Shown piece after piece: positions 1 to 58,019 of a stretch of DNA of 58,019 bases. The position numbers and the translations under genes are program-made. Origin of the DNA: Phoronis australis. Its lineage: Eukaryota; Animalia; Phoronida. The DNA lies in NCBI GenBank assembly GCA_002633005.1, contig NMRA01000893.1, forward strand, positions 50,253 to 108,271, given 5' to 3'. Position 1 is the stretch's first letter; each line of letters opens with the position of its first letter. The notes under the pieces are model-generated. The model was not told the origin of the DNA and ran no database searches. It saw nothing but the letters and a program-made list of their open reading frames with translations.

Positions 1-17
1 TGTAGTAATAGCCGAGA

Positions 18-87
18 TTACCCGACCCGGGGATCGAACCCGCGACCCCCATAAAACCGGCAAGCATGCTAACCATTCAGCTAATAG
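18..87 (-). promoter_or_regulatory. tRNA-like segment with Pol III A and B boxes, 3' LTR copy
   Basis: Minus strand reads TAGCTGAATGG (A box, 73-83) then GGTTCGATCCC (B box, 30-40) with a short T-arm-like stem; no full cloverleaf. Confidence 0.8.
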
Positions 88-403
88 GCAATTGCCCCTT
101 AGCGAGTAGCTAACAGAGGCTCATATAATTCACCGGAAGCACATTTACAACATTCCCCCCTTTCCTACGGAACGGGCACGCGACAGGAAGGTGAACACCA
201 GGATGTCTCGCATACAGGTCATCAACGTCCCTTGGTACCTTTACCACCACAACACAGGTGAACACAAGGTCGTCTCTCATACAGGTCCTTGACTATTGGA
301 ACCTTCCACGCGCGCTGTCCCGAGGTCCGTGGGTACTAGTTGGCAGTGCTTCATCGGTAGATCATCCGTTTGCCGACTACGCCATTTGTAGTAATAGCCG
401 AGA

Positions 404-473
404 TTACCCGACCCGGGGATCGAACCCGCGACCCCCATAAAACCGGCAAGCGTGCTAACCATTCAGCTAATAG
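404..473 (-). promoter_or_regulatory. tRNA-like segment with Pol III A and B boxes, 5' LTR copy
   Basis: Same A box (459-469) and B box (416-426) in the second LTR. Confidence 0.8.
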
Positions 474-1226
474 GCAATTGCCCCTTAGCGAGTAGCTAAC
501 AGAGGCTCATATAATTCACCGGAAGCACATCTACAACACACGTAAAATCACATGTCAAGAAATTGTGGAAAACACGTCAATTCGCTACGTGGAGCAAGAT
601 GTGCTGCGTTTGAAAGTATTGGAGTCCCTTTTAATTGCTTTTGAGAAGCCTGTTTTGAATGAGCAGCAAACAGGGTCACGCCGCACGTTACACTTGTTTG
701 CGTGATTTTCCTGTTTCCCCTTTTCATTAGTCATTCGTTGCAGTATTTCACACCTACCGTGTCTCACTGTGTGTGTCGTCAGCTTATTCCTTGTGGTGGC
801 ATTACTGCGTCATTTTATCTTCACTTGAGAATGAAACAAGTATGTTTCCAAATATCGTGTGTCTTTTAATTATGTCGCTAGGTCAGTTACTGTATCTATG
901 TTCAGTTGAGAGTAGAGTTTTGTTCCGAAAGTACGAACGTAATGGAATAAAGACTCTGAACAATGAAAAGTGTCGTGCATTTAACAAATTCTGTATTAGT
1001 ATTAATAGATGACATTGTAAGCTATAACTTTTCTGCAAATACTTTTTGAAATTGAAAAAGTCCAATCAATGCATTCAGTTTAAATCTGTAGCAACTTCTT
1101 CACATAATTTTAAAGCTGCCTTTGTAATATTTTAGGTGTGAGAACATTTTATCTTTTGCAAGTTTAGAAAGTAAATATATGACCTTAGGTTATTTTTATT
1201 GGCGGAAAAATTGTAATTTCATGGGT

Positions 1227-1261
1227 GTGACAGACGTACAAATTTGCTGTACGTCTGTCAC
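1227..1261. repeat. 14-bp perfect inverted repeat with 7-nt loop, probably inside a decayed DNA transposon
   Basis: gtgacagacgtaca-aatttgc-tgtacgtctgtcac. Confidence 0.7.
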
Positions 1262-2058
1262 GCAATTTCTGACTTAACAAATAAAATTTTGGTCTATAGT
1301 ACTGAGTAATAAGTTAAAAGAGAATCTGAAATTATTTTAATTTTGAGTGAAAAATTTTAACGTAACTAAACTTTTTTAACACTTTTTTGTGACGGATGTA
1401 CGGCACCATGATATCTAGAAGTTGACCTTTGATCCCAAGTGGTCGATGATGTGCTAAAGGTGAAATGTTATTTTTGATAAAGTTTGGGGTTCATGTGGTT
1501 GCACAAGTTTAATAGTTTAGTTAAATACCCATATTAAGCTTTTTTAGCAACACACATGAAAATCAAGCTAATTTCTTAGGGTCAAGTGACCCCAAAATGG
1601 GTCCGTTTAGGCAAAAAAATTTGAAACTAATAGGACTATCAAATATGGGTCCTGAAACAAGAGAGAATGGCCTTTCAGATAAGACCAGAAACGATAGTGT
1701 AGCCACAATTTTAATTTTTTAATTCGAGGTTGACCTTTCATGGTATTGTCCAGTAGTTTATTTTATGAATTGTGCACTTCCTCAGAAAGAAGGAGACATT
1801 TTATACCAGAGGGTTGTTTCCAAGTACCATCAGTCGATCACTAGTGTCGTGGGCTTTAACGTATAGTCAGTGTGCTAGTTCTAGACCAGTAATCAAACGT
1901 AGGGTGATAGTGTGTGACTCCTACTATAGCATTTGATCAGTCCAATGAACTTGCTTCTTCTTGAAGAATTATTCAGAATATGTCAACTAGGATGGACTGA
2001 CGGATAGTGTCCTTCCTGATAGTAAACATTTTCTGAATGGCATAATGCTTTTTTCTAG

Positions 2059-2298
2059 AAAATGAGAAATGTATCAAGCTGTGTGAGGTCTTTGCCATCG
2101 TTGCCGAGCAACAAGGTCACCGGGAGCTACATGAAGGCATGGAAATGATGTCCATGGCGATGACCTCGTTCAGCCTGTATACCATCAGGAGACTGCCCAA
2201 ACACTGCTGGCGAGAGCAGAAACTTACATTCCATTGCCGTGATGCCAACGTATGTCAGCGGTGGGTCAGTAAAGTGACAGAGATTCTCCGTGGTCCTG
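2059..2298 (+). CDS. CERK: CERK exon, PH-domain region
   Basis: ttttctag| ... HCWREQKLTFHCRDANVCQRWVSKVTEIL ... |gtaagt. Confidence 0.85.
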
Positions 2299-5200
2299 GT
2301 AAGTACTTAGGATTATGTTTTGGGGGGTCTTTAAACAGCTGCTTTTCTAAAATATTTGACTGCATGAGGCCGAATATCTGCCCCATTCTGCTGCCAAGTT
2401 ATGCTGATTTGGTCCACAAATTCCTATGATAAAATATTCCGTGAAGTCTGGAATACTCCTGTAAATGTTTGTCTTGGGCGGCTACCTGAGGCATTTCTGA
2501 TGAGGGGTAGCGACCAGGCATTGGACTTGGTGGTGATGGGAGGAGGGACATTAAGGCCATACCTCAGAGGGGAACGTATCTGATTTGTGGTAACAATAGA
2601 TTGTATTGATTGTTTTTGAAATCTACTTAATTTGCAATTAATGTTGAAGGAGGTTTTGTGGAACAGCGCTGAATGCATCACCTGAATTTTTGTCAGTCAA
2701 AGACTATCATGATTCAACGAAGCTTATTTTCACTCACTAGGTATATTCTCACTCCCACTTTTGAGTCAAACTCATACATTAGTCCACCTCATCTGATCTG
2801 AGCCCATCTGAACAGGTGTAAGCATACTTGTTCAGGTATCACCCTACCCACATGTATCTTACAGTCCACGTCAAATCAACCTCCTCTTTCTTTCCTGTTG
2901 TTAGGCAGCCTAACAATGCAGATCTGATAATGTGCATGTGGTCGTGCGTAAGTCCAGGGTATATTTCATGAAGGTGACTTAAGACATTTGGTCTTGCACT
3001 CCACACCATTATTCAGAAAAAAAATCTCACTCTAGCAAAAGTGCAGTCTCTTAGGGCGATTACATAAATACTGCTGTTTGATGGTAGGTCACAAATCTGC
3101 AACACCTTTCCATGCGTACAGTTTAGGTTTTTAGAAATTCCTGTTTACAAATTAGCAATTTTCACCAAAAATGCTGTCACATGATTAGAAATAATTTCAC
3201 TGTCATTTTAGGGATGAACTTAGATTTTCAGTCATCGAGGTGTCACAAAGTTATTTTTTACTTTCAAAATTCTAAATTTCTGTCTTATTTTCTTTTTCTG
3301 TTTTCTGTTTATACCAAACATATCTCTGCTAATGGCTATGTTTCACATTCCAGAATTCAACAGACCACAGCATATCCTGGTGTTTGTAAACCCCTTCGGG
3401 GGCCACAAAAAGGGGCCCAAGATTTACTCAGAAAAGATATCTCCATTGTTTGAGCTGGCACATGTTGAGACGGACGTTGTCGGTATGTGTCACAAAAATT
3501 GAGTGTTTCAGTACTGAAACCATGTAATGTGTAGCTATTAATATTGTATGAATATCCCACTCCTAAAACCGTGTTGTGTGTTACAGCAAGAGCTGTATTA
3601 TAAAATGAATATCCTACTCCTACACTGTAACATCATATTGTGTGTTATGTGATGTGCCAACTCATCTACTAGTTAGTTTCACAGAAACTTAACCTGAAGT
3701 TTGAGGAAGTCTTGTTCTAACTCACTCCCTAAAATGCAACACTAATACACAAGCTATTTCACATAATGATATATGAAACGTTATCATTCCATCATTGAAA
3801 TGATTTTCTTCCCTAAACTGGTCTTTCGTGGCTTAATATCAACTACTTTTTACGTGTGTGGTCAATGTTTCGTACTTACAAAATGATCTCTCTCTGATCA
3901 TTTTGAAGGTTGAACCTTTTTTGTAATTTATTAACCTGTTTGCAATTTTTGTGTTCAGAAGAGAATGCGAAAATTTTTCTATTTGATTGTTTAAAGAAGC
4001 ACAAGCGCTGACATTGGCATTGGGGCACATGTACGAATACTTCTTGTGTTTATTACAAAAAACACGTGATGGTCGCTACTACAGTGTATGCCCATTCGTG
4101 TTCATACTTGCCCACCTGTTGAATACTTTTGGTTATGAATACGGCATATATTCGCAGTGTTCACCTTACATGACTGTACAGTCTAAGATTGTCCTGCATC
4201 ATGCTTGAAAATTTCTCATTTTTTATGGTTGTCAAGACAACTGTTTGGTATATCTATTTTTATTTATTTTTTGCTGTAAAAATCACATAGCTATGTACTT
4301 GCCTAGTGAAAATAATGTTTAAGCTGTTATGGTTGTTTCTCAGATTAAACACAAATGAAGATCATGATGTGAAATCATGAGGCGCAATTCACACTATGCT
4401 TGAATCAGGGTGAATTCTGACTCATATCATTTCCTACTTCCCGTTAGCAAATTGAAGTATGAGTAAATGTCACGCACAAGTGTTTTGTTATTTTGCTTGC
4501 CAATGGATGAAATTCGTGCCCTGTGTGCAAGATTATAGTATTTTCACCCTCACCCAATGCCAGTAAGTGGGTCGTCTTAATTAGTGCCCTTATACGTGCT
4601 ATGCAGGTGCCTATGCTCTTGCATAACATAACTCTTTGAAAAGGCTTGATTGTTAGGTAACGACTGTGTCTGTTGTCACGCTGTTTGTTTCATAGTGTGC
4701 AGTTCGCGCCAAAACTAATCAGAGAATATGACCCAGAATTCCCTGTCACAATGGCTGAGCTTATCCAGATTTCCTCGTCATGATGACTGAGTCTGACGGA
4801 ATTTATTAACAGAGTACCTGTGATGATGAGTCATTAGAGGTTATTAAGTTACATGGACCTTCATCAATATGACTGTGCTCTCAATCAAATATCTTATTAA
4901 AAAAGATTTAAATTCATAAATTTAAAGCAGATCCAACAAAAGAGCCTGGTGCAGCTCGTGAATGCAACTGTTGGCGCAAGAACTGAGTATGGGCTCCTTC
5001 TGTGCCTCCCAACAGTCAATGACCAAACTACAGAGGATTCAAAATCAGGCCATGGGGATAGTAACCAGTGCAGCTAGATCCACTCCGGTAGACAGTCCCC
5101 AATACCGGTTAGGTATCAATAGCATCCGTACTAAACAGAAGACACTAGCAGCCCAAGTATTTCTAAAGGCAGCTACAACCAACTCACATCCTCTGTACCT

Positions 5201-8200
5201 GGACTTGAGAGAGCATAGTGATGAGCACACTGCACAGAGGCTGAAAACTGTTCAATCATGGGTTATCGGAGATAGGGAACTTGTCGAAGAGGTATGTCCA
5301 GTGGAGAACATCAACAGCATAGAGTGGTCCAAAGCCACAAACTTTGTCATCAACACCATGGAGATTGGAGGCCGTCATTGGCGGGAAAGAGCTGACTGTA
5401 TCAACCAAGCAACTGTATTGGAATGGCTTGAAGAACAATCATTGTTGCAACGGATGGCTCACTAAGAGATGACACTACGGCTTGGGCAGCAGTTACTTGG
5501 ACTCGCAAGGGTCAGCACCTCTTCGAATGGTCAACAGCACGGGTTGGAAAATCCTCGTCTTTTAGAGCTGAATGTGAAGCATATGAAGACGCCCTAGTCT
5601 GGCTCTCACAGAACACAACACCTGCAGACAGATCATTTCTACTTACAGACTCCCTCAGCCTCATTAGCAGGCTAGAAACTGGCCATGAGAAAGATTCCTG
5701 GATCCTTCTGTTCAGTTCTATTAATGGTCTCTTCACCAGTGTTTATATACCAGGACACTGTGGCATCTCATTCAACGTCAAGGCGGATGAGCTTGCAGGC
5801 ATCGCAGAACCGATTGCCGACCTGCTCCTCACACCAGCAAATGTAATCTCCAGAGTGCGTGAATCGCTTACTGATGCCGAGATTGTTCAACAGCAGGAGA
5901 GATGGGCAACATAGCGCCTCATAGAGCAAGGATGGCAATACAGAGATGCAGCAAAAACTCGTATCAGGGGAAAAGATCGAAGAGTGTGTAACCAGCACGA
6001 ACTTGGTTGCATCTCCAAATTTACATTGCGTGCGATACTGGAAGGAGGAGGGCCAGAGACTTTTCCGGTGCCTGCCGTCTGACGTCACCATAGAAACAGA
6101 AACAGAAACAGAAACAGAACATAAAAGAATATGTATTTTCTGAAAGTCAAGAGAGAGAGAGATGACTTTGAACTTTGTCAGATTCTTTTTAGTGCTATTA
6201 AGCAAAACAATTAAGGCACATTAACAAAAACACAAAAATGACATCAGCATCATTGACTAAATTTCAATTGGTAGCGTTATTCAAGATGAAACCTCAAAAC
6301 TCTCCGTTTTCAAAATTTTTTTGTTTTATGCAACATTAATAAGACTTTTACGATTTTCATGATAAAACTGTTTCTTTATTATTGGTTGTCGCAGAAGTGG
6401 ATCTATTGAGAAACCATTCCTAACAATGGTTTGGAGAAGAGACAGTGCATCAATGTGAAAAAAGTTTCATGAATCCGATCAGCCATTTCTGAGATATGGT
6501 GTTCTGAAGTTGGCCAAATTTGAATGTTTTTGGTGTCCACTGTACATTAATTATTTTCACTGAAGCAGCAATGCTGTGCTTGCCTTGTAATCTCTATCAA
6601 AAGCTTTAGCTTCATTGTGAATACTGTTTAAATGTCAATTTTTCTATGTTGTGTCCTAAAAGATCCCTCAGGGGCTGTTTTATAGACTTGTAACACTGAC
6701 ACCAGTGCCCTCCTTAATACATGTAGATAGTAATGCTTAACTGTACGTGTGTGTTGCAAAAGTGAACCAAGCAGCTAACGAGATGACAATTGGTTAATCC
6801 TAGTTTTTTCACTGGCCCTTTTAAGGACTAAAAATGGGAAATTATAATATCCTGCCCAGGATGTGAATATTTGTACCTGACGCACAAAATGATCCCGAAG
6901 GTACTCCTTGTGGGCTTTGATTTGTGTTCCCTTGGCGGAGTCTGCTATGAAAATTGCTGATACATAGCGAGGTTGATAAGACTTACAGGATTACTGGGAA
7001 TGGAAATGTGGATGTCAAGTAAATTACTTGTCATCAATAACCTAACCAATGGAATGTGCAATTTATACGGCCTAATATGCTGTTCATCTCATCTTTTCAT
7101 TATGGATTTTGTTATCAAGATGCTGTGTACTAATTCTGTGCTCAGGTAGCACAACGGAGAGTGTTGGGTGTGCAGTAGTTGCCAAAGGACTTCGACCATA
7201 TTTTGAAGATATCATTCTTGACATTTTAATATCAGCCTCGGAAGATTTTAAATATGAAAGTATACACTCGATGATTAAAGTAAATCTCTAACTTATTTAC
7301 TGTACATCTGCAGTGCTTTATCATCTATGCATTTCAACACTCCTTCAGAAATAGACCGATTCCAGGTTGAGTTTCTGCTTCAGGGTCTAATTTTTAGTAG
7401 ACGTTTCACTTTGCACTATTGTATTGTTTTGTTTACCTGATTTAAATCATAAATTTCCAAGAAATGTGCATCAGACCCCACTTAATTGTGATCTTTATAT
7501 TTAATTTTAGTGACAACTAGAGTAAGTCATGCTTACGATGTGGTTCAGAATTATGATCTCTCGAAAATTGACGGGTGAGTTTAATTTGATGTGTGATACT
7601 TTTGAATGATCAGTCAGGCTAGTCCTCTACATAACAAACCTTGCACACGTTTTTCATAAAGCCACATTTCGTATATATTAAGCTGCTGTGGTAAAAATTG
7701 TACAATTTGGGAAGTCTGTAGGATTTGGAACAAGGATATTTCAGCGGAAAATAAATTTTTTTGAATTCTAATCGAAGTCCTTTGAAGTATAAAACATTAC
7801 CATGCTCATCTGATATTGAACTGTGGCCAAGTGAAGATGGAACTCAAGTCCCAGGCAATGTGTGTATGTGGCATTTTGGAATTTGCAATATTAGGGTTGG
7901 CCAGCTCTAATACACTACGAAATGTTTTCTTGGGTCACTTTAGCCAACTAAACTGAGCAAAATGCACCTTTAAGTGCCCTTTTCGTGAGAATACTTTTTG
8001 CATGTTGTGTGATTCATTTCTCATGCCCCGGAAATTAATTTTCTCATGATTCACTGTTTTCAAGTTCTTACTAGTATTACACTAAGTAGATTATTCAATC
8101 TTCAAATTATTCATGTTAATACTTCTAGTTTTCGTCGATGATTATACTCTGTCCACCATGGAGCTTGTTTTACGATATAACACTTTTTCATCTTAGTCTG

Positions 8201-11200
8201 AAACTCTATTCTTTGGAAAGTGCACACAATCTCGCTTCTTCAAGTTAGAGCAAAATACATCCTCTTTGGATCAACGAGTCATTATATCTAGATCAAGTAG
8301 CAAACAGACAATACAGAATCAATAATCTGGGAATTCTACATTTATTTTGCATGGAAATAATTGGCAAAATTGCCATTTTCCCATTTTTCTAATGCCGATT
8401 ACTTTGCTGCATGTTATTGACACATACCAAGTGCTGTTTTCTGACATTTACGCAGTACATTTTCTTTATCTCTATGCTTTGTGGAGAAATTTTGCAGAAA
8501 ATAAATATTCATTTGTCAGCCATATTGTGTATGAAATAAGTGAAGATCGACCACGTTCCTATTTGTTGATTCTGTGTGGTATTCCAGGATTGTGACTGTT
8601 GGAGGTGATGGTATGTTTGCCGAGGTGATGAACGGCCTCATAGTCCGTTGGAACAGAGAGCGGGACATAGACGTGAACGACCCGGACTACGAGTTGATAC
8701 CACCAGACATCAGGGTTGGCATCATACCTGCCGGTTAGTGTGGCTCAGCATCAATCTCAATGTCAAGTTGTCTTGAACAGGGCTTGGAATTTTCCGCGGA
8801 AACGTGGATTTCCGCTTTTTTCAAATGTGCTTTCCGCTTTTTTTATAATATTTCCGCGTAAAAAAATCGGATTTGATATAAAATTTCCGCGTCAAATTCC
8901 TTTCTTACCGCGGCGTTGCAGACGACGTTCACCTCGAAAAGCGGAAGTTGCTCTTTATGTTTCGGAGGAACATAAATTGTCAACATTGCCGGGGCATCTG
9001 GGACAGCGTGGTGGGATTTTCAATGGCGTCTCGTGTTATTGTTAAGCGCGGCGACAAATACTACCGCTCTGCAGCCAAAAATGTGTAGGTTGGGAGTGGA
9101 CGGGCGAGCTAAAAGGACGCAGACGCATGCTACTGATGGTGGTAACGTTTTTTTTTTTTTTAGTCCTTCCGATTTTTGTCAGGGTAAGGTTCACATTGAC
9201 CATTTCAAGGCTGGTTATCGGGCGTGATTTGGGCCGTAAAAGTTTCAAAGTTTCCGCGTTTTTTGTCATTGGTCATTCCAAGCCCTGCTTGAAACATGCC
9301 CTCTGTGCTGGCAGGTTAGGTGCATGTATGATCAGGAAGAGGTTAAAATGTTTACTACAACTGATGGCATTTTCTGAGACCTGGATTACTTCTTAATTTA
9401 ATTTGTTTGTTGTTTTCATAGTTTTGTTCAAAGCTGTACAAGTGGAATTATTGAGAATGTTTGTGAAGCAGCTCTGGCTTTTCTAGAGGTGAAGCAGGTG
9501 TAGCATACGGCACGTAAAGTTGCTCTTGTTTGTAAAAGAGATTATTGTTTGATGATCCAAGTTGTGGTTCTCAGTGTTTTATATGTTCAAGAGCAAATTA
9601 ACGGAATTAAAATTATTTTACCCTGTGAAACCCGGCCTGGTTAGAAAGCACATCATCCCAAGGACGCTGTTGCGTCATCATGTTAAGGATTTGGTTTTAG
9701 AATAGTTCTAATAAGGATTGGGTGTAGAATGTTTCCTATAAGGATTTGGTTGCAGAATGTTTCCTATAAGGACTTGGTTGCAGAATGTTTCTATAAGGAT
9801 TTGGTTGTAGAGTGTTTCCTATAAGGATTTGGTTGTAGAGTGTTTCCTATAAGGATTTGGTTGTAGAATGTTTCCTATTCTTCGCTACTTCTTTCCAGGT
9901 TCAACAGATACGGTCGCCTACTGCACCACGGGAGCGACAGACCCTGTCACTTCAGCTCTCCACATCATTTTAGGTTAGCAAAACTGAGTTATGCATCTTG
10001 GCGTTTGTCAGTTTTCCTGTCCAGTTATTGCTTTATCATTAAATCACGCGTAAACTAAGCCTGTGGTATAGCGGATTTGCAGCGACGCCATATTGAAATT
10101 AGGTTAAAATGGTGCATTGTGGGTGCTGTGGTCAGGATTCCGAAAGCGGCCATAGTAACAAGCATAGTAAGCGGTGAGCGCGAAGAAAACTTACGGCGGA
10201 TACATTTGTTGTGTTCCTGGCTGCTTCAAAAACAACAAGAGAGATAAAAATCTGAATTTTATGAGTTCCCTGCAAGCCAAGAATTTCGTGAAAAATGGAT
10301 AAACAACATTAGGAGAGCTGCGAGTAAGGGGAGATTTAGCTCATTCAAACCAACGCGGGGCCATCTAGGGGCTACAATACTTCCATTCGCTTTCTGTACT
10401 CATTTCGTTACTTCAGTGTATTTCAAACGGGTCGTGACCGGATTTGTGTTACCGATTTCTCGTCAAAAATACATTCTACACTTAAAACTATCATTTAAAA
10501 AAACGCTTACTTTCATCATTGGTCCTTTCTACTTCTATTCATATCTTTGATGAAGCTTAGTTGTGAGAATTAAGTTGACTTTGGCGAAAAATTACAACGT
10601 CACTTTTTTGGCTGCCGTTAATTTTATCACCGCGTGCGCGATAACCACAAAGCACGTCAACTGAATCACGTGAGTGAGGCAAAGCGGGTTAGCGCGAGAC
10701 TGAGCGAAGCGCGTGACGCTAGCGCGCGACACCAAAATAGCATGAGAAGGTATCGGGTGAAACTTGTAAGATGTGTGTCCCTTGGACTTTTTATTCGTCA
10801 ACATGCGTAATTTCACGTAACTTCCTCAAAATGGCACCCGCGGTAACTGAGAGAAACTCGAGCAAACCGCGACAGATTTTCATCGATTTGTTCAAGTTTT
10901 GCTGAATAAATTGTATCCAGAGTCGTGGTATGTGTTAATTATAACTCCGTGTTCCTATATGTATGGTTCATTTGATTTTATTTGCTGTATTTTGAAATGA
11001 GTAACTTTTTGTGAGGATGTACTATCGCCAATGAATGGCCGCAGCATCCAGTGCGATGTAATTGCCTAGGGGCCATCGTGTGTGCAGCGAACATTTTCCT
11101 GGTGGAAAAAAGACGTATGAGAACAACATTCCGACGGAGTTTCCTCTTAAAATTAACGTCTCTAGCATATCCACGGCGAAAGCTACAACAGTTAAGCAAC

Positions 11201-14200
11201 CCAAGAACTCTCAACTTGTCTAAAACCGGAGGAGATTTCGAAAACAACGCCGATAGCCCCAATACTGAACATGACGACAGTCGTGCCCTCGGTCACACGG
11301 TCACTGATCATAGCTACGCTGTGTTTACAAACGAGAGAGAGGACTTGCTTGGTATTATAAAGCAAAAAATGAAACATGGTTTTTAGTTTGCAAATCACTC
11401 CAAATGCACACACTATCCAGCCTGCTCAAGACACGGCCTGACCACAAGCTATCCCATGAGCCTTCGCGCAGGAAGTAACTCGCACATGCGCAATGCGTAG
11501 TTCGTTTGCGCTGCAAATCCGCTATTGGATGTCATTATTTCCCTGTTGTGATAACATTGGCTACAACTCCCTATCAGAAGTATGATTGTGTTAATCATTC
11601 CGTAGTGCATTTGGGATTGGAAATCCTTAGGTTGAAAGGTCACCAAACTCTTTTTTAACCTATGAACAGTTTTTAAAAACCACTCCTCTATCCACTTTTT
11701 TGGAACAAAATGATGCACAGTAATCCCCAACAACCCTCAAAAGTTTGGAGGACATTTTGAAAAATCCGATCAAAGTCTGCCAAATGGGCAAGCGTGACCT
11801 ACACTTTTACCTGATTACACTGCACCTACAACATCTGAACTCTGACACAGGAAGTGTGAGTTTTTAACCGATTCCTGCGTTTGTCGTTCAAGATTGACGT
11901 CAATGATACATTAGCTGGTGATAGAACCAGGATTGGCTTAAATCATAAAAACATGGTTTAGTGTTGTTTTAGTTCAAAGATGTGAAGTAATTTCTCCTAA
12001 AGCATGACATCCATGAGCTTCAGATTCAAGTTATTCATTGTTCAAAATGACAGCAGACTGAAGTTGCGTACAGCCTAGTCACGTTGTTTGAGTATGAACG
12101 CATGAATATTCCTCATTCCTGTTTAAATGACTATGTACAGTGACTTCTTATATTTGTTCATTTTACTAGTCTGTATTGGTGACTCCATTTTAAACTATTA
12201 AGGTATAAATTATTTCTATTTTGTTTTAGTAAAATACTTGAACAGAATTTTAACCCAAACTAATTAAATCAAAACATTTTCCCAAAAGTTGCTTATTCAC
12301 CCTGTCATCAATTTTGTTCAAAATAAAACAAAAAATGTTTTCAGGTGGTGCACCAAGTGTGAAATACATTGAGAATGAACCTGTTTATTTTAGCCAAAAG
12401 TAGCACCTATGAACTCCATTCTGACTACAATGTTACCATAGAAAACAAAATGTTAATTTGCTTCTCCCCAGGACTGGTTATTTTGCTATTGTTAAAAATT
12501 TAATTGAAACATTCAACACTCGTCATTGTGTGACCAGTGTTATCCCACAGTAATAATCATATTATCTAATCACTGCTCAATATACTTTATTCAAATACAT
12601 ACAGAACTGATGAAAACCATGGAAAGAGAATCTTTAAAATTCTTAATGGTTCAGTGTTTATAAGATTGAAATTTATTATTTAGTGATGCGCTCTTGTGCA
12701 AATTTGCGTCTTTGCCTCCATTTTTCAGGTGACAGTTTGTCAATAGATGTCAGTGCTGTCCATCACGACAACCAGTTGCTAAGATACTGCGTATCAATGC
12801 TGGGCTATGGTTTCTATGGAGACGTTCTCAAAGACAGCGAATCTAATAGGTGGATGGGACCAAAACGATATACATGGAGTGGTAAGAGATTGTTTCATAT
12901 GGCCTTTGGTAGTGCAAAGAATAAAGAAATTATTTATAAACCCATCTTCTGTCATGAAATTTTACTTTTGATTTAGTCCTTCTACGATGAAATTGGTCTC
13001 TAATTGCTCCATTCTCAAGTTAGTGGTGATTTCTGAGTCTGGAAGAATTGATAGTTAGGTATTGGTTTCAAGCAATACCTAACTATCAATTCTTCCAGAA
13101 TTGTCCAGACTGGTCAGAAGGTTTCTGTTGGAAAAATATAAAATTAGTTCGGATGCTTTGAAAAGTCAACTAGATGAACGTGGCAGTTGAGATCAGTTTT
13201 ATACGGGTCTAAATCAACAGTTAATTTCTTTGATAGAGAAGTAGCTTATAGCCATCTTAACGCTTGCAAACCTGGGCCAAGCTTTATTGTACACTGATAA
13301 GGTTGTATCTTTTACTGCTACTTAGTTGCTTTCCAAACAGCCTGATCTATAGAAGAATATTTAGTTGAGTGCGTGTTAACACGATTTTCGCTCAAGAGCA
13401 TATTAACGCGTTATTTGTAAATTATACTTAAGACATTCGTAATTTGCATATGTCAGAACCTTATAACATGTTCATGTAGGGAGTGTAATTGAGATGCATT
13501 GTATTTAAATGTGATTTAGTGGTCCAAATTTGATGTCCATAAACAGCTGATTGTTCACTACCTTGTGCTCACTATTTTGTTCTAGGAGCCAAGAAGTTCT
13601 TAAAGAACAAAAGTTATGTGGGTGAAGTGTCGTATCTGGCTGGTCCAGAGAACGATGCAGTGCTGCCCTCTCCCAGGGATGGATCAAGTTGTTTCTTCGG
13701 GTAAGTCTGACTCATTTAATGTAACACTTGCACATGATTGGTGTGCTCTTATTTGGTTTATGAGACCCGATTAATTGGGTTTAATATCCATGTCTTAAAA
13801 ATCGCTTAACACAAACTTTGGACACCTAGATTTCTTTTTATATATCCCCAAATTGTGAGTTAGACCACTATCTCCTCACTGTGAAGTTGTGTAGTTGATA
13901 ACTGCTGGTGGGGATTAGCTGGTTTCAAAGCCAAGCACTGACTGGCTGTTAAGCTGCGACATGATCATGTGATTTAAAAGCTGATGATTGGACACTGGAC
14001 ATTCAGTCAAGTCTGTTTTCTGAATTAGCCATAATTCAATTGGTTTGTCGAAATAAAAATTTTACCGCTTTCTGGAACAGTTATTTGCTGTGAACAAATT
14101 AAAGAGGCAATAATTGGCGCCTTTTCTCAAAAAATATTGGCTTCAGCCACTTGAGTTATAAAGTGGGTCCCACCTTGAAGTATGTTGTTCCTTTCTTAGA

Positions 14201-17200
14201 TTAGTACTGACATAAAGACCAGAATAAAAGAAGATTGTAATGAGTAGTAAGCAATAGTTGTTCAAGTAAAGGATGAGGACACAACGTTGCTTTGAAGATT
14301 GAGCAAGCTAGTTAAAAAGTCGTTTTTGACAAATGATGTCATAAATAGCGACTTTTAGAGCTATTAGGAAGTCATTTTCTCAGTCTCTGTCGGTGTATGC
14401 ACAAATTAGTGAAGTGCTCGTTTTTTTGAGAGTCCCATCACACGGGGATATATGTCAGTGCTGTCATTGACCTAAGTTGGATAATGACATTCTGTATTCA
14501 AATGACTGTTTCTTCAACTGTTTTGATTGTGATGCTGCTAAAATTCAATCTGTACTAAATATTGCATGCTAAGTGTAAGTGCAGATGCATCGTAAGAAAA
14601 TGGGGGTTTGAGTTTTGTAAATCAGCTGAAATTTTTCATTCTGTTGTTTTGCTCATGGAAACAATTGCCATTATCATTACCCTTGTTGTTATTATTACTA
14701 TAATTATGATTATATTATTGTTATAATTATTATTATAATTATTATTGTTATATGATTGGTGATTATCTAGATGTACTGTATGCCGTACTGCTTCTGAGAA
14801 CCAGCTGATGGCCCTTGCAAACTCTGACCCCATAAGAAAACGTAACTCAGTGGCAACGAGGTCATCTACGTCAAGTAAGCACTCATTGCATGAATTTAGA
14901 TTGTTTTAAAAATGTGTTATTCGTTATATACAAAATGCATGCACCTTCCTTGAGACATAAAGGGTCATTTTACTATTGGTTGTCTGTCAGTGTTGAACTC
15001 TTAATTGAAACGCTTTGAGGTTTAAAAACATCACCGTGTTCATCCGATTTTGAATTGTTGCAGAATTATTCATGATGTCAAGTGACAGGCAATGCTTACA
15101 TGTGCCGTCTTCAAATTTGCAATTTTTATTATTGTCCATCCCCAATAAAGTCTGAAGCATTTTCTTGAGTCACTGATGGTTGTGGTGTATTGTTTTGGGT
15201 AATGGAATTAGAATCCTGTCACAGTAAGGAGAGACTGATGTTATGAGAGTAGAGGACATAATTCCATTTTCATTTTTAGCTAAACAAGGCAAAATGTACC
15301 TTAACGGTTATGAAAGACCATTTTCTGTGCATTCTGTCAGGCTCAAGTAAAGTATATTTTATGAACACAGAATGCCTGACTAGAATCTCTATTGATTTTG
15401 ACTTTTTATCAATCTGCCGTTGATTGGATCCCGTGGCATTGTAATTAACGAGACAGGGGTATCACTAATATCGTCCAAATTTCATTTGATGTTGATAAAT
15501 GTTCAAGATGAAATCTCCAAAATGCTCGACAGAATGTTACAGAGTCTAATTTATCATTCCGTTTTAAGCAATGTTTCTTTTTTCTTGAAATTCCTATCTT
15601 TGATAGCTTTTCATGTAAAAATGGACCAGTTTAAAAATTATTCTGAAAATAGTTTATAGTACCTGCCTACCTAGAAATTTTGATATGAATCTGAGATGTA
15701 ACATTCTGAAGCTGGCCAAATTGTATATTTTATAGAGTTCTGCATAGCTTTAACTGAGATTCAGATAATTCAAACTTTTGGTTTCAGGTTGTGATAATAT
15801 GAGAATGCACTGTTGGAGTAAATTTGTTGATTATAACCTGAATATTTTGATGCTGATCCCAATAGCAGAAACTTTTTGGAGAATCCTGGGTTCACAACAA
15901 GAGAATCCGTACATTCAGTGTATGAGTTCCATTATTTAGAATATTTGTATCCACCAACACACATTAAGAATGAACACTATAGATCTTTTTGATTTCTGCA
16001 AAGAGTGAAACTATTTTATGTTCAGTATATAGGGTACACTTAGTGGTAGCTAGAAAAATGTGGCCAAAATCATGTGTTCTCATTAAAATATCTCACGTAG
16101 TCTCGCGAAGTCTTGCTTTTTAGCGAAGTCTTGCATTTTAGTGAGGTCCTAGCGTTACTGAACTCTACCCAGTATTGGAAGTGGCACTCTTTATTTTAAA
16201 TTTTGTTTAAGGTATGTACGAAGAAGGGCGATGGAAGAAAGTGGAAGGTCGTTTCATTGGGGTCAATGCAGTTACCATCAGTTGTAAGAGCCATATGAGT
16301 CCCGAAGGGTTCTCGCCGTCGTGTCACCTTGGTGATGGGTATCTTGACCTAGTGTTGGTGCGCGAGTGTTCGCGCTTTGACTACCTCCGTCATATGACCC
16401 GGTTTCAAAAACGAGCCAAGGACCAGGTACGTGAATTTCCCAAATATTGACCCAGTTGTAGAGTTGTCTGGCCTCTGTAGGGCTCTGAGTAACCACTATT
16501 GTCGTCAAATGGTGGAGCCAGTTGTGCTCGGGGACAATCTTTTCATGCACGGAAATTATCGAGAGAGCACGATCCGATCAGTGAGATGTATACTGAGTAT
16601 AAGTGTAGAATGCAATTTGGACACGAAATTTCCCTTTGATTGGTCAATTGTATTTTTTGTGAACGACTCGTCAGTGAAAAATGTCCTTACTTGGTTATGT
16701 ATTGGAGGATATCTCATGCTATGGAAATTGTGTTAAGATGCCTAGAGTTAAATTTTTTCAAAGAGTTATCCTGATGAATTAGATTACATTTTGAAAAACG
16801 GGAATTTAATTAACTGTGTTTGGTCATGCTGTTTTCAACGCAGATTCCTGACTCCTGCAATTCTCTTGTGGATCAGGAATTTCGGGATTTGTGGGGCCGT
16901 CGTAGTGTGGGAAGAAATCAACCATGCCGACAGCGAAAACCAAAATACATGCTGTGACGAGCTGAGTTATTATGTAATGTTGCTTTTTTAGTTCAAGACG
17001 CTTTGAAATTGAAAATTGTTCTTTTGGTGTGCATCAATCCACCTTGCAATGGATAAACTTTCTGAAAATGTTGGAAATCGTACAAATTTCCACGTGCAAA
17101 ATACGAACTTTTAAACTAAAGGTGAATGGGTTGGCAGCCTGTGATAGATTTTTCGGTTGACACCATTATGAATACATTTGCAGTCAGTAGACTTTTCATC

Positions 17201-18353
17201 AGTATTCGCCAGTGTAGCTTTACAATGATTACTTTGCAGTTTGACTTTGACTTTGTGCAAGTTGTACGAGTGAAAGAGTTCAAGTTCCGTCCACTGACAG
17301 ACGATGATGATGGACGAGAGACACGTGGCTACCACAGGGGGCACCTCAGGCTGAAGAGTGACGGTGGTGAATTGAGCGTGTGGAACTGTGACGGTGAGGT
17401 CCTGGAACACCCTGCAATTGATGTCAGGTATGTGATGTTCACCTTTTTGGATTTATACAAAAATTTGGTCAGGAAATGAATTGGACAAACTCTGGCTGAA
17501 TCCTTACCAAACCGTTGATGCCCTTTTTCTAGGGACTGGCAGTCCCCATGATTCTTTCACAGTGCCCCGCTGTCCAACTTAAATCAGACATTAATTTCAC
17601 TTAAATTATGATGCCGTGAGAAAGTTTTTGGATTGTTGAAGCGGCTATGAACCTGCCTTCCATGACAAAAATCAAGAGTTTGCTTCAAACTGCTTAGCGT
17701 TACAAAGTTGGTCTAAAATTGCTTTTCAATTTAGGTGTGATCTTAGGACATGGAAAGTACTGCATTTTGTTATTGTTTGAGACCAGGCCCTGCAACCTAA
17801 TTTCTCATAGCGTGTCATTTCGTGGGCTAGACATGGTCTTCAGTAATAACGAAATGGTAGTTTTGTACAGCACCAGAAATCATTTCTCATCTAAGTAAGG
17901 AATCCCTGGAGACCCAATTTGTAGCAGCGAGTGATCTAAAGCAAGAGTTTCTTCGATCTAACAGTTTTGTAGTCGCTTTAAATCCTGGCTACATTTCCTC
18001 CCCAGTTATTTTAAATTTAAGTTCTTGATTTTCAAATTTCTCTTACCACGAGAACAATTGATTTGGTACAGTTCAGTTTATCAGGAAGTGATTTAGAAGG
18101 AAATGTTCCTTAAAGTCTAAGGGTAAAGTTTTGGTTATGAACTCATTTGCATGTATTTCACGTGTTATGCAGGAGGACCTATAGATCTGTTGTATATGAA
18201 TTGTACACCAACTTTGTCCAGTCACATTACAGACGCTCCTGTCTTTACAGAGTTCACTGTCAGTTGCTGCGACTATTTGCCCGTGGTATTGAGCAAGACC
18301 ATGATAAACAGGCTCTGATGTCATCGTTGTCGTGTATAAGCTGTGGTCAGTAG
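2059..18353 (+). CDS. CERK: Ceramide kinase, 5'-partial, 11 coding exons: 2059-2298, 3354-3482, 7511-7574, 8588-8733, 9899-9973, 12729-12881, 13586-13700, 14771-14874, 16212-16426, 17240-17427, 18251-18353
   Basis: All junctions GT-AG and phase-compatible. Motifs: RPQHILVFVNPFGG, VGGDGMFAEV, GIIPAGSTD, YGFYGDVLKDSESNRWMGPKRY, CERK-type CxxxCxxC (CFFGCTVC), SVWNCDGE, RVHCQLLRLFARGIE. Confidence 0.95.
3354..3482 (+). CDS. CERK: CERK exon, start of DAGK-type catalytic domain
   Basis: FNRPQHILVFVNPFGGHKKGPKIYSEKISPLFELAHVETDVV, ag/gt flanks. Confidence 0.95.
4940..6120 (+). mobile_element. 5'-truncated, decayed non-LTR retrotransposon with RNase H (I-group-like) and (AGAAAC)n tail
   Basis: KLQRIQNQAMGIVTSAARSTP (post-RT region), then after a frameshift near 5440 RNase H motifs IVATDGS, RAECEA, LTDSLS, YIPGHCGISFNVKADELA; 3' tail of four AGAAAC units at 6092-6115. 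Confidence 0.85.
7511..7574 (+). CDS. CERK: CERK exon
   Basis: ttttag|(V)TTRVSHAYDVVQNYDLSKIDG|gtgagt. Confidence 0.9.
8588..8733 (+). CDS. CERK: CERK exon with GGDG ATP-binding motif
   Basis: IVTVGGDGMFAEVMNGL...RVGIIPAG. Confidence 0.95.
8778..9287. mobile_element. hAT-like MITE
   Basis: 13-bp TIR cagggcttggaat/attccaagccctg, flanking duplication cttgaa, repeated subterminal ttccgc motifs. Confidence 0.8.
9685..9878. repeat. 28-bp minisatellite, about 7 copies
   Basis: Unit aaggatttggttgtagaatgtttcctat with minor variants. Confidence 0.95.
9899..9973 (+). CDS. CERK: CERK exon
   Basis: GSTDTVAYCTTGATDPVTSALHIILG. Confidence 0.95.
   Translation, partial: VQQIRSPTAPRERQTLSLQLSTSF
10068..11525 (+). 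mobile_element. Deleted DNA transposon with THAP-domain remnant (ISL2EU/Harbinger-related by termini)
   Basis: 17-bp inverted ends atagcggatttgcagcg/cgctgcaaatccgctat; THAP motif CCVPGC...FYEFP...REKWINNIRR...FKPTRGHRVCSEHF...IPT with one frameshift and one insertion. Confidence 0.8.
10366..11068. mobile_element. 703-bp non-autonomous insertion nested in the THAP remnant, 9-bp TSD (Mutator-like)
   Basis: ggggccatc duplicated at 10357-10365 and 11069-11077; ends tagg...ccta; removing it restores the frame PTRGHRVCSEHF. Confidence 0.8.
12729..12881 (+). CDS. CERK: CERK exon
   Basis: DSLSIDVSAVHHDNQLLRYCVSMLGYGFYGDVLKDSESNRWMGPKRYTWS. Confidence 0.95.
13038..13099. repeat. Perfect 27-bp inverted repeat with 8-nt loop
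   Basis: tctggaagaattgatagttaggtattg-gtttcaag-caatacctaactatcaattcttccaga. Confidence 0.95.
13586..13700 (+). CDS. CERK: CERK exon
   Basis: AKKFLKNKSYVGEVSYLAGPENDAVLPSPRDGSSCFF. Confidence 0.92.
14669..14752. repeat. Degenerate (ATT)n microsatellite just upstream of a CERK acceptor
   Basis: Imperfect att/gtt run. Confidence 0.85.
14771..14874 (+). CDS. CERK: CERK exon completing CxxxCxxC
   Basis: tctag|a CTVCRTASENQLMALANSDPIRKRNSVATRSSTS |gtaagc; phases fit both neighbours. Confidence 0.85.
16212..16426 (+). CDS. CERK: CERK exon
   Basis: WKKVEGRFIGVNAVTISC...GFSPSCHLGDGYLDLVLVRECSRFDYLRH...DQ. Confidence 0.95.
17240..17427 (+). CDS. CERK: CERK exon
   Basis: FDFDFVQVVRVKEFKF...SVWNCDGEVLEHPAIDV. 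Confidence 0.95.
18251..18353 (+). CDS. CERK: CERK last coding exon
   Basis: RVHCQLLRLFARGIEQDHDKQALMSSLSCISCGQ then TAG. Confidence 0.93.
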
Positions 18354-19248
18354 ATGCACAGCAGTGTCATTAGATGGCCGCGGGTTGCTGTTACGGAAAT
18401 CTGTTGTGTAAATCCACAACTGTATGTGTGCGTTTGTAGGCCCATGTGTTATTTCAAAATAATATTTTAGCACACGTTTCACGTTTAGGCGCATAGCTTA
18501 AATTCACTCATAGGCAATGGCGGATAATCATTTGTATACGCTTGTATCTTCAACTGGTTGCATTGATGTGATAGTATTTCATAATTAGTCTTATTAATAC
18601 GGGCACCTATTGTTTACTAACCTGTTGGTGCACCTTCACATATTGGCGCATGGGTGTAAATACGCGGACATATATGATTATTGTCTGGACTATGATTACA
18701 GCAGGAAGGTTCAGTTAATGATGTGATTGATGCTTAGTAGTGCAATGAGAAATGCTGTGTTCGATTTTCTCTCGGGAAATATTTGTAAAGCTGTCTCAGT
18801 GCATGCTTGTCAGTATTACAATTGACAGGGTTGCCTTATTGGGCCCTACGGGCTTCTCAGTTCTTATATAAAGCTGCTGACAATTCCCCTTGTTTTTGGA
18901 AACGAGCTTTTGATTTAGACTGTTCTATTGTGCCACATCGCAGTTTGCCAGCAAATGTCTTGGTGAAACCATCTATTATTCCGTGAAAAATTTCAAGCCT
19001 GAGGAAGTTCAAAGTGCAAGTTGCCATTTTGAAGACTGTTAAGGTGTTTATGACAAATGTGGTCTGTGCTTCCTGGAAGTGAACTAGACTTGCCTTTGAT
19101 TTTATCAGGAGATTGCTATGTGACTGATAATTTTACTATGTACGTGTAATAGCGATATTCTGATATTTACGTGAAGCCTACCAGTTTCCTTTTATTTTAA
19201 TTCAGAACAATAGCACTGTCCACATAACTTCACTCTTGGCTTATTGCG

Positions 19249-19447
19249 AAAATTGACCAATCGCGTGCCACATTTTTTGTTTCGCGTGATCTGATGGGTC
19301 AGTTTTGGAGTCAATTCTAGAGTAAAGTTTGGTTACAAACTTAACTGGTGACTGAATTCAAAAATTGACCAATGGCTTGCCACACTTGCAGTTTCTCGTG
19401 ATATGATTGGTCAGTTTTGGCGTCAAGTCTAGAGTTTGGTTCCGAAC
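19249..19447. repeat. Diverged tandem pair of about 90-bp hairpin-forming units in the probable CERK 3' UTR
   Basis: aaaattgaccaat...ggtcagttttgg...ctagagt twice (from 19249 and about 19361). Confidence 0.7.
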
Positions 19448-20048
19448 CATGAAATATATGTGCCAATTTCCACATCAAGTTATTCAAACAATGCTGCAGT
19501 TCACATAGTGACTTCAGTTCAAGGTCTGTTAGGATACTGTTAATTCAGGTTTAGAGCTCTCTTGTTGATTTGTCTGAAGGCCTATGTGATTTATCGGTTG
19601 TGTGTATATTAATTGGTATTCAACTCCTTATTTACTCGGTGCTTTTGTAGGTCTTAGTGAGATATTTGTTGTGTTCATGTTCCCTTGTTATCCCTTCGGC
19701 AGGGTATAGGTATTATACTATCCATAGGCAATGAACTTAAAATTTCAAGGTTGCCCCTTGTTTGTCTGATAACAAGTCAGGTTCTGCTGAATTGTCCAGA
19801 GAAAAGTGGCTTGTTGCTTTCTAATTTCTGCTCCTGGTTGAAAACAATGCAAATGAAAACCTAATTTTCGTATTTGGCTTTCGCAAATGTGATATATATG
19901 GAGTGTATTTTAGTGATTGTTTCCCCTGCATTTTAAAAATGGTAGTATTATTTTGTGTGATAGAAAGTATTAGAGAGGATGTAGAGGAAACCCATAGGAC
20001 CACATGCTTGGTTAGTGCATTTTTTGTGGAAATTGTCTCAGAGGAATG

Positions 20049-20054
20049 AATAAA
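20049..20054 (+). terminator. Candidate polyadenylation signal for CERK
   Basis: AATAAA about 1.7 kb after the stop, followed by GT-rich sequence; no transcript evidence. Confidence 0.4.
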
Positions 20055-22826
20055 AAGGGTTGGTGTAAATTACTATTGGTGTCATAGCTGTGTCTGCGGC
20101 TTTAAAAAGCTGTTAGGACTAGCTACCCAGTACTTATGTTATTCCGATGTCACATGTAGCTCCACTGGTAGGACTTTGTCATGGAGAAGTCTTATGGGTC
20201 TTTTGTACCTGCAGTCGTCCAATAGAATTTCTTTTAACCTTTTGGCTTTTATTCTATTGTTGCTTATGGTACAGTGAAAATCTGCACTCAAGGTTTCAGA
20301 AAGGGAGATCTCGTCAAACGTGCATAGGCCTTACTGGAAGAAAGGAGAAAATTTGACTATGTAGGTTACTTCTCAGTTTACAATTTTTGAAATGCGCCTA
20401 TAAACTCGCGTTCTGTTCAAGAACTGAGTAATCTAGGACACATATCAATATGTAAAATGAGTTGCAGGAGGACGAGGAGCGATTTATAGGTTTGCAAAAA
20501 AATTCAGTTACCTGTTCCTTGAGAACCTGCTCGGGGCATAACGTGCGGACGGGACACGCCATTTTGTAGTGCCTTGTCTCGAGCATATAAGGAAGATCTG
20601 GCGAATCCCTAACGTTATCTTGAGTGCAGTCGGAGAACAATTTCATAAGTGTAAAAAATCATTATCTAAAGTTGTTTATGTTGTGCTTGATTTTCACGTT
20701 TAAAAGTTGCACAAACATTTGGTTTATGGTCTGTAGTCTCGGCCTTGCGCCGCCATCCTCAGCGATATGCCCAGTAATGTTACACGGTTGCTTGCAGCTG
20801 AAGCCTACACATTTATGGCTGCATACTTTGTAACGTAACCACTCGCTTTTTCTAAAATTAGGATATGTGCTTTTGGGTATCCGATTACTTGTCTTCGTCG
20901 ACATTCTGTGATTCTATTGTACGATACCATCCTGCAGCACGACTGAATCCAGCGTTGGTGATTTTTTCCTGCAAAAAGGGCAATCAGCCCATTTTGCTAC
21001 ATTTAAGCACGACAATTGCCCTTTGACAATCAGGACTATCTACTGGAATCTGGAAGGGCTAAGTCGACTAAAAGCGATGGCATTTTCCGGCACATTAAAT
21101 ACTAAAATGCAGTAGATAAGATTATGTAAAGTACCCGGTAAACATTCTAGCCTATAATTTCTTTAATTGTTGCAGACTTTGACTTTGAGTCATATATCAA
21201 TATCCTACCTCGGGACCTGTTTCCTGACGATTAAATTAAGAAGTAGTGTTACGCACTCACTTCACAATTTCTGAATACCATTAATTTAAGCAGCAGTTCA
21301 CACAAATTATCTCAGTTGGCCTATCGGGTATACCCTTAAAGATTGTTTAAACGAAATTACACCAATTTTCATAAATTTTGTATCATAAGACCAAATGTCG
21401 AACTTAATTTTACGTCGCTTTTCACGAATAGTGACTTGAGACTTGAAACAGCAATTTGGTATTGCTCTTCTACATGAAACGAATCCGAGATTGGGCAACT
21501 CGACCCGCTTTGCGTGCCGGTTCACATCAAAGACACCATGCTACCGACTAAATTAAATCGCCTCGGGCTGTTGATGTAATTGTTCTCTAGATAATGAGAC
21601 TATCATAAACGCGTTGGTGGCGACAATAGCATTTTGTAATTTTTTGTTTTGAAACTTGTAAACAGCATATTTTAATAGTTCGTGAAAAGCACTGGCGTCA
21701 GTACGTTTTTTACTTTTATCGGTCTTTAATTAGGTTACATGACCTTTGCTGTTTGGCAAAGTAACAGAAAGGTACATTCATAGCAAAACATCAGATTCAA
21801 TAATATGACCAAATTTTGTAAGACATCGATGCTCATGATAAAATATATTAAATACTGTTATTGAGTTTCCTAAAATTGTCCTTTCATTCTGATCTTATGA
21901 AACTTTAGCCCCTAATGCATAAATGGAACATTTTGAAAACAATGACTCTAACGGTGTATTGGAGAGCCGTGTATACACCTGTAAGGCATAGCATCTGAAA
22001 GTATTTCTATAAATCAGTTTGGCCATTTCCGAGATATGATGTTTCGAAGTTGGCCATAATTGGACTTCTATGTTTCTACGGACCGGTGCAACATGCACCG
22101 TAATTCTGGTCATAAACGTCTTGGTGGACACTGAACTTTAAAAATCTCACTGAGAAAACAAGTTTCGAGGTCACGACATGTTTTTCACAAAGGAAACATT
22201 CCGCACCGCCGCGGGTGGTTCTTTCGGTCCTGGACCAGCATTCGTGTGGTGAACTTTTTGAGAACGTGGCCATTTCGAATGCATGTTATGTTCTTTTACT
22301 ATTCTAATTACTTGAAAGCTATTGTGCATTTCAACAATTTAATTTTGTCTCATAATTTCGCCCACTTTTAATTTTTTAAACCGATTAATTAGTGCTGTTG
22401 ATTTCAATTGGTCACTGTTCCTTTTTTGGTACTATAACTTGGCAAAATTTTACAAAATTTTGAAAACGCATGCAAATTGGGTGGTAGATTAACAGCAACA
22501 ACAACAACAAAAAAAAAAAAACAAAAATCGAATTCTATGCATGGGTATAACCACATCATTGGTAATGGTGTTGCAGGTCTCTGGACTCACTCCAGTATAT
22601 GACATCACTCATCGTGACGAATTAGTGTCAAAGACTCGGAGGCCAACCAATCTGGAGCATAGGTGGATTTAGGGGGGGGGGCTTCCGCAAAAAATAAAAC
22701 AGTAAGAGCGTAGGGAAATGTTGAGTTTATTAATTAATCCCGGTAATTAAAATTATACGGATGAAAAAAGATTTAAATGTGTACAGTTTTAGTGTTGGGG
22801 GAACGGGAAAAAGATTTGCCCATTTC

Positions 22827-22968
22827 CGCGCATGCGCATTAAGGTGCCTTAGCAAAGGTTTTTCCCAGCAAAGGTTTTTCCCGTGACACCGGCCATCGTG
22901 AGTGGTAACTCAGCTACAAACAACCTACAACTGGCCTAATTTGGCGGCCTTTCCCAGACCGGCTTATG
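22827..22968 (+). promoter_or_regulatory. Candidate promoter and first exon of the TRIM-NHL gene
   Basis: NRF1-type palindrome cgcgcatgcgca (22827-22838), 16-bp direct repeat agcaaaggtttttccc twice (22851-22882), consensus donor ATG|gtaagt at 22968/22969. Confidence 0.4.
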
Positions 22969-24619
22969 GTAAGTACGTTCTGGTTGTCGAGATGTGGATT
23001 TGATTTGAATTGTTGTATTTTATTCTTCCATCCTTATGGTGTATGACGTTGTTTGATTCAACGTTCGGAAATTATTGGACAGCCGGTGTCGTGTCCAATA
23101 ATGCATCCTGTCCAATAATGCATCCAGAGCTGGTTTGCGTGGTCTGCGCATGCGCTAGTTTTTCGGCTTCCGGTTTTTGCGCAATAATGCATCCAAGCAG
23201 TCCGCTGGGTATTCGACTTATTATAAAAGCATCATTTGTGCCTCTTATGTTGTTTATTTTGGAAAANTTTTGTGAGACCGTGGTGGGAGTAATGTTAGGC
23301 TGATTTGTTTGAAATTTGTTTTTCTTCGAAATCGACTGACCCACAATAGTCGTTGAATGCAGCTGCAAATACTGTATAGCACCCACTGTGAAGTCTACGT
23401 TCACGAATGAACCGTGCCGTGCGTACCATGGCCATGAATGCATTGTTTAACATTTTAATTGGTCCCAGCTATTAGGGCAATTAAAACCTGACATAAGAAT
23501 ACATTTTGTGACAGGTACATGTACGTTGGCAGGCAAACATGCATGACAGTCAGGTTACCTCAGAACGTGGCTTATTCCCCGCCTGCGCCGCTTAGGCTAC
23601 AACTGTTCCCGCGAAGTTCTGCGCACCTCCAACCACTGCTCAGTGACAATTTGAATATTATTTTTATTGAAAAGAACGGATTGTTGAATTCTGTTACTGG
23701 TGTTAGCTATTTGTGTTCAAATGTCTATTCAGGCACCTGTTGCTACGTATTTGATCTATCCGTGCGGATCGAGAATTGAACCTCGTGGTTTGGGCAGTCA
23801 AGTAACGTACGGAGCGGATGTATAGATTTTGGTTCTGAATGCACGATTATACTACTGTTATGGGTTCAGTGAGTTCAATGCCATGCGTGTCTCGCGGCGA
23901 GAAAACTCTAGCCAAATGCAAAATCACGTGCTCTCATCGAAAATTATATGATGATATCTGTCGGAATCGCGCATGATATCTTGTTTTTCTATACGAGGAA
24001 CTAGCGTTGAACTCTAATTTGTTCTTAAATACATTAATTTTCGAAATAGACTTGAGAACAAATTGAATATCAAAACATTTCTACGCAAAACTACTACTGA
24101 TTTATTGTCGGCTAGAATCCGTTTCAATTCTGGCTAAATCTCGACGAAATTCGAAAGGTGTACTGTTGTTGCGAGCCAGTAGCTGTTGAAACATTGCGAC
24201 ACCTTGTTGCACAACTCCTCTTCATCAATGAACAATTAGCGGCTACTAGCGCAATCACGCCACATTAAAATCCGAAATTTTCGACAAAAACGTTGTTTTA
24301 TTGCGACAAAAGTTCGACCTAATTGTCAAATAGTTTTGACACGATGTTTATCAAAGTTTGCCAGAGTTCTGTCGAAGTCTGTCAAGTTCGTTGTGAAAAA
24401 TACTCAGTGAAATGGCAGTTGTTCCCCTATACCCGAGAAAGCACTTGTTTTAGCATGGAACAAATTGAATACAGGCATTAACCATTAATTGTATACTTAA
24501 AAAGATTCTTGTTATTGATAAACAGGTTCACCTTGGTTTTAAACCCTCCGTCAATCAACGCCATAGTGTGCCAATGATTTTGCGTCATAATCATAACACT
24601 TCCCTTTAATTTCTTGCAG

Positions 24620-26620
24620 ATGGCCCATTGCAAAAACGTTGACGAATTCCAACGAGTTCTCGAGTGTCCAATATGTCTTGAACGCATCAGGGACCCACGA
24701 ATCCTCTCGTGTCTTCATTCATTCTGTTTCAAATGCATTGAACAACATGTGGAAGAGAAACAGACGAACGATTCTTTTCCGTGCCCTATGTGTAACCTTG
24801 AGTTCCCAGTCCCACCAGGCGGCGCAGCTGAGTTCAAGAGTAACCTCTACCTTGTGAACATCGGCGAACTTTTTCCCGAGTTATCTGATCTGAAGTGTGC
24901 ATTGTGTTCTCTTAAAGGCTCTAACAGTGATGTCGACTCAATGTGCATCCAGTGCAGAGAATATTTATGCCAAGAATGTCGCCAAAGCCATTGTTTAAGT
25001 ACATGCACATTTAACCACACAGTCGTTAGTTTGGATGAGATTAGAAATGGCCAACATTTTGAAGAAGTTCGTCAGTTTAAGAAATTTTACTGTTCCAAGC
25101 ATCCCCAAAAGCTTTTGGAAATTTATTGCATTGATTGTATGAAGCCTTTATGCCTTCTTTGTGCAATGCTTGATCATAAACAGCACGATATGAAAAACGT
25201 AGAAGAGGCAGCGGCGGAGAATTGTGACGTCCTGCGAAGGTTGTTGGGTGTTTGGAAAATGGCCAGCGAACATTATGCAAAACTGTCTTCTGAAAGGAAG
25301 ACAGTGTTGGAAAATCTTGGTGAAGACGAAGAACGAATGGTTAGGGAAATTCATCAGGTGTATGAATCATTCAAAGATGAAATTATCGTTGAGATTGATT
25401 TGAAAATGAACGAATCGATAGAGAGCCTTAAAGTGGAAGTTGGTACTGCCCGGAAACAAGCTGACGCTGCTTACAATGAGGCGGAATTAAGCAGGATATC
25501 GACTAGTGGCACTTTGAAGTACGTGGAAGACCTTCTGGATTCAGGAAATGACATTGAGAAATTGCAGCAGTTCCACGAATTGAAAACCCGGCTTTCGAAG
25601 TTGGACATAGGCGATTTAGAAACTATCGTAACGAGGCCCGTGTTGAAGTTGCTCTCAGATAACCTGACGATTTCTGATTTGTCTGTTCCAACTGTGGCTA
25701 CGTTTGAAGAGAATAGAATTTTCTCCACGGCGGCCGAATCGTTAAGACACCCTACTCTAAAAGAGAATGCATTACAGACGGGTTGTCGGACTACGCGTTG
25801 CCCCAAAGAAGAGGAAAGTTGCTGCAGCGGAGTGGTCGTAAGTGGCAACACTATCATAATCACTGATTATGGAAACAAAAATGTTAAACTTTTCGATATA
25901 AATGGTGGTAACTACTTGCTGGAGGTGAAACAAGACCAGCATAAGTTGCAGGATCCTAATGATGCTGCTTGTAACAGCAGCGGTGAGATATTTGTTACCG
26001 ATGATGGCGAGAAGTGTATTGTTAAGTACAACGAGAAGGGCGAGGTAATAAAGGTCAGTGCCTCAAAAATGTACGCTGAGGATGCACACGTCACCTGTCA
26101 CGGTAACCAATTGTTTTTGTCGGATTACGAGGGTGGGCGCATTGTGGTTATGGATTTTGACTTGAATGTTGGAAAGGTTATCGACGGAGGCTCTCGTGGA
26201 CCTGACGAGATGAAACCAGATTATGTGTGTACCAACAACGAAGGCCACCTAGTAGTGAGTGACTATGGTAACGGTCGTGTGCTTGTGATTGATCACGAAC
26301 AGTCGAAGGTCATCTCAACATTCTCAGAGTATTTGGGCGAATGTCCACGTGGTGTTTGTGTTGACGAGTGGGGACACATATTCGTTGCTGATAAATCTAA
26401 TAATCAGGTAGTGTTGATACCAGATCAATGTAGGGAATGTACAGAAATGGGTGATGGGAACCCTGAAGCTGCAGACAAACAGTTAAATCACGCGCGTGTT
26501 CTTCTGACCAGTGATGACGTTAGTGACCCGATTTCGGTGGCCATTACTGGTCGAGGTGAAATCGCCGTGCTAGAAGAAATCAGCGGGAAATTGAAAATTT
26601 TCCAGTACATGTGTGTTTGA
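24620..26620 (+). CDS. TRIM-NHL E3 ubiquitin ligase (RING, B-box 1, B-box 2, coiled coil, NHL repeats; no filamin domain seen), 666 aa
   Basis: C3HC4 RING CPIC...CLHSFCFKC...CPMC; B-boxes CALC...CIQC...CQEC...H and CSKH...CIDC...CLLC...H; NHL blades such as PRGVCVDEWGHIFVADKSNNQV. An acceptor ttcttgcag lies directly before the ATG at 24620. Confidence 0.95.
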   Translation: MAHCKNVDEFQRVLECPICLERIRDPRILSCLHSFCFKCIEQHVEEKQTNDSFPCPMCNLEFPVPPGGAAEFKSNLYLVNIGELFPELSDLKCALCSLKGSNSDVDSMCIQCREYLCQECRQSHCLSTCTFNHTVVSLDEIRNGQHFEEVRQFKKFYCSKHPQKLLEIYCIDCMKPLCLLCAMLDHKQHDMKNVEEAAAENCDVLRRLLGVWKMASEHYAKLSSERKTVLENLGEDEERMVREIHQVYESFKDEIIVEIDLKMNESIESLKVEVGTARKQADAAYNEAELSRISTSGTLKYVEDLLDSGNDIEKLQQFHELKTRLSKLDIGDLETIVTRPVLKLLSDNLTISDLSVPTVATFEENRIFSTAAESLRHPTLKENALQTGCRTTRCPKEEESCCSGVVVSGNTIIITDYGNKNVKLFDINGGNYLLEVKQDQHKLQDPNDAACNSSGEIFVTDDGEKCIVKYNEKGEVIKVSASKMYAEDAHVTCHGNQLFLSDYEGGRIVVMDFDLNVGKVIDGGSRGPDEMKPDYVCTNNEGHLVVSDYGNGRVLVIDHEQSKVISTFSEYLGECPRGVCVDEWGHIFVADKSNNQVVLIPDQCRECTEMGDGNPEAADKQLNHARVLLTSDDVSDPISVAITGRGEIAVLEEISGKLKIFQYMCV

Positions 26621-27689
26621 TTTCACAGCCAGAAAATCACATGGTTGCAGACAGTTTGGCAAAGGTAAACAATCACATTGGGTGTATGTGATGTACAGTA
26701 CATGTTTATGGAGAAGCGGAATCAGTGACATGCACGTGTGCCTAGTAGTTTATTGACTGCCACGGTATCGACAAGTATTTATCATCTTGTATTGAGACTG
26801 TGTAACGAAAGGTTACTAGTTAATGTCATTATTACGGTTAGTACACTCAGCGTTTTGAAATTATGTTCAGCTTAATTGACTAACACGTGACATGTGCTAA
26901 AGTGTGGACGAGGGATTTGTTCACACTCACGGGCGCGATGACTCCTGCACAGTTACGTTATGACTCTATTCAAAGGATATCTTCTTGGTGCTGGTTCTGT
27001 AGGGTGTAGCAATTGTTAATGACCACACCTACTGTACATGTATCATGATGTTCGACATCACTGAAAGGTTAAAGGCTAATTTGAAGTTTTATGCTCAAAA
27101 CGTGCGCGCACCCAGCTCAGAAAATGGGGGCTCGGTTTTTTTGAGAATGTAGACCTTTTACTAAAAAAAGACTGGCAAACAGTGTACGTTCCCAGCTATA
27201 AATTGTACATTCGCCGAATTAAGGTTGTTCCTGCCTTTTTAATGGACTTTTGTCTCGGTTTTCTATATTTTCCGGAGTTTTTGTTTCCCTGAAGCGGAAC
27301 TGTTTTCCCACTTTGACAAACAGTGGGCTCGTTCGAGCCCCTGAGCTCACTCCCACCTCCTGGGTGCAAAGACGCGGCGGCCATTCTGTCACGGCTACGG
27401 CTTCCGTTATTTAGGTTTTTCCCAAACTCAAAGTTAAAGAATATCCAAGCACAACTTGCTTTAAAGTAAAAGGTCTAAAATTAATTGTTTTAGCCATTGA
27501 CGGGAATCTGAAAGATGTCTCCGATATAAGCTGGTGCCATTTTTTAGTTATCCACTGCGACAGCTGTAGGAAATTCCTTTACGATTGTGCCCCGCTGCCG
27601 TGCTATTCGCTGGCGTGCAAAAGATTCATTATTGGACGGACGGACCCACTCGTCAGTACCGCAATTCAGTACCGCAATAAACAAATTTT

Positions 27690-27806
27690 CTTCACAGTGG
27701 CATATCACAGAGATTTATGATATTGATGCCAAGTGGATTTTGTTTGAAGTTGGCCACGGCAAAGGTCCGTGCGATGGACTTGGTGGAACGACAAAGAGAA
27801 TGGCTA
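27690..27806 (+). mobile_element. DDE transposase fragment (Chapaev/CMC-like)
   Basis: WILFEVGHGKGPCDGLGGTTKRMA resembles the HGKGxxDGxGGxxKR motif; family assignment from memory. Confidence 0.6.
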
Positions 27807-29152
27807 ACGTGTATTTTTGTTTGCCTTCCGTCGTCATAAAGCAGATTGAATAAGTGTTTTCACCAAATATATTTTTTGTTGATTTAAATGTTTTTTACGA
27901 TGTTGCTTACTCTAATAAAACGTTATGTTTTTATTTTTCTATGTATGTGCTTGGCATCGTACATTTCTGGTAACAGATTTGTACATTTAAGTACCATTTT
28001 TAAGAGTTCAATAAAAAGAACCCTTCGAGATAACTTGCTACTTCATGACCCTAAAATAGCACTTCATTTTGATGAGTCAAATTGGACAATAACGAATAAA
28101 CTTTATTTTTAGGAATTTTCATTTCGCGTTTGGTCATTCTTATTGAGAATGAACGTTTTACGCAACCACCGGTGAAATCGGAAATGGTTGTCTCTATCAT
28201 GCAGTTAAATGAAACAGTGAAAAGGGGTTTTATGTACTAACTGTAGCTAATTATTGGTGCACGGTGTTAACGAAACTCTTTGAAAATATGAATTTTGTTT
28301 GATCTTTGTGTGTTTTGTTTAAAAATGCGCTGTGGTTCCGTTTACTACGGCAAGCCAACATTGCCAGCCGATTAGAACGACGTCTTTCGTGAAAATGCTG
28401 TGGTTGGTCTTTTCCTCTGACATCAGCAAAATCGCTTTGAACATATGACTTTTCTTTGTTTTCACGATTTTAGAACTGAATTTAAGACAAAAGTCAAGGC
28501 CGTGAGTTAAATCGTCGCAATTTGAAGGTACAGCCATGTCACCTTGCATTTGCATTTTATAAAATTGCCATGTTTAAAGGTATTATTTAACTGCGTCGGA
28601 CTACGTCGCAAATTACAGAAAATAAATTTAGGTATTAAATTTTTCCGTTTGAAGAAATTATAAGCGGCATTGCGTTAAAATTCGTTTCGAGAAAAGTTAA
28701 ACTATGGTGAAGGAAGAGAGTTTCTTTAAACTCTTCACGTGTGCTGGCCGGCATGCAGACAGTAAGTTAGATCTACGATAATTTTACCCAAAAAGCCTCC
28801 CGTCGGGCCTGACTCATCAGTGTTTAAAATGGAGCCAATGTGCAACGAACGTATGTGTCAAAACACCATGGCATCAGTGCTGGGCACTGACGAGTCTAGT
28901 CTCGTAGAAAAACAAACCGATCTAGTTGTGACCCCGGAGGGTAGAACCAAGCCGAATTTGTGCGACAGTTATTGTCTTTACAAAGTATTTCAGATTTGAT
29001 TCCTAAACAGTCTTTTATTCCCACATGTGAAAAACGTCTGGTACTACCAGGAAAAGCGACCCGGAAAGAACAAATTACTAAACATCCTGGTTGAGACACC
29101 GTAAACAACTGAGCCGAATGAATTTCTGGTCACAGCATAGGCGAGCACTATC

Positions 29153-29525
29153 ATGGCGGGAATTGGTATTTGTTTCTTCGTATGTTGTATAATACTGCAC
29201 GGACTAATTTTTAGCGGTATTCACGCGGAGGTTCCACGTAACACGAACACTGTAGTGTGTGGCGAGGAGTGCTATCAACCTTGGACACAGTGGGAATGCG
29301 TATTTCGCGTGGTTCGAATGCGAACCAGGCAAGTTCTGTTGGACCATGACCGACCCAGTCATTGCAGCGATCGATGCCTGGCCACTCAAATTGCTACTGG
29401 CACGTGCTTCGAGGAAAACGCTGAGCCGATAAATTCCGCTTCGCTGGAAGATTTAGTAGATTTTGTGTCCAGGTCCTCGCTCCCCGAACATAACCACACT
29501 TATACGACGTCATCGCCATGCTCTG
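29153..29525 (+). CDS. Protease exon 1: signal peptide and TSP1-like domain
   Basis: MAGIGICFFVCCIILHGLIFSGIHA|EV; CYQPWTQWEC...RMRTRQV...C...C...C (WxxW and RxRxR); donor g|gtacgt. Confidence 0.8.
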
Positions 29526-32500
29526 GTACGTAAATGATAGATGTACATGTATACGCCATGTGTATTGTCGCCCATGTTCTTAGTTCCAATGTAAATGTGC
29601 CCATTTATTTTTTCTTGATAACAGATTAACAAGTAATAATTCAAGTTCAAATGTATCACAGTCTTATTTTCGTAAAGACTGGCATTTCACTGGCCATTTT
29701 CATTAGTGTGCTAAAATACAGTGTAGCGACCTCGTTCATTAAACTTGTGTCATCTTGTCACTTACCCAAACTATAGAAGCCACGTGACGTTTGACGTACG
29801 ATCACACATTATAATCTCAATATCCATCTTGTCAATCACCTGCTTGTCGAATGTACTGTGAGCGCATGTCAAATATTCTAACTGTATAGCAATTTATTCA
29901 ATAATTTGATGTTGCATGTTCGTTGTTCTTTTTATACTGTTTGTTTACCAGAGTTAATTAAACCCAGTAAAATACGCTTAGCGCCTAGCCGGCCATGACA
30001 GCTAGTCTGCCTCAGTTGTTATTCAATCGTTGGCGCAGGACTGGTACTAGTCCGAGAAACTATGTTTGTATGTATACGGCATTCAGGATTTGAACCATTT
30101 ATTCCGATAAAACAGCCATGGACGGCATGCCTTCGTCTTGTGTCAGTGCGAGTGGTCTCGATCGGCTGCACCGCCTGGGTCATCGTCTGCAGGTCCGAGC
30201 CCGGCAAAATAATTTCGGTCAAAATTTATTTTGCCACATTTAGTCAACATTCTCAGTACAAATTGTCCTATTTTGGTTTTATTAAAGTTGAGGTCCGCTG
30301 TCGATTATTTTATCCCCGTTTGCAGGCACTGGTCAGTCCAGTCGCAGAGCCAGCATGGGTTCTGGAGTATAGTTGTACTTCCGGTTTCGCGGTTAGTTCA
30401 AATCGGCGGTGTGATCTTCCGGTTGAAGTCGTGAGTGACGCGTTTATTTAAACTTTCTTCGACTACGGATTGTGTGTTGGTTATGGGATAAGTACTGTGT
30501 GGTTCCTTATTATCATCTTCGAACCATTCAAAGGTTAAAAACGTGTGCTTCTAGGAATTTATGGCTCCCCAATTCCTAGCCCAAGATCTCAACTGTCAAC
30601 AAATTTCTGCTTAACGTACTCGTTGTTCTTGCAGCCAGCAAAACAAGTTTTTCTATTAAAACTAATCCCATCTATCTACTTGAAAGTCACACACCATATG
30701 TAAATCAGGTGACATTACCGTTTTTTTAACTGCATGCGCTATGTCCGAGACGCGGCATTGTTCAAAAATGTTATGTTCAAGTTTTCCGCACAAAAACCCA
30801 CGTACCAATTTGATAGGCGTATAAAGCGAATGATGTAATGCTTAATGTTGCCAGTCAAAGGGAAGGTCGTTCAAGGTCAAGGAAGCATGCAACTCAAGAA
30901 AAATACTAAATTGTATTATTCAGAGTGGTTCTCTGCCACTGAAACAGAACTGAACCTTCACAACAGGTATTTTTACTGTTTGTTCTCAAAGATATTGAAT
31001 TTCTATTGATGTCAAAACATTTTCCTTTACGTGTAGTTTCAAATTTCAAAAACGATCTTTCTTCGGGTTGTCTCATTCTTATCCCACAGAGCAAGGTGCG
31101 TCTCCTTTTAATTTGTGGTGGGTGAAGCCATAGACGTAGCACATTTCGCTAATAATATGGAAAATATGACTTTGACCTTTGTTGTAAACGAAACAGTGAT
31201 GACTTCAAGCATGCATGCGGTAGCCTGTGCAATTGATTAAGCACTAATTGTTTAAAATTAGTTAGAGGTGACCACAGGTTTTCCTTCGCAGGCGTTTCAA
31301 AAATCGCGAATTTTGTGATTTTATTCTGGAAATTCCCGCACAGGGAAAAGTGATCATAGCGCTGCAGCAGCCGTTACGAATAGTAATGTCTTCAGGAACT
31401 CATTGAAACATATTTTTTACGAGCTGTCGCTTTCCATGCCTCTTTAAATACTAACAGTAAATATCACCCAATGGGTAATTTGTTTACAATGCGAAAGCAC
31501 ACGTACCCACAAAAAATCAGTCTGCAATGCACCTTCTACTTCGCCTACATAGACACTATTTGGCAGTCTTAAGAGGTTACATGTACCTGTCCCAACCTAG
31601 AAATGTAACCTATACTCCCGAACACTATCAAGATATTGACTAAGAAGTTACCCTACTTCGTTTTAGAAAACCCTGCGACCTGCAGACCAGCGCAAGGTTC
31701 ATTGGATAGGAGAGCATCACCAGCGTCACACAACTTCAATCACTACTCGTGTGTCACCGATAAAGCTGAAGACAAAGAAGTTCATGTTATAGCCGTCTCG
31801 AGGGCTTCACCTTGGTCTTTCTTCGGACTGCGTCGGCAGCAAGTCAACGTGAGTAACGCAGCGTCACCCAGCGGAAGATGCGCATTATACCACTGTGCAC
31901 TGGTGCGCCGAGTCACGTCGATTTCCGTTGAAGACTCGTTCACTGCACAAGTCTTGGTTTAACGTCGTAAACCAATGATGCAGGCGTGTACTAAATAGCA
32001 AGGCTTTGTTTTTTGCAACCTTAAAATGGGACTACATATAACTGCTACCTACCCGCATAACACGCCAATCGAGTCCCGCAGTCGATGTCGATAGTGCCAG
32101 TGCCGGGTTAAGATTGATGAAGGGATGTTCCTGCATTGTCTTCCGTGAATGACTGACCAATACGCTCTTCTTTAGTTAACTACCCAGCTTATCAGATCTA
32201 TTGATAATAATTTGAAAATTGGGGGATGTGAGAAAAAACAATCAAAAACAACACATCCGCCGGTGTTATCAAATTTGTTGTCAGCTCCAAAATTCAATTA
32301 CAATTCGTCTTTGAGAAAAACCTTACCAGAATTAAAGTGGCAATAAACCGTTTCGCCGAAAAAAATAATTTTTATTTAGATCACTAGTTCCGCTATAATG
32401 AAATTAGGTCAATTTGTTCCTTACCGTCTAGTGCGATTATACTTGGTTTTGTAAACTAAGCATCAACAGTTCGCCGTTGCTCGGGACCGTGCTTAGCGAA

Positions 32501-35500
32501 TAAAGTGACACGCTGCAACAAGACAAGTTGCAATCTCAAGCGATAACAACTTGCCAGTTCATTCCAAGTTCAGGAACAATACATGTACCTGTGAAACAAC
32601 TGGAGGCCAGTAATATTTACAACAAATGTAAGCTCTGGCCTGTTACATACTGTAACACTCTTCCGGCATGGTCTTAAGAAACGTGATTTGTCTGCTCTGA
32701 TAAACTACAATGACAGAATTTTCGATTTTTTGACTGAAAGCGCTTTTCGTTGTGAAAATCAATCTGGTGGAAAGCGGGAAACAAACACGGTTGCTTTTTC
32801 TTGAAGGTTAACCTGGTGAAACTACCGGGAAGTGAAACGAGGCCTGTTGATCTCATTCTCTCGTCATCGCGTCAGCCAATCGAGTGGGTGATCACATGTG
32901 CAAGCAGCTCAATTATACTTGGAAATGTGACGCTGGTGAGTACATGTATGGTTCAGCACTCCACTAAGTAGTCCTTCGGTAGTAGCTTTTACGAATGCTT
33001 CAGGCTGAATGAAAGTTCTTCGTTTTACATTAAAATACTATAATATTTGGAAACATAGTAAGTTTTCTTTGTGACGTTATTTCGCCACCACTTGGTATTC
33101 CACACGAAATAGGCCACCACTCATTCTTGGCCGTCGGCCGCCGCGCCTAACAGAATCGCCGTACATGCATGTACATGTAGACCACCGGTATCCTATTTTT
33201 CCTTGCCTAAATTTATTTTCAATGTTTTGGCAAGTTGTCAGGATATTATTACTGCACATATATAGGAATTTTAATTATTTTTTTCTGATATTGCATGTTC
33301 GTTGTTATGTTTATACTGTTTACCAGGATTAACTTACTCCATGTAGAACACGCTTACTCCAGTCGAATAGACGGCCTTGTTATTCAATCTGAATCTCACT
33401 TCCCACTTTGCGGCAAATCTAAAATAGATATGACTCGGCTCAAGTTCGTGACATGTGAGAATGTTTATGATTTTTCCCTTAGGGATTTCGTTTGGATAAA
33501 CTCGTTGGTACTGATGGCTTTCTTACAACATGTTCTAAGCGCGTAATAAGGGTTAAAACGTACCTACTACATGTAGGTCTTTAAGACTATGCTTGGCACA
33601 TAAAATGACGCGCCGTGACAAGCCAGCTCGTAGGGCCTGGTCCGTGCTGTGTTGACCGGTCAGTTATTTCCAAGGTCAGTGAATTAATCTCCAATTTGAT
33701 TGAAGATCTACATGTATTTGAAAACCAATTTTTTAACGGTAAGTGCATGGTCTAAAAACAAAGTTTTTCAAGAAAAATTAGATAAATTCCGACTGTTCAC
33801 CCGTCTGTAATTACAGTTGTCACGAAATTCCCGAACTAGACACACTGTTGGCAGTAACTGTCAGAGGACGCCATCGCCAACTTCTGCATTGCTTGACTGG
33901 TCGGTTACCTATGATGGACGCCATAGTCTTGACAGAGCAACAGCTATTAACGGCTTCATCACATCTTTCACCGGGCAAAGAGAGGCGGAGGCATGGACAC
34001 TCTCTGTTGGAGTAGTCGAAGACGGCTGCCGAGAACGCACTGCAAGAAAAGAGGCTGCCCTGAATGCCGAGGAAGGTTGTTTTTTACTCCACGTAAAACT
34101 TTTTATTGCTTTTATCCAGTTGCCCATGTAATTTATCGTCTTGGAAATTTAGAATATTGCATTCAAGCAACAAAGTGTATTGCAACGCACTATGCAAACC
34201 TTGAGCAATGAACAGTGTTCGTTTTTGTTTTTGTTGGCAGTCAGAAGTCTGATGTTTCCACTCCGTTTGTCTTGCGTTGATGGAGAACTTAATTACGTTG
34301 TATTTTTCTGTTGGTATCAACAGATTCTGAGAATTGACGTCAATTCACCTGAGGCATTCCATCCCAAATACAGTAGGTCTTTACTGGTTATACAATGTAC
34401 TCCGTCTTCTTGCCACTTCGTAAGTACATGCAACTCTGGAGATGGTTTGCCAGCATTGACGAAAGCGATTACTCATAACGCTCAGGAACAAGTGCCTTAT
34501 GCATTCTCGTTTTGGAGTAACTTACCTGAGCTTTAGTATCGCCGAAACAATTACGAACGCAATGGCCATACATACTTAGCCTGCGATCTGTCGTAAAATT
34601 GCCCACTCCCACAGTAAATCACGTTCTTGCATGCAATATTGTCCTAGGTATACATTACTGAGCCCATATTTAACTCAAATAATTCTCCAGTGTTCCCTCT
34701 TTCCCAGTTGAGGAATGCATTACCTCCACGAGCTGTTGGGTGGAGTTCAACTTCAGGTACAGTCGAGTCTGGACGGACTGCCATGGGAGACGATTCGTGC
34801 ATTACAGAGGGGCGACAATTGGAAAATACATAGGAGTGGTTCTGTGTACGGAAAGCAGGTACATAACCATGTAGTTCTCTTTTTTCAAACCCCTATGTGT
34901 GTATTTAAACTTGGCCAACCCCGCCTTGTGCCTAGGGTAAATTTGATTTAGACCACCTGCCGTTCTAAATTCACTCTCGAATTTATTGATACCCAAACTG
35001 GAACTGCTTATTCCTGTCAAACCCAGAAATCACCCCTCACCCGAGGATGGAACATATTGGTTCGAGTAGAACTGTAAGTGACATGGATCATTTCTTTTTT
35101 GACAAAATGCGTGGTTTATAGCTGCTAAATCTCACATTTCGTAGCCATTTGCGAACCATGCGAACAACTTAAATTGGCTAAGAGTGAAACACTCTGGACG
35201 TGTAATTGCTCTGAAAAAAATACCAAGACATAATTAGCACCGTCAATTTTTATGAACAGTTCCACCATCACTCCTTCATCGCGACGACTTTCTGTGCACA
35301 TGCGGGGCCACAACGGGCATGGCACAAGCGGCAGAGTATTCTGTACAGTTCTCTGCCATCAGCAAAAGGCTAGTAGGGCGTACCGAAAGTATAGGCAGTC
35401 AGGTTTAAATCCCAGCAAATCGAAACCCGTGATTCGGATTTTTACTTGTCTTGTACACTAATTAAAATTATAAGCAACAATAAAAATGTGATTTTCTGTC

Positions 35501-38500
35501 TAGAGTACGCGTCCAATAAGCAATTACTATTACAAGGTTGGACAATTTAGAGTCTTGGAGCACCTTTCATTCTGATAAGCCATGGTAAATGCTCACGATT
35601 GCTTACGGTGCAAGTGTAATTATGACCTTTACTATGAAAATGAATTACAGCCCCCATATGTCTTCTTTCCTATAGTAGGTGCAAGAAATTGCACTTTTAG
35701 AAACAAGGTTGTTGACTAATTTTCTGGAAAACAAATTTTTTTCTTAGAAACCTGAGTACCAGAACACCTAGGCTGGGATTTTATCTAAATATTTGAGGAT
35801 CAAGTACAAGTTAGAACTATTTATAGTAAAGTTAGGGAAAATTCAGAGAGAAGTCGATGGTTAAGAACACGACATCGGAGGAAGGTGATACTTCAAATGC
35901 GATTCTATGGGACGGAATGTATAGCTGCTGAGGATGCGCATTTTTTTCATTTCTACATGATTGATCAAATGAAGTGACATTCGTTCTTATTTTCATTGGT
36001 CAAGAGAGAATTTGGCGGGTTGATCACATTCATGAAAACGCTATTCTTCAGTGCACTGAGAAATGACACAAAAAGAATTCATTTCCATAAATATTTGTGA
36101 ACATCCAAATGGTCTACAGGCGCTGCACCACAGGGGAGCTGAGGGGCTTTAGCCCCCTCACTTTTTTCAGTGCTGCGCCACCCATGTAACGCCATTATAA
36201 AAACTACTGTCGCATTCATTTTGCCATCACCACCACTTCTACGGTCGTCGTTCAAATTACCAACGCCACCTTTAAAACATCAGGATATCACTACCGTCAA
36301 CTACATTAATTCCATTTCCATGATGGTGTTGTTTTACATTTAGATACAAGCTCTTTATGAGCGATGACCTTCACGGCCTGTTTCTGGATATCGCAGACGG
36401 ATCTGGACACGGTGAAGATCACTGTGATTTTGTTGGAGGCGACGTGAGCACAGCCAATCTTCCAAATCACTTCTGGGACTGTCCAAGCACAACTGGTGAG
36501 CTGGTATTTTAAGAAAAAAAAATATATACATGTATGCTCCCGTTGGACACTACTGCTACGCAATGAAACCGACATAAAGTGACAGGGTCGACACTCGGCA
36601 GTACACGTGATTGTATGATGCAGTGTTGGGGATTTCAGTTTATGTCTATGTTTCTGAAATATGCTAATGATTAGGTTTTGATTTATCTGTGATATGGAAT
36701 TCAAAACAATTTTACCAAAGAAATCAGTAAATTGTTGTCAGCGGTTGCAAAATTCGAATAATGAAATAAGACAGGTTAGTACTTGTCAAAATAAAGCATA
36801 AAGACGTAGGTATTCATGGGCGGTGCAGCACTGAAAAAATGGGGGGTGGGGTGGTGGGCTATACACCTTCAGCCCCGTATGGTGCGCTCCACTTATGAAT
36901 TATTTCGCTTAAAATGTTTAGTTTACCGCTCATTGGACATTGGTATTTTTGATTCGCTGAAATAGTGTTCATTATAGCTTTATTTTGCTAAATATTGTAC
37001 CGGTAATTGTTGCAAGAGTCAAAGTACTCTAGTTCCACACGCGCGCGCTCAGCCTTTAATATGGGGACTCGAATTTCTGGCGACGTGGACCTTTTGGTAA
37101 CAAAAAAGCGGGCGGACTAAAAAAAGGAAAAAACGGGCGGACTAAAAAAGGAAAAAAAACGGGGATCCACTGTGAATTGCGCGTTTGTGATTGTTTTGTG
37201 GACTTTTGTCTCGTTTCCTCGGATTTTTTGTTTCTCAGACGTGGACCTTTTTGCCCACTTCGCTTCCTGGGCGCACGCATGTTCCATGACGGTATGCAAA
37301 GAAGACTGAGTAACTTGGAACTGAAAAGCAACAGATTTTGAATAAAACGTCAATTGTCTTTCCTGGCCATACGAATTGGTGGAATAAAATACCAATGACT
37401 GAACCATTTTATCCATTTCACTTCGAGTGACCAGGGCACTACATGTATATAGTGTAATTTCAAAAATAATCTGAACAGCCTCGAAATTCTACAAAGTTTC
37501 GACTTTCAAAACCGTGACTAAATATCCTCTTCTTAAACGTCTAGAACTTGTTTCAGTTCCAGCAAATTCTCGATAGAACCCCGAGAAGTGTGGCCTCACG
37601 CATTTTGTGGAAATCGCGACTACTTGCAACCCAACTCTTTTACAAACAAAGGATTCCCGGCTAAACGCCATCACGTCACATTGAAATTTGACTTGAGAAG
37701 AATATGCCAAGAAGCTCATACTTGTACAAGTTGGTCTGACAGAATTCTTTCGAGTCTGTCCAGTGTATTTTGAAAATTAATGTACGTGTACACGATTGGT
37801 CTTTCGTGCAGGATATTTCCGCTACAACAGCCAGCAGTCCATGCAAGTGGGAAACGTCGGCGCCAAACCCTCCTGGACCGGCAAGTACTTCGTAAGATGG
37901 TACGAGTGTGGTGTGAACATACCTGGGAACAAGACTGTTGTAAAATGTAAGTCCTGGAGGTATCTCAGACCGGGAGATAGAAATTCCAATAGTGACGTGC
38001 TGGTCAAGCTGGCTAACAGGGGGAATAAGCCACTTATGGTGTAAATGACCTACAGTTGGAGATATGACGTATAATTAATCACAATTACCGTTTTGTCAAC
38101 TTCCGGTAAGAATGGTTTTAAAATTCACCCGTTTCGGATTTATGGAAGCTGTAAAGGCTAATAAATGCCGACTTGTACATGTGTACATTGCCAAGCATTA
38201 CATTTGGAGGCACTCTGGTATGCGCGTCAGTTTTGTATTAGAAACATGTCTTTGGAAGTGTTTCAATTAATGGCTACATGTACACTGTACCTCTGGCATT
38301 AAGGTTGTAGGTCAGTCATCAACAGGCTGCACTTCGTTACTCCATAGAATTTTGGTGGACCTCTTCCAAATCGCTTAGTGGTGACGAAACGTTTATGCCT
38401 ATAAATATCACACTTTACTCCTAGTATCAAGAAGGTATCGTGGGATCGCGGTCCGCCGATGGACATTCGCGAGAATCTTGCGGTGAGAAATTTTTGGCTC

Positions 38501-41500
38501 ATGGTAGGGACTTTCCTATAAGATAACATTTAATGTTTGCGTTGACGAGAAATCACATTTACTTTCTAGTGTCGCCGGTTTCATCGGTTTACAACACATG
38601 TAGGAACTTTTTGAGCTTATTGGCGACGCACACAAATTTCACTCCAGTGACAGTGTAGGTTTGCGTGATCTCGCCAATCTATTGAATCCACTTCTGAAGT
38701 TTACATATATTACTTCGAACCGCGTTCCGTATAATAAATTTCTTGTCAGATAATTAGCGAGCTAACCCAATAGTCTTAATTGGCGAGATATGTTCGTCTA
38801 CGCATGCGTCCACGTTATCTTTGTAGACTTGACATCGTCGTCAGCAGGCGGAGTAACTGCTCAAGCCACTTCGACACCAACAATTGAAGATGCACAAGGT
38901 AACACACATTGCATTCCATTAACTGCAAGATTCTTGGGGATGGCAAAAAGTAAAAAGGTTGACTGTGATTGAATTGTAAAACTGACCATCCCGAAAAAAT
39001 GAACCAAGGACGTGATACTTTATAATACACTGGTACACGGTCTGATCATTAAATTAGTTTAATAGTTACCTCCCATCAGTTTATAGAGATTTTTGGCAAC
39101 GTGTTGGGCGAATTCAACCGATGCTATGTTCGGAATGAGGTTAACGTCATAAGGGGGAAAAGGGACTTGGCTTAACATGGATGATTCGAATATCGAAAGG
39201 CAAATCAGCTACGTTATCGGGAAAGAGCATAAAGTTACGAACTGAAGGGTACAGCAAGACAGCGAAACAACTCTCATGGGGAAAACTAGTGCAAAAAGAT
39301 TAGAAATCGTTGTTTAAATCCAACACTTGTCAATCGTTGTTTCTATTTTTTGAAATAAATGGCGCCATCCTGGTACTACTGTTACATCCACGTAGCAGCT
39401 GGATCAGACATGAAGTTTAAATCTCAAATGTGTTACTAATGTCGGCAACAAGTCACGTGGCTGTGTGGTCGTAGTCTGGCTTAAATGATTTCGATAATCT
39501 CTCCATTGAATCACTTGCAATACAGATGAAACAATTATTAATCATGTCTTATTGGATTTACTACGAAACAAATTTCCCTACTTTTCGAATTTGTCTGATT
39601 CGTTCTATTGGGTTTACTGGCTGGTTTCCACGATCTCGCCGCCCTCTGCCGGTGTAACAACTTTAAGCCCTAGACCAGGAGTAAGTTTTCTTACAATATC
39701 TTGATCAACGTTCCGTAGAGTAAGTTTCTTGCAAGGTAAGTGAGGCCACGCAAGTCTCTGCGTAACTTCATCTACGGAACGACCATGTTCTCATTGTAGA
39801 CGTGACATCCCCTTCAGCAGGCGGAGTAACAACTCAAGCCACTTCCACAACACTCAATGAAGATGAAGAAGGTAACGCCCATTAGGCTAACTACAAGCCA
39901 TGTAAAGATACAACTGCGGCAAAACTGATCATCGGCGAAAACTAAAACTAGAAATGTGTTGCTTTATGGCTTAAACGTACATGTACATGCTTAACAATTT
40001 CATCCCTCACTTAGAAATTTTTCGTCCTTTAGACAACGTTTTGGTCAAATTTGATCGATGAGCAGATATATGTTCGGACTGAAGCTGATTTCATCAGTTA
40101 GAAAGAAGAGACGTGGTTTTAGAATAAAAGATTCGAGCATGCATACATGTAGTCGAATCAACTAATTTGTAGTGGTGACGGTAAACTTCAGGACGGATGG
40201 AAAACATCTAGAGAACAAAACAAATCACATCGCCTCACAAGCGGTATTAAATTGCATAGTAACTCTTTAGACAATTTGATTCAGATGATATACTTGTCAG
40301 ATGTATCGTTGTTTGCGATTAAACCGACGAACGAATGGTGCCATCTTGGGACTTCTCTGACACCCACGTGACGGCTTGGTTGGATGTTAATTTCAAAATA
40401 AATTTTGTTAAGAGATGATAAGTGGTGTTGACCCTCACCTAAAATTCCTGGAGATGAACAAAATACTGTTGTGCTCATGGCAGCATTTAACGTTAAGACC
40501 TCTCATTATGTCCCGACTCATAAGAACATTATGATTTACTGTGTATATGCACTGTTAACGAGTGACATTACTGACATCATTTTGGTGCACTGACTTCTGT
40601 CGGTGGTGCACGGTTACTACCACGTGATCTGTTTATTTCCAATCAAGAATGCATGGCGTCACCAGACTGTTGGGTGGAGTTCAACTTCACTTACAGTCGG
40701 ACATGGACGGGCTGTCATGGGCGGCAATACATACGAAGAACAGGAGCGACAGTGGGGAGCTACATCGGTGTGGTTCTTTGCACCGCCAGAAGGTAGCGTG
40801 AGTTATCAGTGTAGATGTGGAAAACAACCATGCTATAGGCCTACATAATTTTGTCTCAGTGGCAGAGCTGCTTACCATGCGCAGTCCGCATATTAATGAC
40901 ACAAGAATTGCTTAGCACTGGACATGTAATTTGTAATCGTCCCAGTCTTGAAGTCTGTTGTTTTTGCGTGAAATCGGACACAAGGTGGCGGTGGCGGCAT
41001 GACGGCCGGTTTTCAAATCTTCTCTATGAAGAGCCATAGCTCCTTCGATGAATCTTGGCTGTAACTTGGCTCGTTAATAAATCGCACAAATACTATTAGG
41101 AGCATGCTACTCTCTTCCTACATTTGACTTTTACTTTTAGGCTCCCTTTTATGAGCTTCTCAGGCATGGCGCCGTATTGACGTTGTAGGCCCGGTCAAAT
41201 AACATTTAAATACCAAAATTCAGTACTGTACAGCAATAATCAGTCATGCCAGATTCTACGTAGCGCTTTATATAAGTTGATACGTTTATTTTTTATTATT
41301 TTTTCAGTTATCCAGGAGTCTGATGAGTGCAATTGTTCTTGATGCACACCAATTACTCCAAACATACAATTTTGTGAAAGGCTTGTTCTAAAATGTCCTC
41401 GTGGTTACCTGAATTGGAAAAGTATCCAAGATCTGAGACATTTTTAACATTGTGGTGTGCGTGCACGTTTGTATCTCAATTTCCGGGTCCAAACCACGCC

Positions 41501-44500
41501 ATAATAATGCCAGGCACGTCATCACCAAAGTTCCGTACAGGCAGCTTTGTTTGCTGCGCTTATGGTTGTTAGGCTATTTACAGTTACGGAACAAACAAAT
41601 GCAGAAACTCTACGGAACAAATTTCGGGATACGTTATTTAAGCGTTTCCCTTCTGGTAGGTGCGATCTAAAAATCGTAGGGGCTAACGGTAAATTGTATT
41701 TTTTCTTGTACAGATATAAGCTGTTTATGGGCGACGACCTCTATAGACTCTTTTTGAACATCGCGGATGGAAGTGGATACGGCCAGGATCATTGTGAATT
41801 GATTGGCGGAAGCGTTAACTCAGAGTGGCAATCTGGGAACTGTTTTGATTCTCCGCACACTATGGGTAAGAACGTATTTACAGTTTAATTTAAAGTGGAG
41901 CTTGCTCGCTAATTCGTTTTCTCTGTCATTGCTTGGTCAAATTAGACTGAAACAGCTTATAACGACGATGTGAATATGAGCTTTGCGTCGAAAATGATCC
42001 GTCGTAAATCACTCAACCTAGCTTATCCACTAAGTATCTTGGCGTGGTGTTGGGTAATTACGTGTACACTGCTTATGTGCTTGGGCCCCCCAGCTCGGGT
42101 ACGTCACAAGTGCAAAGGCCACGTATTTGCAGAATTGTTTGTTTTCTTCAGTAATCACTATAGCAGTCTTTTTCTTCGGAATTATTTCGTTATTTTGGAG
42201 GATTAGATTATCGATTATTACATGTGCCCCAACATTGTAAGTATAACTTCTTATGCGTGCTGGACTGTTAGGGATGTTGATTCTTTAATGGGTATAGCTC
42301 TGTGGCCTGTCATTAGTGTTATCAACAAAATATATGTTGTGCAGTCAGGCATGTGCTCTAGTGTTTGTAACTCTGTTTTCGTAATAAATTATCATGCAGC
42401 ATGCACGGCTTGTTTACGTGAAACCTGTCAGTCAACTCAAAATTCCCGCCAAGTTTTCTCATATTGCAACCCACACACTCTGCGAGTAAGTCAGGTGCCC
42501 ATGGTATCACTTTAAACTTCTGAACATTTATTCATTACTGCATGCATGTCGTGCAAGCGTCTGGCTGTTCAGGGAACGGAAGTGTGACAAAATGCAAGAT
42601 GAAATTCTCGTGACGATGGACAACTTGGGAGTTTCGATTCCCCACTCCTGTCGTGGTCACCGTAAACTAAGTTCTGAATGAGTTGGCAGACCGAACGCTG
42701 GATTGAGAAACTTCAGCAACAGTTCATCTAAGCAGGCAAACTCAGTCACGCAAATTCTACCCACAAGTTCTGATACTCCGTCACAAAACTCTCGCAGGAT
42801 ATTTCTGTATAGTATAACCCCTACATTGTCTGTGACCCACTGGGAAGTGGCCTGCTGACCTACTAGATTTAACACCACATACAGTTGATCACGTGATGGG
42901 CATCATTAAAGTTTCACTGTTGCAGTTATGTAGCACCCAAGAAAATGTCAAAATGTTTTAAATTTTGTTAAAAAGACATAAGCGGATCAAGGGGAGCGGG
43001 GCGAAGGAAGTCTGGACCCTCTTTTCGTTTGATTTAAGTGATATCAAATCCAGAATTTTCAAACGCCTGAAATGGTTGACTTGGACCCCCTTCTGTAAAA
43101 AGATTCGATTCGACCCCCTTTTTAAAGGCACGTATCTCGCCTGTGAATGACGTGGTCACATAACCCAATTTTTGTCGGATTGGTCAAACTGAAACATCGA
43201 ATTTTGCGGTCTGTATACCTTTAGAAAATCGATAGACATGTAGACATTTGTCTAAATGTTTATACGTGTAACCCGAAAAGATATATCTTAGTATATAGAA
43301 ATGCATAATAGCTCCGCAGTAGCAACCAAACGCCCAACCACCGAGTCACAACTATTTTCTCCCTGTTTAGATTTTCTGTCAGTGTACTTCCAGAAGATAT
43401 GTTTAATGTCAAAACTGTGTCTCAGAATTTTTTGTTTGGTTTAAAATCAAGAGACATATCATTCTTAGAAAATTGCTGAATACTGAATGACATTCCATTA
43501 AAAGACATCGGTTATGGTAAGAGGTAATCTCAGACAAGGGCCAATACTGAAGGTATGTTTTTTCCCTAATAATGCACCTGTCGAAAACGACATTTTCACC
43601 GAAACACATGATCGCGTGACCACAGGAATCTGGTAGCGTGGTTGGCCTCGACTCCTAGTTTCAGAAAATGTATATATTTATGGTTTTATAGTTGCTTGTT
43701 ACTTTCTACATTTCAAGAAGAAGAGAGTATTCAATTAGGGGTGCACATAACCTTAAGGAATTTTACGATTGCAGGATATTATCGCTCCTTCAGTCAAGAA
43801 AGGATGACTTCCGGTCCAATTGGTGCGATTCCCTCCTGGACCGGCAGGTACTACTGCAAATGGTACGAGTGTGGCGTTGACATACCAGGCAGTCTTAGAG
43901 TTGTCGAATGTAAGTCGTTTTACGATTGCACTCAAGTACTGAGAATAGTAGTTTTGTTTGACGAGGAAGTATACAAAAGGATGTGTTTGTTTCACAAACC
44001 TGATGCGATGGCATTTTTTATCAGTTTTCCTCGTAGTGGACTGGCCTGCATTTGGAATTACTAGGTTTTTCTATACATGTACGTTACATTTGTTTTTAAG
44101 AGCACCGGTTGATGTGTTTTCTTTAAAACCGCAATTTATTTACAAGCTATTTCTTTTCCTTATCATACTTGGACACACAGGTCTCCAGGAAGTCAAAAGG
44201 TGGCGCTTGCTACAAATTTAAATATTCACGGTTTTAATGAGACGTAGCATTTTCAACTGGTGTCAGTGAATTCAAGCATGGAAACGAAATGAATCGTAGA
44301 CAATTTTGCACGTGTACACGTGAGCGGAATATCACTCTGCGTGGCAGTCAATAAATTTACAAAACAGGGAAAACTATATTTGTGTGCCCATGCGTATTCC
44401 TTACACTACACTTCAGCAAAAATATGGTGCTTGCGCGTGGCAAAAAACGCTGCAAACAAAGTGGTGAAAAGAATTCCACTTTTATAATTCCAGCTACGTG

Positions 44501-47500
44501 TCCTTAAAGTCCAGTCATTGGCCAGCAAACCACGTGTTTTGCATTCAGTGAATATACCTTATTTGCGAATACTCGCGTAGCGATCTTGCCAAATTCGAAA
44601 TAGCTTCAACCTTATGAAACGCTTAGCCGGCCAGGGCGTAAACCCAAGACGATCACAAAGCACTTTCGACACGAAATCGTAGTTTACATGTGTGGAACAC
44701 TGGAAAACAGTGAATTCTAATTCATAATTCAACAGTTCAATTTAATCTCGAGCCCTGACTCTACTTACATGTGTGTCTGCATGGCGTACATCTCAAGGAT
44801 GAGGTAAACCGGACGGGTGTATTTGAATAAGACGATGAACCCAGGTTTTGATCACCATATCACTCGATCGAGAACTACACATTATGTTTTGTTCATAGTA
44901 ACAGTGGTTTTCTATTTTTGTATCTCGTGTCATAAAGGTTAACCAGAACGGCTTAAGACAAAATTACAAAAGACGAGATAAGTAAGCGCTAATTTGAAAT
45001 GTTAAAATACCCATGTAGGTCAGATCATATATTAGTATGGCAAAAATCTGACTAAATGGCCTCGTTTTCGAGACCTATACTACACCACGACGCAAGAGTT
45101 TGGGTTCGAAATTACATGTATATTCCAACCTCATCGACCAATTCTTTCAGTCGCTGCCATTTGATTAAAGTAACATAAATTTCGTAAGTCCCCAGGTAAT
45201 TTACAAAACACTTGTCTTTCACTAGTTTGATTTCCGTGACATTGCGCGCTTTCATTTTTGTGAGAAACGAAGCGGCGTGTTTTGCAGTCCGCAGACGTAT
45301 TTCAACTGGCGAGAAAAGCAAAATTGTGCAGGAAAGAACACGGAAAATTTAACTAGTGAAAGTCGAGCCTTTGGCGACTGAGTACGCACAAGCTAGTCGG
45401 AACCTTGGCGCAAACTAGCAATATGACGACCCCTGAATGGAATTGCTTGATGAGGCGGGAATTATGTGATGGAATTCGCTGTTTCCGATTCATCTCCAAG
45501 TACATGTACCTTGTGATTGTTTTGCCGCTACAGAGCGCAACCCGAAATATACCCTCTAACACAGCGCCACTTATACTGGAAAGTGGCCCTGAGTAAACAT
45601 GATGAACGACACACGGAATTTCGTGTGTGGGCATCATTGCGCATGCTTGGTCAGAAGTTCAACGATCACATCACCACCACTTGCACACGCCTTCTGTGCA
45701 CTGAACTTGTTTGGGCTTAAGCCACTGGATCGGGGTTTTCTTAATTTAGCTTACTTCGATCACTGCCCGTTTTAATAAATTACAACTATTCATAGTCAAA
45801 GGCGGTTGCCATACTACGTAACAGTAACTAAAAGGGGTTTCCCAGATTTCAACCATGGGAATGACTGAATGTTATGACGTCGGTTTCTTTACTTTAACCA
45901 ATGAGAAGCTATGTTGAACAACATTTCACATGGCTACCTTTCGTAGCCCTGAAAAAGTGTACCCGAAATAACTGCTGCAACTAACAACGTCACGTGATTT
46001 TACGACAGTGCGTTTGTCAAGCACCCCGTCGCCACCAACCAGTCTTGCGAACACACCAGAAGCACGAATGGTCACAACAGAACAACCTGTTACCCATGTT
46101 GCTCGACAGTTCAACCGACCTCAAAACTACACCGCTGAACTTGGATCCTTGGCCAGCTTCGAATGCTCGACAGACCCACCTACTGTCGTGAAATGGTAAG
46201 GAGTACATGTACCTTGAAAGGAAACTTTGACTGAAGAAAGGCAAGCTACTGTTTTGACATGTTCTTGTATATGCATATGTAGCTGCAAAGTGTCCAAGTT
46301 CTGTTTAAAAACACAAGTAAGGAATTAATGAATACAGGGAACTGTACAACGGAGAATCACTATTTGAATACATACTGTACCTAAGATAGAATAAACAGAA
46401 TTAGAACTTGTCAATATATAGATTTTTGATGAAAGTAAAACTGGTGGCTCGTTTGAAATTCATTCTCCTCTAAAGTACATGTAGCCTAGATACGGTGTTG
46501 TAGAAGCAGATGAGCAGCAGAATCCGACAGTGGGTCGTATTACTAGGTAAAGTGTGAGTACATTGATTATGGTCGATGAGCCGAGTTCCTTTGTAAATGT
46601 GCACCCTCAGTAGTGTTGCTTGTAGGAACACGGCGAGTGTGACTCCGGCATAGATTGGGGAATAAGATAAATACCCGTGAGTTGCGTTTGCAAGTGAAGA
46701 AGTACATGTATGTTCATAAACGTTTGAGCAATGTAGTTCGGGTAGCCTGATATCTCGGTTGTACGTCAGTTTTTCGTTGCCAAAGAGTCCTGCTCAATTC
46801 TTGCCTCATTTGCATACTGAGGGAGATCGATGTGGGTGAATCCGTGATGATGTGCAAAATAAAAATAGATACTATCGTTTAGTGGCGTGAGTCCTGTTCC
46901 TATCCGTTCACGGTAGTAGATTATGTCATTACTATCACCAGCGACGTTTTCACGTTCACTCATAGATCAAGTACACCCGTCTGTTGCTGACTATTTATTA
47001 CCTGTTTGATTACCAATATGAGCCAATCCTCCAGTGAAATTATACCCGCTGCGGTATGGTCGACAACCTCATTGCTTAGGCTACTTGACATCTGCTTCCA
47101 AGGCAGAGCACCAAAATGCGACACACCTTTCATTATCATGGTTTCATAAGATGTGGTATTAAAAAATGTACCAATTTCCTTGTTGTTCCTCTCAGCTCCC
47201 CCACCTCCCCTCCCTCTCCAGGCTCTCTCTCCTTACTCCCCCTCCCTCACTTCCTTCTCCCTCACCCTCCCTCCTCACACCCATCCATCCCGAAGGTTCC
47301 TCGTCATAGTTATATCTATAATCACAGCTCACCCTTTTGCAGGTACCACGAGGACTCAGACCATTCCATGGAAACTAGCACAAACGTTGAAGTGCACCCA
47401 GAAGGATTGCTCATGATTTTGTCCGTTCAGCAAAGTCATGCTGGAAAGTACACGTGTAAAACTCAAAGTGAATCTGGACCCAACTTTCAATCTTCTGCTT

Positions 47501-50500
47501 ACCTGCTGTTGAAAGAGGATCACCTACCTGGATTGTGCAACAGTTCGTATAACTGTTCTCGTTATACTGGTCTTTTGTTATTTGAATTGTATAACAGGAA
47601 GTCAACGTCTGAGCCTATGGCGCGACTCCGTAGATAACATGCATAAGGCAGTGGAGTCACTAGTAACCATCAGGGAACTTCGTCGCGTGTGCTGCCCACC
47701 GTAACAACAACAACTGGTCACGTAGCTACGTTATATTACGTTTATGTATGGTGTCAGCTCTTGGTAAATTAACGAAATAACACCCTGTCGGATTCATTGA
47801 TTAGAATTTCATTCTAGAAATGAGTTTAGGACTATCTAACCGGGCGTCTGAGAAGAGCGTATACTGTAGCTCTGAACGTGAGGAATATTTTAATATTCTT
47901 TTAATACCGCTGTTCGTCTTTTTATTTTACACCATTTTACCAAACTGCAACTAGCGTTTCTATTTACCCGTATACTGCCAAACGTGCACTGCATGTTTTG
48001 ATTTTAGATCACTTAAAATTTAAGATTCGCCTCAGCCTGTTACTTACTCAAATTAAGAGCGGATTGTTGCCTGGGCTCCAGCACTTGAAATCGTTTAACA
48101 CACGCTGTTCATGTAGTTGTTTGTTCCTGGTACCACCATTGTTTCAGAAACGCCAGCTTGTGAAGTTCGATTCGTCTATTACTGAGAGTTTGCATTAGTA
48201 ATTTGATTATTTGCATAGTGAATTTCTATAAAGTAAAGTTCAAGGATAGGTTAGCTTTGTGTGTCGCCCGTTTGACTATTGGTTAATCTTATGTGTAATT
48301 TCGCCAAACAATTTGGAAAAGTGAAATAATCAAGGATTAAAGTCAAGTTAAGCAGGAAATATGAGGAAGGAGCTTGAGTTCCAAAATGGATTAATTAACA
48401 AAACCAAACTGTCTAGGAAAAATTAAAGACCTTCTCATTAAATCTTCTGTAGGATTCAGACTGGCCCCGGAAAATGTAACACTTCAGCAACGAGAGCAAC
48501 ACATATTCGAGTGCGAGGCAGAGATAACCAGCGACATTACTTGGCACAGAAACGGTCGCCAAATACCCAGATGGAGACCTGGAAGGCGCCTGGGGATGCT
48601 ACTAAGTAAAAAATTCTTCATAAGGAGTTCCCATTTGGATGATACTGGTGAATACTCTTGCACCGCTATCACACCAAACGGTTGTCGGATCCAGCACACA
48701 TTTCGTTTGGCTGTGGTGTCACGTGATCCCGACGGTAAGCGTTTGCAAACCGACCAACACACACTCTTTTTAGTAATAAATTGCACTTCTGACTTTCGTG
48801 GTAGCTTGAAGAGTTGTTGCTTGTCAAAGTGTGCAATACAAAGTGATGCAGAAGTATTACCCATGTTTTTCTTCCTAAAAAATTTCTCAAACTTAACAAA
48901 AGAAGATTAGGGTAATGTTATTTTCTACAGAACTGCCAAAATGTTCATTCTGTGCAATTTGATAAGGTTCACCTTTTTGTTGCCAGCCTATTTACAGGAT
49001 GGCATACCGTTTTTGAGGGCAAGTGAGGTCAAAAACAATGTCTTTTTGGAGTAAAATACCTTAATAACTTCCACCCTTCATATAAAACTGTTTGGTAATC
49101 GCATGGCATTATTGTGCCTTTTTGGGCTCGAGGATATGAATAACCAATTGGTACTGGTCAGTTTTGAGTGTACGTTGCGATGTTTGACAAATTCTGGGAA
49201 GTTTCGTGGAGAAAAAAGGAGTGTTGCAAGGGATTACCATTGGTTGCACCAGAATGGGACAAACCCGCATACAGCTAGCATGGCACTTGATTGGCTTAGA
49301 CAGAGGTTTGTGAGGAAACGTTATTAGCCGAAGACATGACATTTGATGGAAAGCACAGTTGCTGGATTTGAGGTCGTTTAATGTGTATTGATGACTTTAC
49401 TAAAGACTGTGTTATTACAAATAATTTTGAAAAAATTTGAGAAGCCGTGGGGAGAAAGAAATTGCAAAAATCAGGCAACACATTCCTTAATGAATACAGT
49501 CGCGTGATCGACAATTTTACTCTCGACATGCAAGCGTGCTTGCAACAAAGTAAGGGACACTTACGGCAAATTGTAACCAGTCATAGAAACGGTAACGAAT
49601 CAATAACAATCTGATTTGTAAAGTTGAAAAACGTAAATGTATTTATACTGAGCAAAGCCTTGGGCTCACCCACTTCACGTAATAACACCCTTGTTTTCCT
49701 ACTTTGTCTGCTCCTTGACTAGTTTGCCGCCCTTTCAAGCCTACTACATGTATGTGCCTGCTTACCTGTCTACCTCCCTGGCTAACTCCCNNNNNNNNNN
49801 NNNNNNNNNNNNNNNNNNNNNNNNNNNNNNNNNNNNNNNNNNNNNNNNNNNNNNNNNNNNNNNNNNNNNNNNNNNNNNNNNNNNNNNNNNNNNNNNNNNN
49901 NNNNNNNNNNNNNNNNNNNNNNNNNNNNNNNNNNNNNNNNNNNNNNNNNNNNNNNNNNNNNNNNNNNNNNNNNNNNNNNNNNNNNNNNNNNNNNNNNNNN
50001 NNNNNNNNNNNNNNNNNNNNNNNNNNNNNNNNNNNNNNNNNNNNNNNNNNNNNNNNNNNNNNNNNNNNNNNNNNNNNNNNNNNNNNNNNNNNNNNNNNNN
50101 NNNNNNNNNNNNNNNNNNNNNNNNNNNNNNNNNNNNNNNNNNNNNNNNNNNNNNNNNNNNNNNNNNNNNNNNNNNNNNNNNNNNNNNNNNNNNNNNNNNN
50201 NNNNNNNNNNNNNNNNNNNNNNNNNNNNNNNNNNNNNNNNNNNNNNNNNNNNNNNNNNNNNNNNNNNNNNNNNNNNNNNNNNNNNNNNNNNNNNNNNNNN
50301 NNNNNNNNNNNNNNNNNNNNNNNNNNNNNNNNNNNNNNNNNNNNNNNNNNNNNNNNNNNNNNNNNNNNNNNNNNNNNNNNNNNNNNNNNNNNNNNNNNNN
50401 NNNNNNNNNNNNNNNNNNNNNNNNNNNNNNNNNNNNNNNNNNNNNNNNNNNNNNNNNNNNNNNNNNNNNNNNNNNNNNNNNNNNNNNNNNNNNNNNNNNN

Positions 50501-51665
50501 NNNNNNNNNNNNNNNNNNNNNNNNNNNNNNNNNNNNNNNNNNNNNNNNNNNNNNNNNNNNNNNNNNNNNNNNNNNNNNNNNNNNNNNNNNNNNNNNNNNN
50601 NNNNNNNNNNNNNNNNNNNNNNNNNNNNNNNNNNNNNNNNNNNNNNNNNNNNNNNNNNNNNNNNNNNNNNNNNNNNNNNNNNNNNNNNNNNNNNNNNNNN
50701 NNNNNNNNNNNNNNNNNNNNNNNNNNNNNNNNNNNNNNNNNNNNNNNNNNNNNNNNNNNNNNNNNNNNNNNNNNNTAGAATGCGGACTGCCCGTAGAATC
50801 AACTTAAAAATATTACTTTCTCTCGTCTAACTAGAATGCGGACTGCCCGTAGAATCAACTTAAAAATATTACTTTCTCTCGTCTAACTAGAATGCGGACT
50901 GCCCGTACAAAATCAACTAGAAGAGGGGTCTCTAGAACAAACAGGTCGGATTGTGGGAGGAGAAGAAGCCCCGACTGGATCAGCTCCATGGCAGGTATCC
51001 AACTTCATGTTTCCCTTTGCATTCTGAAAGGCTATTTACATGTACATGTTGAATAGTATACAATGGCTGACTTCACCGAGGTTCATATATTGGGTTTCAG
51101 ACCCCATGTGATGATAGCGCGCGTTCATGAGTTCCATGACGCGCATGTTGCGCAAGGTCCCGTGGCGCAGTGGTAAAGCATTGTCTTGCGAACGAGAGAG
51201 GTCGTTACCATAGCAGCGGTAAATATGAGTGGTCAATATGGAAAATATAATTATTGACCCCAAAATATGGATTTTAAACTTGATGACCTGCCAAATCATG
51301 CACTGTACATAATAAAAGATATTAGTTCACAACATCTGATATTTCTGCCTTCTTGATTGACTAAAGCCCGAATTTGCCAGTACCGTGTCTGGAGGGTGGC
51401 GCTGAAGTAAGAGATTTGCAGCACGCGACAAGGGTTTTCCCCATGTCTGCTGGAGTTATTTTACATGACATGTAGTCATCATCCCTTGTTTTTTTACAGG
51501 CAATGATGTATTACTATCTTCCAAATGATCCTGAAAATGGCATGTTCTTATGTGGCGCAATCCTTATTGGCCGCCGGCACGTGCTAACAGCAGCGCATTG
51601 CTTTGCCATGATTCCAAAACTCGAAATTGGAGAATTTCAACTTCAAAACTTGGAGCTGAGACTAG
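29153..51665 (+). CDS. Secreted mosaic S1 serine protease, 3'-partial. Exons: 29153-29525, 31667-31848, 32807-32935, 33817-34075, 34708-34858, 36344-36495, 37812-37946, 38827-38898, 39800-39871, 40648-40792, 41714-41865, 43775-43909, 46009-46195, 47343-47542, 48453-48734, 50891-50994, 51500-51665
   Basis: 17 exons with AG/GT borders join in one open frame (2896 nt, 965 codons plus 1 nt), from a hydrophobic signal peptide to CG...R|IVGG...PWQ and CGAILI...VLTAAHC. One junction spans the assembly gap. Confidence 0.85.
31667..34075 (+). CDS. Protease exons 2-4 (31667-31848, 32807-32935, 33817-34075): betaglycan/endoglin orphan-domain-like module
   Basis: ATC...ASH...SC...KEVHVIAV...QVNVNL...RPVDLILSSSRQPIEWVI...LLSRNS...LLDWS...GFITSFTG...LSVG...C; intron phases 1-0-0-1. 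Confidence 0.7.
34708..37946 (+). CDS. Protease exons 5-7 (34708-34858, 36344-36495, 37812-37946): TARSH/FNDC1 C-terminal-like domain 1
   Basis: DCHGRRFV...KYIGVVLC..RYKLFMSDDLHGLFLDIADGSGHGEDHCDFV...GYFR...VRWYECGVNIPG. Confidence 0.88.
36117..36187. mobile_element. Short MITE-like repeat, inverted partner of 36815-36892
   Basis: ttttttcagtgctgcgccacccatg is a near reverse complement of catgggcggtgcagcactgaaaaaa. Confidence 0.65.
36815..36892. mobile_element. Short MITE-like repeat, inverted partner of 36117-36187
   Basis: Reverse-complement similarity over about 70 bp. Confidence 0.65.
38827..39871 (+). CDS. Protease exons 8-9 (38827-38898, 39800-39871): duplicated 72-bp Ser/Thr-rich linker exons
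   Basis: LTSSSAGGVTAQATSTPTIEDAQ and VTSPSAGGVTTQATSTTLNEDEE, both tgtag|...|gtaac, phase 1-1. Confidence 0.85.
40648..43909 (+). CDS. Protease exons 10-12 (40648-40792, 41714-41865, 43775-43909): TARSH/FNDC1 C-terminal-like domain 2
   Basis: GCHGRQYIRRT...YIGVVLC..RYKLFMGDDL..FLNIADGSGYGQDHCELI...GYYR...KWYECGVDIPG. Confidence 0.88.
46009..47542 (+). CDS. Protease exons 13-14 (46009-46195, 47343-47542): linker and Ig domain 1
   Basis: PQNYTAELGSLASFEC...VKWYH...LMILSVQQSHAGKYTC (I-set pattern). Confidence 0.88.
47190..47291. repeat. C/T-rich low-complexity tract
   Basis: Almost pure pyrimidine run upstream of the 47343 acceptor. Confidence 0.8.
48453..48734 (+). CDS. Protease exon 15: Ig domain 2
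   Basis: PENVTLQQREQHIFEC...ITWHRNG...IRSSHLDDTGEYSC. Confidence 0.9.
49791..50775. other. Assembly gap
   Basis: Run of N. Confidence 1.
50776..50907 (+). repeat. 56-bp tandem repeat made of the splice acceptor plus the first codons of the activation-site exon
   Basis: tagaatgcggactgcccgtagaatcaacttaaaaatattactttctctcgtctaac twice (50776-50887); the third partial copy is the real exon start. Confidence 0.9.
50891..50994 (+). CDS. Protease exon 16: zymogen activation site
   Basis: ECGLPVQNQLEEGSLEQTGR|IVGGEEAPTGSAPWQ, donor gtatcc. Confidence 0.95.
51500..51665 (+). CDS. Protease exon 17: catalytic His region
   Basis: AMMYY...FLCGAILIGRRHVLTAAHCF...LELRLG. Confidence 0.95.
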
Positions 51666-52389
51666 GTAAGACTAGGTAAACTTACGATAGTCATACCGTA
51701 GCGACTGATAGTATTGTAAATTTTGCGTGTCTTCATGTCTCTGACACGTTTGTCATTACACCTAATCTCACGAGAGCCTCGAGCCCAGAATAGGGTCATA
51801 GATTGTCTTATTGCATGGTTTTATTTCTTCTTAAATGTAATACAAGACACAAATTACACACAGTTAAAAGTGCAACCCAACTAAACATGTTGTTCAGTTC
51901 CAATCTCCAAAACATGATTCCACAAGGCCATACTGCATGTTATTGCAAACGCAGGGTTGGATAATTAATGAATCTGCCAACCAGAAATTAGAAATAACGA
52001 AGACGTGGAATAGGGCTGTACGGCTATTGAACTCTCCTCAGTGTCGGAGATAGGGAAGCGCATGACCTCGTTTTGGAAATCGGGCACTTTCTCAGGTCAT
52101 GTTGGAAACCGACAAGGTTTGTGGTCGTGGAAATATTCCCGATTTCAACCCTTAATTAAGAGCCGGAATTGAACAGGTATCTTCAAGAAAGGGAAATCAA
52201 TTTAATTTAACCCGACGAACTTGATTTACCCACTCGCTCTTCATTTTTTACGTTGATGTCGGGAAGGCGAAGAATATGGGCGGCCGTTTATGCAAAAAAC
52301 ATTAAAATGTATATTCAATTCCATTTAATGAACTCAATGCCAACTTTATGACAATTCAATCCTATCTTGTGTATTCAATGCTATTACAT

Positions 52390-52690
52390 CAATCCAATCC
52401 ACATTCGTCGATTCTATATCGTGAATTCAATGCTGTTTTGTATATTCTATCCTGTTTACTGAATTCAATGTTGTTTAGTCATTCTCTTTCGTCTATCCTA
52501 TCGTCTCGTGAATTCAATCCAGTTTCGTCGATTCTGTTTCGTCAATCCTAGCGGCCTATGGGTGAAACTAACAACTTCGTGTATTCTATCCTGTCGTGAA
52601 TTCAATCCTGTTTCGTCAATCCTAGCGGCGTATGGGTGAAACTAATAACTTCGTGTATTCTATCCTATCGTGAATTCAATCCTATTTTGT
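52390..52690. repeat. Nested tandem repeats rich in cgtgaattcaat, including a 74-bp unit twice; probably a transposon subterminal region
   Basis: gtttcgtcaatcctagcggc.tatgggtgaaactaa.aacttcgtgtattctatcct repeated. Confidence 0.75.
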
Positions 52691-54837
52691 TAGCGTGAGG
52701 ACGAAACCAATGTGTCGCATGTGCGCATGCGTTTGAGCTCCCGGTTGTCGGCTCGTTGCGTAAAAGTCTGCTGTCAAAATCGAAGCAAGAATTGTTTCTG
52801 ACAATGTCACAGAGAGAACTGCTGTCAAATATCATTGGTCTTTTGACCGATGCAGTTGACCAGCTGCAAAATGTCAACAACCAGCCTGACACACAATCCC
52901 CGACCCAGCGGATTCTGGGCGCTACTTCGGCACTGAGGGACACTACGTCGGGAATCTTAGCGTCAACTGATGCGAGACCCACCAGTGCATCTGGCTCCGC
53001 CGTTGTTTCAGGCACTGCAGGTGCACCTGGCAACATGGTGAGTTCTTGTGTGTTTACAGTTCCATTTGCGATATTCAATTGTTCGTATTAAGTATCTATT
53101 TTTATCACGCCAGTTTAAAATCACGCATTAGTCAGTGGCGGATCTAGGATGTCATGAGAGCGGGGCGGCCAAAATCCTCGGGGGAATTGGGTAAAGCGCC
53201 ATTGTTGTGTATGTATAGGCGGCCCGAAAGTTGCGGGGGTCGAGGACGTACACCTGCTGTTCAGAAAATCTATCGGTGGACAAAAAAAAACGGGAACGTG
53301 TTTCCGCATCTGAGCCGCACTGCCTTGGGTATTCATGAAGTGCCGCAATGCTTTCGGGGGACACCATTGCGTCAGTGCACTAAATAAAAACGACATGGAG
53401 TTTTGTGTTCATCAATAGCCATCTTTTCTGCTTAAACGTCGGAAACTAAAACTACTGAGGGGGAGAGCTAATTTCGCCGGCAAGCAAGCGAATCACCACA
53501 ACGGCCATTTATTAGGGCGCTTTCAGGAGCGTTTCAAACGAAAACACGTACATGTACGTGTAATGTACTAAGTAGATAATTTCTGAGTTTTAAACCAAAA
53601 CTGTCCGTTGTCTTGGAAAACTGACAGTTGAGTTTTCGTCAACAGAAAGACATCAAAATATTTCGTTAGCAACATCCCTGTGTTTGCGTTATTTTATGTT
53701 GATTTTTCTAAATTTAATATCTATACTTGTTGTGCAGCTTGGCAGTGATTACTCTGGTTATTTACCCACAATCCAATTGATTCGAACTGTTTATGTCTTT
53801 GGCACAAAATTGCCTCTCCCTAAATAATCTTCGTCAGTTGGTAAAATTTCATTTTCTTGGGTTGTTTAAGTCCTTAAAAGGACTTATCAGTAATTCGAAT
53901 CAGAAAATCGCCCGACAATAATTCATAATTATTAAATTTGTCGGGCATTAGAAAAGGGAAGTGCTTTGCGCCCGCTATGCGCTTAGCGCTGAGCGGGGTG
54001 ACGTCGACCAGGATTTGGTAACTGAATGGGTCTCTATGTTTGAAATTTGNAAAAATGTCGCTTATGTTTGATCACTTCCGGGGGAAAACTTACTCGCAAA
54101 CTGAACCATATCTTATTTAATTTACAAATAAATAACGTTATTTCAATTCTTTGCTCTAAATTTGTACAAAAATAATGTCAAATAGTACTACATTTTGAGT
54201 TAATTTTGCAACAACAGTTCAAGTGCGCTAGTAACTTTTTAGGATTCAGGACCACAAAACGTTACATTTTGATTAAAAATAATCAAAACAGAATTAGCCT
54301 AAAATAATTAAAATCATGACGCAAAATATATTTAAAACATTGAAAACTTATTGATTTTCTATTGCTCGGGATAAATCTGTAAAAAAATAAAATAATTAGA
54401 GGGGGTGTGGTTTTCAATGGACGCCATGTGATGGAAGAGTAGGACTTGCAGACGAAGAAATCTCTCACTACATTATTATATTATTTGACGTCTGTAGATT
54501 GGCTGCCATCTAGAATGGAGTTGGATCGAAGGGATGAATGGGCGTTCAAAGAAACGCAATGCAATGAAAACGTATACCGGGAATTTACGTTGGAGTCACA
54601 AACGTTTTCGTTTTTGCGTTGGCTGAAATATTGGATAATTCTAAACGCTTTTTCGTTTCAGTTTGGTTTACACGTTCAGGTACGTATATTATGTAAGAAG
54701 AGGGGTCAATGGCAACCTTGCATTTTAGTTTTTTTAAGTTATCCAAAAGCAAAACATACTGCACTTTGATAGTGTAAGTTATTTATTTTGATATTTGATA
54801 AACACCATTCGTCCTGGATTGGTTTTTCTGACTTCTG

Positions 54838-55238
54838 GGCCCGGTCTCCAATCTTTTTACTCGAAATGGAACTCGAAATTTGGTTTGGCATTTTGTACTC
54901 TACTTTTGGGCGAACTCAAGATAAGTGTCTATTATTGTATACTCGAGTACACAATAACTTACGTGGATAATTTATTGCCCTTAGTTCACAGTTTGTAAAC
55001 CCAATATTAAAGCAACAAGTTCGAGTTTGAACTCGAAATTTCGAGTTTTTACTCGAGTTTGTAGCACGAATATAAGGGTCTTCAAGGGCATACTTGAACT
55101 AGAAACTCCTATGCATAAACTATAATGTATTCGAGCACAGTCTGATAACCAATTATCTTAAGTTCGCACAAAAGGAGCAGAGAAATTGCCAAAAATAGTT
55201 TCGAGTTCGTTTCGAGTACAAAGATTAGAGACCGGGCC
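54838..55238. mobile_element. PIF/Harbinger-type MITE
   Basis: About 40-bp imperfect TIR beginning ggcccggtctc, 3-bp TSD ctg on both sides. Confidence 0.85.
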
Positions 55239-55839
55239 CTGGTCACAGCGTTATAGTTCTAGTGTAAAGAATAGCTAATTTTTGTTCAAGAAACGACTAA
55301 TGATTCAAAATACCTTTCAGCTATACTGAACAATTTGTTTTCAAATTTTAATAACTTTCCTTATAAGAAATATAATGAACCTGTGTGGCGATAAGTCGTT
55401 TCCTCCGTAGGCATTCAAAGCTGCATTTGTCCCTGTGAAGCCGTCACTTTAAACATATTTCGCGTTCTTAACCGAAAAGCAACATCTGGATCTGCAATGC
55501 ACTCACGGGAACTGGTCACTGTTGCGTCAAATAATTGATCTTCAGTGTTCAATGTAAGTTTTTGTGCGCCCTTTTCGAATTTCAGCGTTGGCCAAACGCA
55601 ATTTTAATTAAAAGTCGGCAATTTTTCGATACGTGTCTTGGACTGTGGTAGTCGGTGGGCCAGATCTCATAGCGTTCATCCTTGTGAGTACTTTGGGGGG
55701 GCAACCTAGTTTTTTCTATGTGGCTAGATAATATACCTATAAATCAAATTCCAAAAAGTTCCCACGTCTACACTTGTACATTTTTTAAAAAAAAGGTGTT
55801 TTTGTTGCACAAAATATGATGCACATTCCTGCCACTTGA

Positions 55840-56209
55840 TGGCGCTTTTCTAGTGAATTGACCAATCAGAGACCCAGATTGTATTGTTGTGCTTAGTTAC
55901 TTCAATATGGCTGCTCCCATGGAGTGTGATGCCTGTATAATTCAAGATTTATCAAACAGCACAAAATTGTGATGTCAGAGCCTAAAGAAGCTTAGGAAAG
56001 CTTCCTGACGAAAGCTGATTGACTTGGCGCTTTTCTATTGAATTGACCAATCAGAGAGCCAGATTGTATTGTTGTGCTTAGTTACTTCAATATGGCTGCT
56101 TCCATGGAGTGTGATGCCTGTATAATTCAAGGTTTATCAAACAGCACAAAATTGTGATGTCAGAGCCTAAAGAAGCTTAAGAAAGCTTCCTGACGAAAGC
56201 TGGTTGACT
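55840..56209. repeat. 185-bp tandem duplication
   Basis: Two near-identical units, 55840-56024 and 56025-56209. Confidence 0.92.
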
Positions 56210-57494
56210 GTGGAACTCTGTAGATCCGTAGATCAAAAAGAAGAAGAGGTGTCACAAACGTTTGTGCAGAAAACAGCTGCATGTCCTGGTAGCCTACACA
56301 GTATACTGCTGAGTGCTGTAAACTAGAAGACCAAGTGTCAGACCAAAAAATTGAAAGGACATAGAACGGCATAGCAATGTTCAAGGCACCAACAGCAGTA
56401 CTAAAGCTGAAGTTGCTGAAAGTGATACAGATGTTATCCAAGATTTCCCAAGAAAATTATACTTCCAAAATCTGAAACACCCAATTAACCTGAACAAGAT
56501 AGGAACAATATGAAACATGAGTGCATCATTTGTTAGCAGGAAAAGTACATTATGGGCCACATTTCAAGAAAGAGAAAGAAGTATAGCTTTGAAAAACAGG
56601 TACGTGTTTTTGAAAAATACATCTTGGTGTTTTCCATGTGTGTTTCAGTATTATCACCAGTTGTTTTTTAACTTGTTCAGCCCCTTGGCAGCCTAGGCCT
56701 TAGACAATACTGCTGACCCAGTAGAGACGATCATCATACCATAGGTACTCCATATGCCGGATACTTTTCGGCAAATTATGTTCCTATAAGTTTAGAAGTA
56801 CCGCGTAGAGGAGGTCGTTAATGTTTTCATTTGTTCCCAGTTTAAACAAATACTCCTGCAATCCTGTTTTTCGAACACTCCATTCAGTTGCCACATCGAC
56901 ACTGCTTATGCTAAGGGAGAATCCTATGGCGTTATACTGTGGGTGTGATTTTAAAGCACTTTAAGTCAAACATTTTTGAGAAGGTTAAATGGTGTAGATG
57001 GTTGCAAACAACATCAACAAGTGGCCATCATCCCCTGCCGTATTCTCAATTTTTTGTAAACATTAATTACTTAGGTAGCTGCAATGATAACTAAATTAAA
57101 GTGCCTAAGTGGCCATCGTCGCCGTCGAAATTTGAGGACGATGGAAGCCACTGTCCATTTCGTCAAACGTNCGATTACCTTAAGTGTAAATCGATTGACT
57201 ATGGTTTGAGCATCTGATTTAAAAAAAATTAAATTTCAATCATTGCACTGGTATATCAGCTGATTTATTTTCAGTTGCATCAACTGATCTAATTATTAGA
57301 TGATCAACATTATTAGGCTACAGATCAGATGGCATGTAAATTTGTTAGGCTGGTGGTGGATCAGTTCCTGATAAGTCCGTCTGAAAAAGTTGCATGCCAA
57401 CTCACTCATAGTTGAATGTTAAATTAGTGTTAACAGTTCGGGTTTTTTTCAGTTGGACTAGTATCGCAAGCAACAGCTCAGTCCAGAGCCCTGA

Positions 57495-58000
57495 ATATGC
57501 AAATGAAGCCAAGTACCACAGATCATCATGGTATAAAAAATAGAAAGACAGCGATTGTGAAGAGTGACGAATTCACAGTTTTCAGAGATGTTTTTCTACA
57601 GTTTTGTTTGGAGTTCATTGAATCGAAGCTTCTAACACAAGGAGATGTCATTTGCCTTTAAAAACTAAAGCAAGACTTTGAAGCTGTTCTTCAGAAAGCT
57701 GGTGTGCATGAAGTTATTTGGACAGGCAATCTTAAGAAATATTGTTGAAGCTACTCACTGTTGTAGTTTGTGCCCGACTAAGAGATATGAAAGTGAATTC
57801 AGGCTAATGTTCAATAATTCACTTGCTGACTCTAATTAACACAGCCCATTATAACATATTTTGAATCAAACGTTTGCCCAAATAGTGCCTGCCTCCAAAC
57901 AAGGACTTAGTGTTTGACCCTTCATTGCCTGCGGGCTAATCACCAGTGTGCAGTGCTGTACCCTCTCTAATTGACCATAGTTGGCTCCTTGGCGGTGGAG
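57495..58000 (+). mobile_element. Possible decayed transposase (Academ-like)
   Basis: YANEAKYH and FLQFCLEFIESKLLTQGDVICL*KLKQDF fragments with stops; resemblance by eye only. Confidence 0.3.
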
Positions 58001-58019
58001 CTTTGCAGTTAATATGAAT

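Follow-up and report, generated by a model that had tools for sequence, protein, structure and literature searches.

Gene structure and expression

The window analysed here is a 58,019-nt stretch of the Phoronis australis genome. On its plus strand, 17 exons between positions 29153 and 51665 join into a single frame of 2896 nt (965 residues) without a stop codon (Table 1). The introns between the modelled exons are all of the GT-AG type with compatible phases, in agreement with the initial annotation as to exon number, start and end. The encoded protein contains, in order, a predicted signal peptide, a cysteine-rich segment, an orphan-region (OR) domain of the betaglycan/endoglin type, two TARSH_C domains, two Ig domains, a CG linker, the sequence R|IVGG, and the equivalent of His57. 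A candidate extra exon at approximately 30328–30433 was rejected: with phases of 0/0 it cannot follow exon 1, and it shows no match to the OR profile.

Of the 16 junctions, at least 12 are supported by stranded RNA reads (from runs chosen by species label); each is covered by 6–29 reads that place it precisely where it was modelled, all from the sense strand. Junctions 1–2, 2–3, 3–4 and 11–12 are not among the joints listed (15 of 36); junction 11–12 falls within one TARSH_C domain, and junctions 2–3 and 3–4 within one OR domain. The joint between positions 48734 and 50891, which spans an assembly gap and had been singled out for an RNA check, is confirmed by nine reads and one contig. Another 22 reads run in frame from exon 17 into an 18th exon outside the window, of which 30 letters are seen; this continuation has no match within the window at up to three mismatches. 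The locus is thus one real, spliced, expressed gene for a predicted secreted trypsin-type protease precursor, and the exon chain, RNA joints and domain order bear out the mosaic zymogen layout proposed at the outset.

Table 1. Exons and associated features of the protease gene (positions within the window).
Feature	Position	Strand	Evidence
Exon 1: start codon, predicted signal peptide (aa 1–~25), six-Cys segment, spacer	29153..29525	+	Frame, hydropathy; sense-only reads in bin 28900–29563
Exon 2: OR domain start (YSC...EVHV), aromatic loop PWSFF	31667..31848	+	OR profile match
Exon 3: OR domain middle	32807..32935	+	OR profile match
Exon 4: OR domain end (G-x-ITSF-x-G...W-x-L)	33817..34075	+	OR profile; joint to exon 5, 14 reads
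Exon 5: TARSH_C copy 1, first part	34708..34858	+	Pfam E 2e-08; RNA joints
Exon 6: TARSH_C copy 1, middle	36344..36495	+	Pfam E 1e-12; RNA joints
Exon 7: TARSH_C copy 1, end	37812..37946	+	Pfam E 2e-05; RNA joints
Exon 8: Ser/Thr-rich linker, copy a	38827..38898	+	RNA joints; 81% identity to exon 9
Exon 9: Ser/Thr-rich linker, copy b	39800..39871	+	RNA joints; 81% identity to exon 8
Exon 10: TARSH_C copy 2, first part	40648..40792	+	Pfam E 7e-11; RNA joints
Exon 11: TARSH_C copy 2, middle	41714..41865	+	Pfam E 1e-11; RNA joint 10–11
Exon 12: TARSH_C copy 2, end	43775..43909	+	Pfam E 3e-05; joint 12–13, 15 reads
Exon 13: Ser/Thr/Pro-rich linker and first half of Ig domain 1	46009..46195	+	Joint 13–14, 6 reads
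Exon 14: second half of Ig domain 1	47343..47542	+	Pfam I-set E 3e-04; joint 14–15, 29 reads
Exon 15: Ig domain 2	48453..48734	+	Pfam I-set E 1e-07; joint 15–16 over N gap, 9 reads and one contig
Exon 16: linker CG (Cys877), R895|IVGG, protease domain start	50891..50994	+	Joint 16–17, 14 reads
Exon 17: protease domain, Cys42/Cys58 equivalents, His57 (TAAHC)	51500..51665	+	Pfam Trypsin E 6e-06; 22 reads continue onward
Intron 17, extends past window end	51666..58019	+	No GDSGG/DSGGP/DIAL in any frame; no match to read continuation

Domain assignment and the N-terminal region

A Pfam scan of 15 of the 17 exons (all but two 23-aa linker exons) matched TARSH_C in exons 5–7 and 10–12, Ig in exons 14 and 15, and Trypsin in exon 17. 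No FN3, clip, lectin, CUB, Sushi, Gla or kringle domain was detected in these 15 exons. Kyte-Doolittle hydropathy exceeds 1.5 over a 19-residue window only at the N-terminus of the 965-residue frame, which holds by this measure no second candidate signal peptide and no other hydrophobic segment. Exon 1 encodes six cysteines, and W-x2-W-x-C and R-x-R patterns reminiscent of TSP1 are visible by eye. It has no match in Pfam or the PDB, its score against a six-sequence TSP1 profile does not rise above shuffles, and its single-sequence fold model (pLDDT 47) is unusable for judging the assignment. The 'TSP1-like' label of the initial annotation is therefore not confirmed, whereas its orphan-like, doubled TARSH_C, doubled Ig and trypsin labels stand.

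A betaglycan/endoglin-type orphan-region domain

An OR family profile built without this gene matches it at 44.7 bits (E 7e-16), and the 200-aa OR region scores 50.5 bits, compared to a best of 6.6 among 1000 shuffles. These independent matches were used instead of a 94-bit score, which was excluded as circular because that profile contained this gene. The profile of the invertebrate single-OR family also matches betaglycan (E 8e-09). The predicted model of a family member (pLDDT 90), used in place of the fold of this gene's own OR domain, aligns with the orphan regions of betaglycan (6MZN) and endoglin (5I04) with Z-scores of 18.1 and 12.2, respectively; a third betaglycan/endoglin match has a Z-score of 14.4 and the next match 3.7. 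Exon 4 alone gave no real PDB match and no Atlas match, and an Atlas structure search with the OR region of P0005 returned only unrelated entries (TM ≤0.34). Through the family profile and the family fold, the evidence that exons 2–4 encode a betaglycan/endoglin-type OR domain is indirect but strong.

The 965 residues contain one OR match, followed directly by TARSH_C, rather than two tandem intertwined units. Of the 27 near-invariant core columns, 18 are conserved in this domain, which lacks both the EGF-like lead-in (0 of 11 conserved lead-in columns aligned) and the GSDxGGG motif; no missing exon for the lead-in was found in any plus-strand frame. In the OR tree, the gene has a branch length of 2.7 and is unplaced. 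Since the domain is so divergent in sequence, its function may have been lost or changed. The PWSFF loop of exon 2 aligns with the main binding loop of betaglycan, PNSSSAFQ (PMC11865472). It carries three aromatic residues, and just one of the 20 family members scored (one of 21 was unscorable) has as many.

Duplication and probable origin of the TARSH_C cassette

The six exons matching TARSH_C (Pfam PF21731) form two internal copies ahead of the Ig and trypsin modules. Their exon sizes correspond closely (151/145, 152/152 and 135/135), and the copies are sisters in the tree (support 99/91). The pair groups with P0007 from Pinctada, a non-protease protein of the organization OR-TSP1-OR-TARSH_C (support 99/94), which provides the nearest TARSH_C in both trees. 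The TARSH_C domains of ambulacrarian proteases are not grouped with those of this gene in the best tree, and an approximately unbiased (AU) test does not reject a tree that puts them together (p 0.058). Assembly of the gene separately from the ambulacrarian proteases is thus favoured, but not proven, by these phylogenies, in which the nearest neighbour of its TARSH_C copies is a mollusc protein without a protease domain. The front end was likely derived from a lophotrochozoan non-protease OR/TARSH_C protein and fused to an Ig-Ig-trypsin unit, with the cassette probably duplicated internally.

The protease region

The signal peptide (by hydropathy), linker cysteine, R|IVGG and TAAHC noted in the initial annotation are all found in frame. 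Cys877, in the CG motif, precedes the S1A activation site R895|IVGG, whose exon is RNA-confirmed. His943 of TAAHC corresponds to His57, and Cys928 and Cys944 to the Cys42–Cys58 pair. Finding the downstream Asp and GDSGG exons had been proposed as a check; no GDSGG, DSGGP or DIAL motif occurs in any frame of the window, and exons for Asp102, the S1 Asp189 and Ser195 would lie past intron 17, outside it.

The visible part of the protease is divergent, with an insertion after His57. Exon 17 scores at most 21.9 bits against related ambulacrarian proteases and 24.4 bits against plasma kallikrein. Its best matches of known structure are plasma kallikrein, thrombin, factor D and factor XI, all of them weak (~24 bits or less over 55 aa) and mostly due to TAAHC. 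Six relatives combine trypsin with OR and/or TARSH_C. In the five full-length ones (P0059, P0062, P0064, P0079 and P0027), the CG linker is the same, and the catalytic His and Asp, the GDSGG motif and the S1 Asp are all retained. GDSGG is missing from the sixth, P0044, but that gene model is of low quality.

Functional implications

Our preferred reading, held tentatively at slightly below even chances, is that the gene encodes a predicted secreted S1A zymogen whose OR/TARSH_C/Ig front end likely anchors it to the extracellular matrix or to cell surfaces for limited, regulated cutting. By analogy with S1A biochemistry, the protein would be exported through its predicted signal peptide and activated by an upstream Arg-specific protease cutting R895–I896. 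In S1A zymogens of this layout, the front chain stays tethered by a linker cysteine bonded to the Cys122 equivalent; here Cys877 would pair with that equivalent in an exon past the window. As judged from the relatives, the mature enzyme probably has a full catalytic triad and Arg/Lys specificity. Binding of matrix or surface partners by OR and TARSH_C is the weakest step of this proposal.

A soluble immune or clotting cascade enzyme, whose front modules would recognise cofactors or the surfaces of wounds or microbes like those of factor C, ModSP and the coagulation factors, is rather unlikely. The combination of CG linker and R|IVGG is the layout of cascade zymogens, and the best solved matches of exon 17 point the same way. 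However, these matches mainly reflect TAAHC, the 15 scanned exons contain none of the accessory domains clip, lectin, CUB, Sushi, Gla or kringle, and the papers listed for such proteases mostly concern arthropod cascades. The amphioxus relative, which resembles the gene in module polarity, is automatically named 'F2', a label that would fit such an enzyme. Loss of catalysis, leaving a serine-protease homologue as scaffold or cofactor, appears quite improbable. It would fit the absence of Asp102 and Ser195 from the window and the divergence of the visible part (≤22 bits against related proteases), but the activation site, His57 and the Cys42–Cys58 pair are intact, and the full triad is present in five of six relatives. 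It is highly improbable that the locus splits into one gene for an OR/TARSH_C protein and another for an Ig-trypsin protease, or that exon 1 is foreign. Non-protease OR/TARSH_C proteins do exist (P0005, P0007 and P0022) and four junctions are not among the joints listed, yet read joints connect TARSH_C exon 12 through Ig exon 13 with the protease exons, three of the four junctions lie inside single domains, and the frame offers no other candidate signal peptide.

The OR domain raises the question of TGF-β/BMP targeting, which is possible by analogy. The orphan regions of betaglycan and endoglin have ligand binding as their known role (PMC11865472, PMC5464963). The matching family fold and the three loop aromatics would suit an OR domain that binds a TGF-β/BMP/activin-family ligand or latent complex, which the protease would activate, release or destroy, the co-receptor module serving as a targeting device; we regard this as unlikely. 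Betaglycan holds TGF-β with OD1, OD2 and their linker (PMC11865472), and OR2 of endoglin fails to bind BMP9 by itself (PMC5464963), whereas this gene has one divergent unit. Moreover, single OR units are found in sponge, coral, mollusc and amphioxus proteins, and because they occur in many architectures, the fold need not imply a TGF-β-family ligand. A bolder version, in which the ligand-binding region of betaglycan and endoglin has the un-duplicated single OR as its ancestor and this lophotrochozoan, ambulacrarians and amphioxus each independently fused that OR to a trypsin-type protease seeking TGF-β/BMP factors to activate or destroy, is distinctly improbable; if true, it would reveal an unrecognised proteolytic layer controlling TGF-β.

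Apart from its function, the gene draws attention to a betaglycan-type orphan domain that occurs as a single copy in proteins of animals ranging from sponge to amphioxus; many of these units are already tagged by Pfam family PF26060. The endoglin orphan region was proposed to be a duplicated and circularly permuted single ancestral unit, with tubulin cofactor C named as the sole distant structural relative (PMC5464963). The single OR units are a far closer candidate (Z 12–18 versus 3.3), making the proposal testable. In three lineages, OR, TARSH_C, Ig and trypsin are found combined, each time in a different order, which suggests a functional pairing. This recurrence offers a handle on TARSH_C, a domain that human ABI3BP and FNDC1 also contain and for which no binding partner is described in the portions of the literature searched.

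Comparison with related proteins and known systems

A search by domain architecture revealed uncharacterised ambulacrarian and amphioxus proteases with overlapping domain sets. The initial annotation knew of no characterised protease with this set; none, nor any description of the relatives, appears in the literature searched, which covers few subscription papers, but the set itself is not unique. No orthologue with the same domain order was found among 41 and 20 matches and their cluster members, in searches that are shallow for animals; a word-seeded search with exons 4 and 11 among longer proteins, a weak test, gave no match.

The ambulacrarian (echinoderm and hemichordate) proteases, from Glandiceps (XP_077997970, P0064), Amphiura (XP_072032084, P0062), Holothuria (KAJ8020052, P0079), Saccoglossus (LOC100368155, P0044) and Anneissia (LOC117114948, P0027, without OR), share with this gene Ig, trypsin, a single OR and TARSH_C. 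In both, Ig directly precedes the CG linker and activation site, and OR directly precedes TARSH_C. However, the ambulacrarian order is Ig-trypsin-spacer-EGF-like-OR-TARSH_C, with one Ig, one TARSH_C and modules behind the protease, whereas in the 965 residues seen here OR and TARSH_C lie ahead of it, Ig and TARSH_C are doubled, and the EGF-like lead-in is lost. Amphioxus LOC118413629 (P0059), whose B. lanceolatum orthologues carry the 'F2' name, has the same polarity as this gene, with OR ahead of Ig-Ig-CG-trypsin; it differs in lacking TARSH_C and in carrying a Frizzled domain and Cys-rich repeats, and its OR units, of which there are one or two, have EGF-like lead-ins. In the mollusc proteins P0007 (Pinctada KAK3090466), P0061 (Magallana LOC109617207) and P0070 (Mytilus CAC5376155), TSP1 precedes OR, and in P0007 and P0005 (Gigantopelta) OR precedes TARSH_C, as here. 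In the mollusc proteins the TSP1 repeats are genuine and the EGF-like lead-in is intact, and neither Ig nor protease is present. Elsewhere, OR and TARSH_C occur in modular proteins with TSP1, EGF, Sushi, WAP, PAN, FN3, LDLa and kringle.

Betaglycan (TGFBR3) and endoglin share the orphan-region fold with this gene's OR family. They lack a protease, and their OR units form an intertwined pair, accompanied by a ZP module and a membrane anchor. Here the OR unit is single, and neither a ZP module nor a transmembrane helix occurs in the 965 residues seen (the C-terminus lies beyond the window). TARSH_C is shared with ABI3BP/TARSH and FNDC1, where a single C-terminal copy follows FN3 repeats and no protease is present; here two copies are internal, with no FN3 match in the scanned exons. 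Mosaic S1A cascade zymogens such as plasma kallikrein, factor XI and protein C likewise combine a modular pro-chain, CG linker, R|IVGG and His57 motif, and ModSP and factor C have a comparable layout. Their pro-chain modules differ from those of this gene, and we know of no OR or TARSH_C domain in vertebrate or arthropod members of this group. Because marine invertebrates commonly have mosaic S1A proteases with unusual pro-chains, the kind of protease is already known; the arrangement described here is a variant of it, with similar unstudied combinations in other marine animals.

Gene model and domain organization

The window is animal genomic DNA (GC ∼40%) and contains one assembly gap of 985 bases. 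The gene model was assembled manually from the genomic sequence. Its 17 exons are bounded by AG/GT, agree in phase and splice into 965 residues without a stop, in agreement with the single-frame gene proposed in the initial annotation. The only strongly hydrophobic stretch in these residues is at the N-terminus. A Pfam scan covering 15 of the 17 exons recovered two TARSH_C domains (a module of ABI3BP/FNDC1), two Ig domains and a trypsin domain, all anticipated from inspection, as were the linker cysteine, the activation site and the TAAHC motif. Exons 2–4 have no Pfam match. Motif searches and the exon chain revealed no catalytic Asp or Ser motif in the window; the gene is truncated by the window edge, with no sign that it is broken. 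Inside intron 17, a 78-codon frame ends at a good donor; it may be the initial exon of either a transposon or a nested gene.

Features of the protease gene and neighboring sequence
Feature	Location	Strand	Evidence or content
Protease gene, 17 exons	29153–51665	+	Manual splice
TARSH_C	Exons 5–7 and exons 10–12	+	Pfam
Ig	Exon 14 and exon 15	+	Pfam
Trypsin	Exon 17	+	Pfam
Linker cysteine	Cys877		Present
Activation site	R895|IVGG		Present
Catalytic His	His943		Present, within TAAHC
Assembly gap	49791–50775		985 bases
56-nt tandem repeat	50776–50906		Two identical copies and a partial third
7-base identity with next exon	51666–51672		Start of intron 17
Ceramide kinase-like gene exons	2046–17476	+	DAGK_cat and CERK_C matches
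TRIM-NHL gene, single exon	24620–26617	+	RING, B-box, NHL
Probable mobile-element remains	4962–5911, 10248–10547	+	RNase H-like frame by eye, no Pfam match; weak THAP match
78-codon frame	52804–53037	+	No Pfam match

Expression and splice junctions

RNA data comprised three stranded raw-read runs from one study, of which ∼18–19% each was read, and one contig set, all chosen by species label. Among the joints listed, 12 of the 16 modelled junctions are matched exactly: 4–5 (14 reads), 5–6 (11), 6–7 (15), 7–8 (10), 8–9 (18), 9–10 (19), 10–11 (25), 12–13 (15), 13–14 (6), 14–15 (29), 15–16 (9, plus one contig) and 16–17 (14). Junction 15–16 (48734–50891) spans the assembly gap, and an RNA check of it had been called for. 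Junctions 1–2, 2–3, 3–4 and 11–12 lie outside the 15 joints listed, of 36, for the exon 1–13 part. First mates at the 12 observed junctions fall on the minus strand only, and thus the RNA is sense. Bins containing exons 1, 2 and the 5′ part of exon 3 show low depth, nearly all of it from the sense strand. Beyond exon 17, 22 reads continue in frame (G-K-T-L-S-P-F-E-V-E-E-G) into a normal trypsin loop, which has no match within the window. The locus is a single expressed gene with a zymogen layout.

The 56-nt repeat that follows the gap holds the exon 16 acceptor; its decoy AG sites would give a stop, and the RNA is spliced at the last AG. Further copies may lie inside the gap. The first seven bases of intron 17, which lie next to a tandem duplication of 10 nt at the donor, are identical to those of the next exon as read in RNA; this may be due to chance.

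The orphan-type domain and exon 1

A profile search with exon 10 against 1.84 billion proteins gave 41 matches; in some of these, from molluscs and ambulacrarians, an unnamed domain resembles exons 2–4. A five-sequence profile of this domain retrieved 20 proteins, among them sponge, coral, mollusc, ambulacrarian and amphioxus sequences, several tagged PF26060. A 21-sequence profile, with the gene left out, matches residues 139–293 (E 7e-16; 50.5 bits vs 6.6 for the best of 1000 shuffles), and its sole PDB match below E 1 is betaglycan (8e-09). The AlphaFold model of an Amphiura member (pLDDT 90) matches the betaglycan and endoglin orphan regions using Foldseek (E 4e-09 to 3e-04) and VIA-align (best Z 18.1, with 153 aligned at rmsd 2.5; two more at 14.4 and 12.2, the next at 3.7). 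Since the gene matches the family profile, and the family profile and model match betaglycan/endoglin, the initial orphan-like label holds by a two-step link, which predicts that exons 2–4 encode an orphan-type (OR) domain. The domain is a divergent copy, which retains 18 of 27 near-invariant core columns and lacks the EGF-like lead-in and the GSDxGGG motif.

In coral, sponge and amphioxus proteins of varied architecture (P0056, P0057, P0060, P0063, P0066 and P0068), OR units occur singly or in repeats and have an EGF-like lead-in. They are candidates for un-duplicated relatives of the orphan region of betaglycan/endoglin. PMC5464963 proposes this region to be a duplication product of one ancestral unit, mentioning tubulin cofactor C alone as a distant structural relative.

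Exon 1 contains W-x2-W-x-C and R-x-R motifs and six cysteines, and mollusc relatives have a TSP1 domain ahead of OR, as was suspected here. However, the proposed TSP1 assignment found no support in Pfam, in the PDB, with a local profile or from a single-sequence fold; the segment may be a decayed TSP1.

Proposed function and alternatives

S1A proteases of this layout are secreted, activated by cleavage, and retain the front end through a disulfide. By analogy, this protein would be secreted, cleaved after Arg895 and keep its front end tethered through Cys877. The tethered modules, separated by Ser/Thr-rich linkers, could then serve to dock the protease at matrix or surfaces, a tentative reading to which we give nearly an even chance. 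A role in an immune or clotting cascade, which would share the zymogen layout, seems unlikely. An enzyme directed at the TGF-beta family is less probable still. In its favor, the loop aligned with the main binding loop of betaglycan is aromatic (PWSFF); against it, betaglycan uses both OR units and the linker (PMC11865472), and BMP9 is not bound by endoglin OR2 on its own (PMC5464963).

That the protein is a pseudo-protease is somewhat more doubtful again; the triad and S1 Asp are kept in five of six related proteases checked, the sixth being a low-quality model. A locus split into separate genes is very improbable beside the RNA joints. The gene is real, and its arrangement of known domains is undescribed in the literature searched.

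Relationship to other proteases

No account of this or related OR/TARSH_C/Ig/trypsin proteases was found in the main-text literature searched, which mostly excludes subscription papers. PMC10381214 describes one TGFBR3 gene in echinoderms and echinoderm serine proteases as still to be classified.

The top TARSH_C matches are nemertean and mollusc proteins, which makes a lophotrochozoan host probable. Lineus longissimus XP_064632163 (P0001) has six tandem TARSH_C, three Ig and PAN domains; its Ig part resembles a LAR-type receptor phosphatase ectodomain, so this may be either a chimeric model or a recent fusion. A TARSH_C tree of 43 rows pairs the gene's two copies as sisters (99/91) and places them with Pinctada KAK3090466 (P0007; 99/94), which is not a protease; this grouping is repeated in a quick 23-row tree (91). 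An AU test does not reject a tree that constrains them to group with the ambulacrarian protease domains (p 0.058). The OR tree leaves the gene unplaced, and exon 17 scores 21.9 bits against related proteases vs 24.4 against plasma kallikrein. Together, these results favor, short of proof, a separate assembly of this gene from the ambulacrarian proteases.

As initially claimed, no characterized protease with this domain set was found; the set itself, however, is common to uncharacterized echinoderm and hemichordate proteins. All related proteases are uncharacterized or automatically named, and none found has the domain order of the gene. The GDSGG region is missing from the database model of Saccoglossus LOC100368155 (P0044); given an intact Glandiceps relative, this is probably an error of the gene model. 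Unlike the gene, Amphiura XP_072032084 (P0062), Glandiceps XP_077997970 (P0064), P0065/P0079 (P0079 being Holothuria KAJ8020052) and P0044 are ordered Ig-trypsin-spacer-EGF-like-OR-TARSH_C; Anneissia LOC117114948 (P0027) differs from them in lacking OR, and amphioxus LOC118413629 (P0059) is OR-OR-Frizzled-Cys-rich-Ig-Ig-trypsin.
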